The notes below the pieces were generated by a model. The model worked only from the letters and a program-made list of their open reading frames with translations, was not told the origin of the DNA and did not search any database. Positions 1-64,000 of a DNA stretch of 64,000 nt are shown piece by piece. The stretch's first letter is position 1. Every line of letters begins with the position of its first letter. Location of the stretch: the IMG/VR virus record IMGVR_UViG_3300025466_000014; one strand, given 5' to 3'. The DNA comes from a virus. A program made the translations under genes and the position numbers.

Positions 1-3000
1 CCGTACTACCTATAGTAACAGAACTATTGGTTAGTGCGGTATTAGGGATGCCCGTAAAGTTAGTACCTGTTAGAGTTGGTGTAGTGCTAAAGGCAGGGAT
101 AGCAGAAGCAGAGCCAACTAGTACACCCGCAGCACCCGCTGTAACAGCAGGAGTTCCTGTTGCACCAGTTGTAACCACGCCGTAGTTAGCAGTGGCTACA
201 AATCCTGTTGTGGAAGCTGCTGTTTGATAGTGAAGCTGATTAGCTGCTCCACCAGCTACGTTAGTTGCCGTCCCCGCGTTGCCTGTAACTGAGCCTGCAA
301 TAGCGGCAGTTACTGTTAGCCCTGTTAAAGTGCCAACAGACGTTATGTTCGGTTGTGCTGCTGTCGTAACAGTACCAGCAGTACTTGCTGTGGTCGCTGT
401 CGCAGCGTTACCCCCAATTGAAAGATTAGCTACTGGTGTGGTAGAGGTGACAACAAACGGGGCAGTGCCTGTTGCTAACGTGGACGTTAGTTGTCCACTC
501 ATAGAAAGTGTGGTCAATCCAGCCAATGCGGTTGCGGTTGTGCCTAGCGCAACCGTAGTTGAACCAATAGTAACAGAGCTGTTAGTCAGTGCTGTATTTG
601 GTATACCTGTAAAGTTAGTACCAGTCAGAGTAGGCGATGTTGAGAAAGTAGGTATCGCTGCCGCGGAGCCGACTAAGACGCCAGCGGCGCCTGCTGTGAC
701 GGCGGGTACACCCGTAGCAGAAGTTGTCACCACGCCGTAGTTAGCAGTAGTAACAAATGAAGTAGCGCCAGCGCCAGTTTGATAAACTAACTGATTTGCA
801 GCACCGCCCGAAATTGCGGTAGCAGCAGACGCCGTAGCCGCATTGCCTCCAATTGATAAGTTGGCGACAGGAGTAGTTGAAGTAATAACAAAAGGTGCCG
901 TACCTGTCGCAAGAGTGGACGTAACCTGACCTGACGCAGACAGAGTGCCAGTGGCTACTGAGGTTAAACCTGCAAGAGTAGTTGAAGTTGCACCTAACGG
1001 TATTGCGGTGGAACCAATAGTTACGGAGCTATTGGTTAGTGCAGTATTAGCAATACCTGAAAGTGTGCCTCCCAAAGTCAAGCTACCGGTCGTTGTCACA
1101 GTACCTGTAAGGGTTAGTCCGTTAACAGTACCAGTGCCTGCTACAGAAGTTACTGTACCGCTACCACCTAGAGCAGCCCAGGTAAACGCTGAGCCTGTCC
1201 ACTGTAGGTAAGTAGACGCTATTGTTGGTGCGGCAACAAAACTCGAAGCACCTGCACCTGTTTGGTAATGCAATTGATTAGCAGCACCGCCCGCCAACGC
1301 CGTTGCTGTTCCAGCATTGCCACTTACTGATCCTGTGATAGTTCCGGTTACAGTTAGTCCAGTAAGTGTTCCAACAGACGTGATTGACGGCTGTGCCGCA
1401 GTCGTTACAGTACCAGCAGTTGTAGCAGTTGCGGCGTTACCGCCTATTGAAAGATTAGCTACTGGCGTGGTGGAAGTAACAACAAAAGGTGCAGTACCGG
1501 TGGCCAGTGTTGAAGTAATTTGTCCACTAGCGGCTAAAGTGCCAGTACCAACTGAGGTTAAGCCTGCAAGAGTGGTAGCAGTCGCTCCAAGAGAAACCGC
1601 AGTTGAACCAATAGTAACAGAACTGTTAGTCAGAGCGGTATTAGCAATACCTGAGAGTGAACCGCCTAAGGTCAGAGAGCCTGTTGTCGTTACCGTGCCA
1701 GTTAGAGTAAGGCCGTTTACTGTCCCTGTGCCGCCTACTGAGGTTACTGTACCACTGCCGCCACCTGCCGCCGCCCACGTAAAAGCAGAACCAGTCCACT
1801 GTAGGTACGTGGATGCTACTGTAGGTGCTGCAACAAATGCGGTTGTAGAAGCCGCTGTCTGATAGTGAAGTTGATTAGCGGCTCCACCTGAGACATTAGT
1901 AGCAGTCGCCGCATTACCGTTAATTGAACCACTAATAGTTCCCGTTACTGTCAAACCTGTTAGAGTACCTACTGAGGTAATATTAGGTTGTGCGGCAGTT
2001 GTTACCGTACCAGCAGTACCTGCGGAGGTTGCTGCACCAGACAAAGAACCTACAAAGGTAGTTGAGGTTACCGACGTTAAACCTGCTAAAGTGGTAGCCG
2101 AGGAGCCTAAGGAGATAGCAGTTGAACCAATGGTAACAGAGCTGTTTGTCAGTGCTGTATTTGGTATTGACGTTAGACTAGCGCCGGAACCAATAAAGGA
2201 AGCCGCAGTCATTGCCCCGCTAATCGTTACAGCGGAAGGAAGGCTTAGAGTAATTGCACCAGTCGAAGCCGATGCTGTAATCTGATTAGCTGTTCCGGTT
2301 AGGGAAGTAACGCCTGATTTACCGTCTACATAAGACTTAGAAGCTGCGTCAGAAGCATTTACTGGAGTAGGCAATCCTGTTACGGTGTGTACCGCGTCAA
2401 AAGTTAGGTTACCTGTTAAAGATGAACCAGTTACAGATACAGGAGTGTAACCTAAAGCTGTTGTTATGTCTGTTGAAGTTACTGCGGTAGAAGCAGTTAC
2501 CAAACCTTTAGCATTAGTAGTAATTTTTTGAAAGGCTGCGGTTACAGGAGCCGCATTAACCGTCGCTAATGTAAGAACTAGACCAACCGCAGACGAACCG
2601 TTAAAACTAACGTTAGGCGCGGTAGCATCGCCAGACGTTATTCCAATATTTTGAGCATTTAAAAGATTGGTAGCTGTTGCTGCGTTACCTGTTATAGACA
2701 ATCCAGATACAGGAGTGGTGGACGCTACAATAAAAGGGGCAGTACCTGTTGCGACAGTCGAAGTAATTTGTCCACTGGCGGATAGAGTACCTGTACTAAC
2801 TGCGGTTAGTCCACCCAACGTAGTTGTCGTAGCTCCTAAAGATAAGGAAGTAGACCCAATGGTAACTGAGCTATTGGTTAGTGCAGCATTTGAAATACCT
2901 GAGAGTGAGCCGCCTAAGGTCAGAGAACCTGTTGACGTTACCGTTCCTGTCAAGGTTAATCCGCTAACAGTACCAGTGCCTGCTACTGAGGTTACCGTAC

Positions 3001-3751
3001 CTCCTCCTGAACTAGGGGTAAATCCAAGAGCGTTGGTAACATCTAAAGACGTTAACGTAACTGCGCCTACGCGCGTATTAAAACTTGATACGCTATTAGC
3101 GCCCCCTGTAGGCTGTGCCCAAGTAGGCAGACCACCCGACAAGGTTAAAACATAACCGTTAGTGCCTGCAGCCAGCATGGCCGTAGTATCTGCTGCTACC
3201 TGATATGGAATAGAACCTACACCTCCGTGTGCAATGTTAGTTGCAATAAGAGAGGTTGTAGAGTTACCTACCAAAGAACCTACAAAGGTAGTTGAGGTTA
3301 CCGACGTTAAACCTGCTAACGTCGTTGCAGAAGAGCCTAGCGCAATCTGTGTCGAACCTAAGGTGACAGAGCTATTGGTCAGGGCTGTATTTGGGATACT
3401 AGAAAAATTAGTACCCGTTAAAGCAGGTGCTGTAGACCACGTTGGGACACCTGCAGTTTCAGCCAAAACACCTGTACCTTGCGGCAAAAAGGCAGTAACC
3501 CCTACGCCTGTCTGGTAGGGGATAGAGTTTGCCGTTCCAGCCGCAAGATTACTTGCAAGCTGAATAGTGCTGGTTGTACTTAATAACGTTCCCGAAGTTG
3601 GGAACGTTATGTTAGTCGGGCCAGTTGTGGTTAGCGTTAAATCAAAAGCACCTGCTTGACTTAAAGAAGAACCTGCTGCCCCTATGTTAGTTATGCTTAA
3701 GCCGCCAGCGTCAATTCCGTTCTTGGCTTTAAATCTTGTTGCAATACTCAT
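1..3751 (-). CDS. Giant repetitive tail fibre-like structural protein, >1250 aa, 3' end beyond the left window edge
   Basis: ATG at 3751-3749 with AGGA RBS upstream. I translated stretches by hand (MSIATRFKAKNGIDAGG...IPNTALTNSSVTIGST at position 1); the frame is open wherever checked and is the same at both ends. Shares GGAANQLHYQT / TNSSVTIGST repeats with 4199-9301. Absent from the ORF track because there is no stop in the window. Confidence 0.85.
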   Translation of the reverse strand, partial: MSIATRFKAKNGIDAGGLSITNIGAAGSSLSQAGAFDLTLTTTGPTNITFPTSGTLLSTTSTIQLASNLAAGTANSIPYQTGVGVTAFLPQGTGVLAETAGVPTWSTAPALTGTNFSSIPNTALTNSSVTLGSTQIALGSSATTLAGLTSVTSTTFVGSLVGNSTTSLIATNIAHGGVGSIPYQVAADTTAMLAAGTNGYVLTLSGGLPTWAQPTGGANSVSSFNTRVGAVTLTSLDVTNALGFTPSSGGGTVTSVAGTGTVSGLTLTGTVTSTGSLTLGGSLSGISNAALTNSSVTIGSTSLSLGATTTTLGGLTAVSTGTLSASGQITSTVATGTAPFIVASTTPVSGLSITGNAATATNLLNAQNIGITSGDATAPNVSFNGSSAVGLVLTLATVNAAPVTAAFQKITTNAKGLVTASTAVTSTDITTALGYTPVSVTGSSLTGNLTFDAVHTVTGLPTPVNASDAASKSYVDGKSGVTSLTGTANQITASASTGAITLSLPSAVTISGAMTAASFIGSGASLTSIPNTALTNSSVTIGSTAISLGSSATTLAGLTSVTSTTFVGSLSGAATSAGTAGTVTTAAQPNITSVGTLTGLTVTGTISGSINGNAATATNVSGGAANQLHYQTAASTTAFVAAPTVASTYLQWTGSAFTWAAAGGGSGTVTSVGGTGTVNGLTLTGTVTTTGSLTLGGSLSGIANTALTNSSVTIGSTAVSLGATATTLAGLTSVGTGTLAASGQITSTLATGTAPFVVTSTTPVANLSIGGNAATATTAGTVTTAAQPSITSVGTLTGLTVTGTITGSVSGNAGTATALAGGAANQLHYQTGAGASSFVAAPTIASTYLQWTGSAFTWAALGGSGTVTSVAGTGTVNGLTLTGTVTTTGSLTLGGTLSGIANTALTNSSVTIGSTAIPLGATSTTLAGLTSVATGTLSASGQVTSTLATGTAPFVITSTTPVANLSIGGNAATASAATAISGGAANQLVYQTGAGATSFVTTANYGVVTTSATGVPAVTAGAAGVLVGSAAAIPTFSTSPTLTGTNFTGIPNTALTNSSVTIGSTTVALGTTATALAGLTTLSMSGQLTSTLATGTAPFVVTSTTPVANLSIGGNAATATTASTAGTVTTAAQPNITSVGTLTGLTVTAAIAGSVTGNAGTATNVAGGAANQLHYQTAASTTGFVATANYGVVTTGATGTPAVTAGAAGVLVGSASAIPAFSTTPTLTGTNFTGIPNTALTNSSVTIGST

Positions 3752-3802
3752 ATTGTTTCCTAGTAAGGATTATCATTATTAAATTACAACGTGTTTAGGT
3801 AA

Positions 3803-4180
3803 TTATAGGGATGCACCTAGCGTCCACAAGGCATTCAGTTGCAGATAGGATTGACCAAGAGCATCTCCCATGGCTATCACTTCGGGGTGATTACGTTCAA
3901 AGGTTAGAGAAAATTCCCACCAATCTTTTAGATCTCTATCGTTGGAAGCCGCAATTGCTGCCTCAACCTCGTCTCGAAGGCCTACACGGCTAAGCGCCAT
4001 GCGTATTTGTCTAGGAGTCAAGTCCGCATAGGCTACTGGTAGTGGGTCTGCGGGATCTGGAGTATTACCTTGAGCTAACCAGTCAACGTAGGCTACGTAC
4101 TCTGCATTTTCCATACTTTGTGGAAAATACGTTGAGGTATTCACGTGAAAAATCATTGGTGAATTTGTTAGTTTGTACAT
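3803..4180 (-). CDS. Putative tail fibre assembly/chaperone protein
   Basis: 125 aa directly downstream of a fibre gene. TPRQIRMAL...WWEFS..FERNHP..IAMG.ALG pattern resembles phage fibre-chaperone-like proteins (recalled, not searched). Confidence 0.6.
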   Translation of the reverse strand: MYKLTNSPMIFHVNTSTYFPQSMENAEYVAYVDWLAQGNTPDPADPLPVAYADLTPRQIRMALSRVGLRDEVEAAIAASNDRDLKDWWEFSLTFERNHPEVIAMGDALGQSYLQLNALWTLGASL

Positions 4181-4198
4181 CTTAAAACTCCTCTATTA

Positions 4199-7100
4199 CT
4201 AGACAAACTCTGCCGTTACTAAATACGTATCTGTTCTTTGAGACCTTAACCCTGCCGTATTAGTAATTATGTTAAATGACACAGCTAAGTTACTCACGTT
4301 TAAGGGGCCTAAAAAGTTAATGTTTGTGTTAACTGTGTTTGTTAAAAAAGTAATGGCTTGCGTAGCGGTTCGCATTGGCACTGGCAAACTTACGGGAATA
4401 ACAAACGTCTGTGTTGCAACGGTTGCGTACATGTCAAACACCAAAGTTATAGGTACGGCATACCGGTAACACTCTTTGAGACTATCTGAAACAGATTTAA
4501 ACTCAAAAAGAGTGGCTTTTGTGCCTAGCTCTAGTTGAACGTTTGCAAAGATCACAGATTGACCCGCGGCAAGAGTCGGGCCAGCTCCATAAAATATTGA
4601 TACCATAAGGCCTGTCGTTGCCGCCGCCGGAACAGTAAAAGTCTTTACTACCTGCGTCCATGTAGACGTTGGTATGGTAACCCCGCCCGTACTGCTTATT
4701 AGCGTGGTCGACGTAAACACGTCTGTGGAGTTTGCGTAAGACAAGGCGTCGTTTGGCGTAATGGAAGCACCTGTAGTTTGGTACACCCAATAACTTAAAG
4801 TTACCGATTGTCCTGCCATATCTCGACAATTCAAAGATTCAATTTTTTGCGAAAGAACAAAAGACGTGGCAGTTGCTGAACCTGTTATCTGTAAAACGTT
4901 TACATAAACAGAACCAGGCAGTAAGTTGGTAGTTTGTGACCAGGCGTTACCGGTACCGCCTGAGGCGAGTTGCCAACGATCGCAAACATAGACAAGACCA
5001 GTACCAGTAGTTCCCGAAGTTGCTCTTTGCGAAACCTTAAAATCGCCATTGATAATGCGATTACGTGAACCAGACAAAGAACCGCTGTTAATCGAAGTTA
5101 TGGCAGACAAAGAAGTAATGTCCGAGTTAGCTCCCGATGCTGCTCCTCCTGAGGCAACCCAAGCAAAGGCAGAACCAGTCCACTGCAAATAGGTAGAAGC
5201 AACGCTTGGGGCAGTTATAAACCCTGTTGTACTTGCACCTGTTTGATAGTGAAGTTGATTTGCTACTCCGCCAGCCACGTTAGTAGCCGTATTTGCATTG
5301 CCACTTACCGAGCCTGTGATGGTACCGGTTACTGTCAAGCCTGTTAGAGTACCTACTGAGGTAATATTAGGCTGAGCCGCCGTTGCCAAAGTACCGGTTA
5401 ACGTTGTTGCATTGACTGAAGTTAAGCCTGCTAAGGCTGTTGCAGTAGCACCTAGTGTGACTGCCGTACTACCTATAGTAACAGAACTATTGGTTAAACC
5501 TGTATTTGGAATACCAGTAAAGTTAGTACCTGTTAGAGTTGGTGTAGTGCTAAAGGCCGGTATGGCGCTCGCAGAACCGACTAAGACACCAGCAGCACCG
5601 GCCGTTACAGCTGGCGCGCCAGTTGGACCAGTTGTAACCACGCCGTAGTTAGCAGTAGGCACGAAACCTGTTGTAGAAGCCGCTGTTTGATAGTGAAGTT
5701 GATTAGCGGCTCCGCCAGCTACGTTAGTTGCAGAAAGCGCACCAACAGCCGTACCGTTAATTGAACCACTAATAGTTCCCGTTACTGTCAAACCTGTTAG
5801 AGTACCTACTGAGGTAATATTAGGCTGAGCCGCCGTTGCCAAAGTACCGGTTAATGTCGTGGCTGTAAGGGCAGTTAAACCTGCAATTGTTGTCGCTGTA
5901 GCTCCCAAGGCAATTGCGGTACTACCTACGGTAACAGAACTGTTTGTCAGTGCTGTATTTGGAATACCAGTAAAGTTGGTACCAGTCAAAGTAGGAGTTG
6001 TCGACCATGTGGGTACTGCGCTCGCAGAACCGACTAACACGCCAGCAGCACCAGCAGTTACCTGAGGTACACCTGTAGAAGATGTAGTTACTACCCCGTA
6101 GTTTGCGGTAGTAACAAACCCTGTTGTACTTGCACCTGTTTGATAGTGAAGTTGATTTGCTACTCCGCCAGCCACGTTAGTAGCCGTATTTGCATTGCCT
6201 GTAAGAGCGCCAGTAAAAGTCGTAGCACTAACTGAGGTCAAACCACTTATGGTTGTAGGTAGGCTTAGGGTAACTGCGCCAGTAGACGCAGAAACTGTAA
6301 TCTGATTTGCTGTACCAGTTAATGAGGTAACGCCTAGGTTAGTAACAATGTTACCAGCCAAAGAAATACCTGTACCTGCGGTGTACGTTGCGCTACCGCC
6401 TGAAAACTGCACAAACGTAATTGCGGTTGTTCCAATTGTTGGGTTAAGAGCTGTTTGCGTCCAGCTGGTGTAAATGTTTACGGTACCGTTATTGACGTTT
6501 ACAGACGCGTTGTTAAAAGCCGCTGAGGTGTTTTGATCTGTACTTCGAGTTAGTACCCAGGCAACAGACGCACTACCTACCGTTGTTACTGTGTAAATAC
6601 CGTTTTGAAAAGCCGTAGTTTGATTTTTTATCAAAATACGGTCATTCAATAAAGCTGTGTACCCGTCAATCACAAATGTAGCTAAAGCACCTGCGTTAGT
6701 TAACGTTGCGCCTACTCCCGATGCACCGTTAGAGTAAGTCGCTGTCAAGTTAGCAGTAGACGCTGCCGCTACGGCGCTCTTCCAGGTTAAACCTGCCAGC
6801 GATGAGTCTACATAAGACTTAGGTGCAGCGTCAGAAGCATTTACTGGAGTGGGTAAACCAGTAATCGTGTGCGTACCGTCAAAGGTCAGCGTTCCGGTTA
6901 AAGACGAGCCTGTCGTTGACACAGGAGTGTAACCTAGCGCCGTTGTAATGTCCGCAGGGACAACCGCCGAAGTTGCGGTCACCAAACCCTTAGCGTTAGT
7001 TGTTACTTTCTGAAAAGAGGCAATAACAGGACTGGCGTTAACTGTTGCTAACGTAAAAGCTAAAGCAACAGGCGCAGAACCATTAAAGGTAACAGCACCT

Positions 7101-9301
7101 GTTGTACCATCTCCTGAGGCAATGCTAATGTTTTGAGCTGTCTGCAGAGTGGTAGCCGTACTTGCATTGCCTGTCAAAGCACCAGTAAAAGTCGTAGCAC
7201 TAACCGAAGTTAGGCCCGTCAGCGTTGTCGTGAATGCAGGTACCGCAAAAGCGGAACCGACCAATACTCCAGCTGCACCAGCAGTTACCTGAGGTACCCC
7301 TGTAGAAGACGTAGTTACTACACCGTAGTTGGCAGTATTGACAAATCCAGATACGCCTGCAGCGGTTTGATAGTGCAATTGGTTAGCAGCACCACCTGCT
7401 AAAGACGTGGCTAATGCCGCAGTCAAATTAGCAACAGGGGTGGTTGAGGACACTACAAAAGGTGCTGTACCAGTAGCGACTGTAGATGTTAGCTGACCAG
7501 AGGCGGACAAAGTCGTAAACGCACCGGTACCAGTATGGTTACCAGTTAACGTTGTTGCACTAACCGAAGTTAAGCCTGCAAGAGTGGTAGCAGTCGCTCC
7601 AAGAGAAACCGCAGTTGAACCAATAGTAACAGAACTGTTAGTCAGAGCGGTATTAGCAATACCTGTAAAGTTGGTACCCGTCAGAGTAGGTGCTGTAGTA
7701 AATGACGGTACCGCAGAAGCTGAACCTACCAATACTCCAGCAGCACCAGCGGTAACAGCAGGTACACCTGTCGCGCCAGTGGTTAATACCCCGTAGTTGG
7801 CAGTAGGCACAAAATTAGATACACCTGCGCCTGTTTGATAAACTAACTGGTTAGCAGCACCGCCAGCAACGGACGTAGCTAAAGCCGCAGTTCCGCCTAT
7901 AGACAAACTAGGTGCTGTTCCACTCAAACTAGCGCCGGAACCAATAAAGGAAGCCGCAGTCATTGCCCCGCTAATCGTTACAGCGGAAGGAAGGCTTAGA
8001 GTAGTTGCGCCTGAAACCGTAGACGCGTTAATCTGATTAGCCGTTCCAGAAACAGATAACACACCTGTATTGTTAATTACTTTACCAACAACGTTTATTC
8101 CTGTTCCTGAAGTAAAGGCGGCTGCTGCATCAACATAGGACTTAGAAACAAGGTCATTAGGGTTTACCGGTGTACCGCTGTTAGTGGGAGTAAAACCACC
8201 TAGGTTAAGAAATCCAGATAAAGTTCCACCAGTAAGCGGCAAATTGCCTGACGCAACTCCTGTTAGAGCACCAGTAAATGCACCAGTAAAGTTTGTAGAA
8301 CTTACCGACGTTAAACCTGTTAACGTCGTTGAGGCTGTGCCTAGGAAAATTGAGGTAGTTCCTATTGTTACCGTATTGCTAACTAGGGCGTTAACTGGGA
8401 CGCCTGAAAAATTAGTACCTGTTAGAGTTGGTGTGTTAGTCCAAGAAGGAGTCGCCCCGGAGACTAGAACTTGACTACTAGTACCGGCCGGCAGCAAAGA
8501 TGTTATGCTAGGTCCTGACTGATAAGGCAAAGAACCAGCCGCACCGCTAGACAAGTTGGCTACCGACCCTGCCATAGCCACAATGTTTGTAAAGGCAGAG
8601 ACATCATTAGATGCCATTACTGCTTTTACTTGAGTGCCGGGATTAGGCGCAGTAACTAAGAGTTGCATCAACGGGCCAGCAAGCTGAACGTCGAACGTCG
8701 CAAGGGCTGCACCAGAAGTGCTAACGCTGTTAATTTCGTTTACCCAGACATTAGTGCCGTCCTGAACTACAATTATGTCGGATATCTGATAGTAACCATT
8801 GTAGTAAACCTGCAGGCTGTAGTAGGCAGAACGATATTGATCCAAAGGAACAGAGTCGGCGATTTCAGGCGTGCCTAAAGTCTTTGTGACATACTTTATG
8901 ACTCGCGTAATAGAGCTATCTGTTAAAGCAGTTGTGGTTACGGTAGGTGTAGATGCCTTAAAGCTCATTACCGCAGGCGGCACAGTAGAGTACGCAACCT
9001 TAATGGTACCTGTAAAAGATGTCTCAATAGTAACAGACTGCGCTAGATTGTCAGATACAAACAGTTGATTTACGGTTATTGGAGAACCGGAATCAAAAGT
9101 AAGCATTAACGGTTGTGGTGTGTAGACCAGAAAACTGTTGATCGCTTCTGTTATGACTAGCGGCGTACCTGCTGTAACCGAAAGCGTTTCACTTATTGCG
9201 GTTTCACAAAATTCTGTTCGTACAAGGTTTACCGCAGCTAGATTGTTAGAGCTGCTGGTTGCGTTTACCGAAAAGCGTAGTTGATTGGCGGTTGCACTCA
9301 T
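4199..9301 (-). CDS. Long tail fibre-like protein (1700 aa) with internal repeats and a C-terminal receptor-binding-like domain
   Basis: T/G/A/S-rich repeats. C-terminal RNRIINGDFKVSQR motif typical of phage fibre tips. Followed by a chaperone-like gene. Confidence 0.8.
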   Translation of the reverse strand: MSATANQLRFSVNATSSSNNLAAVNLVRTEFCETAISETLSVTAGTPLVITEAINSFLVYTPQPLMLTFDSGSPITVNQLFVSDNLAQSVTIETSFTGTIKVAYSTVPPAVMSFKASTPTVTTTALTDSSITRVIKYVTKTLGTPEIADSVPLDQYRSAYYSLQVYYNGYYQISDIIVVQDGTNVWVNEINSVSTSGAALATFDVQLAGPLMQLLVTAPNPGTQVKAVMASNDVSAFTNIVAMAGSVANLSSGAAGSLPYQSGPSITSLLPAGTSSQVLVSGATPSWTNTPTLTGTNFSGVPVNALVSNTVTIGTTSIFLGTASTTLTGLTSVSSTNFTGAFTGALTGVASGNLPLTGGTLSGFLNLGGFTPTNSGTPVNPNDLVSKSYVDAAAAFTSGTGINVVGKVINNTGVLSVSGTANQINASTVSGATTLSLPSAVTISGAMTAASFIGSGASLSGTAPSLSIGGTAALATSVAGGAANQLVYQTGAGVSNFVPTANYGVLTTGATGVPAVTAGAAGVLVGSASAVPSFTTAPTLTGTNFTGIANTALTNSSVTIGSTAVSLGATATTLAGLTSVSATTLTGNHTGTGAFTTLSASGQLTSTVATGTAPFVVSSTTPVANLTAALATSLAGGAANQLHYQTAAGVSGFVNTANYGVVTTSSTGVPQVTAGAAGVLVGSAFAVPAFTTTLTGLTSVSATTFTGALTGNASTATTLQTAQNISIASGDGTTGAVTFNGSAPVALAFTLATVNASPVIASFQKVTTNAKGLVTATSAVVPADITTALGYTPVSTTGSSLTGTLTFDGTHTITGLPTPVNASDAAPKSYVDSSLAGLTWKSAVAAASTANLTATYSNGASGVGATLTNAGALATFVIDGYTALLNDRILIKNQTTAFQNGIYTVTTVGSASVAWVLTRSTDQNTSAAFNNASVNVNNGTVNIYTSWTQTALNPTIGTTAITFVQFSGGSATYTAGTGISLAGNIVTNLGVTSLTGTANQITVSASTGAVTLSLPTTISGLTSVSATTFTGALTGNANTATNVAGGVANQLHYQTGASTTGFVTTANYGVVTTSSTGVPQVTAGAAGVLVGSASAVPTWSTTPTLTGTNFTGIPNTALTNSSVTVGSTAIALGATATTIAGLTALTATTLTGTLATAAQPNITSVGTLTGLTVTGTISGSINGTAVGALSATNVAGGAANQLHYQTAASTTGFVPTANYGVVTTGPTGAPAVTAGAAGVLVGSASAIPAFSTTPTLTGTNFTGIPNTGLTNSSVTIGSTAVTLGATATALAGLTSVNATTLTGTLATAAQPNITSVGTLTGLTVTGTITGSVSGNANTATNVAGGVANQLHYQTGASTTGFITAPSVASTYLQWTGSAFAWVASGGAASGANSDITSLSAITSINSGSLSGSRNRIINGDFKVSQRATSGTTGTGLVYVCDRWQLASGGTGNAWSQTTNLLPGSVYVNVLQITGSATATSFVLSQKIESLNCRDMAGQSVTLSYWVYQTTGASITPNDALSYANSTDVFTSTTLISSTGGVTIPTSTWTQVVKTFTVPAAATTGLMVSIFYGAGPTLAAGQSVIFANVQLELGTKATLFEFKSVSDSLKECYRYAVPITLVFDMYATVATQTFVIPVSLPVPMRTATQAITFLTNTVNTNINFLGPLNVSNLAVSFNIITNTAGLRSQRTDTYLVTAEFV

Positions 9302-9371
9302 GCTTATGCCCTTTGTGTTTTACTTCTATTAAATTACTTCAGGTAGTTATACGATATTCAAATAAACGGCA

Positions 9372-9416
9372 AAAGCCTTAGCCTCAAAACAAGAAATGTT
9401 AAGGAGCTAAGGCTTT
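9372..9416 (-). terminator. Probable intrinsic terminator hairpin
   Basis: aaagccttagc...gctaaggcttt 11-bp inverted repeat in the gap downstream of 9432-10820; large loop. Confidence 0.5.
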
Positions 9417-9431
9417 AAAGTCTGTGTTAAT

Positions 9432-10820
9432 TTAGTATCCCCGAAGTGCAAAATTGCCGGCTTGAAACCTAGGATTTGGGAACGGCACAGAATGATAAGG
9501 GTCTCCATAATTAGCCGTAGAACAATATATGTTACCAGAAGAATCTGTAGGGTAGATTATTGCGTAACTGTTAATAGCGGCACCGTAGTTTCCGTCTGAG
9601 GCAGCGTACCCAAACCCCATGCAGGCATCTGTTGTCTGAGGAGGAAAATTATTGGCGGTTACTAAACTGCAAGTTTGTTGCCCAATGCCTACTGACGGAG
9701 TAGAGCCTGTTACGAGCGGCCATTTAACCAAGAGGGGACTCTTGGAACCTAAGGGCCCATCTGCAGAAAAGGCATTATCCAAGACCCAACCTGAGCCGTC
9801 TTTGGAGTAGTAAGACCAACCGTCTAAACTCGACTGAACAATGTAGTAGTCATTAGGATAGTAATAGGACTGCCACGCAATACCAACAATATCAAAACTT
9901 GAATAGACAGGTAACGTTAATTGCTTCCAGGTTGCGCCTGCGTCGTAAGAAATTAAAACAAAATTAACAGGTGCTCCAGTAGAATCAGAAACACAGCCAA
10001 GTATTACCGTTTGACCTGACCCTTGAATACCGCCATTACGCGAAACTTGACCCCATTTGTAAGTTTTTCCCGCAGGCACGGGCAAAGTTGTTTTTGACCA
10101 GGTCTGACTAGCAATGTTGTAATGGAAAATATAATTTGAGCCTGCACCGTTTACTCCGTTAGTTACAACCAAAAACTCATAACTGTTATTACCAGAAAGG
10201 TATGTCACATCAACAAACTGGTGTACGTTACCTCCGTCTATTGGGCTGGCGGTCCAGGTTCTTGCAGCGTCAGATGCGGCGGGCAAGCTTATTGCAACGT
10301 TAGCCCCTGTTTCAGGAATGGCTATAATGTTGCCGTTAATAGCTTGATCTACTTCCATTTTTCGGTAGTCTTGGATTAAGACTCCTGTAGGCGACGGACC
10401 TGTTGACCAACCTCCGTAAATATTTGTTGCGTAATGAAAGCTGTTAGCTTGCAATGCGTAGCCTAAATACGTTGTGTTTTGAGAGATTTGTGGCTGAGTC
10501 AATCTTACGCATACTGCCTTGTAGGGTTTACCATTTGAAGGCACACCTAGATTTGTCCCGCCGCCGGAGGCAAAAGCCGGCACGCTTAAAGCCTTTATTA
10601 AAGGCCGCAGTGTTGTGTCCATTGGAAAGTCTTGCGATCTAAACATTCCTGCTGGCAACGGAGTTAGATTTGAATTAAAGGCTTCGTGCAAAAGAGTTAG
10701 AGACCCAACAGGAGAGTATCCTGGTTGAGAGGACAAATTCTGTTTTAAATAATTTTTGACCCACTGTTTAGTTGCATACTTTAGAAAAGAAGCTGCCTTG
10801 GCAAAGTAAGTTAAGTCCAT
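9432..10820 (-). CDS. Putative virion appendage protein with BNR/Asp-box-like motifs
   Basis: 462 aa, beta-rich. SYDAGATW and YSKDGSGW resemble Asp-box (S-x-D-x-G-x-T-W) propeller motifs. Lies in the tail cluster. Confidence 0.5.
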   Translation of the reverse strand: MDLTYFAKAASFLKYATKQWVKNYLKQNLSSQPGYSPVGSLTLLHEAFNSNLTPLPAGMFRSQDFPMDTTLRPLIKALSVPAFASGGGTNLGVPSNGKPYKAVCVRLTQPQISQNTTYLGYALQANSFHYATNIYGGWSTGPSPTGVLIQDYRKMEVDQAINGNIIAIPETGANVAISLPAASDAARTWTASPIDGGNVHQFVDVTYLSGNNSYEFLVVTNGVNGAGSNYIFHYNIASQTWSKTTLPVPAGKTYKWGQVSRNGGIQGSGQTVILGCVSDSTGAPVNFVLISYDAGATWKQLTLPVYSSFDIVGIAWQSYYYPNDYYIVQSSLDGWSYYSKDGSGWVLDNAFSADGPLGSKSPLLVKWPLVTGSTPSVGIGQQTCSLVTANNFPPQTTDACMGFGYAASDGNYGAAINSYAIIYPTDSSGNIYCSTANYGDPYHSVPFPNPRFQAGNFALRGY

Positions 10821-10822
10821 GA

Positions 10823-12133
10823 TTAAATCGCGTACTCCATAGTTAGGGGAGAATTTTTAAACGGGCGGTAAAGAGGGTCGCCGCAGGTTATTGATATGGT
10901 AGAGCCGACACCTGCCAGTAGAACAGCCTCCGCGCAAGTTAGCCCAATAGATAAATAAAGTTGTAAAGCTTCCATTGATACGGTATTACCTGCACCAGGC
11001 TCTTCAATTGTTCCAAACCAGGTGCAGCCACCTTTGCGTTGAAAATCTAAACCTACCATGTACCCGTAGCTGGTGCTCTCATGCGCTAACGCACCCGGTA
11101 AAACGTCAAAGCAATTTGTGTAGGCAGCCTGCAAAGGTGTCCCAGGTGTAGGCCACGGATTTGTTAGAGCACATCCGTTCCACATAAAGAGATTCATTCT
11201 AGGAGCTGTTCCCGCAACCAGAGAATTAAAATCCACATTGCGAGAGCCTGTTAGTCTAGGTAAAGCATGAGGCGCAACGTCTATGCTTAAGGTAGAACCG
11301 TAGGTCTCCAAAGTTAACATGCCTACTCTGTCAGCCCATTCTCTTGCTTTTTGTGAACCACGAGCGTGCATTCTATAGTAACCGTAAGGTCCAGAAAGAC
11401 TACCAAGCCGGTCCCCTAAACCAAAAAGGGCCTGTTTACCCACATGCAAGGCTGCACCTTCGTTAGCAATTGCATCGTCGATAATACGTTTGGACTCTGC
11501 AAAAGTCTCTCCTGCAAACAAATCTACATCTCGGTAGTAAGTACCTATGCGTCCTGCAGGGACAACGATGTTATTTGGGTCAGTTAGCAGCCTATAAGGA
11601 AACGAACTGTCAAAACCTACCGCGTTATTCTCTAACGTTGCCGGATTAGTTGCTACGTAAGGCCCATAGGTAGAGTAACCGACAAGGCTATTAGGTTGCT
11701 GTGCTCCCAATGTGCTTTGCTCTGGAAAAATTAAACCCGGTGACGGTACATTTACAGGCTGCGCGCGGTAGCCTAGATAAAATTTAAAAATTCCTTGTGA
11801 CGGAGTGCAAAAGGGCACTGCTCCGGCGTATGCTCCAACCAGGTAGGCATACAGAGGCGGTGTCTTTGCGGACATAACCACGCAACTTAAACCATTAAGA
11901 TTTTTAAGAGCCAGAAGCCTTAATCCCAGGGCATAAGAAAGAGTTGGGACAGGTTGGGTACTCATGTTAGTACCTAAATCCATGTAAATCTTATAAGCTG
12001 GATTTAGGCCCCTAACCGTAATATAGTAGTTTGCAACCGCGTCACTTACGTCAATTGTTAGGGGATTAGAATTTACTATTATTGCCGTGGTCTGTGGATT
12101 GACTGTGGTAACGGCTGTTTTAAACTCGGCCAT
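10823..12133 (-). CDS. Protein with TIGR03790-like C-terminal domain
   Basis: C-terminus GCTWFGTIEEP...GLTCAEA...GDPLYRPF matches my recollection of the TIGR03790 terminal motif. Confidence 0.5.
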   Translation of the reverse strand: MAEFKTAVTTVNPQTTAIIVNSNPLTIDVSDAVANYYITVRGLNPAYKIYMDLGTNMSTQPVPTLSYALGLRLLALKNLNGLSCVVMSAKTPPLYAYLVGAYAGAVPFCTPSQGIFKFYLGYRAQPVNVPSPGLIFPEQSTLGAQQPNSLVGYSTYGPYVATNPATLENNAVGFDSSFPYRLLTDPNNIVVPAGRIGTYYRDVDLFAGETFAESKRIIDDAIANEGAALHVGKQALFGLGDRLGSLSGPYGYYRMHARGSQKAREWADRVGMLTLETYGSTLSIDVAPHALPRLTGSRNVDFNSLVAGTAPRMNLFMWNGCALTNPWPTPGTPLQAAYTNCFDVLPGALAHESTSYGYMVGLDFQRKGGCTWFGTIEEPGAGNTVSMEALQLYLSIGLTCAEAVLLAGVGSTISITCGDPLYRPFKNSPLTMEYAI

Positions 12134-12134
12134 T

Positions 12135-12482
12135 CTAAACCCACCCAGAAATAAAGAGCGGGTCCCCGTCTTTGTTAAAAGTTATGGTTTGCGTCTTTGT
12201 AACACCGTTAAAAACAGCCGTACGAGTAGTTCTCAGAGTAGCATCCTCCACATTTGGGTTAGAGAAATCAGTTAGCTGATCGTAATATTGGATAGTTACA
12301 GGCGCGGCTGTTTCTGAGTCTGCTGGTATGCCAGCTACTAAAACGACGGTCTCTAATCCATCTGAATTCATGGAGTAGAAACTGCCGTCTGTTTTTGCAT
12401 AAAACAAGACACTACCTACGGGAGGCGGTGATACTGTTGTATTTACTTCAGGAAAAAGAATAACATCCGGTGAATAAGACAT
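12135..12482 (-). CDS. Small structural protein sharing its N-terminal module with 13766-15835
   Basis: PPPVGSVLFYAKTDGSFYSMNSDGLET vs PPPVGNILLYSKADNNFYSLNSSGVET. Confidence 0.65.
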   Translation of the reverse strand: MSYSPDVILFPEVNTTVSPPPVGSVLFYAKTDGSFYSMNSDGLETVVLVAGIPADSETAAPVTIQYYDQLTDFSNPNVEDATLRTTRTAVFNGVTKTQTITFNKDGDPLFISGWV

Positions 12483-12500
12483 GCCACTCGTTCCTTTAGA

Positions 12501-13754
12501 TTAAGGGTAAGTAGGGAAGGTTCCTAGCGGGACTATCTGCAAGGCGTAAACAGTTGCATCTGCGTAGGTTGTTGCTATGGTATTCATAGCCGCATTTATT
12601 AAAGTTGGGTTATCTGCATAGCTAGGACCACCACTAGGTGTAAACAGGCAAGTTGCCAAAGTCGGGTAGTTAACACCTCCAATTACAATCGGTACTACCA
12701 CCGGCCCGCTAGAATCACCGCCTGAAATTGGACTTGTCCAAGCGTTGTACTGCGAAAATATCGTACTCTGATTAAAATAAGTGGTGACGTTTCCTACTGT
12801 GTTTGAATCTACAACTCGTTGTGTACAGATTTTACCACTAGCATCGTTAGCCTTCAAATTAACAGCCATAACCTGCCCAGTAACCACGGTGTCTACGGGA
12901 GCATACAGAGTGTAATTTATAGGCATAATGTAGTAAGGCGTAATCGAAGGCGCCCCGCTTATCCACCTAAGATAAACGATACAAACATCGTCCAGAAGGT
13001 ATGAATAATCCACACACTCCGCAGACCATAAGACGTTATTAAGGTCAAGCCAGTAAAGTGTTGTACCGTTACCGTTTACACCTTTGCTTGCTGTTAGACC
13101 TCCTGATGATGCCCAGTGCTTGGCACAGACAGCATGACGTGGACTAATCAAATGCATCGGGTCTTGTTGCCCGGCAGCCGATGTACCTAGGTTAGGTGTG
13201 TAAAAGCCAAGTGACGTGGCAGCAAATACCCAAGCAGGAAAGGGCGCATTTGGATTACGCTGAAAGTTAGGGTAGGTACCTATGTAGTGATTAGCATTAG
13301 TTGCATTGTAAGTCTTACCAGAAATCCATCCTGCAACCAGAGTGTTAACGGTATTGCGCAGCGAGCCACTAACAAAGCCTGTCAGTATCTGTTGCTGCAC
13401 TGTAGACGGTATGTTTGCAATAGCCTGCTTAACTGTAATTGAGGATTTACCGCTAGTAACCTGGGTTATTGTGGTGCCGTCCGCAATTCGAGTCACGTTT
13501 CCGTTCGTATCTACACTGTGAATTGCCGGAGTTAGGCTCGTAAAAGTGCAATTGCTTCTGTTAGGTACAATCTTAAAGTTGGTATCCTGAGACACCCCAT
13601 TAAAAAGATTGTACGTGTAGTCTCGGTAAGCGCCTGTACCTGCGCCCGCAGCTACTTGTAAAGGCGTAGGCACAGTTATGGCACTCAGTTTCTCCAGTGT
13701 ATTGTTTCCGCGCAATTTTTTTGCAGTTAGAGAAAATCGTAGGTTGTTTGCCAT
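12501..13754 (-). CDS. Trypsin-like (PA clan) serine protease with Ig-like segment, in tail cluster
   Basis: LISPRHAVCAKHW (His), DDVCIVYL (Asp), GGDSSGPVVV (Ser). Preceded by Big_2-like TFTSLTPAIHSVDTNGNVT. Confidence 0.7.
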   Translation of the reverse strand: MANNLRFSLTAKKLRGNNTLEKLSAITVPTPLQVAAGAGTGAYRDYTYNLFNGVSQDTNFKIVPNRSNCTFTSLTPAIHSVDTNGNVTRIADGTTITQVTSGKSSITVKQAIANIPSTVQQQILTGFVSGSLRNTVNTLVAGWISGKTYNATNANHYIGTYPNFQRNPNAPFPAWVFAATSLGFYTPNLGTSAAGQQDPMHLISPRHAVCAKHWASSGGLTASKGVNGNGTTLYWLDLNNVLWSAECVDYSYLLDDVCIVYLRWISGAPSITPYYIMPINYTLYAPVDTVVTGQVMAVNLKANDASGKICTQRVVDSNTVGNVTTYFNQSTIFSQYNAWTSPISGGDSSGPVVVPIVIGGVNYPTLATCLFTPSGGPSYADNPTLINAAMNTIATTYADATVYALQIVPLGTFPTYP

Positions 13755-13765
13755 ACTTACCTACC

Positions 13766-15835
13766 TTACGGGGATACCCAAATTGAACCGTCAGTTTGAA
13801 CTGTGTTTTTAGTAACCGGATTGGTTGAGGTTGAAACGCCTGTGCCAAGAACGGGGGCGTTACCGAAATAAACTCTTGATAAACCAGTTACTGTAATAAC
13901 GACACCTGAGTAGATGCTATAAAGACTGTAAACGCCAGCACCTATATTAAGGGAACTCATTTGCGTAACGTTCAAAGTGACGTTATTAAAAGTTAGATTG
14001 TTATTAGCGGTCTCCAGATGAGAGCCGTAGGTTAGATTTACTGCACCGGCCGTGGCTATATCAAATTTACCAAACGTAGCTCCTGTTAAGCTAAGATCCA
14101 AGAACGACTTTGAAAACGTACTTACCTTATATCCAAAAAATCTATTATAAAAGGTAGCCGTAGCCCCATGATAGGCATTAAAAGTTCCCGTCATAATAGT
14201 ATCTTGAAGATATGCACTTTGCGGAGGGGCAATTGAACCTGATATAGCCCCCGAAAAAACGCCGGCTATACTTTCTTTGTTGCAGTAAACGTTTAATCCA
14301 GTAAACCCAACTTGAAAAAATCCCCTAAAATAAGAAACGTCTACGGCCGTACTGGTAACCCAAGATTGTAGAACATAGATAGTCCCAGTCACACCAGCTG
14401 GTAAATACGTTCCGTTCTGTGTACTTACCTTAAACGCACAGGTAATAGACCCACCGACAGCGTCAACTGCGGTTGTTGTAGCTATTCCGCTAAGGCATCC
14501 ATAATTTGTACCAGCTGAGGGTGCCACTGCGATAGGAACGCCCACTCCTGAACCGGGTAAGGTAGCAACTATGGCTGCGGCCACGGCAAAAGCGACGGTG
14601 CGAGCACCATCCGTGGTACCGCCCATTGTTATTCCTGTAAATGGAATTCCTGAGGCGCCGTTAACGTAACCGCCAGTTATGCCTTGATAACCTTGTACTA
14701 TTAACCAAGGTAGCGGAGTTGTTGGAGTTGCCAGCGTATTAGCCCCAAGTGCCAACTGCAAAGTAATCACGACTCCGGGCAACGCACTACATTGAGACAA
14801 GAACGTTATAGCGGTTGACCCGCTAGTAAAGTGAGTACCTATAGAGTAGGTAGCACTTGTAGTAAATACGCCAGGTATGTTGTTTGCTGGTGTTGTAGTA
14901 ACAGAAGCGATTGGCATAGCCGTTGGATAGAATACTGTGCCTCCGTTGGCTAAACCGTTGTACTGAACAATAGCTGGTCGGTCAGTAGCGGACGCGATCT
15001 CACCTAAGCCACCAGTAACTGTCAAAAGGCCACTTAAAATATCCGTACGAGGAATGACGTTAAGAATAACGTCACCAGTAACAGGATCAATTGCCATAAT
15101 TTGACCACTTGGCCCGTTAATGGCTGTAACCGCACCGCTACCATTTACAGAAGCAGTCACAGTAGAAACCCAGGCGCTACCATTGTTTTGGTAAACAGCG
15201 TAAGGTGCAGCAGAGCCCACCAACGCCATAGTTCCGTTAGGAACCGTAGCCACGGCTGGCAAGGCTGCGGTAGAAGCAAAAGGCCCAACTGCGTTCTTAA
15301 TAAAGTTTGTATCTACGTAGCCTTTGTTTGCAACGTCGGAGGCATTTGCGGGCGTACCGCTATTAGTGGGAGTAAAACCACCTAGGTTAAGAGCCCCAGA
15401 TAAGGTTCCACCTGCTAGAGGCAAATTGCCGGATGCAACTCCGGTTAGAGCACCGGTGAAAGTTGTTGCACTAACTGAGGTAAGACCTGTTAGGGTGGTA
15501 GCCGTTGTTCCTAGTGTAATTGCCGTTGAACCAATAGTTAGGCTACCCGGAGGAAGTGCTGTCCAAGCAAAAGCAGAACCGTTCCACTGGAGAAAAGTTG
15601 AACCCGTTGTAGGTGCGGAGACAAAACTTGTGGCGCCAGGAGCTGTCTGGTATGCTATTTGATTAGCAGCACCGCCTGGTAGGTTATTGTTAGCTAGGCT
15701 AGTTTCTACCCCTGAAGAATTCAGAGAGTAAAAGTTATTGTCTGCTTTTGAGTAGAGTAGAATATTACCTACAGGTGGGGGAGTCAGCGGCGTGCTTGTC
15801 CCCTGAAGCATCATAATATCTGATGGATATGTCAT
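13766..15835 (-). CDS. Tail fibre/spike-like protein (689 aa)
   Basis: Contains GGAANQIAYQT and TFTGALTGVASGNLPLAGGTLSG..NLGGFTPTNSGTP modules shared with 4199-9301; distinct C-terminal half. Confidence 0.7.
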   Translation of the reverse strand: MTYPSDIMMLQGTSTPLTPPPVGNILLYSKADNNFYSLNSSGVETSLANNNLPGGAANQIAYQTAPGATSFVSAPTTGSTFLQWNGSAFAWTALPPGSLTIGSTAITLGTTATTLTGLTSVSATTFTGALTGVASGNLPLAGGTLSGALNLGGFTPTNSGTPANASDVANKGYVDTNFIKNAVGPFASTAALPAVATVPNGTMALVGSAAPYAVYQNNGSAWVSTVTASVNGSGAVTAINGPSGQIMAIDPVTGDVILNVIPRTDILSGLLTVTGGLGEIASATDRPAIVQYNGLANGGTVFYPTAMPIASVTTTPANNIPGVFTTSATYSIGTHFTSGSTAITFLSQCSALPGVVITLQLALGANTLATPTTPLPWLIVQGYQGITGGYVNGASGIPFTGITMGGTTDGARTVAFAVAAAIVATLPGSGVGVPIAVAPSAGTNYGCLSGIATTTAVDAVGGSITCAFKVSTQNGTYLPAGVTGTIYVLQSWVTSTAVDVSYFRGFFQVGFTGLNVYCNKESIAGVFSGAISGSIAPPQSAYLQDTIMTGTFNAYHGATATFYNRFFGYKVSTFSKSFLDLSLTGATFGKFDIATAGAVNLTYGSHLETANNNLTFNNVTLNVTQMSSLNIGAGVYSLYSIYSGVVITVTGLSRVYFGNAPVLGTGVSTSTNPVTKNTVQTDGSIWVSP

Positions 15836-16485
15836 AGTAAAACTACTCTTCCTTTGTTAATTAGGTGGCCCGCAACAATAAGCCTTCTGGAAACTATGTA
15901 CTGGGAATTAGCTGGTATAGTAAATAGATCTGTTGCGACACCACTTGGTGGAACTAAATTACTTGTGCCTACTTGTGCCGAAGAGCTACTCGAGGACTTT
16001 GCCCACGTAGGCACACCACCTACACTTGTTAGTACGTAACCGTCAGAGCCAATAGGCAATAGGCTTGTTTGGTTTGCCCCAGTTTGATAGGGAATTGAAC
16101 CGGCATTACCGCCACCAAGATTAGATGCTACTGTTGCCCTATTTGAGTTGCTGGAGTTTGAAAGCGCCTGCGTAATGTTTGGATTGCTCCAGACAAAATT
16201 AGTACCGTTCCAACTAAGGTAGGTATTAGGTACCGTAGGCGCTGCGGTAAATCCTGACTGACTACTGTTTATCTGATAAGGGATTTGATTGGCAACACCT
16301 GCAGGAATAGTTGCGCCGCCGCTTGGTGTACCCCAAACAAAATTAGTACCGTTCCAACTAAGGTAGGTATTAGGTACCGTAGGTGCAGCCGCAAATCCCG
16401 TCTGGTCTGTTCCTATTTGAACTGGAATTTGATTAGCGGCACCTCCAGCTATATTTGCCGCCGCTCCGAAAAGTATTGTAGTCAT
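15832..16485 (-). CDS. Fibre-associated structural protein with duplicated module
   Basis: AAPTVPNTYLSWNGTNFVW occurs twice (47-bp identical DNA at 16193-16239 and 16337-16383); also GGNAGSIPYQT motif. Confidence 0.65.
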   Translation of the reverse strand: MTTILFGAAANIAGGAANQIPVQIGTDQTGFAAAPTVPNTYLSWNGTNFVWGTPSGGATIPAGVANQIPYQINSSQSGFTAAPTVPNTYLSWNGTNFVWSNPNITQALSNSSNSNRATVASNLGGGNAGSIPYQTGANQTSLLPIGSDGYVLTSVGGVPTWAKSSSSSSAQVGTSNLVPPSGVATDLFTIPANSQYIVSRRLIVAGHLINKGRVVLL

Positions 16486-16500
16486 TTATTTACCTTTAAT

Positions 16501-16896
16501 TTACGGCAAATTCCAATAGTAGTTACCAAACAATCTAACAGCAAGGTAGATTGTCCAGGCAGCCAAGTTACCCACACCCTGAGCAACTAAAGCTTCTTTT
16601 AAGACCTTGTCAGCTATTAGGCGATCCGGTACTTGATGATTTCCTGATGCGTCGCGTGAATATAGGAAGTCATGCAAAGTACCAGCTAGATTTCCCCGGT
16701 CACCTAACCAATCAAAAATTAAGGGTACGCGAGGTACGCTTGTAAAGTCGGTAATAAAACCCTTAGGTACTGTGAAGGTATAAGCCACAACATCTGACTG
16801 ATACACTAGGTCTTCTGTAAGTTCCCAAGTACCACGACCTTGCGCAGACACATCCTCAAGTTGTTCGACAAAAAGTTTTGTTTTAAATTCAGCCAT
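16501..16896 (-). CDS. DUF1353 family protein
   Basis: FTVPKGFITDFTSVPR...LHDFLY...R..AD....EAL...YLAVRLFG is the characteristic DUF1353 pattern. Confidence 0.8.
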   Translation of the reverse strand: MAEFKTKLFVEQLEDVSAQGRGTWELTEDLVYQSDVVAYTFTVPKGFITDFTSVPRVPLIFDWLGDRGNLAGTLHDFLYSRDASGNHQVPDRLIADKVLKEALVAQGVGNLAAWTIYLAVRLFGNYYWNLP

Positions 16897-16934
16897 TTTT
16901 GATATTCCTTTATCTATTCGATTATTAGGTAAGG

Positions 16935-18620
16935 CTAGTCAGTAAGGTTGTTCATAATTCCAACAATGCCATGGAACTCTCTGTGCATAAACGATTCGTA
17001 ATAACGCACATTTGGATGAAGCGTGTCAAACCCATCGCCAATCATAAAATCGCCATTACCGTGTGTAGTGTTTGCGGTTGTTCCTACATGACCATCCCCA
17101 TTTAGCCAGCGTACACCTGACGCATCAGAAATAGTTGGCAAGAATTTAACGTGCGGGTGATTGTAGTTAGCAATTGCCGTAGCCATATCTGTTTCTACCT
17201 GAACAGCACTTGCAACGTCTGTCGTTAGGTTTGCTCCTGATGTTGCGTAACCTCCGGCGCAAATAATTATCAAATTCGGCAATGAGGCAAGTAACGTGTC
17301 AAAGTATTGTTTATATGCCGCTTGACGTGCCGCTGACGTAAACTGACCTGAATTGCCAACGTCATTATTTATGGGACGCACGTACAAAATATCAGGTGCA
17401 GCGGCAAGTACCCTAGGTATACGAGTAATTAGAGTTGAACCTCCGCCGCTATTTATAAACCCTGTTGAGCCTGTAGAAGAGTCCCACACGTCATCGCAGC
17501 CTAGCATATTTGCAAGACGGTGCGCAGGTTTGTGATACCCATTTGAAGGTTGTCCGCCCTGTGTAGTCGAATCTCCCTCAATATAAAGACGATACCTATT
17601 TGGATTAGACGGTTGCCAAACGCTGTATCTGGGGTCTACGTAGATACCAGTAAAAACTGAACCTCCAATTGGCAACCTAATACGCCTAACTTTACTGGGC
17701 TTGCCTGACCAATCAAGAATATATCCGGAGTTATTACCAGTTCCTGTCGGATACCAAGTGTATCCTGTTCCTGATTTATTCCAAAGAGGCCAACCGTTAA
17801 TCGTTGGTGAGATTACGTATGAGCCTCCGTTTGAAATCACATTCAAAATAAGATTCGGCGCGTCCGTCATAAAATCAACGGAAAAAGAATTTGGATAAGT
17901 AACGGCAGTAATTCCGTTTCCGCCACCGTAACCTACACCATTTATATAGTCGGAACCTGTTATGAACATTGCATTCAAATCAGCAGACCCAACTTGAGGC
18001 GTGTAATGTTTTGTATTTGCAGCAGGTACAGTTCCAAAGCTAAATGTTGGAGTGTCACTTACGTCAGGAGAAAGAACGTCTGTTGTGTACGCTCCCACAT
18101 ACAACCACTGCAATAAATCCGTAGCGGTTGGAATTACTGCACTACCGGTACCTGTGGGAGCGGTAACAGTGGTCACGCCACCTATTGGAAAAGCAACACC
18201 ACTGGAGAGCGTTCCCATAAGTGCGTAAAGATTTCCTGCATTGCTACAAACGTACCCAGCCTGAACTAGCACACCTGCGGCCCACGCAGGAATGGCGGCT
18301 AGTGATTTTTGGCTACGGTAGTTAGCACCGTGAGGCAAAGACGCAAAAAACTTATTGCGTATATTGTGGACGGTAATTTTACGACCACCTGGCCCCAGCA
18401 GCCCCGTCATGTTGTTAAAGGCGTCTGTTACTCCAGTAATTGGGGGATAACTAGACGTGTTGTTCAGGACCCCACCGACATACCTGTTAATTAAACCGCC
18501 ACTGAGGGCGTCTAAAGCAGGCTGAGGACTCGCAAACTGTAGACTCCCGTTGGGAGGTAAAGTGGCAGAACCAACAGCTAGACTACTATTAGTAGAGTTA
18601 ACGTAGACGAAGTTAGACAT
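16935..18620 (-). CDS. SGNH/GDSL hydrolase tailspike-like protein (putative polysaccharide deacetylase)
   Basis: Blocks IEGDST (Ser), STGSTG, PINND and DTLHP (Asp-x-x-His). N-terminal ~80 aa nearly identical to that of 18641-21667. Confidence 0.75.
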   Translation of the reverse strand: MSNFVYVNSTNSSLAVGSATLPPNGSLQFASPQPALDALSGGLINRYVGGVLNNTSSYPPITGVTDAFNNMTGLLGPGGRKITVHNIRNKFFASLPHGANYRSQKSLAAIPAWAAGVLVQAGYVCSNAGNLYALMGTLSSGVAFPIGGVTTVTAPTGTGSAVIPTATDLLQWLYVGAYTTDVLSPDVSDTPTFSFGTVPAANTKHYTPQVGSADLNAMFITGSDYINGVGYGGGNGITAVTYPNSFSVDFMTDAPNLILNVISNGGSYVISPTINGWPLWNKSGTGYTWYPTGTGNNSGYILDWSGKPSKVRRIRLPIGGSVFTGIYVDPRYSVWQPSNPNRYRLYIEGDSTTQGGQPSNGYHKPAHRLANMLGCDDVWDSSTGSTGFINSGGGSTLITRIPRVLAAAPDILYVRPINNDVGNSGQFTSAARQAAYKQYFDTLLASLPNLIIICAGGYATSGANLTTDVASAVQVETDMATAIANYNHPHVKFLPTISDASGVRWLNGDGHVGTTANTTHGNGDFMIGDGFDTLHPNVRYYESFMHREFHGIVGIMNNLTD

Positions 18621-18640
18621 TTTTAATTCCTTTTAAAAGT

Positions 18641-21600
18641 CTAGTAGACCAAATTTGTATTGCTGATTTGCTTCCAGCTGTTTGCTGCATTGGTTGCGTC
18701 ACAGATGCACAGGTTATTAGCCACAATAGTTCCAGCTGTGGTTGCTCCATTGTGAACAATAGTTGCGCCCGGACTATTACGACTTACTTTTGTCAAATCA
18801 AGTTTTAAGGTGGTATCGCCTTGTTTAATCACATAGCCAGTAACTCCTGGGTCAACGCACAATAAACCTGATGCGAGTATGTTGTTTGACCACCAAATGT
18901 TATGAGCGTTAACGCCTGACCCGTAAACAAAACAGTTGAACCAAGAAGCATTCAGAGTATTATTGGCTATTCTGAGGTTTAGTGGCGAACCTGTTGAAGA
19001 TACGACGTTTTGAACCTTATTAAATGTATTGTTGTAAATGTTAAATTGGGTAGCCGGATTATTGTTGCTGCCTTGAACTGGAATAAGATAGGTAGCTGTA
19101 GTAGCTGCAACACTATCAAAATAACAATTTGTTAGGTTTACTTCTTTAACGCGTGTTCCTGTGCCACCTCCAGCCCAATAGGCAGATATAACACCAGTGC
19201 CTGACGTAACTTGACTGAAGATACAGTTGTCAATGTTAACTTTGTTAACGTACTGACCTGCCGCGTTTGAGTTAGTAGGCAGCAGCAAAGCCCAGTTTCC
19301 GAGAGTGTTATCAATGTCAAATTTACTATTACGAACCGTCAATGTGCCAATTTGGTAAGATTCCCAAACCTGTTCAAAAAATGTTGTTGTTGCTGCTCCA
19401 AAAGTTTTAAGTGGAACTTCAGAAACAAAATTGTCTATTTCTAGTTTGTTGATTTGAACAATTGCCCCGTAATTTGGGATATTTACGTCTTCAAAGGTAA
19501 TAATCGACGCACCGCCCTGTGTACCACCTAGGTACCAATTCTTAATAGTAACGTCATTTATGATTGCTGTTGTACTCGCAGCGTCACCGGAGGCAATACA
19601 GAATTGAGGAGTTGGGCTACTTCCACTTGACTGGTTAAAGTAACTAGGGTATACACCGTCAAACAACACCCCAGTTATGTTATTAAACGGCAGTGCAGAG
19701 TTGGCACCGTCAATCAAGTAGCGAGCATTTTGAAACTGCGGGCGAACGTTGCGAACGGTAAATCCAATCAGCTCTCCTCCACCTAGGGGAACAGTGCCCT
19801 GCCCAACAGTGCCCAGAGTAGCGGTACCTTGCGGGAAGTTTATGACTGCGCCAGCATTACGAGGAAACACGTTAAACGGGTAGGCAGCTTCAGGATCATT
19901 TGAGGTGTGAACCACAAAGTCATCGTTAGTAGAGCCAGTAATACTATCAACAAGAACTCCCCAATTTGGTCCCATAGAGTGGATACCGTCTGAGGTAGTC
20001 TGCAAGTTAATGTCCCTAAATGTTGGCCGCCAAGAATTACAAAACGCGATCGAGTATTTCAAGCCACCAACTAACTTAGTTTGATGGACATAGAGATTTG
20101 CTGTTTTGTTAAAACATAAGATGTGACCCATCCAACTTGCGTCGCTGGTGATACCATTTCCATCAAAAATTCCGCCTTCAATCTCAATATTGTTGTCGCA
20201 TTTAGAAGCAGATAGGATACAGTAGACGTTTGCTGTTCCTGCACCTACGCTAATAGCCGTTCCATTAGGCGTTGCCGACACTTGAAAGGACGTAGTTGAG
20301 AGCGATGACGCAAGTACGTAGTAATTTGTGTTTGCTGTTAATCCTGTAGGTAAAGCACCTGCACCGACGCCAGTAAATTGAACCTGTTGCAGCCCAATAA
20401 AAGAGTTTTGCATCGATATTGTTGTTGTTCCGTTTGTTGTTACAATAGGCTGTGCTATCGCATATCCAAGAACGCTGGGAACTATCGCTGCTCCGTTTAA
20501 GGAGGCAGATATCTGAAAAGTAGTGCGAGTTAGGCCTGTTGCGATTACGTAATAAACTACGCCAGCAGTAATGTTACCTACCGTCTGATTAAAAACAATA
20601 GTCTGTGTATTCACAAAATTATTGTTTCCATTGATAGTTGCCTGTCCTGCGGTTAGGTAAACAGGTATTGTTCCGTTAAGAAGAGGCACACCAACTGAGG
20701 TAGAAAAATATTCTATAGTTACAGTGTTAGATGCCACTGCAAAAACTTTCCAGGCACCACTAAATGCTCGTGAAGTGTCGTTCTTGATAAGAATGTAATC
20801 CCCTACATTCCAATTGTGTGTTCCGATAACACTAAATTGAAGAGCAATCGAACCAATGGATATACTAGAAACTACCTGCGGATTCAAGAGGTAGAATTGC
20901 GGGCTTGCCCAATTTACGTTCCTAAGAACATTGTCCACCCTACCCGGTTCCATGTAAGGACCGCTAGCCCATATGTAGCCGCCGGAAATTGGTGTGGCTG
21001 ATTGATTACTTTGCGTTACTGGCAGCGTGTAATTAAAAGAATTAGTACCGGTTATGGTGCATTGCCATAGACCATTAAAGAAATCTTGACTAAATTGAAC
21101 TCCGCCTACAGCCATAATGTGACTAGAGCCGACAGTTAAACCAATGGCGTTTGTAGTGGTCGCAGTAACCAAAGTACCTACGTTTGACAACGTTACTGTA
21201 CCTAAATTGTTATTATTTGTCGCAGCGGCTAACTGAATGGTAGTATTTTTGCCCAGAATAAATCGGGTGTTGCTTCCGATCAACAAGGCGTAGGGGATTT
21301 GATAAACACCCGGTTGAAGCATTGTTACATTGCCGCCTTTATTCAAAGCAGCTTGAATTGATGCCACATTTACCGCAGCACTAGCATTAGGAGACGCACC
21401 AAAGAAACCTGCGTCAACATATCCAGCAGTTCCATTCGGTCCCACCAGTCCTAAAAGGTTATTGCTGGTATCCGTTACTCCCGTAATTGGAGAATAACTA
21501 GACGTGTTGTTTAGCACTCCACCAACATACCTATTGAGTAAACCCCCACTTAAAGCATCCAGTGCAGGCTGGGGGCTTGTAAACTGTAGACTCCCGTTGG

Positions 21601-21667
21601 GAGGTAAGCTAGCAGATCCAATATCTAGAATGCTGTTAGTAGAGTTAACGTAGACGAAGTTAGACAT
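18641..21667 (-). CDS. Right-handed beta-helix tailspike/depolymerase (pectate-lyase-3/GH28-like)
   Basis: NVASIQAALNKGG.V....PGVYQI...L.IGSNT beta-helix start; IEGGIFDGN; TSDGIH...NDD resembles the GH28 NTD/DD catalytic motifs; Asn/Thr-rich coils. Confidence 0.75.
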   Translation of the reverse strand: MSNFVYVNSTNSILDIGSASLPPNGSLQFTSPQPALDALSGGLLNRYVGGVLNNTSSYSPITGVTDTSNNLLGLVGPNGTAGYVDAGFFGASPNASAAVNVASIQAALNKGGNVTMLQPGVYQIPYALLIGSNTRFILGKNTTIQLAAATNNNNLGTVTLSNVGTLVTATTTNAIGLTVGSSHIMAVGGVQFSQDFFNGLWQCTITGTNSFNYTLPVTQSNQSATPISGGYIWASGPYMEPGRVDNVLRNVNWASPQFYLLNPQVVSSISIGSIALQFSVIGTHNWNVGDYILIKNDTSRAFSGAWKVFAVASNTVTIEYFSTSVGVPLLNGTIPVYLTAGQATINGNNNFVNTQTIVFNQTVGNITAGVVYYVIATGLTRTTFQISASLNGAAIVPSVLGYAIAQPIVTTNGTTTISMQNSFIGLQQVQFTGVGAGALPTGLTANTNYYVLASSLSTTSFQVSATPNGTAISVGAGTANVYCILSASKCDNNIEIEGGIFDGNGITSDASWMGHILCFNKTANLYVHQTKLVGGLKYSIAFCNSWRPTFRDINLQTTSDGIHSMGPNWGVLVDSITGSTNDDFVVHTSNDPEAAYPFNVFPRNAGAVINFPQGTATLGTVGQGTVPLGGGELIGFTVRNVRPQFQNARYLIDGANSALPFNNITGVLFDGVYPSYFNQSSGSSPTPQFCIASGDAASTTAIINDVTIKNWYLGGTQGGASIITFEDVNIPNYGAIVQINKLEIDNFVSEVPLKTFGAATTTFFEQVWESYQIGTLTVRNSKFDIDNTLGNWALLLPTNSNAAGQYVNKVNIDNCIFSQVTSGTGVISAYWAGGGTGTRVKEVNLTNCYFDSVAATTATYLIPVQGSNNNPATQFNIYNNTFNKVQNVVSSTGSPLNLRIANNTLNASWFNCFVYGSGVNAHNIWWSNNILASGLLCVDPGVTGYVIKQGDTTLKLDLTKVSRNSPGATIVHNGATTAGTIVANNLCICDATNAANSWKQISNTNLVY

Positions 21668-21679
21668 TTTTAATTCCTT

Positions 21680-22036
21680 TTAATTAAGGTTTTTTAGTTT
21701 GTAGAGCGTTGAAAGGAAAACGCCAACAAGCTCATCAACAATATTTTGCAGAGCCGTATCTTTCTCTGATATAGCAGTGTAACGTGTACCTTCTAAAAGA
21801 CCTAGGTGCTCTTCAATAACAACAATAACGTCAGCTTCCTTTGGCGCTTCAAGATACGGAATCTCTACAATACCGTGACGTCCCTGATAAGCCTCAATGA
21901 GCTTGTCGGCCAGCTCTGTTACCTGCTCGTAGTAAGCCTGAAGGGCCATGTGTTGACTGTAACTTTGAGTTTTAAGGTGAGCGCGATGTGCCCAATCACG
22001 AGTTAAAAAGAGCAAAGCAAATAGTTCAGATGCCAT
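21680..22036 (-). CDS. Ferritin/Dps-like four-helix protein (DUF5856-like)
   Basis: H..H.KTQSY.QH.AL..YYE....LAD.LIEAYQG.HG pattern. Confidence 0.65.
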   Translation of the reverse strand: MASELFALLFLTRDWAHRAHLKTQSYSQHMALQAYYEQVTELADKLIEAYQGRHGIVEIPYLEAPKEADVIVVIEEHLGLLEGTRYTAISEKDTALQNIVDELVGVFLSTLYKLKNLN

Positions 22037-22068
22037 AGTTTAATTCCTTTAGAGTTTAAATAAACCTA

Positions 22069-22094
22069 GTTGTAATTTAATGATTAAATTGAAC
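22069..22094. promoter_or_regulatory. Imperfect inverted repeat at the divergence point, made of two ATTAAATT(A/G) motifs
   Basis: gttgtaatttaat-g-attaaattgaac between divergent genes; related copies at 3778, 9328 and 49066. Confidence 0.5.
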
Positions 22095-22104
22095 TATAAA
22101 TACA
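22092..22104 (+). promoter_or_regulatory. Candidate promoter AACTATAAATACA (contains T4-late-like TATAAATA)
   Basis: Identical 13-mer at 33620-33632; variants at 29492 (aactgtaaatac) and 23521 (gttaaatac), each upstream of a plus-strand gene. Confidence 0.55.
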
Positions 22105-22123
22105 ACTAGGAAAATTAAAAATC

Positions 22124-22978
22124 ATGAAAATAACACCTACACGCTCTGGTAAGTCTGAGTTTCTTACAGTCTTTAATAAGGCTATGTCAGAAACTTTGGT
22201 GATGACAAAAAAAGATCCAATGCGTCTTTTTAGACTGCGTTGCTCGCAGATACCTTTCTGCCCCCACAACGCTCTTCTTCAGTATGGCGCCTACGGTATG
22301 CACGAGGCTACTGAGATGATGTCCGCCTATTACTTTGCGGTTGGACACGCGGTGCATAAAGTTGTTCAAGACTATCTGATGCAAAGTGGGCAATTCATTG
22401 CCGACTACCATTGCAATGAATGCGGCAAAAAATACAAGCTAAGCCGTCAAGTTGAGTGCTGCGGATTCTCAACCGCCTACGAAGAAATTGAAGTTTCCTA
22501 CAAGGGCATAATTGGACATATCGACGGCGTATTTGTAGATTCAAAGAAGCGTGTTTGGATTATTGACTACAAAACCTGCACGTTGCTAAACGCAGACTCT
22601 AAAGTTCGTCGACCTAGTCAAGGTTATTCGATGCAAGTTAGGGCCTACGCCTATTTGCTCTGGAAACAATACAAGATAAAAGTCTTTGGCTGTATGCTTG
22701 TTTACCTACCAAGAGACAACCCAGCAGTTCCTAAGATATGGGAACTGCACATGAATGACGACCAGTATAAAAAAGTACGTCAAGCTCTTTTAGAAAATCG
22801 GGCAGTTCATAAGAAAACACTAACCTGTAGCACTCTAGAAGAATATCAAACACTCTTGCCGCACAGATGCGGCGGTGAGTATTGCCGCTACTGCAACAAA
22901 ACAGACGGCCAGTTAAAAACTTTGTTCACAAAATTTATGAAAGCCGGTAGGTACCCAATCAAATCCCCGGAGAGTTAA
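22124..22978 (+). CDS. Cas4-like / RecB-family PD-(D/E)XK exonuclease
   Basis: HIDG...IIDYKT and Q...YA motifs. N-terminal FCP plus C-terminal C-x4-C-x2-C (Fe-S-like). Extra CNECG...CCG ribbon. Confidence 0.8.
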   Translation: MKITPTRSGKSEFLTVFNKAMSETLVMTKKDPMRLFRLRCSQIPFCPHNALLQYGAYGMHEATEMMSAYYFAVGHAVHKVVQDYLMQSGQFIADYHCNECGKKYKLSRQVECCGFSTAYEEIEVSYKGIIGHIDGVFVDSKKRVWIIDYKTCTLLNADSKVRRPSQGYSMQVRAYAYLLWKQYKIKVFGCMLVYLPRDNPAVPKIWELHMNDDQYKKVRQALLENRAVHKKTLTCSTLEEYQTLLPHRCGGEYCRYCNKTDGQLKTLFTKFMKAGRYPIKSPES

Positions 22979-23197
22979 ATGCGAAAAATAGAAGTTAGTG
23001 TTGCAAGAACCGTTCAGGCTAGACAGTTTGAACCAGTTACTGTAGAGGTTAGAGAAACAATCTCAATTGCAGACGAGGAGGACGCAGAAGAAGCTCGGTT
23101 GAGTCTTTATAAAAAAGTCACGGCAATGGTTAAGAAGGGCATCGACAACGAGCTTCTAAAAGCCTCAAAAGAAAATCGCCCCGAAAGGAAAAGATGA
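22979..23197 (+). CDS. Hypothetical protein (72 aa)
   Basis: Abuts the previous stop and overlaps the next start (ATGA). Confidence 0.7.
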   Translation: MRKIEVSVARTVQARQFEPVTVEVRETISIADEEDAEEARLSLYKKVTAMVKKGIDNELLKASKENRPERKR

Positions 23198-23511
23198 TGA
23201 CAATTGAATCCATTCTCAAAGACATAAAGCCCAAAAGAGAAAAAGAGAAAGTTATACCCATAATGCCGGGTAAGTATCGAATTATCGGAAACGTAAAGAA
23301 CGCTACGCTGAGTGAGGTTAGTTGCGTTGCTGGCGCAGTTATGATAGAGATAGGCAGCGTAGCAGCAGACACAATGATTGTAAATGAGGTTACCCCGATT
23401 TACGAAAACAGTAAGGACGTCTGTCTAACCAAACTTACGCAGCTACGTAAATGGCTGCCTTGTAAAAGCTGTGCTCATAGAGTTTTTATTGAACCCACGG
23501 GTGCTGAATAA
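23194..23511 (+). CDS. Hypothetical protein (105 aa)
   Basis: Operon-like packing; C-terminal CKSC. Confidence 0.65.
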   Translation: MMTIESILKDIKPKREKEKVIPIMPGKYRIIGNVKNATLSEVSCVAGAVMIEIGSVAADTMIVNEVTPIYENSKDVCLTKLTQLRKWLPCKSCAHRVFIEPTGAE

Positions 23512-23550
23512 AATCAAAACGTTAAATACGTTAATTAACTTAAAGATACT

Positions 23551-24660
23551 ATGGCACAAGAATCTACCACCCTTCACACAAAATATCGCCCAGAGACATT
23601 AGAAGACGTAATTGGGCATGAGGTTGCGGTTACTCGCCTAAGGGGTATGCTTAAAACAGGAAAAATACCTGGAGCATTTCTCTTCACAGGCCCGCCTTCA
23701 GTTGGCAAAACTACTCTTGCACGAGCTTTGGCTGCCGCAATTAACGGCAAGCCAGTAAGTCAGCAGCAAGCAGACTACCGAGAGCTAAACGCGGGCGACC
23801 AACGAGGCATTGAGGACATGCGAGAACTAGTTCGCATATCTAAGTTTCGACCTTCTGGTAAAAAGAAAATATTTGTTATTGACGAGGCCCAAGCCCTCTT
23901 AACAAATAATGTTGCGGCCACGGCGATTTTGAAGCCTTTGGAAGATGCAGGTACAACAGATACAATCTGGATTCTGTGCTCTATGGACCCCTCAAAGTTT
24001 GCGTCCGCAACAACAGGCAAGGCAATTGCTAAACGTTGTACGCAAATTGTTCTTGAGCCGCATCCTAACTCTGTTCTGCTAAAACAAGGCCTCAAAATCG
24101 CTAAGGGCGAGAAGATGAGTTATCTGGAGAAAGACCTTCTAAAGGAAATTGTTAAGGCTTCTGACCAAGACATGCGGACACTTGCTAACCTAATCGGCGG
24201 TGTTAGAGACTACTGGGAAGGCTTGAAAGACAAAGAAGAGCTAACGGCTGAGGCTATTGCTGACGTTATTAAGTCTACTGAGAATTCAGATGACAAGCTT
24301 GTGGTTTCTGTTCTATCTGGCGTTTTTCTTTTGAAATACACGCAGGTACAACGTGCTCTAATGGATGTACAGGACGGCTTCGGTTTCTTGAAAAAGCTTT
24401 CCTGGACGGCCGAAGCTTTGCTAAACAACGCTGTTCTAAACGGTGAACGACATCCTAAGGTCTGGCTATCCCAAATGGCAAGAGATGTGCAGAATCTTCT
24501 TAAAGCTCAGAAGATTACTCTTGGCGAGTACGCTGCGGTTAACGAGGCTCTAGTTAGCTGTGCCCTTTCTGCTAATGCTTTTGCGGTAACGGAAACACAA
24601 TTACTTTCCGCAAGGCTGTATCGGTTAATTAAAGACTTAAACGCTGGAAGGAATAAGTAA
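23551..24660 (+). CDS. Clamp loader ATPase, DNA polymerase III gamma/tau (DnaX)/RFC-like
   Basis: KYRPETLEDVIGHE; Walker A GPPSVGKTT; Walker B FVIDEAQ; KRC at the SRC position. Confidence 0.85.
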   Translation: MAQESTTLHTKYRPETLEDVIGHEVAVTRLRGMLKTGKIPGAFLFTGPPSVGKTTLARALAAAINGKPVSQQQADYRELNAGDQRGIEDMRELVRISKFRPSGKKKIFVIDEAQALLTNNVAATAILKPLEDAGTTDTIWILCSMDPSKFASATTGKAIAKRCTQIVLEPHPNSVLLKQGLKIAKGEKMSYLEKDLLKEIVKASDQDMRTLANLIGGVRDYWEGLKDKEELTAEAIADVIKSTENSDDKLVVSVLSGVFLLKYTQVQRALMDVQDGFGFLKKLSWTAEALLNNAVLNGERHPKVWLSQMARDVQNLLKAQKITLGEYAAVNEALVSCALSANAFAVTETQLLSARLYRLIKDLNAGRNK

Positions 24661-25428
24661 ATGCGCCCCCTAAAAGATATGGTAGGTATTCACAATTTCT
24701 TTAGCGAGAACATAAAGCCTAAGAAAATTATTAGCTTCTCAGGGTCAGCAGGTTCAGGTAAAGATACCGCTGCGAGTTTCCTTATTGAAAAGTACGGTTT
24801 TACAAAATTTTCCTTTGCTGGCATACTAAAGGACATTGTTGCAGATCTCTTCTCTTGGCCTAGGCACATGGTTGAAGGCGACACAAAAGATTCCAGAGCA
24901 TGGCGAGAGCAAGAAGACGCGTGGTGGACAGAGCGTCTAGACTTCGGCGTCCCAATTACGCCTCGTTGGGTTTTGCAATATATTGGAACAGAAGTTTTCA
25001 GGAACAACTTTCAATCCAATATTTGGGTGCTGGCGCTAGAACGTGCAATAGACACATGCCCTACAGACGTCGTTATAACCGACGCCCGGTTCTTTCAAGA
25101 GTTTGAATTCCTAAAAGCCAAGCAGGCAAAGATTGTAGGTCTTCATCGTGTTACTCCTAAATGGTTAGACAAGTTCTACAAAGGAGTAGAAGCAGAGATG
25201 GAGAAGACGGAATGGACTTGGAGTACCCCCACGCTTAATACGGCCTACCTAGACGACCTGGCTAAGGCTGCAAATCAGGTTGTGGTAAAGCAACAGATTA
25301 AGGGGCCTAACGGTCATCTTCTCCACTCCTCCGAGTACCTGCATTTTCTGTGGCAATGGTACGATGTTGTAATTGAAAACAAATCTGACGTAAACAGTCT
25401 ATTTACCAAAGTAGAAACTTTTGTGTAA
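24661..25428 (+). CDS. Deoxynucleoside monophosphate kinase (T4 gp1-like)
   Basis: GSAGSGKDT P-loop; FAGILK; PRWVLQYIGTEVFR; VITDARF. Confidence 0.85.
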   Translation: MRPLKDMVGIHNFFSENIKPKKIISFSGSAGSGKDTAASFLIEKYGFTKFSFAGILKDIVADLFSWPRHMVEGDTKDSRAWREQEDAWWTERLDFGVPITPRWVLQYIGTEVFRNNFQSNIWVLALERAIDTCPTDVVITDARFFQEFEFLKAKQAKIVGLHRVTPKWLDKFYKGVEAEMEKTEWTWSTPTLNTAYLDDLAKAANQVVVKQQIKGPNGHLLHSSEYLHFLWQWYDVVIENKSDVNSLFTKVETFV

Positions 25429-25434
25429 CTTTCG

Positions 25435-27573
25435 ATGCTGACAATAAAAAAATTCGGTATAGGTGGTGTAGGTCCCTTTAAGAAGCAGGTTAGCCTGGAC
25501 ATTGTTCCAGGCATAACTTACCTTTACGGTAAGGATATTACAAAGGGTGGTAACGGTAATGCGGCTGGTAAGTCTTTATTTGCCGCGTCCTCAGCAGAGA
25601 TTTTCTACGATACACCCTTGGTAGGTCATAAGCAGGATAGGGCAAAGAAAGGTTCTAGGTTTATTGAATTCGTTAAGGACGGCAAGACAGTAAGAATCGA
25701 AACGGTCTTTAACGGTAAAAGTGAAAAGGTTTCTATTGAGATCTCAGGCAAAGACGGCACGGAGCGCACTAACAAGATGACCAAAGAAGCGGCTAGAAAG
25801 CTTTGGTCAATTAGTGAAACAGACTACCGTACATACGCCTATTTAGATTCACAGGTCCCCCATCCGCTGGTTCGTGGTTCGACTACAGAGCGTAAAGAGT
25901 TCTTTACCTCGTTCTTTAGGCTCGATATACTAGATGCCGAGAAGAAAATCTTTCAAGCAGAATTGCTTAGAGTTAAAAAGGCAAGGACTGCTCTTATAGA
26001 GCTTGAAACTGCCTATAAAGATTTGACTAAAGATCTTCTTCCAAGAGAAAAATACATTGAATACTCTGAAAATCTTGCAAGGCTTGAAAAGCGATTAGAG
26101 ACTCTGCGGGACCAATCTGCAAGTAATGCGCGCCTACAAAGGCTTTTGGATTTTGAGAGCTATGCTGGCCCTAATTTGACAAAACTTAAAAAGCTTGTTG
26201 ATGATCTGGACGATTTCCATAAAATCCACAAGAGCTTCCAAAGAAGGTTAGCAGTAGCCAAGGAGAGAGAATCTCAATTAGAGGAGTACAAACTTTACAG
26301 GCGTGAATTAAAGAATTACAAAGACGCAATATCTGATTTGGATATGGATGCGTCTATGGAAGATTTACGTGAAGCTTCTGAGGCTTATCAAAAGGCTAGT
26401 TCTAAATGTACTGAGCTTGAAGACCTAGAGGCTCCTAAAAAGGTAAGGCAGCCACAAAAGCCAGAATCAGACAGAGACCTCTTAGTTGCTAGGCGGTCCA
26501 AGTTAAAGCATGAGCGCGAACACTTTTTAAAATTCAAAAAAGGTATATGCGAAACATGCGGACAATCTGTTAAAGTATCTTCACCAGAAAAGGTCAAAGC
26601 AAATCTTCTAAAGGTAGAAGCGGAGCTAGAAGAATGGGATACGTATCTTGAAGATTTAGAAACCTACAAAGCCTTTCTTAAAGAACAAGAAGCTTACAAT
26701 AAAGACGTTGCGCTCTTAGAAAAGGCTAAAGCAATTAAGAAGAAAAACAAAGAGCTCCACGAACTATATAAAAAGAGGTCTAGTTTAAAAGAGCCTACGC
26801 AGGTAGAAAAACCTGAAGACGTGGAAGAGATTGAATTTTTGCAGAAGAGGTTAGCGGTGCTTGACTTCTGCAAACCGCATATTGAGACTATTAGAGACTT
26901 AGAAACTTTAACCGAACAAGACCGTAATAAAAGATTCGATTTAACAGAGCTTGACGGGCTTCAAGAAGAAGTTACTGAAGTAAAAATAGCTTTAGAGATA
27001 CATAAGTCTGTTCGAGGCAAGGCCAAAAACGTTAAAAGCCGAATAGAGGAGATATCTGTTCTAGTAGAGAACGAAAAGGCTTTGGAACTTTTGGTTGAAG
27101 GTTACGCAGAGAAGGCCATTAAGAAGATGGCAGTAGAGGCTATATCCCAGCGTCTAATGTCTACGGTTAACAAATACGCACCCCTGGTATTTGAGGACTA
27201 TCACTTTGAATTTGTTTGGAATTCTCAAATATCTTTGCTAGTCTCTCGCAATGGAGGAGAGCCTACAGACGTTAGAAAGTTGTCGGGTGCAGAGTCCAAG
27301 TTGTTTACCCTAATCCTTGTCCTAAGTCTTTTAATGTTTGTGCCTAAAGCAAAGCGGTTGTCTTTAATTATTCTAGACGAACCCCTTGCCTCATTTTCGG
27401 AGGAAACTGGAGAGTTGTTTCACAAACTTTTGCCGCACATACAGCAGGTTATACCTTCAATTCTTGTCGTAACTCCTGACGCAAGAGAACGGTTTGAAGG
27501 TGCCAACGAGTTCACAGTTGTAAAAACATCTAAAGGTAGTCAAATTGTCCAAGGTCATCCATCTACTATCTAA
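25435..27573 (+). CDS. SbcC/Rad50/gp46-like SMC ATPase
   Basis: Walker A NAAGKS, coiled coil with zinc hook CETCG, signature LSGAE, Walker B IILDEP. Confidence 0.9.
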   Translation: MLTIKKFGIGGVGPFKKQVSLDIVPGITYLYGKDITKGGNGNAAGKSLFAASSAEIFYDTPLVGHKQDRAKKGSRFIEFVKDGKTVRIETVFNGKSEKVSIEISGKDGTERTNKMTKEAARKLWSISETDYRTYAYLDSQVPHPLVRGSTTERKEFFTSFFRLDILDAEKKIFQAELLRVKKARTALIELETAYKDLTKDLLPREKYIEYSENLARLEKRLETLRDQSASNARLQRLLDFESYAGPNLTKLKKLVDDLDDFHKIHKSFQRRLAVAKERESQLEEYKLYRRELKNYKDAISDLDMDASMEDLREASEAYQKASSKCTELEDLEAPKKVRQPQKPESDRDLLVARRSKLKHEREHFLKFKKGICETCGQSVKVSSPEKVKANLLKVEAELEEWDTYLEDLETYKAFLKEQEAYNKDVALLEKAKAIKKKNKELHELYKKRSSLKEPTQVEKPEDVEEIEFLQKRLAVLDFCKPHIETIRDLETLTEQDRNKRFDLTELDGLQEEVTEVKIALEIHKSVRGKAKNVKSRIEEISVLVENEKALELLVEGYAEKAIKKMAVEAISQRLMSTVNKYAPLVFEDYHFEFVWNSQISLLVSRNGGEPTDVRKLSGAESKLFTLILVLSLLMFVPKAKRLSLIILDEPLASFSEETGELFHKLLPHIQQVIPSILVVTPDARERFEGANEFTVVKTSKGSQIVQGHPSTI

Positions 27574-28258
27574 GCCTGTGCCCGTATTTGGCACAGCCCG
27601 GTATTCTCCTTTCGAGCTGTCTGTTACTCTTAAAGACTTGAGAGTATCCCATACCTACAAAGTTCGTGCCTCCGTACCTAATCGAGTCTGTGTCGAGAAG
27701 ATGGTTAACTGCGGTTACCCTCAACCACATTGGGTTCACGTAACCGATAGTCTGGACTTTTTAAAAGAGGGCGCAGTTAATTTTATATCAGCAGCTTTTA
27801 GTGAATTAGCTTTAACCAACATACCCAGTTTATCGGTTTTAAGTCTTGAAAAAGCAATTAAAGACGCATTAGCTAATGACGCAAAACAGAGTGTTCTGCC
27901 GCAAGTGGAAGAGTTGTCTCCCATGGACTACGTCAACATTGTCGCAAAACCCTCTCTTTTAAACTGCATTCAGACTACGGTTTACAAAATAAACCCGTAT
28001 GCGCTTAGAAAAGAGATTCAGGAGATGATTTTAAATTTCCTGAACTCTAGAGTGTCTATTGCACAAATGAAAAACACTCTCAAAGGTAACCTTAAACTGG
28101 AGCAGCTTATTCCCATGATTATGGAAGCACTTCCTCTAAGAGATGCTGTCGCAAGACTTAAGACAGAATCCCTAGAAGCAGTATCCTTAGATACTGGGTT
28201 TCCTACTTTTGAGCTCTTGTACATTAGTAAAGTACGCAAATTAGAAAAGGGAAAATAA
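27545..28258 (+). CDS. Hypothetical protein (237 aa)
   Basis: Long ORF overlapping both neighbours; no motif recognised. Confidence 0.7.
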   Translation: MSKVIHLLSKPVPVFGTARYSPFELSVTLKDLRVSHTYKVRASVPNRVCVEKMVNCGYPQPHWVHVTDSLDFLKEGAVNFISAAFSELALTNIPSLSVLSLEKAIKDALANDAKQSVLPQVEELSPMDYVNIVAKPSLLNCIQTTVYKINPYALRKEIQEMILNFLNSRVSIAQMKNTLKGNLKLEQLIPMIMEALPLRDAVARLKTESLEAVSLDTGFPTFELLYISKVRKLEKGK

Positions 28259-28545
28259 TGGCAAGCACCGGAGCACTAATAACCGCAGTATACCTGGATA
28301 AAACCGTGCAATTGTTGGTAGCTCCCTCAACGCTGGTTTTCGACGGTAAAAACTACGTTGACCCGTTTGTTGCCAAAACGGTTGTTATTTTAGGAGACAA
28401 CCTCCTTACGTCTTCTCCTCAGGTTTATCCTATTAACCCTACGCCTTCTCCCGTATTCACTTACGAGAACGAACTTATTTGCACGGTAATCTCGGTGTCG
28501 GTTACCACTACAGATCAGGTAGACGTTATAAGCACTCCTGCTTAA
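28258..28545 (+). CDS. Hypothetical beta-rich protein (95 aa)
   Basis: AAGGG RBS and TAATG coupling to the upstream gene. Confidence 0.7.
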   Translation: MASTGALITAVYLDKTVQLLVAPSTLVFDGKNYVDPFVAKTVVILGDNLLTSSPQVYPINPTPSPVFTYENELICTVISVSVTTTDQVDVISTPA

Positions 28546-28600
28546 ATTCAATCGGCCAATCAAATAATCAGATAATCAGTCAAACAATTAAAGGAAAATT

Positions 28601-29431
28601 ATGACAGTTACTATTTCTTCTACTGGTGTGCAGCAGGTGCTGGCGGCTGCTGGCGGTAATGTTTACGGCTTAGCCCTTAAAGTCAAGCCAAGCGCTCAAA
28701 CTATTTTGCCGGCTCTGAAGCAGGACGGAACTCTGTTGGGGTATTACCCACTTACCAGCAGCTACAATTTTCAAGGTACTGAGGTTTCAGCAAACCTAGG
28801 GGACACTACAGTACCTTTAACTACGGTTACGCGTCCAGCCGAACCTGGTAGCGGCGGCAAAGTAACGCAATTTGTGGCGGCCGTGTTTCCTAGCAGCATT
28901 GCGTCTAACCTAATTCCTTGGATGTCCTCTATTTTCGTTTCGCAATCTCCTGGCCTTTATCAGATGCACAACATTGCCAACGGACACGTTGTTACCACAG
29001 GTAGCGCAGGCTATACGTTGAACGCCCTTGCGTCCGGCCTGAATGCAGCCCTACCTACTGTAACTGCGGCAGCCGCTCCGGCAGTAACAACACCAGCAGC
29101 CATGACCTGGGCAGTGTCTTCAAAATACGCGGCAATTACTGCTAACAATTCTTTTATTGACGTTAACTGGCAAACACTGTTCAAGACAAAAACTGCTGGT
29201 GACATTGGTCAGCGCATTTCAATTGTGTCTAATCCCGCTAGTGGCTTTGTTGCGTCTATTGTTCCAACTTACGCAGTTGAGGCCGGCACTACTGGTGCAA
29301 TTCATGTCTACAATACTATTCGCATTACGCGCATTGCAGATGTTGCTCCTGGTCTTTTCACATTCAACTTTTTAGTCTACGGTCTTAACGGTTTGACTTC
29401 TGCTGTCGTTTTGAATTTGACAGTTCTCTAA
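28601..29431 (+). CDS. Putative virion protein with C-terminal Ig-like strand pattern
   Basis: Strong AAAGGA RBS; A/T/V/G/S-rich composition unlike its neighbours; ends TFNFLVYGLNGLTSAVVLNLTVL; followed by a terminator. Confidence 0.55.
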   Translation: MTVTISSTGVQQVLAAAGGNVYGLALKVKPSAQTILPALKQDGTLLGYYPLTSSYNFQGTEVSANLGDTTVPLTTVTRPAEPGSGGKVTQFVAAVFPSSIASNLIPWMSSIFVSQSPGLYQMHNIANGHVVTTGSAGYTLNALASGLNAALPTVTAAAAPAVTTPAAMTWAVSSKYAAITANNSFIDVNWQTLFKTKTAGDIGQRISIVSNPASGFVASIVPTYAVEAGTTGAIHVYNTIRITRIADVAPGLFTFNFLVYGLNGLTSAVVLNLTVL

Positions 29432-29443
29432 TATTAGAAAATT

Positions 29444-29481
29444 AAAAATGGCCCTGTATGGAAACGTGCAGGGCCATTTTT
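29444..29481 (+). terminator. Intrinsic terminator (possibly bidirectional)
   Basis: aaaaatggccctgta-tggaaacg-tgcagggccattttt. Confidence 0.75.
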
Positions 29482-29547
29482 GCCCTTCCTTAACTGTAAA
29501 TACGGCGGTAAACACCTACCCAATCGTATTAACCTACAGACTATTAA

Positions 29548-30606
29548 ATGATAAACATTAAAGTAGAACTTACCTCCTTGGTTGACTCCCTTAGCGTAGT
29601 AACCAAGACTGCTCCGCCCACGTCCGGCAATATTACTTTCTCAGTTGCAAAAGGCAAGCTTAAACTTATCTCAGTTGCAGACTTAAGCCGGTGTTTTGTT
29701 ATTGTGCCCTGTGAAGTCCAAGGTGAAGGCGAGTTTGCGTTGCCGCTTCAGGCAGTTAACGATGCCATTAAAGGTCGTGCATCCTTAAGTATGACCTACG
29801 ATAAGACAATGCTGACAATTAAAAGCGGGAATTACAAAGCGGAGCTTGCTACAGTAGACGTAATACCTTTGGACGAGATGGAAGACGAGAAGGATGTACA
29901 AGAGTGGAAGGTAACTATTGAGCAAGGTAACTGGCTAGTCAAAGCACTGCGCAGTGTGTCACTTAGACCAACCGCTCTTTTAAGTCCTTGGATGCCTGTG
30001 GGTGTTAAGTTAGATGACAAATATGCTTTTGTGGCTTGCTACGATACGCAAAGACTTAGTTGGGTTTCTTCTAAAGAAATTAAGGGTAATTTGGAGATAC
30101 TTCTGCCCATTGATACCATGCAGTCTCTAATGGACGTCTTTAGCAAAACAAATTTTGTTATTGCACAAGGTAAGGCAAACATCAAGGTCAAGAACAAACT
30201 CTACGAAGTAATTCTTTCTATACCTACAGCAGATGATCTGCCCACGCTTAAAGACGTGCAAGGAAAAATTAAAGAGGCTATGAAAGTTTCCGCGTCTACT
30301 TTTGTTACTGCTAAAGAAAGTATTGCATCGTTCCTAGATAATGCTAAGGCAGTTATAGGTAAAGATCGCGCTGAGATAAATGTATCAGGTAAAGGTACTT
30401 CAATAGAGTTTCTGGTAAAGACTGGACAGGGTCAGGTTAAGAACGTTATTAAAGGAACAGGTAAGGGCGATTTTAAAATCGACTATGAATACCTGCAAGA
30501 GGTCTTAACCAAGGCTGATGCCGAAGTTGTTCTTAACGTTGTTGAAGAGGCCTTTCTGTCTGTTAAGCTGGCATCCTCGACAGCAATTATTGCGCTTAAT
30601 CAGTGA
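29548..30606 (+). CDS. Sliding clamp, DNA polymerase III beta (DnaN)-like
   Basis: 352 aa, typical DnaN length. Three alpha/beta segments. FVACYDTQRLS aligns by eye with DnaN ATDGHRL. A clamp loader is in the same block. Confidence 0.6.
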   Translation: MINIKVELTSLVDSLSVVTKTAPPTSGNITFSVAKGKLKLISVADLSRCFVIVPCEVQGEGEFALPLQAVNDAIKGRASLSMTYDKTMLTIKSGNYKAELATVDVIPLDEMEDEKDVQEWKVTIEQGNWLVKALRSVSLRPTALLSPWMPVGVKLDDKYAFVACYDTQRLSWVSSKEIKGNLEILLPIDTMQSLMDVFSKTNFVIAQGKANIKVKNKLYEVILSIPTADDLPTLKDVQGKIKEAMKVSASTFVTAKESIASFLDNAKAVIGKDRAEINVSGKGTSIEFLVKTGQGQVKNVIKGTGKGDFKIDYEYLQEVLTKADAEVVLNVVEEAFLSVKLASSTAIIALNQ

Positions 30607-30619
30607 TTAGAAAGCAAAT

Positions 30620-30991
30620 ATGCAGTCCCTAGTAGATTTTAATCCTGGTGAGTTTTACGCGTTAGGTACCGGTCACGTTCTTGTTACCTCAAAGCAATCA
30701 CCGGGAGTATTTTCTTTGGGTGAACAATTCCAAATGGAATCTATGTTCGATATGTGGGAGTTAAAAAGAAACAAGCAGGTAGTAGGTTTCTTTCTACACT
30801 CTGGCTTTACGGTTAAGAACGGCGGCGGCTATGTTGTAACCTATCTGGAATCCAAAAGAGGTAAAGCTAAGACCGGTTCTCTAACAATTCGCCATCCTGA
30901 GATGATGGTGTACACCTTTGAGGGTTGCGGGGCTTTAGCAGTTGCAACAAAAGTAAATCCTAAAATGCTTGCAATTTTGCTGGAACAATAA
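30620..30991 (+). CDS. Hypothetical protein (123 aa)
   Basis: Operon packing. Confidence 0.65.
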   Translation: MQSLVDFNPGEFYALGTGHVLVTSKQSPGVFSLGEQFQMESMFDMWELKRNKQVVGFFLHSGFTVKNGGGYVVTYLESKRGKAKTGSLTIRHPEMMVYTFEGCGALAVATKVNPKMLAILLEQ

Positions 30992-30992
30992 A

Positions 30993-31514
30993 ATGAGTCA
31001 AGCCTTAGTAAAACAGATACGCGGTAACGAAAACTACAAACAGTTTATTAAGATTGTTGAGACTGTTCAGCAGCGTATAAACATTGAAAATTCCCAAAAA
31101 GAAGCATTAGCATTACACGCTGGTAGACTGAGTAGAAACCTGCATGGTGAGAAAAGATACTCGCCTAAGGCAATTATAGATGCCAACATGCAAGATATGT
31201 CTAACAGAGCCCGTTTAGTTGAGATAAGAGTTAAGAACGATTTGCAGCTGGCAACATTGCGTTCAGCTATTGAAGCAATGCGCAGGCACGTAAGTACCCA
31301 ATATTCTGAAGAGCTTCGAGACTTCTCTACAGCAGGGCAACGCACGGCATTCGTTGACCGCGTACTAAAGGCGTCTGTGCAGCTCTTAGAGGAAGGCGAG
31401 GCCCTGATATCCATGTTGGACAGTCTTATAAAAGACTTGGATCAGACTTCGCATACAATGCGGCACATTATTGAAGCTTTAAAACTTGTGTCTGAAAAAG
31501 GTAAGAACATTTAA
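30993..31514 (+). CDS. Hypothetical helical protein (start likely MSQALV at 30993)
   Basis: In-frame ATG just after the previous stop; coiled-coil character. Confidence 0.65.
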   Translation: MSQALVKQIRGNENYKQFIKIVETVQQRINIENSQKEALALHAGRLSRNLHGEKRYSPKAIIDANMQDMSNRARLVEIRVKNDLQLATLRSAIEAMRRHVSTQYSEELRDFSTAGQRTAFVDRVLKASVQLLEEGEALISMLDSLIKDLDQTSHTMRHIIEALKLVSEKGKNI

Positions 31515-31522
31515 AGGTTACT

Positions 31523-33040
31523 ATGGAAATTAAAGCCTTCAAGAGAGAAGCAGTCTTCATACCCATAAAGAAACTTGAGGCAAAGGTAGTAAAGCGAGTA
31601 AAAGAAAGACTTGAATTTAAGTTTTATGATGATAAGGTGTGTGCCACCTGTGAATGGCTGCCTGAAAAACATAACGACATCTGTGATACTTGTCCTGCCT
31701 ATAAAGGCGGCTACAACTTGGCTAGCGTTGTAAAGGTAGGCGCTAAAGCCAACAAGTATCTCAAAGTTCCGGTAGGCACGTTTGATAAAACAGCTAGGTA
31801 CCTAAAGACTCATGGAGTTGAGATTAATCTTGTTAGCAAGACAGTTGACCACAAGATTAAACCTGTAAACTTTACAGGTACGTTGCAGCCCTTGCAAGTA
31901 ACCGCAGTAGACAAAATGCTAGAAAAGAAGCGCGGCGTCTTAAAGTCGCCTCCTCGCACCGGCAAGACAGTTATGGGTGCGGCATTGGTATGCAAGTTGC
32001 AGAAAAAGACATTGATAATGGCTTCTCAGCGCGACTGGCTAATGGGGTTTAAAGAAACCTTCGTAGGTTCAAAGACACAAAAACCTTTGACCGACCTAGA
32101 ACCGGTACGCATTAAAGTATGCAAAACATTAGATGATTTTCGTAATACAGATGTATGTTTGGCTACAGTACAGACGTTTTACTCCGAGGCAGGGGAGAAG
32201 CTTTTAGCCAAACTGCGTGATACTTTCAGTGTTATCCTAATTGACGAAGTACAAACTGCGGCTGCTGACAAATACGTCAAGATAATGGCTCGTTTAAATG
32301 CCGAATACTTGATAGGTTTATCGGGTACTCCTCAACGCAAGGACATGAAGGAAGTTTTGGTCGACAACGTGCTGGGCCCTATTTTGCATGAGGTCACAGT
32401 CGACAGAGTTCGACCACACGTAAAGCTAACAAAGACCGCTTACACTAAGACCTACAAAGGGCAGATAATGTGGCAACGCATGGTGTCGGCTCTAGAGAAC
32501 GACCCGAAAAGATTAAAGTTAATTGCCAATCAAGCCGTTAAAGACATAAAAGATGGGCACTTAGTTCTAATTCCAATGGCGCAGGTAAAGCCCATTGCAA
32601 AGCTAGTAAAGTTAATAAACGACTTAGCTGGAAAAACAGTTTGTGTGCCTTTTACTGGCAAAGAGAAAAAAGAAGTTAGGGATTCAGTTATTCAGAAAGC
32701 ACGTAACTACAGACTTAAATGTTTGGTCGGCACTGCAAAGATTCTCTCTGTTGGTATTAACATACCAAGAGCTTCTATGCTGTATGAGTCTATTATTTCA
32801 AATAATCTGCCTGCAGCAGAACAAAGATTTGCTCGCGTCTTAACGCCTATGGAAGATAAACCGCCAGCTTGCATACGATTTTTCTTAGACAGCTTTAGCA
32901 TTAGGCGTAACTGTCTAAGAAACGAGTATTTCAATTGCTTGGTCCCTAAGTACAAACCTATAGTGGACGAAAGAACAAAGCTCCTGCTAAACTCTTATTT
33001 TAAAGAGAAAAATGCGGACGTAGTAAAGGTAGACTTGTGA
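31523..33040 (+). CDS. Superfamily II DNA helicase (UvsW/XPB-like)
   Basis: SPPRTGKT, LIDEVQ, LSGTP, VGINIP, QRFARV motifs. Confidence 0.85.
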   Translation: MEIKAFKREAVFIPIKKLEAKVVKRVKERLEFKFYDDKVCATCEWLPEKHNDICDTCPAYKGGYNLASVVKVGAKANKYLKVPVGTFDKTARYLKTHGVEINLVSKTVDHKIKPVNFTGTLQPLQVTAVDKMLEKKRGVLKSPPRTGKTVMGAALVCKLQKKTLIMASQRDWLMGFKETFVGSKTQKPLTDLEPVRIKVCKTLDDFRNTDVCLATVQTFYSEAGEKLLAKLRDTFSVILIDEVQTAAADKYVKIMARLNAEYLIGLSGTPQRKDMKEVLVDNVLGPILHEVTVDRVRPHVKLTKTAYTKTYKGQIMWQRMVSALENDPKRLKLIANQAVKDIKDGHLVLIPMAQVKPIAKLVKLINDLAGKTVCVPFTGKEKKEVRDSVIQKARNYRLKCLVGTAKILSVGINIPRASMLYESIISNNLPAAEQRFARVLTPMEDKPPACIRFFLDSFSIRRNCLRNEYFNCLVPKYKPIVDERTKLLLNSYFKEKNADVVKVDL

Positions 33041-33621
33041 CACACACAAAGGTTAGAGTTGTAGTAAAGAATAAACATCTTCTAGACGGACTAGTTCACG
33101 GCTCTATTTGGAGACAAGGCTCTTTTGTATGGGAGCCGCAGTCGTTTGTTTTAGAGTCGCCAAAGCTAGACGGTCGAATAATAGAAGATTCTGTTATGGT
33201 AGAGTCTCTGGAGAATTTCAGAACGAATCCTACAGCACCACAAACATACGTAGTTGCGGGAAATCCAGATGACAATAAGGCTAAATACTTTGCTGCCTAT
33301 TTAGCCCTAATTCATAAGGAGAGATTAAAACATCATGCCAACATCGTCTGGGAAAATATCTTTGGTGGATTTGACAATCTTCTTCTTAAAAAAGACACTG
33401 ACCCTTCGATGCTAATTTTATCTGGTCTAGCTGAAAACTCTACGAACATAAAATTCGAGAAAGCTAGAGACCTTATAGAACGTTGGCCGGACATACCTAA
33501 GGTAATTGTCTGCGCAGGTGAAGATCCTATATCGTTTGCCTCAACTAAATTGCACATAGCTGCGCACTCTATTGCGTACTTCCCAAGTAGAATGTCTAAG
33601 ACAGTTCAGGAAGTAATGTAA
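33037..33621 (+). CDS. Hypothetical protein, possibly a degenerate DnaC-like helicase loader
   Basis: Sits immediately upstream of DnaB. MLILSGL...EKARDLIERW...KVIV echoes a AAA+ Walker B/sensor layout, but the canonical Walker A is missing. Confidence 0.4.
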   Translation: MTHTKVRVVVKNKHLLDGLVHGSIWRQGSFVWEPQSFVLESPKLDGRIIEDSVMVESLENFRTNPTAPQTYVVAGNPDDNKAKYFAAYLALIHKERLKHHANIVWENIFGGFDNLLLKKDTDPSMLILSGLAENSTNIKFEKARDLIERWPDIPKVIVCAGEDPISFASTKLHIAAHSIAYFPSRMSKTVQEVM

Positions 33622-33632
33622 CTATAAATACA
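33620..33632 (+). promoter_or_regulatory. Second AACTATAAATACA copy, directly before the DnaB start
   Basis: Exact match to 22092-22104. Confidence 0.5.
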
Positions 33633-33636
33633 AAGA

Positions 33637-34998
33637 ATGTCTATAAAAATTGTATCTCCCCGTGCCGAACTCTCTGTGCTTAGAGCAATAACTTCTAAGA
33701 ACAAAATCATTGCAGGAACTGTTCTACAGGGCGTAGACGAGTCTTACTTTGATTCTCCTGAGAGTAAAGAAATCTTTACCGTGATGAAAAATCACATGGC
33801 GCGTACAGGTGAAAGTCCTACCTACAAGCTTCTCTTAGAAGACCCAGAGCTTTCAACAGACGCGCGTTCCTTTTTTAGGGATTCTGAGGCAACAATAACA
33901 ACACCAGAAGAAGCCGTTAAGGCAGTAAAGATTCTAAACAAGTATCGCCAGACCCGAGGCCTGTACGAGCTGGCGGCAGACATTGATCGCAAAATGCAGG
34001 CGGGTAAATTAGATATTGACGCTGCATTAGAGCAGGCCTCCAACGTTGTTAGTTCTCTACGTGCTAACAAGAGCAAAAAAGATGCATTCCTGCATTTCGG
34101 CAAAAGCAACAATAGTTTGGGTTTCATTAAAGACTTAATCTACAGCGAAGACAATGACGACGTAATACCGACCGGTATTCCTGTTTTCGATGAACAGTCC
34201 GGCGGCTTCATGCGCGGCGGGTTGGTAACACTAGGCGCGTCCTCTGGTGGCGGTAAATCTGTTCTGGCTAATCAGCTTGCTAAAAATATGGCAGAGCTAG
34301 GATACAAGGTCCTCTTGGTTCCTCTTGAAATGACAAGACTCGAGATGAGCGGGCGCTTAACTGCTAACGTTGCCAAGATGGACGTTACTCGGGTTCTGCA
34401 AAAACGGTTAGCATCTGGTGAAAAGGACTTGGCCTTCGCTAAGATGAAACGCTGGATGCACAAAGTTAAACTTGCAGGTGGGCGTCTAACTTACTTCGAT
34501 CCAGGTGAAGATCTAGATTTAGAAGAGATTTTTGCAGCCTCTAACAGCTACGATTGCGATGTAGTTATTATTGATTACATATCGCTTCTTAAAGGTGTTG
34601 ACGGCGATGACGCTTGGCAGAAATTAGGTGCAGCCGCACGTACTGCTAAGGTAAACGCTAAGGCTACCAATCGTGTGAACGTTTTGCTCTGTCAGGTATC
34701 TGAAGACGGTAAGATTCGATACGCACGTTCTATTTCAGAGCATAGCAATAGCAGTTGGGTATGGGTAACGGACAAGAATGAAAGAGCTAAGCCTATTGGA
34801 CGTATTCGAGTTGAACAGCCTAAATCGCGTAACAGTAGGGCATTCCCGTTTGAGATTGGCATCGAGTGGGCATTTATGCGAGTAGTTTCAGTGGAGAATC
34901 AAAGCGAAGTTGGTGAGGTGGCGGAACCAACAAACACTAAGGGTAGTCGAGGTGTAACGGAAAAAGAGAAACCTAGAAGGAATTTAGCAGATGTATGA
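33637..34998 (+). CDS. dnaB: Replicative DnaB-like helicase
   Basis: GASSGGGKS Walker A, PLEM (H1a), IIDYISL (H2), LCQ (H3), and an N-terminal helical domain. Confidence 0.88.
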   Translation: MSIKIVSPRAELSVLRAITSKNKIIAGTVLQGVDESYFDSPESKEIFTVMKNHMARTGESPTYKLLLEDPELSTDARSFFRDSEATITTPEEAVKAVKILNKYRQTRGLYELAADIDRKMQAGKLDIDAALEQASNVVSSLRANKSKKDAFLHFGKSNNSLGFIKDLIYSEDNDDVIPTGIPVFDEQSGGFMRGGLVTLGASSGGGKSVLANQLAKNMAELGYKVLLVPLEMTRLEMSGRLTANVAKMDVTRVLQKRLASGEKDLAFAKMKRWMHKVKLAGGRLTYFDPGEDLDLEEIFAASNSYDCDVVIIDYISLLKGVDGDDAWQKLGAAARTAKVNAKATNRVNVLLCQVSEDGKIRYARSISEHSNSSWVWVTDKNERAKPIGRIRVEQPKSRNSRAFPFEIGIEWAFMRVVSVENQSEVGEVAEPTNTKGSRGVTEKEKPRRNLADV

Positions 34999-35251
34999 TG
35001 AAATAGTGCCTGACAAAAATACAAGATTTTTAGGTGTCACTAAAATGGGTAAAGACCTATTCGCCTATCAGCTTTACATTAAAAAGGAATTAGCGAAGAC
35101 TATTGTTCTAGATGAAACGCTAAGTCCTGCGGAGGCTGAAACCTTTAGGCTTACCCAGGTGGAGTTGCATTACACGCCGTATAGGGTGTATCAGCGGTCA
35201 TTAGCTTACCTAGAGTCATGTAGAAAAGGTTCTCAATTAAGCCTAATCTAG
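34991..35251 (+). CDS. Hypothetical protein (86 aa)
   Basis: Overlaps the DnaB stop; last gene before the convergent terminator. Confidence 0.6.
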   Translation: MYDEIVPDKNTRFLGVTKMGKDLFAYQLYIKKELAKTIVLDETLSPAEAETFRLTQVELHYTPYRVYQRSLAYLESCRKGSQLSLI

Positions 35252-35311
35252 CCTGTAAAAACAGGGCGCAATTAGGTAAATTTAGTGCTTGACGTGCAAA
35301 GTACAGTCAAT

Positions 35312-35350
35312 AAAAAAGCCCGTAGAATAATTGCTATTCTACGGGCTTTT
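35312..35350. terminator. Bidirectional intrinsic terminator between convergent blocks
   Basis: aaaaaagcccgtagaata-attgc-tattctacgggctttt. Confidence 0.8.
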
Positions 35351-35365
35351 CCTATTTCCTACAAA

Positions 35366-35719
35366 CTAGCTAATTAGTTTTGGCTGCCTTTGATTGTGCA
35401 GTTGATAACGTTCCACTGGGTTCTTGGAATCCCAGTAATTCGTAAGACCATGCTCTACTGCGTAATCGGCTTTATCTGAGGCGTCACTTAAAAACGTGCA
35501 ACTCTTGTCGTTTACAGAGGACGCAATCATGCTACCTTGTGGCGACACGACAAACACAGACGGGTGTGCGCGTGAGTAGAGACCTGAAAACACTTCGTTT
35601 CCTAGTCCGTCAGTTCCATGCCTAGTAACCTCAGTAAAAATCCAGTAGGCACCTTGATGGTCTCTAAACTTCATTACTAAGTTTGAGGCTAGCAATCTTG
35701 TTTTGGCTTCTATCTTCAT
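35366..35719 (-). CDS. Hypothetical protein with shared leader MKIEAKTRLLAS
   Basis: RBS present; leader shared with paralog-independent ORFs. Confidence 0.75.
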   Translation of the reverse strand: MKIEAKTRLLASNLVMKFRDHQGAYWIFTEVTRHGTDGLGNEVFSGLYSRAHPSVFVVSPQGSMIASSVNDKSCTFLSDASDKADYAVEHGLTNYWDSKNPVERYQLHNQRQPKLIS

Positions 35720-35741
35720 TTTTTAATCCCTCGATTCCTTG

Positions 35742-35969
35742 TTAAGCGTAACCTGCGGCACTCCAGACTCCGTCTACTTTCAGAGCATTTATTTCGTGTT
35801 TATGCTGATGCATACTTCCATAGGGACTCAGCTTGCCCATCATTTGTTTTAGGTAAGTAGGTGTAGCCTGAGAGGGATCGCAGACAACAAGATGTGTTGA
35901 GTACAAAATCTTGTTGTCTTTAATCTTAGGAAACTCAGAAGCTTTTAGCCTTGTTTTTGCTTTTAGCAT
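35742..35969 (-). CDS. Hypothetical protein with shared leader MLKAKTRLKAS
   Basis: Leader motif; tight packing. Confidence 0.7.
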   Translation of the reverse strand: MLKAKTRLKASEFPKIKDNKILYSTHLVVCDPSQATPTYLKQMMGKLSPYGSMHQHKHEINALKVDGVWSAAGYA

Positions 35970-35970
35970 T

Positions 35971-36255
35971 TTACATATGATAGACTAAGAATATAAGCGC
36001 ACTTATTTCTTTTTTGGTTAAACCTAGTTCTTCAGGTAATCCTTTAAGACTTAGGGCTTTGCGAACAACTTCTAAATATCGTTCATGCGTAGCAACTTCA
36101 CCTTTGCCTGTCTTAATTAGCTCTTCTAAAGCAAACTCAAACATGCGCAACGAATGCTTATCGCCTTGCATAACGCCGTCAGCTAACCCGTCAGCAAACT
36201 CATAACAACGGTTAATAGCCTTTAATCGCAACCTAGCCCTAATCTTAACACTCAT
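35971..36255 (-). CDS. Hypothetical protein with leader variant MSVKIRARLRLKA
   Basis: GGAG RBS; leader-like N-terminus. Confidence 0.7.
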   Translation of the reverse strand: MSVKIRARLRLKAINRCYEFADGLADGVMQGDKHSLRMFEFALEELIKTGKGEVATHERYLEVVRKALSLKGLPEELGLTKKEISALIFLVYHM

Positions 36256-36272
36256 CTTAGCTCCCTAAAGTC

Positions 36273-37454
36273 TTATATAGCCAACATTCGCATATCGAAA
36301 CGTGAACGCTGAATTTCACCGTGCTTAATATGATACAAAATTGCGTTCATATCTTGTTCGCTGCGATAACCTTGACCATGATGCCAAGAATCTGACGGAG
36401 CTAAAGTACGGTGAGTTTCAACTACACAGCCGGGAAACTCTTTTGCGGTTTTGTGATGAATGTGCCCACAATGCCAAACACGAAAGTCTGTTTGACCCCA
36501 GTCTTCTTTGCGGTCGCGAGCCATTATGAGGGGGAGGTCTTGGAACTTTGCACCATGGCCGTGATGCGAAGCAATGAGGTTAGCCCCGAAGCGATGATAC
36601 TTGTAAAGAGAAGTACCCAAGTCTACTTCAACGCGCGGTTCGTTATGAAAGTAAAACTTGATTGCCATTGCCAAGGCAAATGAGGCTTCTGGGTCATGGT
36701 TACCAGGCATCATCCAAAGAATGACCTTTTTATGCTTGGCTAGAAGTTTAAGGACGCTGTTAATTACCGCAAACGCTCCAGTGTACATTACTTTACCGTA
36801 ACGACTGTCTACGTCAAGTTTATTGCCTCCACCTGGAGTTTCGTTTTTGTTGTCGTTGGCATGTGTAAAATCTCCCAGGTTAATTACCAACGCAGTCTCT
36901 GCGGGAGGCATAATGGAGATTAGATAGTCAAAAGCAGACTCTAGAGAATGCTTGGAGATTTTACAATCGTAGTTTTTACCGGTTTCTTCTGCGTCTGAGC
37001 GCATACCATGATGATGGTCACCTATAGGGTAACAAGCCAAAAGGTCGGCGTTAGTAAAGGTCGGAGGTTTAACTACGGGCGCCTTGCCTTTAACGTCTGC
37101 GCACAAATCTTCTATAAATGCTTTAAGCATTGCGATGCGTTGCACATCGTCAACTTTAGATTTGTACCAAGTTTGAGTAACTTCGTTGGTGCGATTGTTT
37201 ACCAGCTGACTTACGCCGCTAAATTGAAAAGGCGTAGGCAGCGGCTTTCGATAGTCGTGCATATTTGGCATTTGTAATGCCGCTTGCGCTCGAAGTCTAG
37301 CTAAACCTCGCTCAATAGCTCTCGGAGCAATACCCATAGCTTTAGCCGCTTTAACCTGTGACCCATGTTTCTTAAGCGCATCTACGTACTCAATCTGCCT
37401 AACGGTTGCAAACTCTATCATGCTATCGTATGCTGTTATATTCTCTTTAGTCAT
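36273..37454 (-). CDS. HTH plus calcineurin-like metallophosphoesterase
   Basis: GDHH, LGDFTH, PGNHD, HHGH and CGHIHH motifs. N-terminal GSQVKAAKAMGI HTH. Confidence 0.8.
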   Translation of the reverse strand: MTKENITAYDSMIEFATVRQIEYVDALKKHGSQVKAAKAMGIAPRAIERGLARLRAQAALQMPNMHDYRKPLPTPFQFSGVSQLVNNRTNEVTQTWYKSKVDDVQRIAMLKAFIEDLCADVKGKAPVVKPPTFTNADLLACYPIGDHHHGMRSDAEETGKNYDCKISKHSLESAFDYLISIMPPAETALVINLGDFTHANDNKNETPGGGNKLDVDSRYGKVMYTGAFAVINSVLKLLAKHKKVILWMMPGNHDPEASFALAMAIKFYFHNEPRVEVDLGTSLYKYHRFGANLIASHHGHGAKFQDLPLIMARDRKEDWGQTDFRVWHCGHIHHKTAKEFPGCVVETHRTLAPSDSWHHGQGYRSEQDMNAILYHIKHGEIQRSRFDMRMLAI

Positions 37455-37825
37455 ATATTCCCCGACAAGATGCGTTCAAGGATTACGACCACAGAGTGCT
37501 CAGCCGTAGCAATAGCAGCTGGGTCGCGCGATTTAGAAGCTTCAATTAGTGAGTAAAGAAAGATATGGACCATTTCATGTGCAGCAGCCTGGTCAATACT
37601 CTTTTCGTCTATTTTGGTGTTTTCCCAGTTGTCACCGAGTCGAACAGTTGCAAGTTTATCTTCTAGAGAAAGATCAACATCTGCAATGTTGCCCTTAGAC
37701 GCTAAACCTCCGCGCTCGACGCGCCAGTCTAGCAAGTTAAGAAGTTTTTGGTAGTGCTCTAATCTTGTATAGAAAAAGTCTACCTGTTCGGGAGTGGGTG
37801 CATTTTTTACTTTTTTCCTAGCCAT
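37451..37825 (-). CDS. Small zincin-like metallopeptidase-domain protein
   Basis: AAAHEMVHIFL (HExxH) with downstream EH. Confidence 0.6.
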   Translation of the reverse strand: MARKKVKNAPTPEQVDFFYTRLEHYQKLLNLLDWRVERGGLASKGNIADVDLSLEDKLATVRLGDNWENTKIDEKSIDQAAAHEMVHIFLYSLIEASKSRDPAAIATAEHSVVVILERILSGNI

Positions 37826-37918
37826 TGTTTGTCCTATTCAGGGCAAGCCTATTGGTTCGTCGGGTTGAGGCTCATAAACACCTCATCAAAGGTAACCGTT
37901 TTTAGTTTGTAAATCCTT

Positions 37919-38299
37919 CTATTTAGCCGTAGCTAAAAGTCTGCTTTTTGCTTTTATTAGCCCATAAAAAGATGCGACCATTCTCTGTACTTCAAGAAGG
38001 TCATACCTACGAATTTTTGAATACCAAGACATTAAAAATGCCTGAGATACGTCAAACACTAAAGTATCGCCTTGTAGCGCATTGTCCGACCAACTTATCT
38101 CATCTCCTTCTTTAGGGCCTAAGACGTTTAGACCCAAAGACTCCAAGTAACGTGACAGCCCATGCAAAAAACCAGAAGACTTGGCACAGGTTTTAGGATT
38201 ACCTTCTATTTTTACCAGCAGTTCTCTTTTCTTAAAATCAGCTACTACTGAAGTCAATGCTATCTTGCCACGACCTGGGTAAATGTAAACCTGTGCCAT
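37919..38299 (-). CDS. Hypothetical protein ending in the leader-like motif KAKSRLLATAK
   Basis: 126 aa ORF with RBS. Confidence 0.65.
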   Translation of the reverse strand: MAQVYIYPGRGKIALTSVVADFKKRELLVKIEGNPKTCAKSSGFLHGLSRYLESLGLNVLGPKEGDEISWSDNALQGDTLVFDVSQAFLMSWYSKIRRYDLLEVQRMVASFYGLIKAKSRLLATAK

Positions 38300-38307
38300 T
38301 TCAAGTC

Positions 38308-38895
38308 CTACTTTTTAAAATTCTTTTCAATTGCCGTTTCCAGAGCGTCTACTGCGTGATAGAATTTGTATGCCCAGTCTGTTAAAGCTTTCATGCGCTC
38401 CTGCACTTGCTGGCGGATATCGTCTACCTCATTAGCCCAGGCTTCCATCTTTTTAGTGCCTTTGAATTTTTTATTCAGAGTAACCAGGTCTACGTCTTTT
38501 TTTACGCTAACGTCAATGACGCTGCTTAAGAGACCTTCAATGCTAATAAAGTCTTGAAATCCAAAAATAACTTCTTTCCCCTTTACAGAAAAGCTGAAAC
38601 CTAATTCAGTGCCCTTTTCTAAGGGATGTTTTGTGGTGAATGAAAGGTGTGTGTCACCTTCGTTGTCATAAATGCTTTTGTTTAGAGAGACTTTAAGTCC
38701 GTTCTTAGAAAAGACGTCAACAATAAATTTACCAGCCTGCTTGGCATCCATGTTGGCTTGAACTGCGGTAGCAGCAAGTTCACCTTCACGAACTTTTTTC
38801 AAGTCCTCACCGTCAATCTTGCCGTCACCGTTAATGTCAAGCTTCTTTTGCTTTTGTGTCAATGCAAGCAATCGAGTTTTAGCTTTAAGTTCCAT
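38308..38895 (-). CDS. Leader-bearing protein (MELKAKTRLLAL) with EF-hand-like loop
   Basis: DINGDGKIDGEDL fits the D-x-N-x-D-G-x-I-D-x-x-D Ca-binding loop. Confidence 0.75.
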   Translation of the reverse strand: MELKAKTRLLALTQKQKKLDINGDGKIDGEDLKKVREGELAATAVQANMDAKQAGKFIVDVFSKNGLKVSLNKSIYDNEGDTHLSFTTKHPLEKGTELGFSFSVKGKEVIFGFQDFISIEGLLSSVIDVSVKKDVDLVTLNKKFKGTKKMEAWANEVDDIRQQVQERMKALTDWAYKFYHAVDALETAIEKNFKK

Positions 38896-38920
38896 TTTTT
38901 AATTCCTTAGTTCCTTAAAG

Positions 38921-38945
38921 GAAAGGGCCCGTTAAGAGCCCCTTC
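38921..38945 (-). terminator. Possible intrinsic terminator
   Basis: Minus strand aggggctc-ttaac-gggccctt (two G-U pairs) followed by tccttt. Confidence 0.4.
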
Positions 38946-38950
38946 TGTTA

Positions 38951-39685
38951 TTAAGCTACAGTGCCTTCATTGATTTGTTGAGTAATGCTGCGCACATACT
39001 CCGGAGAGTATCCATACAATTTTTGGTAGTAGGCAATAGCATTCTTTTTCTCATCAGCAGTCAACGCAGCCAAAACTTCTTTTTGCAAAGCAGATTTAAT
39101 GGCAACTGGATGAATAGAAACAACGCTATCGTAGTCAATGGTTACAGGAATACGACGTGCAAAAGAAACAATCTTAACAGCTTCGTCAGAAGTTGCGACC
39201 GCAAAACCGTGGTCAATGTCGCCGTCGCTGTCAACAAAAGCAACCATTTCAGATGTAGCGGCTTTAGCGATGGTAACATGGCGCAGGCCAGGCATATCGG
39301 AACGACGTTGAGTAGAAGCTTCCACCAAAGCAGTTAGGTCTTCCTTGTCGTGACGAGCCAGATATTTACCAGCAGCGCCTTCTTTAATGTCCCACAGGCT
39401 ATTGTCTGTTTTATCCATCAAGATATTGGAAGACATAACACGGTACTTGGCGCTAACTTCATTCTTAGAAACAGAACGAATTTCTTTGTTAGCACGAATA
39501 AAACCAACAGCAACACCTTCTTTAATCTTCTTAAAAGAAGACTCAACAGGCACAGCTTGATAGTCCATTTGTTTGCCCAAAGACTCTGCAATGAAGGCTG
39601 CGTCTACATCACCGGTATAGGAGATGATAACTTTAGCCAAAGTTGGAGATTTGATTTTGTAGTCTACGATAGATACGGTCTTCAT
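38951..39685 (-). CDS. Putative virion structural protein (244 aa)
   Basis: Strong RBS, high-expression-type codons, structural cluster; internal SAKYRVMSS resembles the leader motif. Confidence 0.6.
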   Translation of the reverse strand: MKTVSIVDYKIKSPTLAKVIISYTGDVDAAFIAESLGKQMDYQAVPVESSFKKIKEGVAVGFIRANKEIRSVSKNEVSAKYRVMSSNILMDKTDNSLWDIKEGAAGKYLARHDKEDLTALVEASTQRRSDMPGLRHVTIAKAATSEMVAFVDSDGDIDHGFAVATSDEAVKIVSFARRIPVTIDYDSVVSIHPVAIKSALQKEVLAALTADEKKNAIAYYQKLYGYSPEYVRSITQQINEGTVA

Positions 39686-39765
39686 TTTAAATTTCCTTTA
39701 TTGTGACACTTAACAGTGATATAAGGAGCTATCCTAAAAATAAGGATTCACTTTTCAATATAAAA

Positions 39766-41115
39766 TTAGCTCTTGCTTATTTTTTGAACAACTAGATTAG
39801 TTAAAGCTTTTACGTCTAAGCTTGGCATGTAACCTTTGCAGTTGCTTTTTAATTTATCCCAGACCTCATTTTCAAGACGGTCACCTGAGTATTTTGCAAC
39901 GTATCGTTTAGCGTATTCGCCAAAAGCTTCAATAACAGCATCAGCGTATTTACCCATTAGCTCTGCGTCGGACGGGTCTACAATAGGCGCTAACTCAAAA
40001 GCCTTGGTCTCTTGATCTGTTAGGGCATGTGGGTACGTAATGATTCCGTGCCTTGCCATTTCGTAATGGACATTGGTTTTCTCAGGCCTAGGGTCAACAG
40101 AACTAAAACCTTTAGGGCAAGTGCCAATGCTTAGAGGCCTATTAACCATAGCGTACTTAAATTCTTTTGAGGCCACTATCGTTTTGCTGAATGCTTTGAA
40201 GGCGTCAATTTCCGTAGGATGCAGAATTTTTGTTTTGTCTTTAAACTTGGAACCCGGATACTTACTCAGATATTTATGCTTGTCCTCATGAGGCAGTTTA
40301 GACAACCAATCTTGAGTTCGCCTAGAAGTCAGCACTGCCGGAGGCTTGCCAAATCTTTTGCGAAGTTTTTTAGCGCCAGTGTAGAATAAGCAGAGCAGAA
40401 GACTACCAGCGTTGTCGCCAATAAAGCTTGCAACCTGTTGCAGAGCACCTAAACCATAGTCTACAACAGAGCCACCGGTCATGGCCCCAAAGACTAAGGT
40501 TGCTAGTGCGTTTACACCTTCAGCAGACGCAAAGAAGTCTACTAGGTCGTAATTACCGCGAAGAGCATCTATGATAGACTCAATAACGTCCAAATCACGT
40601 TCAATGTGTCCGGTGTTGGAGGCTTTAAAAACCATTAGCAGCAAGAGACCTGCAATAGCAAAACCTGTAAGCTTAGACAATACTGGGTTTCGCTTTATAA
40701 CTGCCTCCAAAGCAGCAATACGCTCTGCAGGTTTAAGGCTTCTTAGATAACGAGTATCTTTGAACGTTGCTGCTAGGTCTTGTAGCGCAGCAACAAATAG
40801 GTTTGTAGGTAAACCCATTGCAGCCTTAATACCCTTTAGAATGGCCTTTAGAGAAAAGCCAACACCCTTTAGGAGTTTAAAGACCGATTTTTCTTGAAAA
40901 GCCGCAATTATTTCCCCAATGCCTACGCCCACACCCTTAAGTGACTCCACTAAAGTGCCCAAGTCGCCCTTTAGGACTTTAAGCATTGAGGGAATTTTAA
41001 AGTCAAAAGCTTCTACTCTTGAGGTATCAAGAGAGGCAATAACCTTAGCGTATTGCTCATAGGTTATTGCATTTAGATCATCAGCTTGTAAACGGTATGC
41101 GGCTTCGAGTTTCAT
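39766..41115 (-). CDS. Leader-bearing (MKLEAAYRLQAD) multidomain protein with hydrophobic helices and DarA_C-like domain
   Basis: Hydrophobic FAIAGLLLLMVF and SLLLCLFY segments. YAMVNRPLSIGTCPKG...RHGIITYPHALT..E..AFELAP resembles the Defence-against-restriction-A C-terminal domain as I recall it. Confidence 0.55.
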   Translation of the reverse strand: MKLEAAYRLQADDLNAITYEQYAKVIASLDTSRVEAFDFKIPSMLKVLKGDLGTLVESLKGVGVGIGEIIAAFQEKSVFKLLKGVGFSLKAILKGIKAAMGLPTNLFVAALQDLAATFKDTRYLRSLKPAERIAALEAVIKRNPVLSKLTGFAIAGLLLLMVFKASNTGHIERDLDVIESIIDALRGNYDLVDFFASAEGVNALATLVFGAMTGGSVVDYGLGALQQVASFIGDNAGSLLLCLFYTGAKKLRKRFGKPPAVLTSRRTQDWLSKLPHEDKHKYLSKYPGSKFKDKTKILHPTEIDAFKAFSKTIVASKEFKYAMVNRPLSIGTCPKGFSSVDPRPEKTNVHYEMARHGIITYPHALTDQETKAFELAPIVDPSDAELMGKYADAVIEAFGEYAKRYVAKYSGDRLENEVWDKLKSNCKGYMPSLDVKALTNLVVQKISKS

Positions 41116-41444
41116 TTTGCAGCTCTTTTAGCTAGTTCATCTACCTTCTTGGTCTTAACTTTAACTTCTTTTTCTACTTCGGCTTTTTGTTTAATACCGC
41201 CCAAATTAAGGTAGCCGTTATAATTACCCACTTCTACTTTCCAGTCTAGTTGAAAACCGAAACGCACGGCAGGACGCAATTTAGAAGACCCTACGTCCAA
41301 GAAAGCGCGAAAATCCTTGCTGCTGTCTTTAACAACCGCAAATTTAGCCTCAGGGTATTGTTTAAGAACTTCTTCTTTCCATTCAGCTTTATTCTGCAAC
41401 AATTTACTGGCAGTTAAAAGTCTTGTCTTGGCTTCGAGTTTCAT
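41112..41444 (-). CDS. Hypothetical protein with leader MKLEAKTRLLTAS
   Basis: GAGG RBS; first 15 nt identical to those of 39766-41115. Confidence 0.75.
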   Translation of the reverse strand: MKLEAKTRLLTASKLLQNKAEWKEEVLKQYPEAKFAVVKDSSKDFRAFLDVGSSKLRPAVRFGFQLDWKVEVGNYNGYLNLGGIKQKAEVEKEVKVKTKKVDELAKRAAK

Positions 41445-41462
41445 TTTTAACCTCTAAATTGT

Positions 41463-41981
41463 TTAGAACGTGTTACCGTCATTCAGATAGTCGAAGCTAA
41501 AAGTAATAGACATATCAATAGCTGTAGACTGACTGCCGTCGTAAGCCACATCTGCAATAGCTGTAGGGAAGCAGCCTACCAAGATAATAGTCTGGGTAAT
41601 GTTACCGCTGTTGTCGTAGAGATCCAATTCCAAGTTTACTTTGTATGCTTGCGAAGTAGAGCCTGAATTGTTTTTCCAGGAACGCATGTAATCACGCCAG
41701 CCACGGAAAGCTTGGTAGGTTGAATAGTCAACGGTTTCCAAGAACTGAGCAGTAAAAGAATGCTCATAAAGAGCACGTCCTGCTTCCTGTTTAGCTGTAC
41801 CGTGAAGTTCAATCTTAATAGTGTCTACAGAGGATGCCGGAAGCGTAGACGTTTTGCATTTGTAGGTTAGTCCAGTAGCAGAACCAGACGCGCCGGGAAT
41901 GTTAGGAAAGAACAAATCAAAGTTCCAACCTTGTGCAGCGTCCGGTAGTGCGAGTACGTTTTGGTAAGAGGTGCGAGCCAT
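41463..41981 (-). CDS. Tail tube protein (T4 gp19-like)
   Basis: 172 aa immediately after the sheath. CKT..LP, GR..Y, L.G.FP..I..V.YD and F.FDY pattern. Confidence 0.8.
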   Translation of the reverse strand: MARTSYQNVLALPDAAQGWNFDLFFPNIPGASGSATGLTYKCKTSTLPASSVDTIKIELHGTAKQEAGRALYEHSFTAQFLETVDYSTYQAFRGWRDYMRSWKNNSGSTSQAYKVNLELDLYDNSGNITQTIILVGCFPTAIADVAYDGSQSTAIDMSITFSFDYLNDGNTF

Positions 41982-42002
41982 ATAAATTCCTTTATCTAAA
42001 AG

Positions 42003-42024
42003 ATGAGGGAGTTAACTCCCTCAT
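42003..42024. terminator. Perfect 22-nt palindrome between sheath and tube genes
   Basis: atgagggagttaactccctcat; could be a terminator or an mRNA-stabilising/processing stem. Confidence 0.45.
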
Positions 42025-42029
42025 TGATA

Positions 42030-44000
42030 TCATGCTGTTTTGCCTGTAACCTGATTAAGCACTTCGGAGAACGAAACACCAGATTTAGAAATCACAACCT
42101 GCAGTTGAATTTCATGAATTGGAATCATCGGAATCAGAATTGCAGTACACACCAGAATACCAGCGTTAAAGGTATCAGGAGTATTGTTAGAACTGTCGCA
42201 AACAAAGCGAGCAGCAGCAAGGCCCTGAGCAGCAACAATGCTGTCCAAATAAGCTTGACAGCCATTTGTTAGGCTACGGCGTACTTGGTCAGAATTCATT
42301 TCTTCCAAAGCGTACAGCAGATAAGAGTACAAGGAAGTCTTGATTACGTTGACAATGCGACGTACAGACAACCAGCTAAGGGCCGATTGCTGACCTGCCA
42401 GTGTACGCTGTTCCCAAAGGGCAATACCTTGTCCAATAAAAGTGCGTGTGTAGTTAACCTGAGCCAAGTAAAGTGCCGTTGCCTTGCCGTCATCGTATTG
42501 ATAACGGGTTTTAAGCACTGGCAGTAGGCCACGGTTTAGACCTGCAATAGAGTAAGCTTGATTTGCCACACGGTCTGTACGAGCACACAAAGCTCCAGCC
42601 CAACCTGACGGCGGATTGTAGACTTGCAGTCCGTTAATAGTGTCTGCTTGCAACAAGTCAGGGCTAAACAAAGCACTATAAGTAGAATTCAAATTCAGTG
42701 TAAGATTACGATAGTCGATAGCACTCTGAAAGGCTTGGCTAGCTGAAGGTACGTCCAAAAGAGCAACCGCGTCACCACGAGCTTGCACTAAAGTATCCAA
42801 TCCGATTTGTGTAATAGGATCGGTAACGCCGCCGTTAATAAAGACGTTTGGTTTGTAAACTTGCGTGTTCTTAAACACTTGCAAGGCGTTAACAATGTCG
42901 TACGAAGTGGGTGCAGTTCCCGACGCACCGCCAGCCAAAGCCGTTTGTGCAATAGTGTTAACTGGGGGGATAGTTGTAAGAGCATTAGCAAAGTTAACTA
43001 CCTGCAGATACGACGAGAACGGGTTAATGGCGCTATCAATTTGCAATTGCTGACCAGAGTTAGAAACTTGCGAACCCAATGTGCAAGTCCATGTCTCCAA
43101 GGCCAAAGCCAATGGGTTAGTGTTATCCCAGATAGAAACCGTAAACTGGTTAGTGGTCTTAACGTTAGCAGCCACAGTAATAGGTTGCACCGTAGTGGTT
43201 GCGGTCAAAGCACCAGTATCGGTGAATGTAGTAGTAGCGCCGCCCAAAACGGTTAGCAAGCCGTAGCCCGCACCGCTTGTACGACCGTACACGTTATATC
43301 CAACCGCACCAGAAATAGCCGGCCAAGTCAGGGTAACAGCACCTGTGGACGTAATACCTACAGCTACCGTGATAAGGGTAGACGCAAGACTTTCACCATT
43401 AGCACCCAAGGCAGAAACTTGGTAATTATAAGAAGTACTACCAGCCAAAGTACCGCCAGTAAGCGCAACTGAAGAGGAAAGTACGGGTTGCGATACGTTT
43501 AGGCTCTGGATAGAGATAGACAAACCATTACCGTAAGAACCTGGGCCCTTGTTAGCGTAGAAGAAGGCAACTGCCTGTGTGCCAGCAGACACGTCAGCAT
43601 TGGTCAACAACGCGCTTAGGTTTGTGTTAGTAGGATCTGCAAGACCTTGTGGTACCAGAGAATAGATGCCAGTAGAAGAAACTTTTAGCAGTGCGCCAGA
43701 AGTTGCATAACTATGAACACCGCCTGTCAAAGTTTGATTAACCACACGAACAGCCCAGAGATCGGAGCCTTCGTTAAAGTAGTTCAATGCACTCTGAATG
43801 GTCATAGAAACCGCAGGATTGGGGTTTCCGTATTCAGTAATAAAGTCGTTTGAGTTAGTAAAATGCAAAGGTGCCGTAGATCCCTGACTAGAAACAACGG
43901 CAATACATGCGGAGGTAACAGAGTTAGAGACAATAATAGAGCTTAGGTTAATCTCAGTAACGCGAACGTCCGAGGCTCTTTGAACAATTTGTGCAGCCAT
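42030..44000 (-). CDS. Contractile tail sheath protein
   Basis: 656 aa; F..EYG.P; PPSGWAGALCARTD; S.AGLNRG; LWEQRTL; LSVRR motifs. Confidence 0.9.
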   Translation of the reverse strand: MAAQIVQRASDVRVTEINLSSIIVSNSVTSACIAVVSSQGSTAPLHFTNSNDFITEYGNPNPAVSMTIQSALNYFNEGSDLWAVRVVNQTLTGGVHSYATSGALLKVSSTGIYSLVPQGLADPTNTNLSALLTNADVSAGTQAVAFFYANKGPGSYGNGLSISIQSLNVSQPVLSSSVALTGGTLAGSTSYNYQVSALGANGESLASTLITVAVGITSTGAVTLTWPAISGAVGYNVYGRTSGAGYGLLTVLGGATTTFTDTGALTATTTVQPITVAANVKTTNQFTVSIWDNTNPLALALETWTCTLGSQVSNSGQQLQIDSAINPFSSYLQVVNFANALTTIPPVNTIAQTALAGGASGTAPTSYDIVNALQVFKNTQVYKPNVFINGGVTDPITQIGLDTLVQARGDAVALLDVPSASQAFQSAIDYRNLTLNLNSTYSALFSPDLLQADTINGLQVYNPPSGWAGALCARTDRVANQAYSIAGLNRGLLPVLKTRYQYDDGKATALYLAQVNYTRTFIGQGIALWEQRTLAGQQSALSWLSVRRIVNVIKTSLYSYLLYALEEMNSDQVRRSLTNGCQAYLDSIVAAQGLAAARFVCDSSNNTPDTFNAGILVCTAILIPMIPIHEIQLQVVISKSGVSFSEVLNQVTGKTA

Positions 44001-44011
44001 TATTTAGTCCT

Positions 44012-44218
44012 TTAATTCGAGGTGGAAGGCACAGGATTTGAAGGAACCGAATCAACAATGTTTACCATAGTTGCAGTGGCTGCCCAATTACTATCTACAG
44101 TTTCACCAGGGGCTAGTTTAGCCTTGCTCTTGGCTTGGATATGCACAAAGTGCGGACCCTGAGCGGTGTTAACTTTTGGCGAGATAGGAAAGTTATTAAA
44201 GTTGATAATAGTTGTCAT
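44012..44218 (-). CDS. Hypothetical virion-cluster protein (68 aa)
   Basis: AAGGA RBS; sits between the sheath and the neck-like gene. Confidence 0.65.
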   Translation of the reverse strand: MTTIINFNNFPISPKVNTAQGPHFVHIQAKSKAKLAPGETVDSNWAATATMVNIVDSVPSNPVPSTSN

Positions 44219-44236
44219 ATAATTCCTTCGTTCCTT

Positions 44237-44893
44237 TTAAAACAACATTACTTGTGAATTGGGAGAATTTAAAGCTGCCAACTGGTCACTCGTCTTTATG
44301 CCAAATTGCAGATTATTTATTCGACCCCGAGTACCTAGGACTGGTTCAGACACGTAACCGTTTATAGTTGCCTGAGTAACTACCTGATAAACAGACTCTG
44401 CTTCTGCTGGATTCTCTCTGGCAGGTATGGAGATGGAATCTCCTAATTGGTAGCTTATACTAAGTTGAGACAGTCCGTAGTCCACATTAAATTGCATAGC
44501 GCCGTTGCGTCTTACTAGCAACCAACGACGATTAAAACCCTCAACTGATTCTAATCCGCCCGAATAGGCGTTGGTAATGAACGTCATCTCAACTTCAAAC
44601 AGCGTAGGAATTATTCTCGCTAATTGAAACTGATTATTGTCTGTGTTTAGCGATACGGGAATACCTTGCCTAGACAACAAGTGAGAAGTGTAAGAGTTAG
44701 GATTTGGTGCTTGACTCTGTACATTCAAAAATAGATAAGGGTATTTAGGTGTAGCGTTGTTCAACAACGTCTGAAGAGCTTTTAATTTATCAGGAGATGT
44801 TACATACAGCGCCTGAGCTCTAAACTGTTGAATTACCTTTTGCAGAAAACCGTCTTTAATAAAAGAATCAACAGGTTGAATAGTTTGCTGCAT
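44237..44893 (-). CDS. Putative neck/tail-completion protein
   Basis: 218 aa between capsid and sheath genes; position-based call only. Confidence 0.45.
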   Translation of the reverse strand: MQQTIQPVDSFIKDGFLQKVIQQFRAQALYVTSPDKLKALQTLLNNATPKYPYLFLNVQSQAPNPNSYTSHLLSRQGIPVSLNTDNNQFQLARIIPTLFEVEMTFITNAYSGGLESVEGFNRRWLLVRRNGAMQFNVDYGLSQLSISYQLGDSISIPARENPAEAESVYQVVTQATINGYVSEPVLGTRGRINNLQFGIKTSDQLAALNSPNSQVMLF

Positions 44894-44907
44894 TTTTTAT
44901 ACCCCTG

Positions 44908-45123
44908 TTAAATGATTTTCTTGCACCATTTTTTGTATTCATAACGTAACTCCTCGTCTGAGGCGTCGTTAATTAAATAACGTTTGGCGTCTGCAAAATC
45001 GCCAACCTCACCTTCAACCTCGTAAGTCTTACGCATCTCGTCTAGAATTTCTTCTGTGCATGTTTTGCGTTGTTCATTTGTAAGACCGGATGCCAAAAGT
45101 CGCAGTTTAGCTGCAAGTTTCAT
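44908..45123 (-). CDS. Small protein with leader MKLAAKLRLLAS
   Basis: ATG at 45123 is preceded by AAAGGTG at suitable spacing, so it is preferred over GTG 45132. Confidence 0.7.
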   Translation of the reverse strand: MKLAAKLRLLASGLTNEQRKTCTEEILDEMRKTYEVEGEVGDFADAKRYLINDASDEELRYEYKKWCKKII

Positions 45124-45155
45124 TGCGTTCACCTTTGTTTTAAACCTAATAAGAG

Positions 45156-45178
45156 AAAGGGAGCCGAAGCCCCCTTAT
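45156..45178 (-). terminator. Intrinsic terminator with cUUCGg tetraloop
   Basis: Minus strand gggggc-ttcg-gctccc then tttctctt. Confidence 0.7.
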
Positions 45179-45192
45179 TTTCGACCGTTAAG

Positions 45193-45594
45193 TTACTTGC
45201 TGGTACGAACCATACGTTTCAGAACAGAAGCCATTGCCATTGCTGGCTTGCTTTCTTCTTTCTCTTCTTCGCACTCTTCGTCGCATTCAACTTCATCCAA
45301 AGGATCGCCGTCCATTGCGTCAGCTTTAACAGCGTTAGGATCTTCTGTAGTTTCTTGAACGGCATCTTCCATGATGTTTTCGTTCTCGTAATCCAAAGAA
45401 GCATTCAGACGAGTCTTGGCAGAAATTTCCGATGCAAAGGCAGCCTTGTTAGAGGCTTCCAAAATACGGATTGCTGCTTCCAAGTCGCCTTGCTCACCAG
45501 CTTTAGCCAAAAGACGAGCAGCCAAAACAGGCTTGCCGTTTGACAGCTCATTCAATGCCAATGCAGTGTAATCCAAAGCACGATTGTATTTCAT
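45193..45594 (-). CDS. Head-cluster protein with internal SAKTRLNAS motif and acidic tail
   Basis: GGAG RBS; directly after the capsid gene. Confidence 0.7.
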   Translation of the reverse strand: MKYNRALDYTALALNELSNGKPVLAARLLAKAGEQGDLEAAIRILEASNKAAFASEISAKTRLNASLDYENENIMEDAVQETTEDPNAVKADAMDGDPLDEVECDEECEEEKEESKPAMAMASVLKRMVRTSK

Positions 45595-45631
45595 GTATTA
45601 CTCCAAATATAGGTTTATTCAAAAGAACAAA

Positions 45632-45674
45632 CTGGAAGGTCAAGTATTACTGTTAAAATAACTTGACCGACCAG
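45632..45674 (-). terminator. Hairpin downstream of major capsid gene
   Basis: ctgg..ggtcaagt...acttgacc..ccag, followed on the minus strand by tttgttcttttg. Confidence 0.55.
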
Positions 45675-45691
45675 CCTGCCTAATTCAAAGA

Positions 45692-46747
45692 TTAACGAAT
45701 GCCCTTAGCAAATGAACGGCTGTTAGCAACCGACACTGCCAAAGATTCGTGAATTGCAAAACCGCGACCTGGCATCTTTTCCATAGAGATGTCAGTAGGA
45801 GTAGACTGCAGACCACCACGGTCAGAGTAAGCACCATGGTTAAGAGCGTCAGCAATAACGTAGAACTCACCCTTGCCGAGAACCTTGTGCTCTGGATGAC
45901 GATAAGCGTCGGAAGTAACGGTCATGCCGTACATTACGCCCAGTTCACCAGTCAACAACAATTCATGACGAGCAACTGGATCGATAGCGTTAAAGAAATC
46001 GCTATTACCAGTAATGTCTTGCCACAAGTCAGCAGCCAACAGCAAGTTAGCAGCCTTCATGCCCCACTGAGTTACTTGCGTAACAACAGTAGACAGCAAG
46101 TAAGGAGTCAACTGGCCAGAGATAATGGTCAAAGGATTGTCCACACCAACCAAAGTTTGCAATTGGTTATAGTACAAACGATCTTCTGCAACCATCGTAG
46201 CTTCCACGCCTTCGATGAATTTCTCTTGGAGAACGTCACCAGAAGATTGGTTCAATTCAACTTGGGGAATGAAAGGACGTGCAATAACAGTCATTTCAGT
46301 TGGGGTAAACCATTTGTCACGAGTGATTTGGCTTTCCACCTTAGTGGGGCTGGTGCTCCAAACAGCGGTAACGTTCTTGGTGCGAACTGGGAAGCGAGGA
46401 ATAGAACCTTGCTGCACGTCAATCTTAGCCAGATACTTACGCATGAAACCTTGACGATTAGCGGTCTGATAAAGAGCATCAGAAATCTTTTCGCCCAGAA
46501 CGCGGTGAGCTTCTTTGTCATTGAAAGCAGCCATAACCAATTCGCGGCTGGTAGCAGCGTCAATGGTCAGCATGTTGCCAGAGGCAGCAGCTTGCAAGAA
46601 CTTGGATTGCTGAGTCAGCAAATCACGTTTAGACGAAGCATTCAGTTCGCCATTAGCACCAACAGCACGCTCGTTGGAATTAGCAAACTTCAGTTCTGTG
46701 GCCAAAATTGGTGCTTTAGAAGCACGAAGACTAACTTGATTACGCAT
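45692..46747 (-). CDS. Major capsid protein (putative)
   Basis: 351 aa; follows scaffold and decoration-like genes; strongest codon bias; AGGAG RBS; followed by a terminator. Confidence 0.75.
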   Translation of the reverse strand: MRNQVSLRASKAPILATELKFANSNERAVGANGELNASSKRDLLTQQSKFLQAAASGNMLTIDAATSRELVMAAFNDKEAHRVLGEKISDALYQTANRQGFMRKYLAKIDVQQGSIPRFPVRTKNVTAVWSTSPTKVESQITRDKWFTPTEMTVIARPFIPQVELNQSSGDVLQEKFIEGVEATMVAEDRLYYNQLQTLVGVDNPLTIISGQLTPYLLSTVVTQVTQWGMKAANLLLAADLWQDITGNSDFFNAIDPVARHELLLTGELGVMYGMTVTSDAYRHPEHKVLGKGEFYVIADALNHGAYSDRGGLQSTPTDISMEKMPGRGFAIHESLAVSVANSRSFAKGIR

Positions 46748-46784
46748 TTAGTATTCTCCTAGTTGAGATTAGTTAATTGATTTA

Positions 46785-47513
46785 TTAAACTGCGCTGAAC
46801 TCAATACCGAGGTAAGGTACAGTAGAGGTAGGCACAGCAATAACGTAGGCGCCAACCAGGGTAGTACCAGTACCAGTTTGGTCAGTAATTTGACCAGCAG
46901 CATTAAGCTTGATGGCAGTAGCAACGTTCCAGTTCTTAGAAGCGTCGAATTCAGATGTGTAGATAGTACCACGCTTAACAACACCAATTTGGTTAACGGC
47001 TGTACCAGCGTAGCCACCAGGTTGCACGTCACCTTGAATTGCGCGAGCTTGAGAGATGGACAACAGATACTTGTAAACGATAGTGTAGCTGTTACCGACG
47101 GTAAGGCCAGTAGTACCAGCAATTGTAACGTTAGTAGCATTGAAGGTAGCAGAGATCAAAGTACCGTCAATAGTAAGGGCAGCAGGAACAGCCAAAGGAT
47201 TAGCGACAGGACCGTTATTCAAAATAACCAACTGACCAGAAACGCCCGGCAGAGCAGTGTTCAGCGAGGTAGCAGTAGCAGTGTAAGTCTCAACAGCCAC
47301 GCCGTACGTAGGAACAGTAGGAGCAGCAGAGAGACCAGCAACTGCGAAACCAGCAAAAAGTTCAGAAGTGCCGGAGCCAGTAGAAAGCGTCACACCTTGA
47401 GCAGTCGAAGTCGAAGAGCGAACCAACGCAGCGCCTTCAGTAACCAAGCTAAAGCCAGAAGTAACAACGGCTTCAGAGCTGTCGATAAACTTAGAAAGAG
47501 GGAAGTAGATCAT
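46785..47513 (-). CDS. Putative head decoration/cement protein
   Basis: 242 aa, beta-rich with a beta-tulip-like FAG...GV...G.I pattern; sits between scaffold and capsid genes. Confidence 0.55.
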   Translation of the reverse strand: MIYFPLSKFIDSSEAVVTSGFSLVTEGAALVRSSTSTAQGVTLSTGSGTSELFAGFAVAGLSAAPTVPTYGVAVETYTATATSLNTALPGVSGQLVILNNGPVANPLAVPAALTIDGTLISATFNATNVTIAGTTGLTVGNSYTIVYKYLLSISQARAIQGDVQPGGYAGTAVNQIGVVKRGTIYTSEFDASKNWNVATAIKLNAAGQITDQTGTGTTLVGAYVIAVPTSTVPYLGIEFSAV

Positions 47514-47536
47514 TTCATTTTTCCTTTAATAATGAT

Positions 47537-48964
47537 TTAAACCAGGGATTGATTACCAGCCAAAATCGCCATAGCAGAAGACGATTTCACACCAGCAGAA
47601 AGAAGAGCACCACGATCACGACGCAATGGAGTATAAAGAGCTGCACTTACTGTAGTAGGCAAATCTTCCATGTCTTCCATTTCTTCGTCATCTACGTTAG
47701 CTTCCAAGTCGTCTTCGCCTTCATAGTCTTCGTCGCTAGTAAGGTCCAATGCAGACGCGTACTGGTTACGAACTTCTTCTGGCATTTCAGAAATCTTGTT
47801 AGCCAATGTCAAAATAGCTTTAGCGTAGCTAACACCGTGTTCGGCAAACATAGCACGAACCAGATTAGCACCACCACGAACGCCCGCCTTAACAAGTTCG
47901 TTTTCCAAGCCAGCCTTCAGAGTGTTCTCTGCGCCCTTGAAAAACTTGCGGTTAATACCAACTGCGGCAATAGCCAAGCTTTGTTCCAAAGCCTTAGACT
48001 TACGGTCGATAGAAGCAAGAGTAGAAGCAAGTTGCTTTTCTACTTTGGAAGCAACGATCTTAGAAGCAGCTTTAGAAGCTGTCAACTTAACCTTAGACAG
48101 GATGAAACCGGATTGGATAAGACCCTTACGCAGACCTTTTGCGTCCACGTTAGCGGCCACAACATCTTGATACTGAGGTGTCAGATAGATGTCGCCGATG
48201 CCTGCTTTGTTAGCAGAAGAACGGCCAATAGAAGCAATGATACGATTGGAACGAATAACGTGAACGGCAGAAGCAATGGTTGCAAACTGCAAATCGTGTT
48301 CGTCGTGCTCTTTAACTTCGTCAGCATCAACCACAGCCATTGTGTCGTCTTCGCCTTCAGCTTCAAATTTCTCTTCAGCAGCAGACTCAACTTCTTCTGG
48401 CTCTTCGGTTTCAAGCATTTCTTCAGCAGCGTGGTCTTCCGGAATGCCCAGTTCTTCGCCGTCTTCCAGTTCTTCGTCATCCTCCAACTCACCCTTGATT
48501 TCTTTTTGGTGGTCTTCAAGGAATTCGTCGTTTTCTTCTTCGCTCTCTTCGCCCAAGTCTTCAAAATCAGATTCAATGGAGTGAATATTGAATTCGTCTT
48601 CCATATTATCTTCATCAGCCTCGTCTTCAACATCCGCAGAAACGTTGGTGTTGATAACTGGCATCTTAACTTGTTTTTCCAGATAGCCAATAGATGGATC
48701 TGGGGTATCGGAATTAACACTACCACCGCGTGGCAACTGCTTGTCTGTCAGAAGGGCAGCCTTTGCAGATGCACGAATAGGTGCTTTAGGAATACCTTTA
48801 TGATCTTCACGAGTATGAGTTGAGCCGCCTTTGTGTTCATCGGGGTCAATCAGCATTAGATCTTCTTGGTGATTCGTAGTACCAAATCCCGAATCAGTCG
48901 CCTTCATCTTTTCCGTATTAGGGAAATGAGTCGGGGCAGCCTTGACTCGTACTTTTTCAGTCAT
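47537..48964 (-). CDS. Putative prohead scaffold/core protein
   Basis: 475 aa with long E/D tracts and helical C-half; upstream of the capsid genes. Confidence 0.6.
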   Translation of the reverse strand: MTEKVRVKAAPTHFPNTEKMKATDSGFGTTNHQEDLMLIDPDEHKGGSTHTREDHKGIPKAPIRASAKAALLTDKQLPRGGSVNSDTPDPSIGYLEKQVKMPVINTNVSADVEDEADEDNMEDEFNIHSIESDFEDLGEESEEENDEFLEDHQKEIKGELEDDEELEDGEELGIPEDHAAEEMLETEEPEEVESAAEEKFEAEGEDDTMAVVDADEVKEHDEHDLQFATIASAVHVIRSNRIIASIGRSSANKAGIGDIYLTPQYQDVVAANVDAKGLRKGLIQSGFILSKVKLTASKAASKIVASKVEKQLASTLASIDRKSKALEQSLAIAAVGINRKFFKGAENTLKAGLENELVKAGVRGGANLVRAMFAEHGVSYAKAILTLANKISEMPEEVRNQYASALDLTSDEDYEGEDDLEANVDDEEMEDMEDLPTTVSAALYTPLRRDRGALLSAGVKSSSAMAILAGNQSLV

Positions 48965-49104
48965 GGAAACTCCTTTGTGTTTAAAAACATGAAATGAGTT
49001 AGAGAAAGATCACCGATCAATCTTAGCCTAACTCTTTCTAACTTAAGCTTTGTGAAAAGCTTGTAATTAAATTGCATAGTGCAGAAACCTAAAACGTACA
49101 GTCG

Positions 49105-49139
49105 TAAAAAAGGGACGTGATTTTTTACAATCACGTCCC
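49105..49139 (-). terminator. Intrinsic terminator
   Basis: Perfect 11-bp stem gggacgtgatt/aatcacgtccc with a T-run on the minus strand. Confidence 0.8.
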
Positions 49140-49165
49140 AAAGGCAACTACCCACTCAACTCTTC

Positions 49166-49711
49166 TTATTTGAATGTAACTACTCTACCCATAAGGAAGA
49201 ACTGCTTAATGCCGCAGTTTATGGGCGTTGTAGACTTTTCAGGAACAATACCCTTTTCGGCAATGCTCTTGAGCAGATCGTCTGTTATGTATCGTGCCCG
49301 GTCAAACTCGCCTCTAAAGAACATTTGAACAGGCATGTAGGCATCATTTGTTAGTTCCCTGATTGCGTCTGCGCGAGCACGGCCTTCGTGTGTCTTAATC
49401 TTTGCCATGCCCTTTTCGTCTACTGCAATTTCCAAGAATGGTACGGCAATAGGACGGCCATCTTCCATTAGCTTTTTTAGCTTTGCCGTGTCTTCAGTTC
49501 TGTCCGCCGGCGCCGCTAATTTTCTAAAAACAGAAGGTTTAATAAAAGTAGTGCATCCAAGGTAGGCTACGTTAGCTCCCAGTGGAGTGTTACCTGCGCC
49601 CTTGCGGTTGTCGTAGGCAATCCCTGAGAAGTTAAAAGCGTCATCTACATTTTCAGGAGTAGCATTGTCTTCATGAGTTGCTCTAAGTCTATAGGCTGCA
49701 TTTAGAATCAT
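49166..49711 (-). CDS. Leader-bearing (MILNAAYRLRAT) ParB/Srx-like domain protein
   Basis: PFLEI...KTHEGRARADA resembles the ParB-N GH(R)R motif. Start re-set to 49711 (or 49714) after the AAAGGA RBS. Confidence 0.55.
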   Translation of the reverse strand: MILNAAYRLRATHEDNATPENVDDAFNFSGIAYDNRKGAGNTPLGANVAYLGCTTFIKPSVFRKLAAPADRTEDTAKLKKLMEDGRPIAVPFLEIAVDEKGMAKIKTHEGRARADAIRELTNDAYMPVQMFFRGEFDRARYITDDLLKSIAEKGIVPEKSTTPINCGIKQFFLMGRVVTFK

Positions 49712-49721
49712 CATGTTTCCT

Positions 49722-50522
49722 TTACTTGGTAACCACCCAAAAGTCACACGCTAAACTTGGATTGGTGACGTAAGCATAGGGTAACCAGAAGTAGCCTTGC
49801 TGTGCCCAATTAGGTCCCCAGGAGTTACGAACTAAAACGTACTGACTTGTATTGTTGTAGCCTACCATTAACACAGCATGACCACCGTGACACGGCTCAC
49901 CTAGCTGAGGCATAGAAGCAACACCTGACATTGCAACTTGAGGGCTTTCAAAATTCTCAAAGACTTGGAAACCAAAAACAATGGGATACCCAGAAGCCAA
50001 AGTGTGTTTAATGCTTTGAATATCCTGTGGAACCGCAGCGTAAGCAGAGATTTTTCGGTTAGCGCTCTGATCGTAGGCTGGTTGCGGTGGACGGACCGCA
50101 AAAGCCTGAATTACGTAAGGCCATGTTGCCTCGTCGCAAACACCGACATTGGCTAGTACTTTAATACCATCGCGAAGTGCCGCACCGCCATCTTCGGTAA
50201 CCGTTCCCTCAATAGCCCGTTCGTTAAAATAAAGAAATAGGCGGCTAAGTGAAGCAAAGCCGTTAATCTCCAAGTCACGGTCTTTGTTTTCTAGATATTC
50301 TAAAGCACCGCAAAGAGCATTGGCAGTGCAGCTTCCAAGTTCACCTTGGTCAAACACAGGAGAGCAATGACTGCGGAGGTCTACGATATTAGGAATTTCA
50401 GAAGGCTCTACAAGTTTAAAGGCTTTTGACTCGTGCACCAGATGATCTCGTGCATCTGGTTTCTGCTTTTGCCAAGTGTACTTTTTACCAACAACAGACG
50501 CATGTTTCATGTTTGTTTCCAT
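49722..50522 (-). CDS. Papain-family (C1A) cysteine protease
   Basis: VDLR...PVFDQGELGSCTANA (Gln, Cys), GGHAVLMVGY (His), VRNSWG.NW..QGYFWLPY (Asn). Alternative start 50510. Confidence 0.92.
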   Translation of the reverse strand: METNMKHASVVGKKYTWQKQKPDARDHLVHESKAFKLVEPSEIPNIVDLRSHCSPVFDQGELGSCTANALCGALEYLENKDRDLEINGFASLSRLFLYFNERAIEGTVTEDGGAALRDGIKVLANVGVCDEATWPYVIQAFAVRPPQPAYDQSANRKISAYAAVPQDIQSIKHTLASGYPIVFGFQVFENFESPQVAMSGVASMPQLGEPCHGGHAVLMVGYNNTSQYVLVRNSWGPNWAQQGYFWLPYAYVTNPSLACDFWVVTK

Positions 50523-50917
50523 TAAATAATTTTTCTAATAACAGAGTGCGACCAATGTTCCGGTTTACCGGCAAGCCCAGCCCTACTAGGATGCGGATCA
50601 AAAAAGACGTTACCGTTTAATCCTACCACCGCGTGTTTTACTCTTTTGTTTCTTGGAGACTCACCGCTTATCTGATGGTACAAGTCTTCGCCCGGAATAA
50701 TGTATTCTTCTATCTTTACACCCGGTAGAAAATCATAGCCATGGTAGGCAACAAAATCATAAACTAACTCCCAGAAGTTTATAGCATCGGAAGCTATCGC
50801 GGCAAAATGCGGTACTTGACTAATAGGTAAATCTAAAAGAGATGCTATGACTGCTCGTTGACAATCGCCTTTTTGCCTTCCTAAACCGTGCTCAAATTCT
50901 TGATTTTGAGGAGTCAT
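50522..50917 (-). CDS. Small papain-fold/C39-like peptidase-domain protein
   Basis: GDCQRAVIAS (Cys), KHAVV (His), FFDPHP (Asp). Confidence 0.55.
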   Translation of the reverse strand: MTPQNQEFEHGLGRQKGDCQRAVIASLLDLPISQVPHFAAIASDAINFWELVYDFVAYHGYDFLPGVKIEEYIIPGEDLYHQISGESPRNKRVKHAVVGLNGNVFFDPHPSRAGLAGKPEHWSHSVIRKII

Positions 50918-50936
50918 AGTTTTGACCTATATTTGC

Positions 50937-51686
50937 CTACCAGTTAAAGTGTGTGTCGGACAAACAGACTACCCAGGCAGGATCAGCAACAAGGCTCATT
51001 TCAATTGGAGACAAGCCGTGTGCGTTTAGATACGCAAGCTTTTCTTCTCCGCCTTCGTTAATTAGCCGCCAATTTACATCCTTAATTGTCGTAATGTGGC
51101 CGCAGTTTTTAAACTGATTATCTGTAGCCTCTTTACCGCACACAGAGCATGTAAAGTAGTCTGCTTCTGTTCCCATAGAGCCGGTGTTAAGTTCGCCAGT
51201 AAGAACTCTATTGGCTACTTCAGGATTTTTGGTCTTGTCGATACCAACAAGACCCATTACCTTCCAGTGTCGATCTTCGCCAAAACCTTTAATAGGAGTA
51301 AGCATTGTATCAAATACTACGCCCAGAGCTTTTGTACAATCTCGGTTATCGTGTTCCAAATGCACCGGACAGCCCGCCCAGGCTTTGTACACCTGACGAT
51401 TTACCGGTGGTGGCTGGAACTTAATAAGCTCTTGCAAAGGAAAGGCAATGCCGTTTCGGTTGGGCATATCCGAAGGACAGATAGGCAAAATCTTTAGAAT
51501 ATAGTCTTCAATGCGCGGACTAATGTGGTAAGTTTTTGCTGCAAAAGGAAGCCATGAGAAATCTACCGCGGCAATAGGATCGGCTGCGTTCATAGCTTCT
51601 TCCTTTTTAATAGGCATTTCCGGGTAGCTTATGTCTGCAACAATTGGTTTTTTGTTTTCATAGTAAGCTTTTGGAAACTTTTGCAT
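50937..51686 (-). CDS. Putative prohead maturation serine protease (HK97/herpes-like fold) with Zn-finger insert
   Basis: VHLEHD (His), TGSMG (Ser), IEMSLVADPA terminal motif, CSVCG...CGH insert. Start MQKFP at 51686 is coupled by TAATG. Confidence 0.65.
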   Translation of the reverse strand: MQKFPKAYYENKKPIVADISYPEMPIKKEEAMNAADPIAAVDFSWLPFAAKTYHISPRIEDYILKILPICPSDMPNRNGIAFPLQELIKFQPPPVNRQVYKAWAGCPVHLEHDNRDCTKALGVVFDTMLTPIKGFGEDRHWKVMGLVGIDKTKNPEVANRVLTGELNTGSMGTEADYFTCSVCGKEATDNQFKNCGHITTIKDVNWRLINEGGEEKLAYLNAHGLSPIEMSLVADPAWVVCLSDTHFNW

Positions 51687-52072
51687 TATGCCGCTCCAAT
51701 AAATAAAGTAGCTGCTCCTGTAAACGTTATTAGCAGAGCAGTCGTTGGATATGAGATGTTTGTTAGTACACCGGTAGAAACAGTAACTGCGGTTTGCCAA
51801 TGACTAGTTGAGTCATTGTTTGGATCTAGGGCGAACTCAATAGGCACTAGCGTCGTTTGTACGTTTACAGGACCAGTGCCCAATTTTTGTACCGAGATAG
51901 TGTTAACTCTTACCTTACCGGTTACCAAAGCGTCAATAGGTATGCGAGCAACATCGCCAGCGCCTCCTTGTACGGTAACGTAACCAAAGGGGACTTTTCG
52001 AGTTACGTACCCACCACTTCGGTTATTTCCGTTAATGCCCGAAATGGCATTGTTTCTAATTATGGCAGCCAT
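51686..52072 (-). CDS. Putative virion protein (128 aa)
   Basis: Beta-rich, GGAG RBS, structural cluster. Confidence 0.6.
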   Translation of the reverse strand: MAAIIRNNAISGINGNNRSGGYVTRKVPFGYVTVQGGAGDVARIPIDALVTGKVRVNTISVQKLGTGPVNVQTTLVPIEFALDPNNDSTSHWQTAVTVSTGVLTNISYPTTALLITFTGAATLFIGAA

Positions 52073-52075
52073 TTA

Positions 52076-52456
52076 TTATGCTCCGGTAGCGGGAGTAGCA
52101 GGAGTCGTAGAGTCTGGTGCAGAGATAACAACGGTCTTAATGGTGTCAGCGGTTGGTAATACAGGTGTGTCGTCAACTTGAACGCCTGCTACCGGAGCTA
52201 AAGGGGCTGCCGGTGCAGCCGGAGCTTGCGGTGGTGTGGCTGGCACTTGAGGGGCAACAGGGGTTTTATCTGCAGGAGCTACGATAAGATCTTTTACAAA
52301 TTCCTCAAAGCGATGAAATTCGCCACGAATGTCGATACCACGAAAGAAACAAAAACTGCGAGCATTAACGTCGTCCTCAGGGGTCCACTCGTTATCCGGA
52401 GATGTTTTAATTCCGGCGGAGTTCATTGCTTGTTTGATTTTAGTGTAGTCAGTCAT
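52076..52456 (-). CDS. Hypothetical protein with Pro/Ala-rich tail
   Basis: AAGGA RBS; low-complexity PAAPAAP C-terminus. Confidence 0.65.
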   Translation of the reverse strand: MTDYTKIKQAMNSAGIKTSPDNEWTPEDDVNARSFCFFRGIDIRGEFHRFEEFVKDLIVAPADKTPVAPQVPATPPQAPAAPAAPLAPVAGVQVDDTPVLPTADTIKTVVISAPDSTTPATPATGA

Positions 52457-52490
52457 TTCATTTCCTTCGATTGTTTATTTGCCTAAAAGA

Positions 52491-52518
52491 TTGATAGGGA
52501 GTTTATTCTCCCTATCAA
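52491..52518. terminator. Hairpin downstream of SNF2 gene
   Basis: ttgatagggag-tttatt-ctccctatcaa, 11-bp perfect stem. Confidence 0.6.
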
Positions 52519-52534
52519 ATTAACCCACGAGTTT

Positions 52535-55500
52535 TTAGCGTGTCTTCTTGGTAACCTTTTCCTCTGCCACCGCTTTAGGATCTTGCGCAGGTCCAATATC
52601 TACGGTTGCATCGTTTTTAAGTTCCATGATGTTAGACAACTTACGAATGGACTTAGCTTGAACATTAAGTTGGTCAATGTTGTTAACGCTAATTCCAGCG
52701 TCCTTCAATTGTCCCAGAATCTTATGAATGCCCCCAATGTTGGCTGCATAGATACTAAGTGAAGGATTGCTAATTACCCAGTTAGTGGACGGAGCCTTAT
52801 AACGAGAGCTCATAGCCTTTGCTGTTGCAGGATGACCTGCACCGTACGGCATTGCCAAATAAGCTACACCATAACGCGGTGCAACACCAGCCTTAGCTGC
52901 TTCCCTCAGAGCCGCAGCATCGCGATCACCACCGTCCGTAACCAACGCAAACATTTGCAGCAACTTAGGATTCGACGTTGGCTTCCAACCCAAACGCATG
53001 TAATTCATATAGGCAGCCTTGCCCATAAGTTTTGCATAGTGTTTGTGTGTTTGCAAAGCATTGCTATCCAACTCTTGAGCCAACGTAATGAACGCATCCG
53101 AATCAACTTCGGTAGAAACGTTAAAGCCTGCGTCAGCCCACAGACGGAATTGAGTAATCAGTTGCTTATGATTACGAATACGAGTGTGAACCATCTTAGG
53201 TTCTAACTTAAAGCCCAAAGCCTCCAAAGCCTTAACCGCGCGTTTGTCAGAACTTTCAATGTATCCAAGACGAACGTAGCCGTTAACGATAGTCAAGTCC
53301 AGACCAATAGAAAGCTTGCCTTCCTTCTTACGAGCCTTCTGTTTTTCTAACAGACGTTGACGTTCCTGTTCTTTGGCAATTTCGCGTTGCTGTTTTAGTG
53401 TCAACTTAGCAGGCTTAGAGTAAACTGCAGGCGCTGTAATTTCGCCGGTAACAGGCAAGCCAGCGGCCTCTGCGAGTTTAATCTTCATGTCGTTGGAGTT
53501 AGTCTCAGTGCGCGTAATAATAAAAGCATTAGTAACACGCAAACGAGAAACCACAGTGCCGTCGTCTAAGGATACACGCAAAGCAGTAACAGATTCGCCT
53601 TTAACACGACCAGCCGACAGGATAAATCCATCACCGTATTCTGTATGAACACGTTTACCAGCCAACAGTTCTTTTTGACGGCGAATCTCAGGATTCTTTG
53701 CACCGGTTTCGTCTTCGTCATCTCCACCTGGACCAGAATCATCATCTTCGTCATCAGTAGACAACTCAAGGCCAAGGTAGTTGTCAACACGGACTAAACC
53801 TAGTTCAGAAGCTGCGTAAAGCTCTGTACCTTGTGCGTAAGGTACCGCAGACAAAATAGCTGCACCAGTTGGGACAGGGGCCACCTTAATAGGCGTAAAT
53901 TTCACCCCACCCTCAGCCTGCTGTTTGGCCTTGTATTCTTCGTAGTCAGAAGTAACAACAGAATTCAGTTGTTGCATCGAACGCTGGTACTGAGCCAGGT
54001 TGGTATCAAAGTCATTCTTAGTCTGAATAGCTTCCAGGTTCATTGGAATGATTGGGATATCTTCAATTGACTGATAGGCTGGGTCTGTAGAGTTATCAAA
54101 CTTAGCCAAAGCAACAATCTTTGCCCGCAAACGTGCTGCTTTAGTAACGTCAATAGTGCGGTTAGCAACCAATGTGTCGAATCGCAGACGTTGACGTTGG
54201 TCACCACCCTTACCAAAGTAAGGACGTGCAATACGGCAATCACCTTGCTCTTGTTCACCAGGGGTCCACACACCTTCAACACGAGCCAAGTAACCAGCAA
54301 TCTGCAAGTTTAAGCCAACTTCAAGCGACTTACGAATACCAATCATCCATTTGATGTTTGGATCTTTCTTGAAACGATTAACGTGTTCTGTCTTTTGTGA
54401 GGCAGAATAGAGCAAACCGCATTTTTGCAACTCAGGAGGCATTGAAGCGAACAGAGACGCAGCAGATGCATTGTAGTTAACGAAAACAATTGCCTTAGAA
54501 GTATTGTTTTCAAACCAGTCAGTCAGCAAGCGGGCCAACTGCATAGCTTTAGGAGATTTCAGGTCGTCACCAGACAAAGGTGGAATAAACTTACCTTCTT
54601 CTGTTTTAAAACCGTTAACAGAGTAAGGATGCGATGCTGGATCAGTAACAAAGCGCTCAATGTCTGCAAGGTAGGGTTGCAAAGCAGGGCCTACGTCGCC
54701 GTTATCGTCAAGAATGTCTTCAGTATTTGCATCTTCGTCAGCTTCGTCCATATCGCCAAAGTTTTCCTCATCTTCAGCGGAAGCTTTCTTGCCGTTAAGT
54801 TTTTCCAGAAGTTTACGCGCACCTTTGTCTGTTTCAGCTAACTTCTTAATCTGCTGAATCATGTCATCAAAGATAGCGTCGTACATTACCTTTTGATTTG
54901 CAGTCAACTCAACCGAAATAAATCGGTCTTCACGTTTAGGGAGAGCGTAAGCCCACTCACGACGTTTAGCAGAAGCCCATACAACAGAACCCTTTAACTT
55001 AGGCAGAATGTGAGCAATCGAGTTCTCACCACTAGTGCGCCACTGCATAACACGATCACCGCTGACGTTCTCACCGTAGGTCTGATTGAAGTCGTTACGT
55101 GTACCAAAGATTGTTGGGTCAAGAATAGCCATTTGACCAGGGAGGTCAGAAGGCGAATCCGGATTAAGAGTACCTGAAGCAATACGCTTTTTAGGAATGT
55201 CGGCGATAAGGCTCATTACTGCCTTAGCACGAGCAGACTTAGCGTTCTTGAGAAAGTGCGACTCATCCAAGAACACATACCCAGGACGGAACTGACGAAT
55301 CAACTCAGTTACAGGGAATACTAGGATAGAAGACGTTCCATAGCCAGCCGAACGAGCGCGGAATTTCAACGCGTCGTAATCAACAATCATAACAGTATTG
55401 ATGGGAGCAGCCTTTAGAATCTGCTCATAACGAGCAATACCAGAAGTCCTAAAGTTATAGGACGTAATTGGAATCACGTTAACTTGACCGTCAGTAAACT

Positions 55501-57304
55501 CTACCAGTTCTGAAACGTAGTTAGCCACTAGGTGACCAGGGCACATAATCAGATAAGGAGCCGAACGGTTAGCCTTAATCTCGTACAAAACGTCTGTAAT
55601 AGCAAGCAAGCTCTTACCACCGCCAGCAGCAACATCCAAAACGGCTAGGTCAGGAGACTCGCGCAGCAGACAACGGATTTTAACTTGATGCGGTTGTAGC
55701 CCTGCGTCAGGTTTGCTGAATTTATCTGTAAGCAGCGGAGCGTCCGGAGGAGTCCAATCAGGAATTACACCCTGATTAAGTGCGCCTTTGTTTGCCTCAT
55801 TTGCCTCAGCACGTACTTGGCTAATCTTGCTACCGTAGCAAGCAAGGAGGGAAATGATACCCAGCTGGCTGGTTATAGTAACAACCGCATACTTGGCGTA
55901 AAGTGCTTCCAAGTTTTTAGTCATGCCCTCATGCAAGGCATAGATAAATTCTACCACTGGCAAAAAGCCAGGCTGATCTGTCTCGGCAGTAAAGTCTGCA
56001 TAGCGCAAGACAAAGTTGGGCTGTTCTTTAACAGTAGCTTCCCATACCTTCTCAAAATACTGATCAATAGTTACGTTGCTTAGGTAACCTTTGGCGTTAG
56101 CCTCAGCGGTTTCTTCTGCTGTAAGGGCACCCAGATAGCGCGATACGTTTGTAGGTACGCTGCATTGCGCCGCAAAGTTAACAAGACCTTTGAGGAAAGC
56201 GGGATTAACATTACGATTAAGCAGATTCATTGCCATGGTAGGAGTGCATTTGCGGAAATGCTCCATGGGCATAATCTGAATCTTACCGCTTGTATCCGAA
56301 TAAGAAAATTTGTTGTTAATCCAGTCTACCAAGATGGGCAGATTAGACGGTAACCGAGGGCGCATGTTAGACTTAGGAGTGCGCAAAGCAAATTCACCGT
56401 TTTCTCCCACGCTTGCACTTGCGTAAGTAGACTCATAGATAGTCGTGTTATCGCAAACGCTAGGAATGTAGAGTGGGTCTCCGTCCATGTTAATGGCAAT
56501 AGAGTACTGGTCAACTCGCTCATCCAAGGGATCGTGTTTGGGGAGCGTCTCAGAAATGCGAGACATCGAAATGGCAGACTTGCCGTAGTATTTAGAGACG
56601 TATTCTGCTTCCACCCAGGCACTAACCAAAGGGTACAAATCAACAGCACGTACCTGCAGCCAGTCTGTAGAGGTCAAAAACTCTACAACTTCTTTTGGAA
56701 TCTTAAACTCCAAATAAAGAACAGAAGGCGTACCTGCCTTGATTACTGCGGCTTCTAGAGTAGTCGAAAATATGGACTTGGTACCGTTATCGAGGCCGGA
56801 GTTTAAGAACAATTTTGTAACCGGATAACGCTTACCACCAGAAGCCAAAGCTACGCGAATCTCTTCAAGAGTCTCTTCTGCCGGAGGCACGTCCGTAAAC
56901 AACTGGAGAGTGTTAAACAGGTTGTCAACACTATTCATGGCAAGGATAGGAAGCTCAAGCTTAAAATACGGAGCTTCGGTATTGAATTTTACCAGAGTAG
57001 TGTACTGAGCCAAAGCCATTTCTTGGCGATTATTTTCCCAGTCACTGAGTGCCTTAGACATTGCCTTCTTTGCCTTGCGCTCTTCTTGAGACACTGCGCG
57101 AGGAGGTTTAGCAAGGCTAATAACGCGAGTGTCCATAAAGGCACCCAATGCAAGTTTCAAAAGAACCTTTCGGGCATCGCCGGTATAGACCTTACGAAAT
57201 ACTCCAAGAAAACCTGTTTTTAGAGTTGCGTCGGAAACAGAGTAAGCCTGATCTTGGACGAGGTTCGTCTTAGGTCGAGCTATCTGAAAAGCTTTTAATT
57301 CCAT
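52535..57304 (-). CDS. Giant SNF2-family SF2 ATPase/helicase (1589 aa)
   Basis: LQPHQ; DVAAGGGKS; IMCPGHLVANY; FLDESHFLKN; SGT; AIVFVNY; EVGLNLQ; WTPG..EQ..CRIAR. Confidence 0.85.
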   Translation of the reverse strand: MELKAFQIARPKTNLVQDQAYSVSDATLKTGFLGVFRKVYTGDARKVLLKLALGAFMDTRVISLAKPPRAVSQEERKAKKAMSKALSDWENNRQEMALAQYTTLVKFNTEAPYFKLELPILAMNSVDNLFNTLQLFTDVPPAEETLEEIRVALASGGKRYPVTKLFLNSGLDNGTKSIFSTTLEAAVIKAGTPSVLYLEFKIPKEVVEFLTSTDWLQVRAVDLYPLVSAWVEAEYVSKYYGKSAISMSRISETLPKHDPLDERVDQYSIAINMDGDPLYIPSVCDNTTIYESTYASASVGENGEFALRTPKSNMRPRLPSNLPILVDWINNKFSYSDTSGKIQIMPMEHFRKCTPTMAMNLLNRNVNPAFLKGLVNFAAQCSVPTNVSRYLGALTAEETAEANAKGYLSNVTIDQYFEKVWEATVKEQPNFVLRYADFTAETDQPGFLPVVEFIYALHEGMTKNLEALYAKYAVVTITSQLGIISLLACYGSKISQVRAEANEANKGALNQGVIPDWTPPDAPLLTDKFSKPDAGLQPHQVKIRCLLRESPDLAVLDVAAGGGKSLLAITDVLYEIKANRSAPYLIMCPGHLVANYVSELVEFTDGQVNVIPITSYNFRTSGIARYEQILKAAPINTVMIVDYDALKFRARSAGYGTSSILVFPVTELIRQFRPGYVFLDESHFLKNAKSARAKAVMSLIADIPKKRIASGTLNPDSPSDLPGQMAILDPTIFGTRNDFNQTYGENVSGDRVMQWRTSGENSIAHILPKLKGSVVWASAKRREWAYALPKREDRFISVELTANQKVMYDAIFDDMIQQIKKLAETDKGARKLLEKLNGKKASAEDEENFGDMDEADEDANTEDILDDNGDVGPALQPYLADIERFVTDPASHPYSVNGFKTEEGKFIPPLSGDDLKSPKAMQLARLLTDWFENNTSKAIVFVNYNASAASLFASMPPELQKCGLLYSASQKTEHVNRFKKDPNIKWMIGIRKSLEVGLNLQIAGYLARVEGVWTPGEQEQGDCRIARPYFGKGGDQRQRLRFDTLVANRTIDVTKAARLRAKIVALAKFDNSTDPAYQSIEDIPIIPMNLEAIQTKNDFDTNLAQYQRSMQQLNSVVTSDYEEYKAKQQAEGGVKFTPIKVAPVPTGAAILSAVPYAQGTELYAASELGLVRVDNYLGLELSTDDEDDDSGPGGDDEDETGAKNPEIRRQKELLAGKRVHTEYGDGFILSAGRVKGESVTALRVSLDDGTVVSRLRVTNAFIITRTETNSNDMKIKLAEAAGLPVTGEITAPAVYSKPAKLTLKQQREIAKEQERQRLLEKQKARKKEGKLSIGLDLTIVNGYVRLGYIESSDKRAVKALEALGFKLEPKMVHTRIRNHKQLITQFRLWADAGFNVSTEVDSDAFITLAQELDSNALQTHKHYAKLMGKAAYMNYMRLGWKPTSNPKLLQMFALVTDGGDRDAAALREAAKAGVAPRYGVAYLAMPYGAGHPATAKAMSSRYKAPSTNWVISNPSLSIYAANIGGIHKILGQLKDAGISVNNIDQLNVQAKSIRKLSNIMELKNDATVDIGPAQDPKAVAEEKVTKKTR

Positions 57305-57663
57305 TTTTTAATATCCTCGGTTATTTTGGTAAGTTGGGAAAATTCTTTTAAATCTTGAGGCTCTAGCTGGTACTTGCTTTGGTAGGCTACTCTATATAGC
57401 TCTTTGTACTTCTGTATGGTTAAAATTGATAGGCTCAGAGTTAACCTTAATTCCTTAGCCTGGTTTACGCCTAAGCTAAATTTAGGTGTCCCTGGCTGGT
57501 TTTTAAGAACGTTTTTACTATAGGCTCCTCGGGCTCTTGCAACAGCCTGCGCAACCGATACTCCCAGAATTGTTCCTGAGTATCTAGGCGTACTCTCAAA
57601 TTCAAAGTTAAACAGATAATATTTAGGCGTAACCTCAGGTATTCTAGCGGCAACTTTTGTCAT
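57295..57663 (-). CDS. Hypothetical protein (122 aa)
   Basis: Coupled to both neighbours. Confidence 0.65.
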   Translation of the reverse strand: MTKVAARIPEVTPKYYLFNFEFESTPRYSGTILGVSVAQAVARARGAYSKNVLKNQPGTPKFSLGVNQAKELRLTLSLSILTIQKYKELYRVAYQSKYQLEPQDLKEFSQLTKITEDIKKWN

Positions 57664-57664
57664 T

Positions 57665-58318
57665 CTATATTGACCTTATTACTGGAACCTTATAAGGCCT
57701 TTTAGAGCTGGCTATAGGTTTCCAAAGACTGTTAAAGATAAAATCCTTTAAATTTTGACCTTCAGCGTCCGGATGAATTGGGCAACGTAGAATGTAACCT
57801 ATGTGCCACTGATTGAGAGAGTTTATTTGGTCGTTGGCAATAAACACTTCAAGTCCAGGCTCCCAGGAAACGCTGTAGAATGTCTTATCATTTTTACGGA
57901 GACGACTAAACCTATAAGGTATAGGAAACCTAAACACCTGCTTGAACCAAGAAGCATCCTGTACTCTGTATTGACCTGAGACGCGTATCTCAAATCCGTA
58001 GTCGGTAATGGTTACCTCATGTTTGACATTTAATATCGGCTTCAAACCTCGAAGAAACTTAGTTCTGTCTAAAAAGAGAACAAACTGAGAACGTCGTTTA
58101 AAAAGGTACTGCCTAATAGCACTGTTAGCGTCACCTTTAAAAAACGGGTCTAAGCCTTGAGCCTGACAAAGATTTATAAACTTTTCTAAGACAATTACCC
58201 AAGCTTCTTTAGACGTCAATTTAGCCGCGCCTGTACTAAGGCAGGCTTGAAACCAAGCGTCCGCAGCAAAAGGGTTTAAGCTCTTAGGAAAGTCTAAAGG
58301 GTTTGGGTAGTTGTTCAT
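57665..58318 (-). CDS. Hypothetical protein (217 aa)
   Basis: Operon packing; aromatic-rich. Confidence 0.7.
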   Translation of the reverse strand: MNNYPNPLDFPKSLNPFAADAWFQACLSTGAAKLTSKEAWVIVLEKFINLCQAQGLDPFFKGDANSAIRQYLFKRRSQFVLFLDRTKFLRGLKPILNVKHEVTITDYGFEIRVSGQYRVQDASWFKQVFRFPIPYRFSRLRKNDKTFYSVSWEPGLEVFIANDQINSLNQWHIGYILRCPIHPDAEGQNLKDFIFNSLWKPIASSKRPYKVPVIRSI

Positions 58319-58320
58319 TT

Positions 58321-58725
58321 TTAAGGCTGAAGGTCGTCCATCAAAAGAGATTGCTCTGGCGGAGTTTCAACACCACCGTCATCGTGGGTTAGAACTTGCA
58401 ATTCTGGTTTTTCGCCGTTTTCAGGCACACCATCATTTTTTAAGTCAAACACTACGCCTGTTTTAGGCAGCTCACGTGTTTCAGAGTTAACGTATGTAGC
58501 CTCAGGAGGCATTTCAACGCTAACAAACTTGTTTAGCTTATCAAAGTAACCGTATTTAACTTTTGCACCTTTTACACGGCTAGCATCCTTCTCTGCTGAC
58601 TTACGGTCAACGTGCTGGTCATGATTTTGACCAGGAAAGAATACCCACCAAAGAGGCTTATTATTAAACACATAATCATAGTCGCCTTCAGAAGCCTGAA
58701 GGCGAATCTTAGCTGCTAGTTTCAT
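58321..58725 (-). CDS. Hypothetical protein with leader MKLAAKIRLQAS
   Basis: AAGGA RBS; leader motif. Confidence 0.75.
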   Translation of the reverse strand: MKLAAKIRLQASEGDYDYVFNNKPLWWVFFPGQNHDQHVDRKSAEKDASRVKGAKVKYGYFDKLNKFVSVEMPPEATYVNSETRELPKTGVVFDLKNDGVPENGEKPELQVLTHDDGGVETPPEQSLLMDDLQP

Positions 58726-58726
58726 G

Positions 58727-59017
58727 CTATTTCCTTTTCATATGATTGTGCCTAGCGTCATGACACTCTTTGCACACCGACATTAAGTTACTCATTGTTG
58801 AGGTACCACCTCGGCTTAGCGGTACAATATGATGTACGTCTACAGCCTTAGCACCGCATTTGTTCCAACCTTTCATTCCCTGACATTTGCCACCATCGCG
58901 GTCAAAGACTTTTTTACGCAAGTCCCACCAAGACGTTTTACCGTTTGAATATGAGTCTCGTACAATTTTCGCTGAACCTGTAGCAGACTTACGAACAAAA
59001 GGTCGAGTAAATATCAC
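58727..59017 (-). CDS. HNH endonuclease
   Basis: VFDRDGGKCQ...C...VHHIVPLSRGG....SNL..VCKECHDARH. Confidence 0.9.
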   Translation of the reverse strand: MIFTRPFVRKSATGSAKIVRDSYSNGKTSWWDLRKKVFDRDGGKCQGMKGWNKCGAKAVDVHHIVPLSRGGTSTMSNLMSVCKECHDARHNHMKRK

Positions 59018-59349
59018 GGCGTAGTACCCATAGCAGACCGGTCATGGAAGTAGAATTTCAAGACCGCACCTTGCAGAACCGAGTAAGGTGCGGTAACCGC
59101 CGCAATAATCAAGGCCGTGTTACCATCGTTATGAGTATCAGCATAGGCAAAAGCCCACTTCATTACGTAGACTAAACCAACCAAGGTTGCAGTAGACACT
59201 GCATGTTGCTCGATATTGTGTTTGTCTACCCAGGTCCAAAAAACTTCTAGTTGATTAAACAGAGTATTAAAAAATGACGAGAAAAACCCCATGAGGTTTT
59301 TACCCAATGAGGTTTTTACTGCTGCAGGTTGTGCGGTTGTATTTTCCAT
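59014..59349 (-). CDS. Small membrane protein, holin-like
   Basis: Two hydrophobic helices. Start MENTT at 59349 follows AAGGA at 7 nt. Confidence 0.45.
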   Translation of the reverse strand: MENTTAQPAAVKTSLGKNLMGFFSSFFNTLFNQLEVFWTWVDKHNIEQHAVSTATLVGLVYVMKWAFAYADTHNDGNTALIIAAVTAPYSVLQGAVLKFYFHDRSAMGTTP

Positions 59350-59377
59350 TTTAAGTCCTTCACATAAAATTGCGGCT

Positions 59378-60832
59378 TTACAAGAGACCAGTAAAGATAA
59401 CGCCACTGTTGTAGATGGAAGCAGGCGTTATTGCAATAGCTACACCACCAACGTTATTACCCGTTGTGTTTGTTATATCTAGAGAACCGTCTCCGCTGCC
59501 GTTGCCACGAATAATCAAGTTAACCTTCAAAGCTTTAACTTCGGCGTCTAGCGTAGACTGAATTTTGCCAATCATGTTATCTAGGTATTGCGTCTTGTCT
59601 ACATCCAGGGTTATCGCTGCGCCCGAGAAATTAAAGGCCTTTTCACCTTCAAGGAGGTATTGTGCCTCAAGTGCATACTTTTCTGCGTACAAGAGCCAAA
59701 ACTCACGAACAGGTCCCTGAGCGTTAGTCATTGTCAAAGAAGTAAACTGACCATAAGCTCCGTTGAAAGCATCTGCGCCTCGACGTAGCCATTTCATTAC
59801 CTCAATACTGGAATACTGAGAGTCTGGCGTGCCGAACAAAGTTGTGCGTGCCTTGTTAATCTTACTCTTTACGTCTTCCGCAGCCGAAATTATCGAATCG
59901 TTTACGACCCACAAAGAGGAAGATTCACGATAGGTTTGCACTGTGTTGTTAGAAAAACTCCAGAGTACCTGATAAGGCGTTAAAGACACTGGCAAGTTTG
60001 TCGTGTCAATAGCCGCGCCTATAAAATACCCGTTAGCAACGCGCTTAGGACTACCTAAAGGTTGATAACTTAAAAGAGTGCCGTTTTGTAAAACAGACAC
60101 GGCACAGTTAGCAAAGGCAGTTTCAGTCACACAGCTAATTGCAGCCATGTCTCCGGCGTATTCCATCGCATCTTGTGCGCCCAAAGGCATATTAGGGTAA
60201 CCAAGTACCCTTATATTTTCGTAGGAATAACAGACATTGTTGCCTTGCCTAAGAGTATATCGCAACTGATAGGGATTGTCTAGGCTAGGTGGAATTGAGC
60301 TAGGTACACTTACAACTGATTTAGCAATAACAATATTTACTGTACCAGTCATTAAAACTTTATAGTCGTAGGCGTTACCTGAAGCCCAGACAATACCTTG
60401 GGAGTCCAACACATCCCAATTAACGTAGCCGCCAGTAGGATCAAAAGATGCCGCAAACTGAAACTGCGTTGTTGCCAAGGCAGAGTCACCAGCCTGCAAT
60501 TGACCCACTAAATTTTGATATGAATCTGGATCTTCGTTGTTTACGGGCGCAAAACTATCGCTAGTAACTTGAACTGCAATAGTCCATGTTAGAGTCTGCT
60601 GCGTAGTTTTTACTGTAGCAACGAATCCGTAAGTAACGCCGGCAGTACCGCCAGTTACCTGAAAAGATATTACGTTGGCTACGATCGACAACAGAGATAT
60701 TATGGGCGTGTTTGCGTCTACAGGAGTAGCTGTAGATATTTGAACATTGGTTATTGTCTCACCAACGCCCAAGAGCAGACTAATCTGATTATTTAGGTCT
60801 GCTGCGCCTTTAGTAAAGACTGAAGTGTTCAT
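59378..60832 (-). CDS. Virion structural protein (possible head-tail adaptor with Ig-like N-domains)
   Basis: N-terminal GETI...VTGGTAG.TY...V.T pattern and helical C-terminal domain; structural context. Confidence 0.45.
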   Translation of the reverse strand: MNTSVFTKGAADLNNQISLLLGVGETITNVQISTATPVDANTPIISLLSIVANVISFQVTGGTAGVTYGFVATVKTTQQTLTWTIAVQVTSDSFAPVNNEDPDSYQNLVGQLQAGDSALATTQFQFAASFDPTGGYVNWDVLDSQGIVWASGNAYDYKVLMTGTVNIVIAKSVVSVPSSIPPSLDNPYQLRYTLRQGNNVCYSYENIRVLGYPNMPLGAQDAMEYAGDMAAISCVTETAFANCAVSVLQNGTLLSYQPLGSPKRVANGYFIGAAIDTTNLPVSLTPYQVLWSFSNNTVQTYRESSSLWVVNDSIISAAEDVKSKINKARTTLFGTPDSQYSSIEVMKWLRRGADAFNGAYGQFTSLTMTNAQGPVREFWLLYAEKYALEAQYLLEGEKAFNFSGAAITLDVDKTQYLDNMIGKIQSTLDAEVKALKVNLIIRGNGSGDGSLDITNTTGNNVGGVAIAITPASIYNSGVIFTGLL

Positions 60833-61848
60833 TATTTATCCTTCCATGTAGGCATAACGTAGTCGTCTGCGTAGTAGACAGGACCTGCATTTTCAAGGTA
60901 GACTGTCTTAAATAAGGGATGCCTAAAAGTAGGGTCCATCATCTTTATAGCCTTACCTAATTTTTCAATAACGCCGGAGGCTACACGCCCCTCGTGTTCA
61001 AAAATAACACGGTCCCTATCTTCAGGTTCAGTTACTTTACGTTTACCTTTAAAAGACTCAGGTGTAATGCGCGGCCCAATTCTGGCTGCCTCAGAAGCCT
61101 CACGCTTTGCGCGGTCCATTGCCGTTCCGTATTCTATCTCATCTGTATGGTCGTAACGGCTGGGGTTCAGTCCTACTTTAACCATCCATTGTTTCCAGAC
61201 AGGGCCATGACCCTTTTCAATCGAGTTTTCAGCCCTCGAGAGACGAGAAATCTGATTGCAGGCCTGGTGGCACATTTCATGCAAAAAGATAGTCAAGAAA
61301 ACTTGCTCAGTAGCATTAAACACCTTGGTGTTCATCCACAAAGTACCAGGTTCCCCTTCACACCTAGAGAAGTAGATACCACGAGCGTTCTTTAGATTAG
61401 TCTTATGCGGTGGCGTAGGCGAGACAAGCAGGGTAGGCTCCTGCATAACCGAATTGAATTTGTGTTCGTTAAAATAGTGCCAAAGCTTTTTGCAGAATGC
61501 TACAGCTTTTCCCGGGTTAACCTGAACCTGCATAAACATCTTATGCAGCTCAGGAGTTACGATAACTTCGTGGTCCACTGTTTGATTTTTAACAGCCGCC
61601 CGCGCTTTGCCTTTGTAAACAAAACGCACCAGATTCTTAGAAGGCAAATAGCCAATGCTTGCTACGCCAGGTAAATTGTAGACTGCGGTTTTGCCGTTGG
61701 ACGTTACAGTGCTTTCTCCTAATTTTTTTAGAAGTTTAGGATTAAGAGAAGTGTACTTGTAGGTTGTGATATGATCTTTGTTGTCAATCAAAGACAAACC
61801 CTCAAAACCAAACGTTGCTAGAAATTTTACAATATCCGGTTGATCCAT
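60832..61848 (-). CDS. SprT-like zinc metalloprotease
   Basis: FLHEMCHQ (HExxH) and HGPVWKQWM..VG. Confidence 0.8.
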   Translation of the reverse strand: MDQPDIVKFLATFGFEGLSLIDNKDHITTYKYTSLNPKLLKKLGESTVTSNGKTAVYNLPGVASIGYLPSKNLVRFVYKGKARAAVKNQTVDHEVIVTPELHKMFMQVQVNPGKAVAFCKKLWHYFNEHKFNSVMQEPTLLVSPTPPHKTNLKNARGIYFSRCEGEPGTLWMNTKVFNATEQVFLTIFLHEMCHQACNQISRLSRAENSIEKGHGPVWKQWMVKVGLNPSRYDHTDEIEYGTAMDRAKREASEAARIGPRITPESFKGKRKVTEPEDRDRVIFEHEGRVASGVIEKLGKAIKMMDPTFRHPLFKTVYLENAGPVYYADDYVMPTWKDK

Positions 61849-61849
61849 A

Positions 61850-62371
61850 TTAGGCTCCGTAAAAAGAAGTTACTGCCTTTTTAAAACCAGGATGTAAATT
61901 TTCAGGAAATGTAGTAAACCATTTAGCGTCTGTATGCTCTTCATTTAGCTTAGGTTCAAACTCATAAGGCACTATAGCGTAATGATTATGAAAAGTATAG
62001 TGAGTTTCAGGATTGTAAACCCGATGCATATGATGCAAAACCGAAGTAAACTCGCGAGGGTCAAACCCAATTTCTTCTCGGCATTCTCTTTGCGCGGCTT
62101 CTTGAATAGTCTCATCATTCTCAACACCACCACCTGGGGGACACCACGTACCTTCACCGTCACCTAAGTTTGAACGTTTCAGGAGAAGGACAGACTGTTT
62201 AGGCTCACAATAGAACATTACACCAGCGCCATGTCCGCCCATAGTCTGAGCGCCTGAGGTTAGCATTGCAGGCTCCATGTTTGTCTGATGGCAATTAGCG
62301 CATACCATTCCCATGTAGCCTTTTAAGAGGCTGCTATTGGGTTTACCGCAAGCATTGCAAAAGAGTTTCAT
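61850..62371 (-). CDS. Nudix hydrolase with N-terminal zinc ribbon
   Basis: GGVENDETIQEAAQRECREEIG Nudix box; CNACG...CANC. Confidence 0.88.
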   Translation of the reverse strand: MKLFCNACGKPNSSLLKGYMGMVCANCHQTNMEPAMLTSGAQTMGGHGAGVMFYCEPKQSVLLLKRSNLGDGEGTWCPPGGGVENDETIQEAAQRECREEIGFDPREFTSVLHHMHRVYNPETHYTFHNHYAIVPYEFEPKLNEEHTDAKWFTTFPENLHPGFKKAVTSFYGA

Positions 62372-62383
62372 TTTAATTTCCTT

Positions 62384-63547
62384 TTAACCGTTAATGGTAT
62401 TAACGATTTTACGCAACTGAGTAGAGTCTAGATGATAGCGGTCTTGGAGGAATTCAATATCCTGCAAAAGAATACCGTTAGACTGGTCCAGGTTAGAAAA
62501 CGTGAATGTCAAATCGTTACCCTTTTGAGACATACGAATTTTCACATTACGTGACTTACGCATACCTTTAACTTCCATAAAGAGTTGAGCCTTGATTTCC
62601 TCAATCTCATTTGGTTTTAGGCCGGGCTTCAATTCAAAAATAAGCTCTTCATGCTTGGCATGGACGTCTACAATGTTCTTACTTGCCGAGAAAGCTTCGC
62701 GACGCAAGCCGCCAGCAGGTTCTTTAATCTGCATTGATACTGGAAGATTCCCAATCTCCGCAGAGAAGCCCTCCAAGGCTAGTTGATTAGCAATAGATTT
62801 AACAGCCTGTTTGGTGTCCTCAACTACTTTGCCGTGCTCCAGGAGAGAGGGCGCAACAAACTCGTGCTCTACAAAAATCTCAACGTTACCCTTAACAGTC
62901 CACTTAATGGTCACGTAGATATGAGGAGCAATCTTACCGTCGTCAGACACGGCGTTTTTAAGAATTACGTAGCCTGCAAATACGAGCTCACCTTCCTTAG
63001 ACAACGCAACGTAGGTAAACGTATCAATAGAATCGCACTCAATGTGTTTGTTTTCTTCTAGATTCTTAGCCACACTGGTAACAAAATCCAAATATTCTTT
63101 AGGAGCATGTTTTTGTGCTACCTTATGCAGGAAGGCAAATAGCTCGCGCATTGCGGCTTCCATGTCCTCTTTAAGCTTTGTAAAAGAACCTAGCAAAGCA
63201 ACAAGATTCTTGTTACTTGCATTCTTAAAATTCATCTTAATTTCGTTCTCTGTGGCAATCAAACTTTTGTATTGCTCTGAATATTTTGAGACGCGCGAGT
63301 AATTCTTCTGTAGTTCGTTCATGTTGGGAACAGTAACCACAGGGAAGTCTACATTCAAGGTCTTGGTTCGTTTAATCTTCAAGTCCTTATCGCCAGAGAT
63401 ATCCATAATTTTGGGGTCAGCAGCGGTCAAGACAGACTTAGACAGGCGTGCTACTGAAATATTAAACAGCACCTGCTCCTGAAGGAAGCTTTCCCTTGTT
63501 GCCTTAAGGAATGTTTTAATCTCGTCAATTGTGCGAAACGGTTTCAT
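62384..63547 (-). CDS. Hypothetical (probable virion) protein, 387 aa
   Basis: AAGGA RBS; high-expression-like codons. Confidence 0.65.
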   Translation of the reverse strand: MKPFRTIDEIKTFLKATRESFLQEQVLFNISVARLSKSVLTAADPKIMDISGDKDLKIKRTKTLNVDFPVVTVPNMNELQKNYSRVSKYSEQYKSLIATENEIKMNFKNASNKNLVALLGSFTKLKEDMEAAMRELFAFLHKVAQKHAPKEYLDFVTSVAKNLEENKHIECDSIDTFTYVALSKEGELVFAGYVILKNAVSDDGKIAPHIYVTIKWTVKGNVEIFVEHEFVAPSLLEHGKVVEDTKQAVKSIANQLALEGFSAEIGNLPVSMQIKEPAGGLRREAFSASKNIVDVHAKHEELIFELKPGLKPNEIEEIKAQLFMEVKGMRKSRNVKIRMSQKGNDLTFTFSNLDQSNGILLQDIEFLQDRYHLDSTQLRKIVNTING

Positions 63548-63561
63548 AGTTTATTTCCTTA

Positions 63562-63612
63562 ATTCTTTGATTCTTTGATTCTTTGATTCTTTGATTCTTT
63601 GATTCTTTGATT
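63562..63612. repeat. Perfect tandem repeat (ATTCTTTG)x6 plus ATT
   Basis: Read directly; fills the gap between the stop at 63622 and the RBS of 62384-63547. Confidence 0.95.
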
Positions 63613-63621
63613 GTCTAATTT

Positions 63622-63978
63622 TCATTTGCCGTTAGTTTGCAGGTCTTTTAGCTGCTGAGAATACCGCAACATCATTGCGTCATCTACTTTATCAGCCTTG
63701 TTGAATTGTTTTTTAAGTTGCAAAGCAAACAGGGCATCTTCTAACTGATTCTTTTTGTATTGAGTTAGCTGAGATTGAAGTTGTTGCGTAATCTCAATCT
63801 GCTGAGTCTCTGTGCGTTTAAAGAGTTTGTTAACTTCATCTGCATGGGCATATCGGTCGTCTATAAAAAGAAAACCGCCAACTAGGCTGCCTAAGGATAT
63901 AATCGCCGCAACAAAAGAAGCAACTACGCTAGGCACTTTAGAAAACTGCACAATAGGTTGTTTGACTTTTTCTAACAT
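63622..63978 (-). CDS. Membrane-anchored coiled-coil hypothetical protein
   Basis: TM segment VVASFVAAIISLGSLVGGFLFI followed by Q/K-rich helix. Confidence 0.65.
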   Translation of the reverse strand: MLEKVKQPIVQFSKVPSVVASFVAAIISLGSLVGGFLFIDDRYAHADEVNKLFKRTETQQIEITQQLQSQLTQYKKNQLEDALFALQLKKQFNKADKVDDAMMLRYSQQLKDLQTNGK

Positions 63979-64000
63979 AATTTATCTCATTCATTAGTTG

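Follow-up and report, generated by a model that had tools for sequence, protein, structure and literature searches.

A short leader peptide on unrelated proteins of phiRSL1-related phages is a probable counterpart of the T4 capsid targeting sequence

Introduction

The capsid targeting sequence of phage T4 reads M-K-T-Y-Q-E-F-I-A-E, while phiKZ and SPN3US have long, dissimilar head propeptides with a cleavage motif that ends in Glu. In T4, the first 10 residues are enough for a protein to be packaged, and Alt undergoes processing at either terminus (PMC9026906). Substrates of the phiKZ and SPN3US proteases can be predicted from a sequence motif (PMC10052503). The DarA protein of phage P1 lines the inner capsid, and the P1 protease removes an N-terminal piece of it (PMC12810830). 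For the related fold class of herpesvirus proteases, substrates of the HCMV enzyme have been built on the sequence ...Asn-Ala↓Ser-Ser (PMC13486704).

Here we analyse a window, meaning the whole stretch of 64,000 nucleotides under study, of an uncultured phage related to phiRSL1, in which small genes for unrelated proteins begin with the same short peptide. The source contig was originally regarded as that of a jumbo phage; at 184,847 bp it falls slightly below the 200-kb limit of that class. We found no paper describing the leader.

Results

A shared peptide at the start of nine genes

The consensus leader comprises 12 residues, M-(K)-(L/I)-x-A-(A/K)-x-R-L-x-A-(S/T), and opens nine small minus-strand genes between 35.3 and 58.7 kb, sited among head and tail genes. 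The peptides given by the original prediction were recovered at all nine start sites:

35366..35719, minus strand: 117-aa tagged protein, leader M-K-I-E-A-K-T-R-L-L-A-S (score 27.1 with the other-phage matrix)
35742..35969, minus strand: 75-aa tagged protein, leader shorter by one residue (weight-matrix match)
35971..36255, minus strand: 94-aa protein with a degenerate leader, R-A-R-L-R-L-K-A, a probable variant (score 14.8-21)
38308..38895, minus strand: 195-aa tagged protein, EF-hand-like calcium loop directly after the leader (EF-hand_5)
39766..41115, minus strand: 449-aa tagged protein (helical module of ~310 aa, I-V-A-S, DarA_C)
41112..41444, minus strand: 110-aa tagged protein, one-residue insertion in the leader, R-L-L-T-A-S (weight-matrix match)
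44908..45123, minus strand: 71-aa tagged protein (weight-matrix match)
49166..49711, minus strand: 181-aa tagged protein, its body a member of a widespread phage family
58321..58725, minus strand: 134-aa tagged protein, leader confirmed at the start

Not all of these genes are scattered singly, as had been thought: three are adjacent (35366-36255), as are two more (39766-41444). Several tagged genes adjoin sheath and tube genes instead of head genes.

A weight matrix made exclusively from 82 leaders of other phages found 11 matches among the 63 proteins of the window, compared with a mean of 0.08 in shuffled proteomes; this test is not fully independent, because the matrix with which those 82 leaders were originally found had first been seeded from the present window. 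Nine of the 11 matches lay within the first six residues (binomial 3e-14), in line with the expected enrichment at N-termini. After removal of the first 14 residues, no pair of tagged proteins in the window matched by BLASTP at E<1e-3, which bears out the claim that similarity ends with the leader and rules out paralogy. Where two leaders have the same residue, the same codon is used only 27% of the time, and the flanking DNA is ~30% identical, which is the random level. The peptide rather than the DNA is thus conserved, as had been predicted, and a DNA cassette or promoter repeat is ruled out.

In 91 leaders, R and L each hold a fixed position without exception, the information in the sequence logo vanishes right after A-(S/T), and the presumed P1' can be S, T, A, D or L. 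The net charge of the leader is +2 to +3. An amphipathic helix was ruled out, the hydrophobic moment being no better than that of shuffled leaders.

The 449-aa protein consists of an N-terminal helical module of ~310 aa, the sequence I-V-A-S at residues 313-316 and, from 317 to 378, a DarA_C domain (52.8 bits against a Pfam cut-off of 27, E 6e-14) that no other tagged protein of the window has. Outside DarA_C, it showed no sequence match to DarA-like N-terminal capsid-binding domains, and its AF2 model is poor (pLDDT 51). In most of its family, the Ala of the leader is replaced, often by Q, L or M. The EF-hand_5 match of the 195-aa protein (E 6e-4) falls under Pfam's cut-off. The C-terminal 45 residues of the 134-aa protein are common to six other tagged proteins (65-278 aa) in relatives; Protein Atlas returned no match for this protein and, for the 181-aa protein, nothing but a weak ParB_N lead. 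Pfam and PDB profile searches with the 181-aa family were without match.

The leader is clade-wide

Strong N-terminal matches number 15 in Motura, nine in BCSR5 and seven in BcepSauron. In nearly all of them an ATG lies two codons upstream, and most are no farther than ~25 kb from the genes for capsid and protease. Six-frame scans of ~1 Mb gave strong matches almost exclusively at true N-termini. The N-terminal leader is also present in 33 of 72 related uncultured loci. phiRSL1 itself has a divergent form, its tagged proteins including ORF120, 123, 124, 127 and 133. A tagged gene always follows the protease gene, as seen in the window (49711), in phiRSL1 (ORF133) and in several uncultured loci. 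Clustering of 92 non-redundant tagged proteins yielded 66 BLAST-distinct clusters, with DarA_C, NUDIX, RNase_T and RMF among the cargo domains. One tagged protein with a DarA_C domain hits a PHROG whose annotation reads 'released from the phage upon host infection'. The label 'effector' in the original prediction suits only a few cargoes; most are orphans. Together, these data support the leader as an N-terminal tag that is under selection, extends across the clade and is borne by a wide variety of proteins of the head/tail module.

Homologous cargo with T4-type leaders

The strongest new evidence comes from homologues of the tagged 181-aa protein that, judged by sequence, carry T4-type capsid targeting leaders in other lineages. 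Among 81 small representatives of this family, 26 begin with a T4-type leader (for example M-K-T-F-R-Q-F-L-E), compared with 3.1 expected from shuffled N-termini, and three with the R-L-x-A leader. The T4-type leaders end in hydrophobic-x-Glu, and one of these homologues is encoded on a 368-kb contig that also encodes a Pfam Peptidase_S77 (T4 gp21) protease (83 bits). The leader thus tracks the head machinery of the phage and not the cargo, the R-L-x-A tag being exchanged for a T4-type tag in other lineages.

C-terminal and internal copies

The weight matrix also picked out tag-like sequences away from N-termini, which the original prediction had not listed:

37919..38299, minus strand: 126-aa protein with a C-terminal tag (I-K-A-K-S-R-L-L-A-T, which only two more residues separate from the stop)
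45193..45594, minus strand: 133-aa protein with internal tag-like repeats and an acidic tail, just downstream of the capsid gene

Relatives (BcepSauron, L074, L077, L082 and L084) have a second family with a C-terminal tag; across the two families, 10 C-terminal copies were observed where 3.4 were expected, and one protein of BcepSauron has a tag at either end. The 133-aa protein has two to three tag-like repeats (residues 23-33, 38-48 and 57-66) ahead of its acidic tail and is a candidate small scaffold or core protein. Its homologues include phiRSL1 ORF137 and a BcepSauron gene beside the capsid gene, and in Motura and L090 a protein at the same position has an acidic run after an internal tag. 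Since the tag is not strictly N-terminal, it is not simply a removable propeptide; a cut at the C-terminal copies would free just 2-3 residues, so cleavage cannot be its whole purpose.

The end of the leader recurs in head proteins

Aliphatic-x-Ala-Ser/Thr, the motif with which the leader closes, is found again in the capsid and scaffold-like proteins, at positions where a protease could plausibly cut. The genes of these proteins and of the protease are:

45692..46747, minus strand: major capsid protein (phrog_2522)
47537..48964, minus strand: 475-aa scaffold-like protein with acidic blocks and conserved sites
50937..51686, minus strand: prohead maturation protease, of the fold seen in T4 gp21 and herpesvirus assemblin (phrog_18299; AF2 model)

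The N-terminus of the capsid protein contains V-S-L-R-A-S followed by K-x-P, and aliphatic-x-Ala-Ser/Ala at residues 7-11 is kept in ~40 relatives. In the scaffold-like protein, Asp/Glu makes up 44-49% of two blocks (residues 101-232 and 406-440), and aliphatic-x-Ala-Ser/Ala sites are conserved at 242 and 439; across 37 homologues, three positions retain the motif, compared with 0-1 when the pattern is permuted. In the 449-aa protein, aliphatic-x-Ala-Ser (I-V-A-S) directly abuts DarA_C at the domain junction. The short motif [LI]-x-A-[ST] has 42 internal matches in the window against a rough composition-based estimate of ~32, which is no overall enrichment. The capsid N-terminus, the scaffold positions and the leader end are places where the motif is conserved and where an assemblin-like Ala↓Ser cut may fall, in an ambiguous register. 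The phage G capsid structure 6wkk, consulted as a guide to the mature N-terminus, proved uninformative, as its chain is essentially full length and lacks the first ~58 residues of the present capsid protein; the paper on PaBG mentions processing and gives no sites.

Pfam S77 gave no match to the protease. Its AF2 model (pLDDT 85) resembles PDB 5jbl (Z 8.9, rmsd 2.6 Å over 124 residues) and, to a lesser degree, herpesvirus proteases (Z 5.4-5.7). A papain-like peptidase (49722-50522) was ruled out as leader peptidase, its sole homologue being in the closest uncultured relative.

Discussion

The tag is real: it is under peptide-level selection, clade-wide, confined to the morphogenesis module and found on dozens of unrelated proteins. 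We consider it likely that this 12-residue peptide is the capsid targeting sequence of the phiRSL1-like lineage and the functional counterpart of the T4 internal-protein tag. The original idea of an analogous, sequence-distinct address tag agrees with the clade-wide selection, the T4-type leaders on homologous cargo, the motif at plausible protease sites and the PHROG match of the DarA_C protein; it needs correction in that the tag is not strictly N-terminal.

We propose the following hypothetical multistep scenario, in which (i) the tag, which is mostly basic, would attach its protein to the assembly core during prohead assembly, the acidic scaffold-like proteins (47537-48964 and 45193-45594) being candidate partners; (ii) the gp21-fold protease (50937-51686) would cut at aliphatic-x-Ala↓Ser/Thr; (iii) this would remove N-terminal tags, trim the capsid protein, dismantle the scaffold and separate the two modules of the 449-aa protein; (iv) the freed cargo would remain in the head and probably enter the host with the DNA. 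Packaging of the tagged proteins is the most secure of these steps and is quite probable. The odds that the leader is cleaved at all are even; a cut after Ala is what we infer from the motif, and the exact scissile bond is uncertain. Injection of the cargo into the host is somewhat less probable than cleavage. A further, tentative reading, which we hold less likely still, combines a position-independent loading peptide (N-terminal, C-terminal or internal) that docks on the acidic scaffold with a gp21-fold protease whose specificity, formerly for Glu, has become one for Ala↓Ser as in herpesviruses.

The tag might instead only dock, binding a common prohead or virion partner such as an acidic scaffold or the inner capsid surface and staying on the mature protein, as with encapsulin cargo-loading peptides or the coat-binding helices of scaffolds. 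The excess of C-terminal copies, the internal copies, the BcepSauron protein tagged at both ends, the loss of the Ala in most of the 449-aa family and the match of a basic tag to strongly acidic scaffold blocks would all fit. The likeness to capsid and scaffold sites would then be coincidental, yet the same short motif is conserved there, conservation halts exactly at A-(S/T), and homologous cargo in T4-type lineages has leaders ending in a known cleavage motif, which makes docking without cleavage unlikely. A different destination or a regulatory role, be it recognition by a chaperone or AAA+ protease (a lifetime-limiting degron) or recruitment to the tail or baseplate, is more improbable again. 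It would suit the tagged genes next to sheath and tube genes, but it sits poorly with the T4-type targeting leaders of cargo homologues elsewhere, with the tag-like repeats inside an acidic protein beside the capsid gene and with the constant position of a tagged gene after the protease gene. Finally, since starts of the type M-K-L... are common in bacteria and phages, the leader could lack a function of its own and reflect common descent, a recombination cassette or a start context that favours translation. This explanation is effectively refuted by the scrambled synonymous codons and random flanks, the dissimilar protein bodies, the N-terminal enrichment of weight-matrix matches and the near restriction of strong six-frame matches to true N-termini; the invariant R and L and the C-terminal and internal copies also speak against it.

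If the reading as a capsid targeting sequence is true, the tag shows which proteins are probably packaged throughout a clade that has been little studied and among whose members are cultured phages of Ralstonia, Burkholderia and Achromobacter. The DarA_C protein, the NUDIX and RNase T-like enzymes and the ribosome modulation factor would be candidates for the first proteins that the host meets, the T4 strategy of a short address peptide would have arisen anew, with another sequence, in a lineage with no more than a distant relative of the T4 protease, and a 12-codon handle would be available for loading proteins into phages of the clade. Were the position-independent, Ala↓Ser reading to hold, the whole packaged proteome of the clade could be deduced from sequence, the addition of 12 codons would suffice to load any protein, and phage and herpesvirus maturation proteases would be linked in their cleavage rules. 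To our knowledge, an Ala-Ser-type site, if confirmed, would be a specificity without precedent among gp21-fold phage proteases.

Comparison with known systems

Encapsulin cargo-loading peptides are short terminal peptides that load diverse cargo into an HK97-fold shell, as the present tag would, and some of the present tags are C-terminal; in contrast, the present tag has another sequence, is mostly N-terminal, belongs to a virus and not a nanocompartment, and is probably coupled to proteolysis. The maturation and release sites of herpesvirus assemblin consist of an aliphatic residue, any residue, then Ala↓Ser, which the putative sites here resemble; the likeness is limited to motif and fold class, T4 gp21 being the closer structural match. 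With the P1 head-internal anti-restriction proteins DarA and Hdf, the 449-aa protein has only the 60-residue C-terminal domain in common; its N-terminal module is unrelated to that of DarA by sequence. As in phiKZ and SPN3US, whose head and ejection proteins are cut by gp175 and gp245, a large myovirus combines many head-internal proteins with a gp21-like protease (head location and processing being predicted here), whereas the propeptides of those phages are replaced by one short, uniform leader that is reused.

The closest counterpart is the capsid targeting sequence of T4 IPI-III and Alt, which gp21 removes. Both are short N-terminal peptides (10-12 residues) on unrelated proteins and end where a protease motif would be, the cargo set differs between relatives, the head module has a gene for a gp21-fold protease, and propeptides occur at both ends, in T4 Alt and, putatively, in one BcepSauron protein. 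Unlike the T4 tag, with which it has no sequence similarity, the R-L-x-A tag is basic and not acidic, ends in Ala-Ser/Thr instead of Leu/Ile-x-Glu, accompanies a protease without a Pfam S77 match, and also occurs at C-termini and internally. Because it ends in R-L-x-A-(S/T) without Glu, it is an analogue of the T4 tag and not a member of its sequence class, and homologous cargo bears one or the other according to lineage.

Genomic setting

The window sits within a 184,847-bp contig and carries on its minus strand, at 35-64 kb, the head, neck and tail module from a relative of the Ralstonia phage phiRSL1, the capsid proteins of the two being 67% identical. After phiRSL1, the closest relatives are BcepSauron, BCSR5 and Motura.

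Features of the head, neck and tail module
59378-60832 (-): portal/connector
52535-57304 (-): large helicase
50937-51800 (-), likeliest start 51686: head maturation (prohead) protease
49722-50522 (-): papain-family peptidase (Pfam Peptidase_C1, E 7.5e-19)
47537-48964 (-): acidic scaffold-like protein
46785-47513 (-): virion structural protein
45692-46747 (-): major capsid protein
42030-44000 (-): tail sheath
41463-41981 (-): tail tube

The gene for the papain-family cysteine peptidase has the prohead protease gene on one side and a tagged gene on the other; the sole homologue found is in the closest uncultured relative, and we therefore regard the peptidase as accessory.

The leader is conserved as a peptide

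All start sites named in the original prediction yield the leader peptide (the tag) ascribed to them. With a weight matrix built from 82 leaders of other phages only, 11 matches were obtained among the window's 63 proteins, compared with 0.08 in shuffled proteomes. The expected N-terminal enrichment was recovered, with nine of the 11 matches at residues 1-6 (binomial 3e-14), in a test that is not fully independent because the training leaders were first found with a matrix seeded from the window. Two strong matches had been missed: a 126-aa protein (37919-38299) in which the tag forms the last 12 residues, and a 133-aa acidic protein (45193-45594), encoded directly downstream of the capsid gene, with a strong match at residues 57-66 and two weaker ones nearer its N-terminus (38-48 and 23-33). 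No leader match fell in the replication (22-35 kb, plus strand) or fibre (4-22 kb) modules.

The proposed lack of similarity beyond the leader also held, as the leader-stripped window proteins have no BLASTP match to one another, and so did the reported codon differences: the same residue in two leaders is encoded by the same codon only 27% of the time. Since the flanking DNA is likewise only ~30% identical, selection acts on the peptide, and we consider a genuine, selected tag virtually certain. For phiRSL1 ORF133 (L001 16914-17414) and at 45132 and 49747 in the window, the annotated or longest-ORF start precedes the leader Met by 3-13 codons. Start sites across the clade can be corrected with the help of the leader.

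Distribution and cargo

Six-frame scans of four complete relatives revealed 15 strong leader matches in Motura, nine in BCSR5 and seven in BcepSauron, nearly all preceded by an ATG at a distance of exactly two codons and for the most part no more than ~25 kb from the capsid and protease genes, while phiRSL1 ORF120, 123, 124, 127 and 133 carry a longer, divergent form. Among 72 IMG/VR loci collected via the protease, 33 have an N-terminal leader within 10 kb of it. Across 91 leaders, aligned with the Arg and Leu as anchor, these two residues are invariant, two Ala positions are near 90% conserved, and information falls to background directly past A-(S/T/A/D). Two more distant relatives have leaders of their own, M-N-F-A-x-R-(I/L/V)-L-A-S in five genes (L102) and M-K-(L/I)-x-I-S-(L/M)-(A/S)-S in three (L113). 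In BCSR5 leaders (L050, L051, L054, L055), a second conserved block, x-E-L-L-A-(A/D), directly follows R-L-K-A-(A/S), giving a two-part leader of ~20 residues with two candidate sites.

BLAST sorts the 92 non-redundant tagged proteins into 66 clusters. The tagged proteins of the window comprise a DarA_C protein, a protein with an EF-hand-like loop, a member of an H-E-G-R family and six orphans; in relatives, the cargo includes a NUDIX hydrolase, an RNase T-like exonuclease, DUF3175 and ribosome modulation factor. For most window cargoes, neither the four isolated relatives nor the IMG/VR loci hold a detectable homologue, so cargo turnover is fast. The DarA_C protein (449 aa; 39766-41115, -) also matches phrog_1926, described as 'released from the phage upon host infection'; in P1, DarA lines the capsid interior and undergoes trimming by the phage's own protease (PMC12810830). 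The protein at 38308-38895 (-) carries a canonical-looking calcium-binding loop, D-x-N-x-D-G-x-I-D-x-x-D, eight residues past the leader; its EF-hand Pfam matches are below the cut-off.

Exchange of leaders on a conserved body

The tagged 181-aa protein (49166-49711, -), which has a weak ParB_N-like lead in Protein Atlas, is by its body a member of a large phage family that counts 660 cluster representatives at E<=1e-3. The family has an invariant H-E-G-R-x-R core and no Pfam model, and its members are small proteins or domains of giant proteins (2,000-5,500 aa; up to 5,532 aa). The start of the conserved body is fixed across the family, and the preceding 10-12 residues vary by lineage. The R-L-x-A leader is present in three of 81 small representatives, and leaders of the T4 capsid-targeting type (M-K-T-F-R-Q-F-L-E, M-K-V-R-E-L-F-E) in 26, with 3.1 expected from shuffled N-termini. 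One homologue with a T4-type leader comes from a complete viral contig of 368 kb, on which a Pfam Peptidase_S77 (T4 gp21) protease (83 bits) is also encoded; the next gene, too, has such a start, M-K-F-K-E-F-L-E. Lineage-specific leaders on one conserved body indicate that the leader tracks the head-assembly lineage rather than the cargo, as a capsid-targeting sequence should.

Proposed cleavage and binding

The protease model (pLDDT 85) best matches T4 gp21 (PDB 5jbl; Z 8.9, rmsd 2.6 Å over 124 residues), ahead of herpesvirus proteases (Z 5.4-5.7), and the protein has no match to Pfam S77. Family members are also present in Erwinia and Dickeya jumbo phages, cluster C mycobacteriophages and phage G, and the BCSR5 and NCTB records label homologues 'endolysin'. 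At residues 180, 183, 195 and 197 of the 249-aa form (50937-51686, -), an invariant C-x-x-C ... C-x-H cluster looks like a zinc-binding insert.

Sites cut by herpesvirus proteases generally follow (V/L/I)-x-Ala↓Ser. The last residues of the leader are aliphatic-x-Ala-(Ser/Thr), a short motif that recurs in the capsid, scaffold-like and 449-aa proteins. In the capsid protein it occupies residues 7-11, followed by Lys/Arg-x-Pro, in ~40 distinct relatives, with a register ambiguous by one position. In the scaffold-like protein it is conserved at three positions across 37 homologues (permuted control patterns, 0-1 positions); two of these sites bracket 44-49% acidic blocks, and the site after the acidic block is retained where the homologue is only 25-39% identical. 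In the 449-aa protein, residues 313-316 abut the DarA_C domain (317-378), and six relatives have the N-terminal module without DarA_C. Herpesvirus proteases cleave after Ala in ...Asn-Ala↓Ser-Ser substrates (PMC13486704). The motif evidence for cleavage is suggestive but indirect, because the four-residue motif has no overall enrichment in the window, the residue following Ala varies, the capsid register is ambiguous and the Ala is absent from most members of the 449-aa family; we regard cutting of the tag by the prohead protease as an evenly balanced proposition.

A role as propeptide would not account for the C-terminal copies (10 observed, 3.4 expected). The copy in the 126-aa protein ends two residues before the stop, a second family has C-terminal copies in BcepSauron and four other loci (L074, L077, L082, L084), and its BcepSauron member, a 161-aa protein (L027 4135-4620), bears the tag at both termini. 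Since cleavage at a C-terminal copy would take off hardly any residues, the peptide, judged from these sequences, must act as a binding element and not solely as a propeptide. The leader is mostly basic (+2 to +3) and, as a helix, not amphipathic; the acidic scaffold-like proteins are plausible candidate docking partners. The original reading as a capsid-targeting, cleaved tag is partly supported: T4-type leaders on homologous cargo favour it, but the C-terminal copies require more than a propeptide. We propose that the tag is probably a head-loading address.

Comparison with the T4 system

A literature search, excluding the phiRSL1 proteome and cryo-EM papers, returned no paper describing this leader. 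In T4, the ten N-terminal residues of IPIII are enough for packaging of foreign proteins, with residues 4 and 7 serving targeting and 8 and 10 processing, and Alt, processed at both ends, provides a precedent for a two-ended tag (PMC9026906). The tag of this clade would work likewise, by analogy and not as a sequence member: in contrast to the T4 capsid targeting sequence, it is unrelated in sequence, basic, ends without Glu and is also found at C-termini, and it is accompanied by a protease outside Pfam S77.
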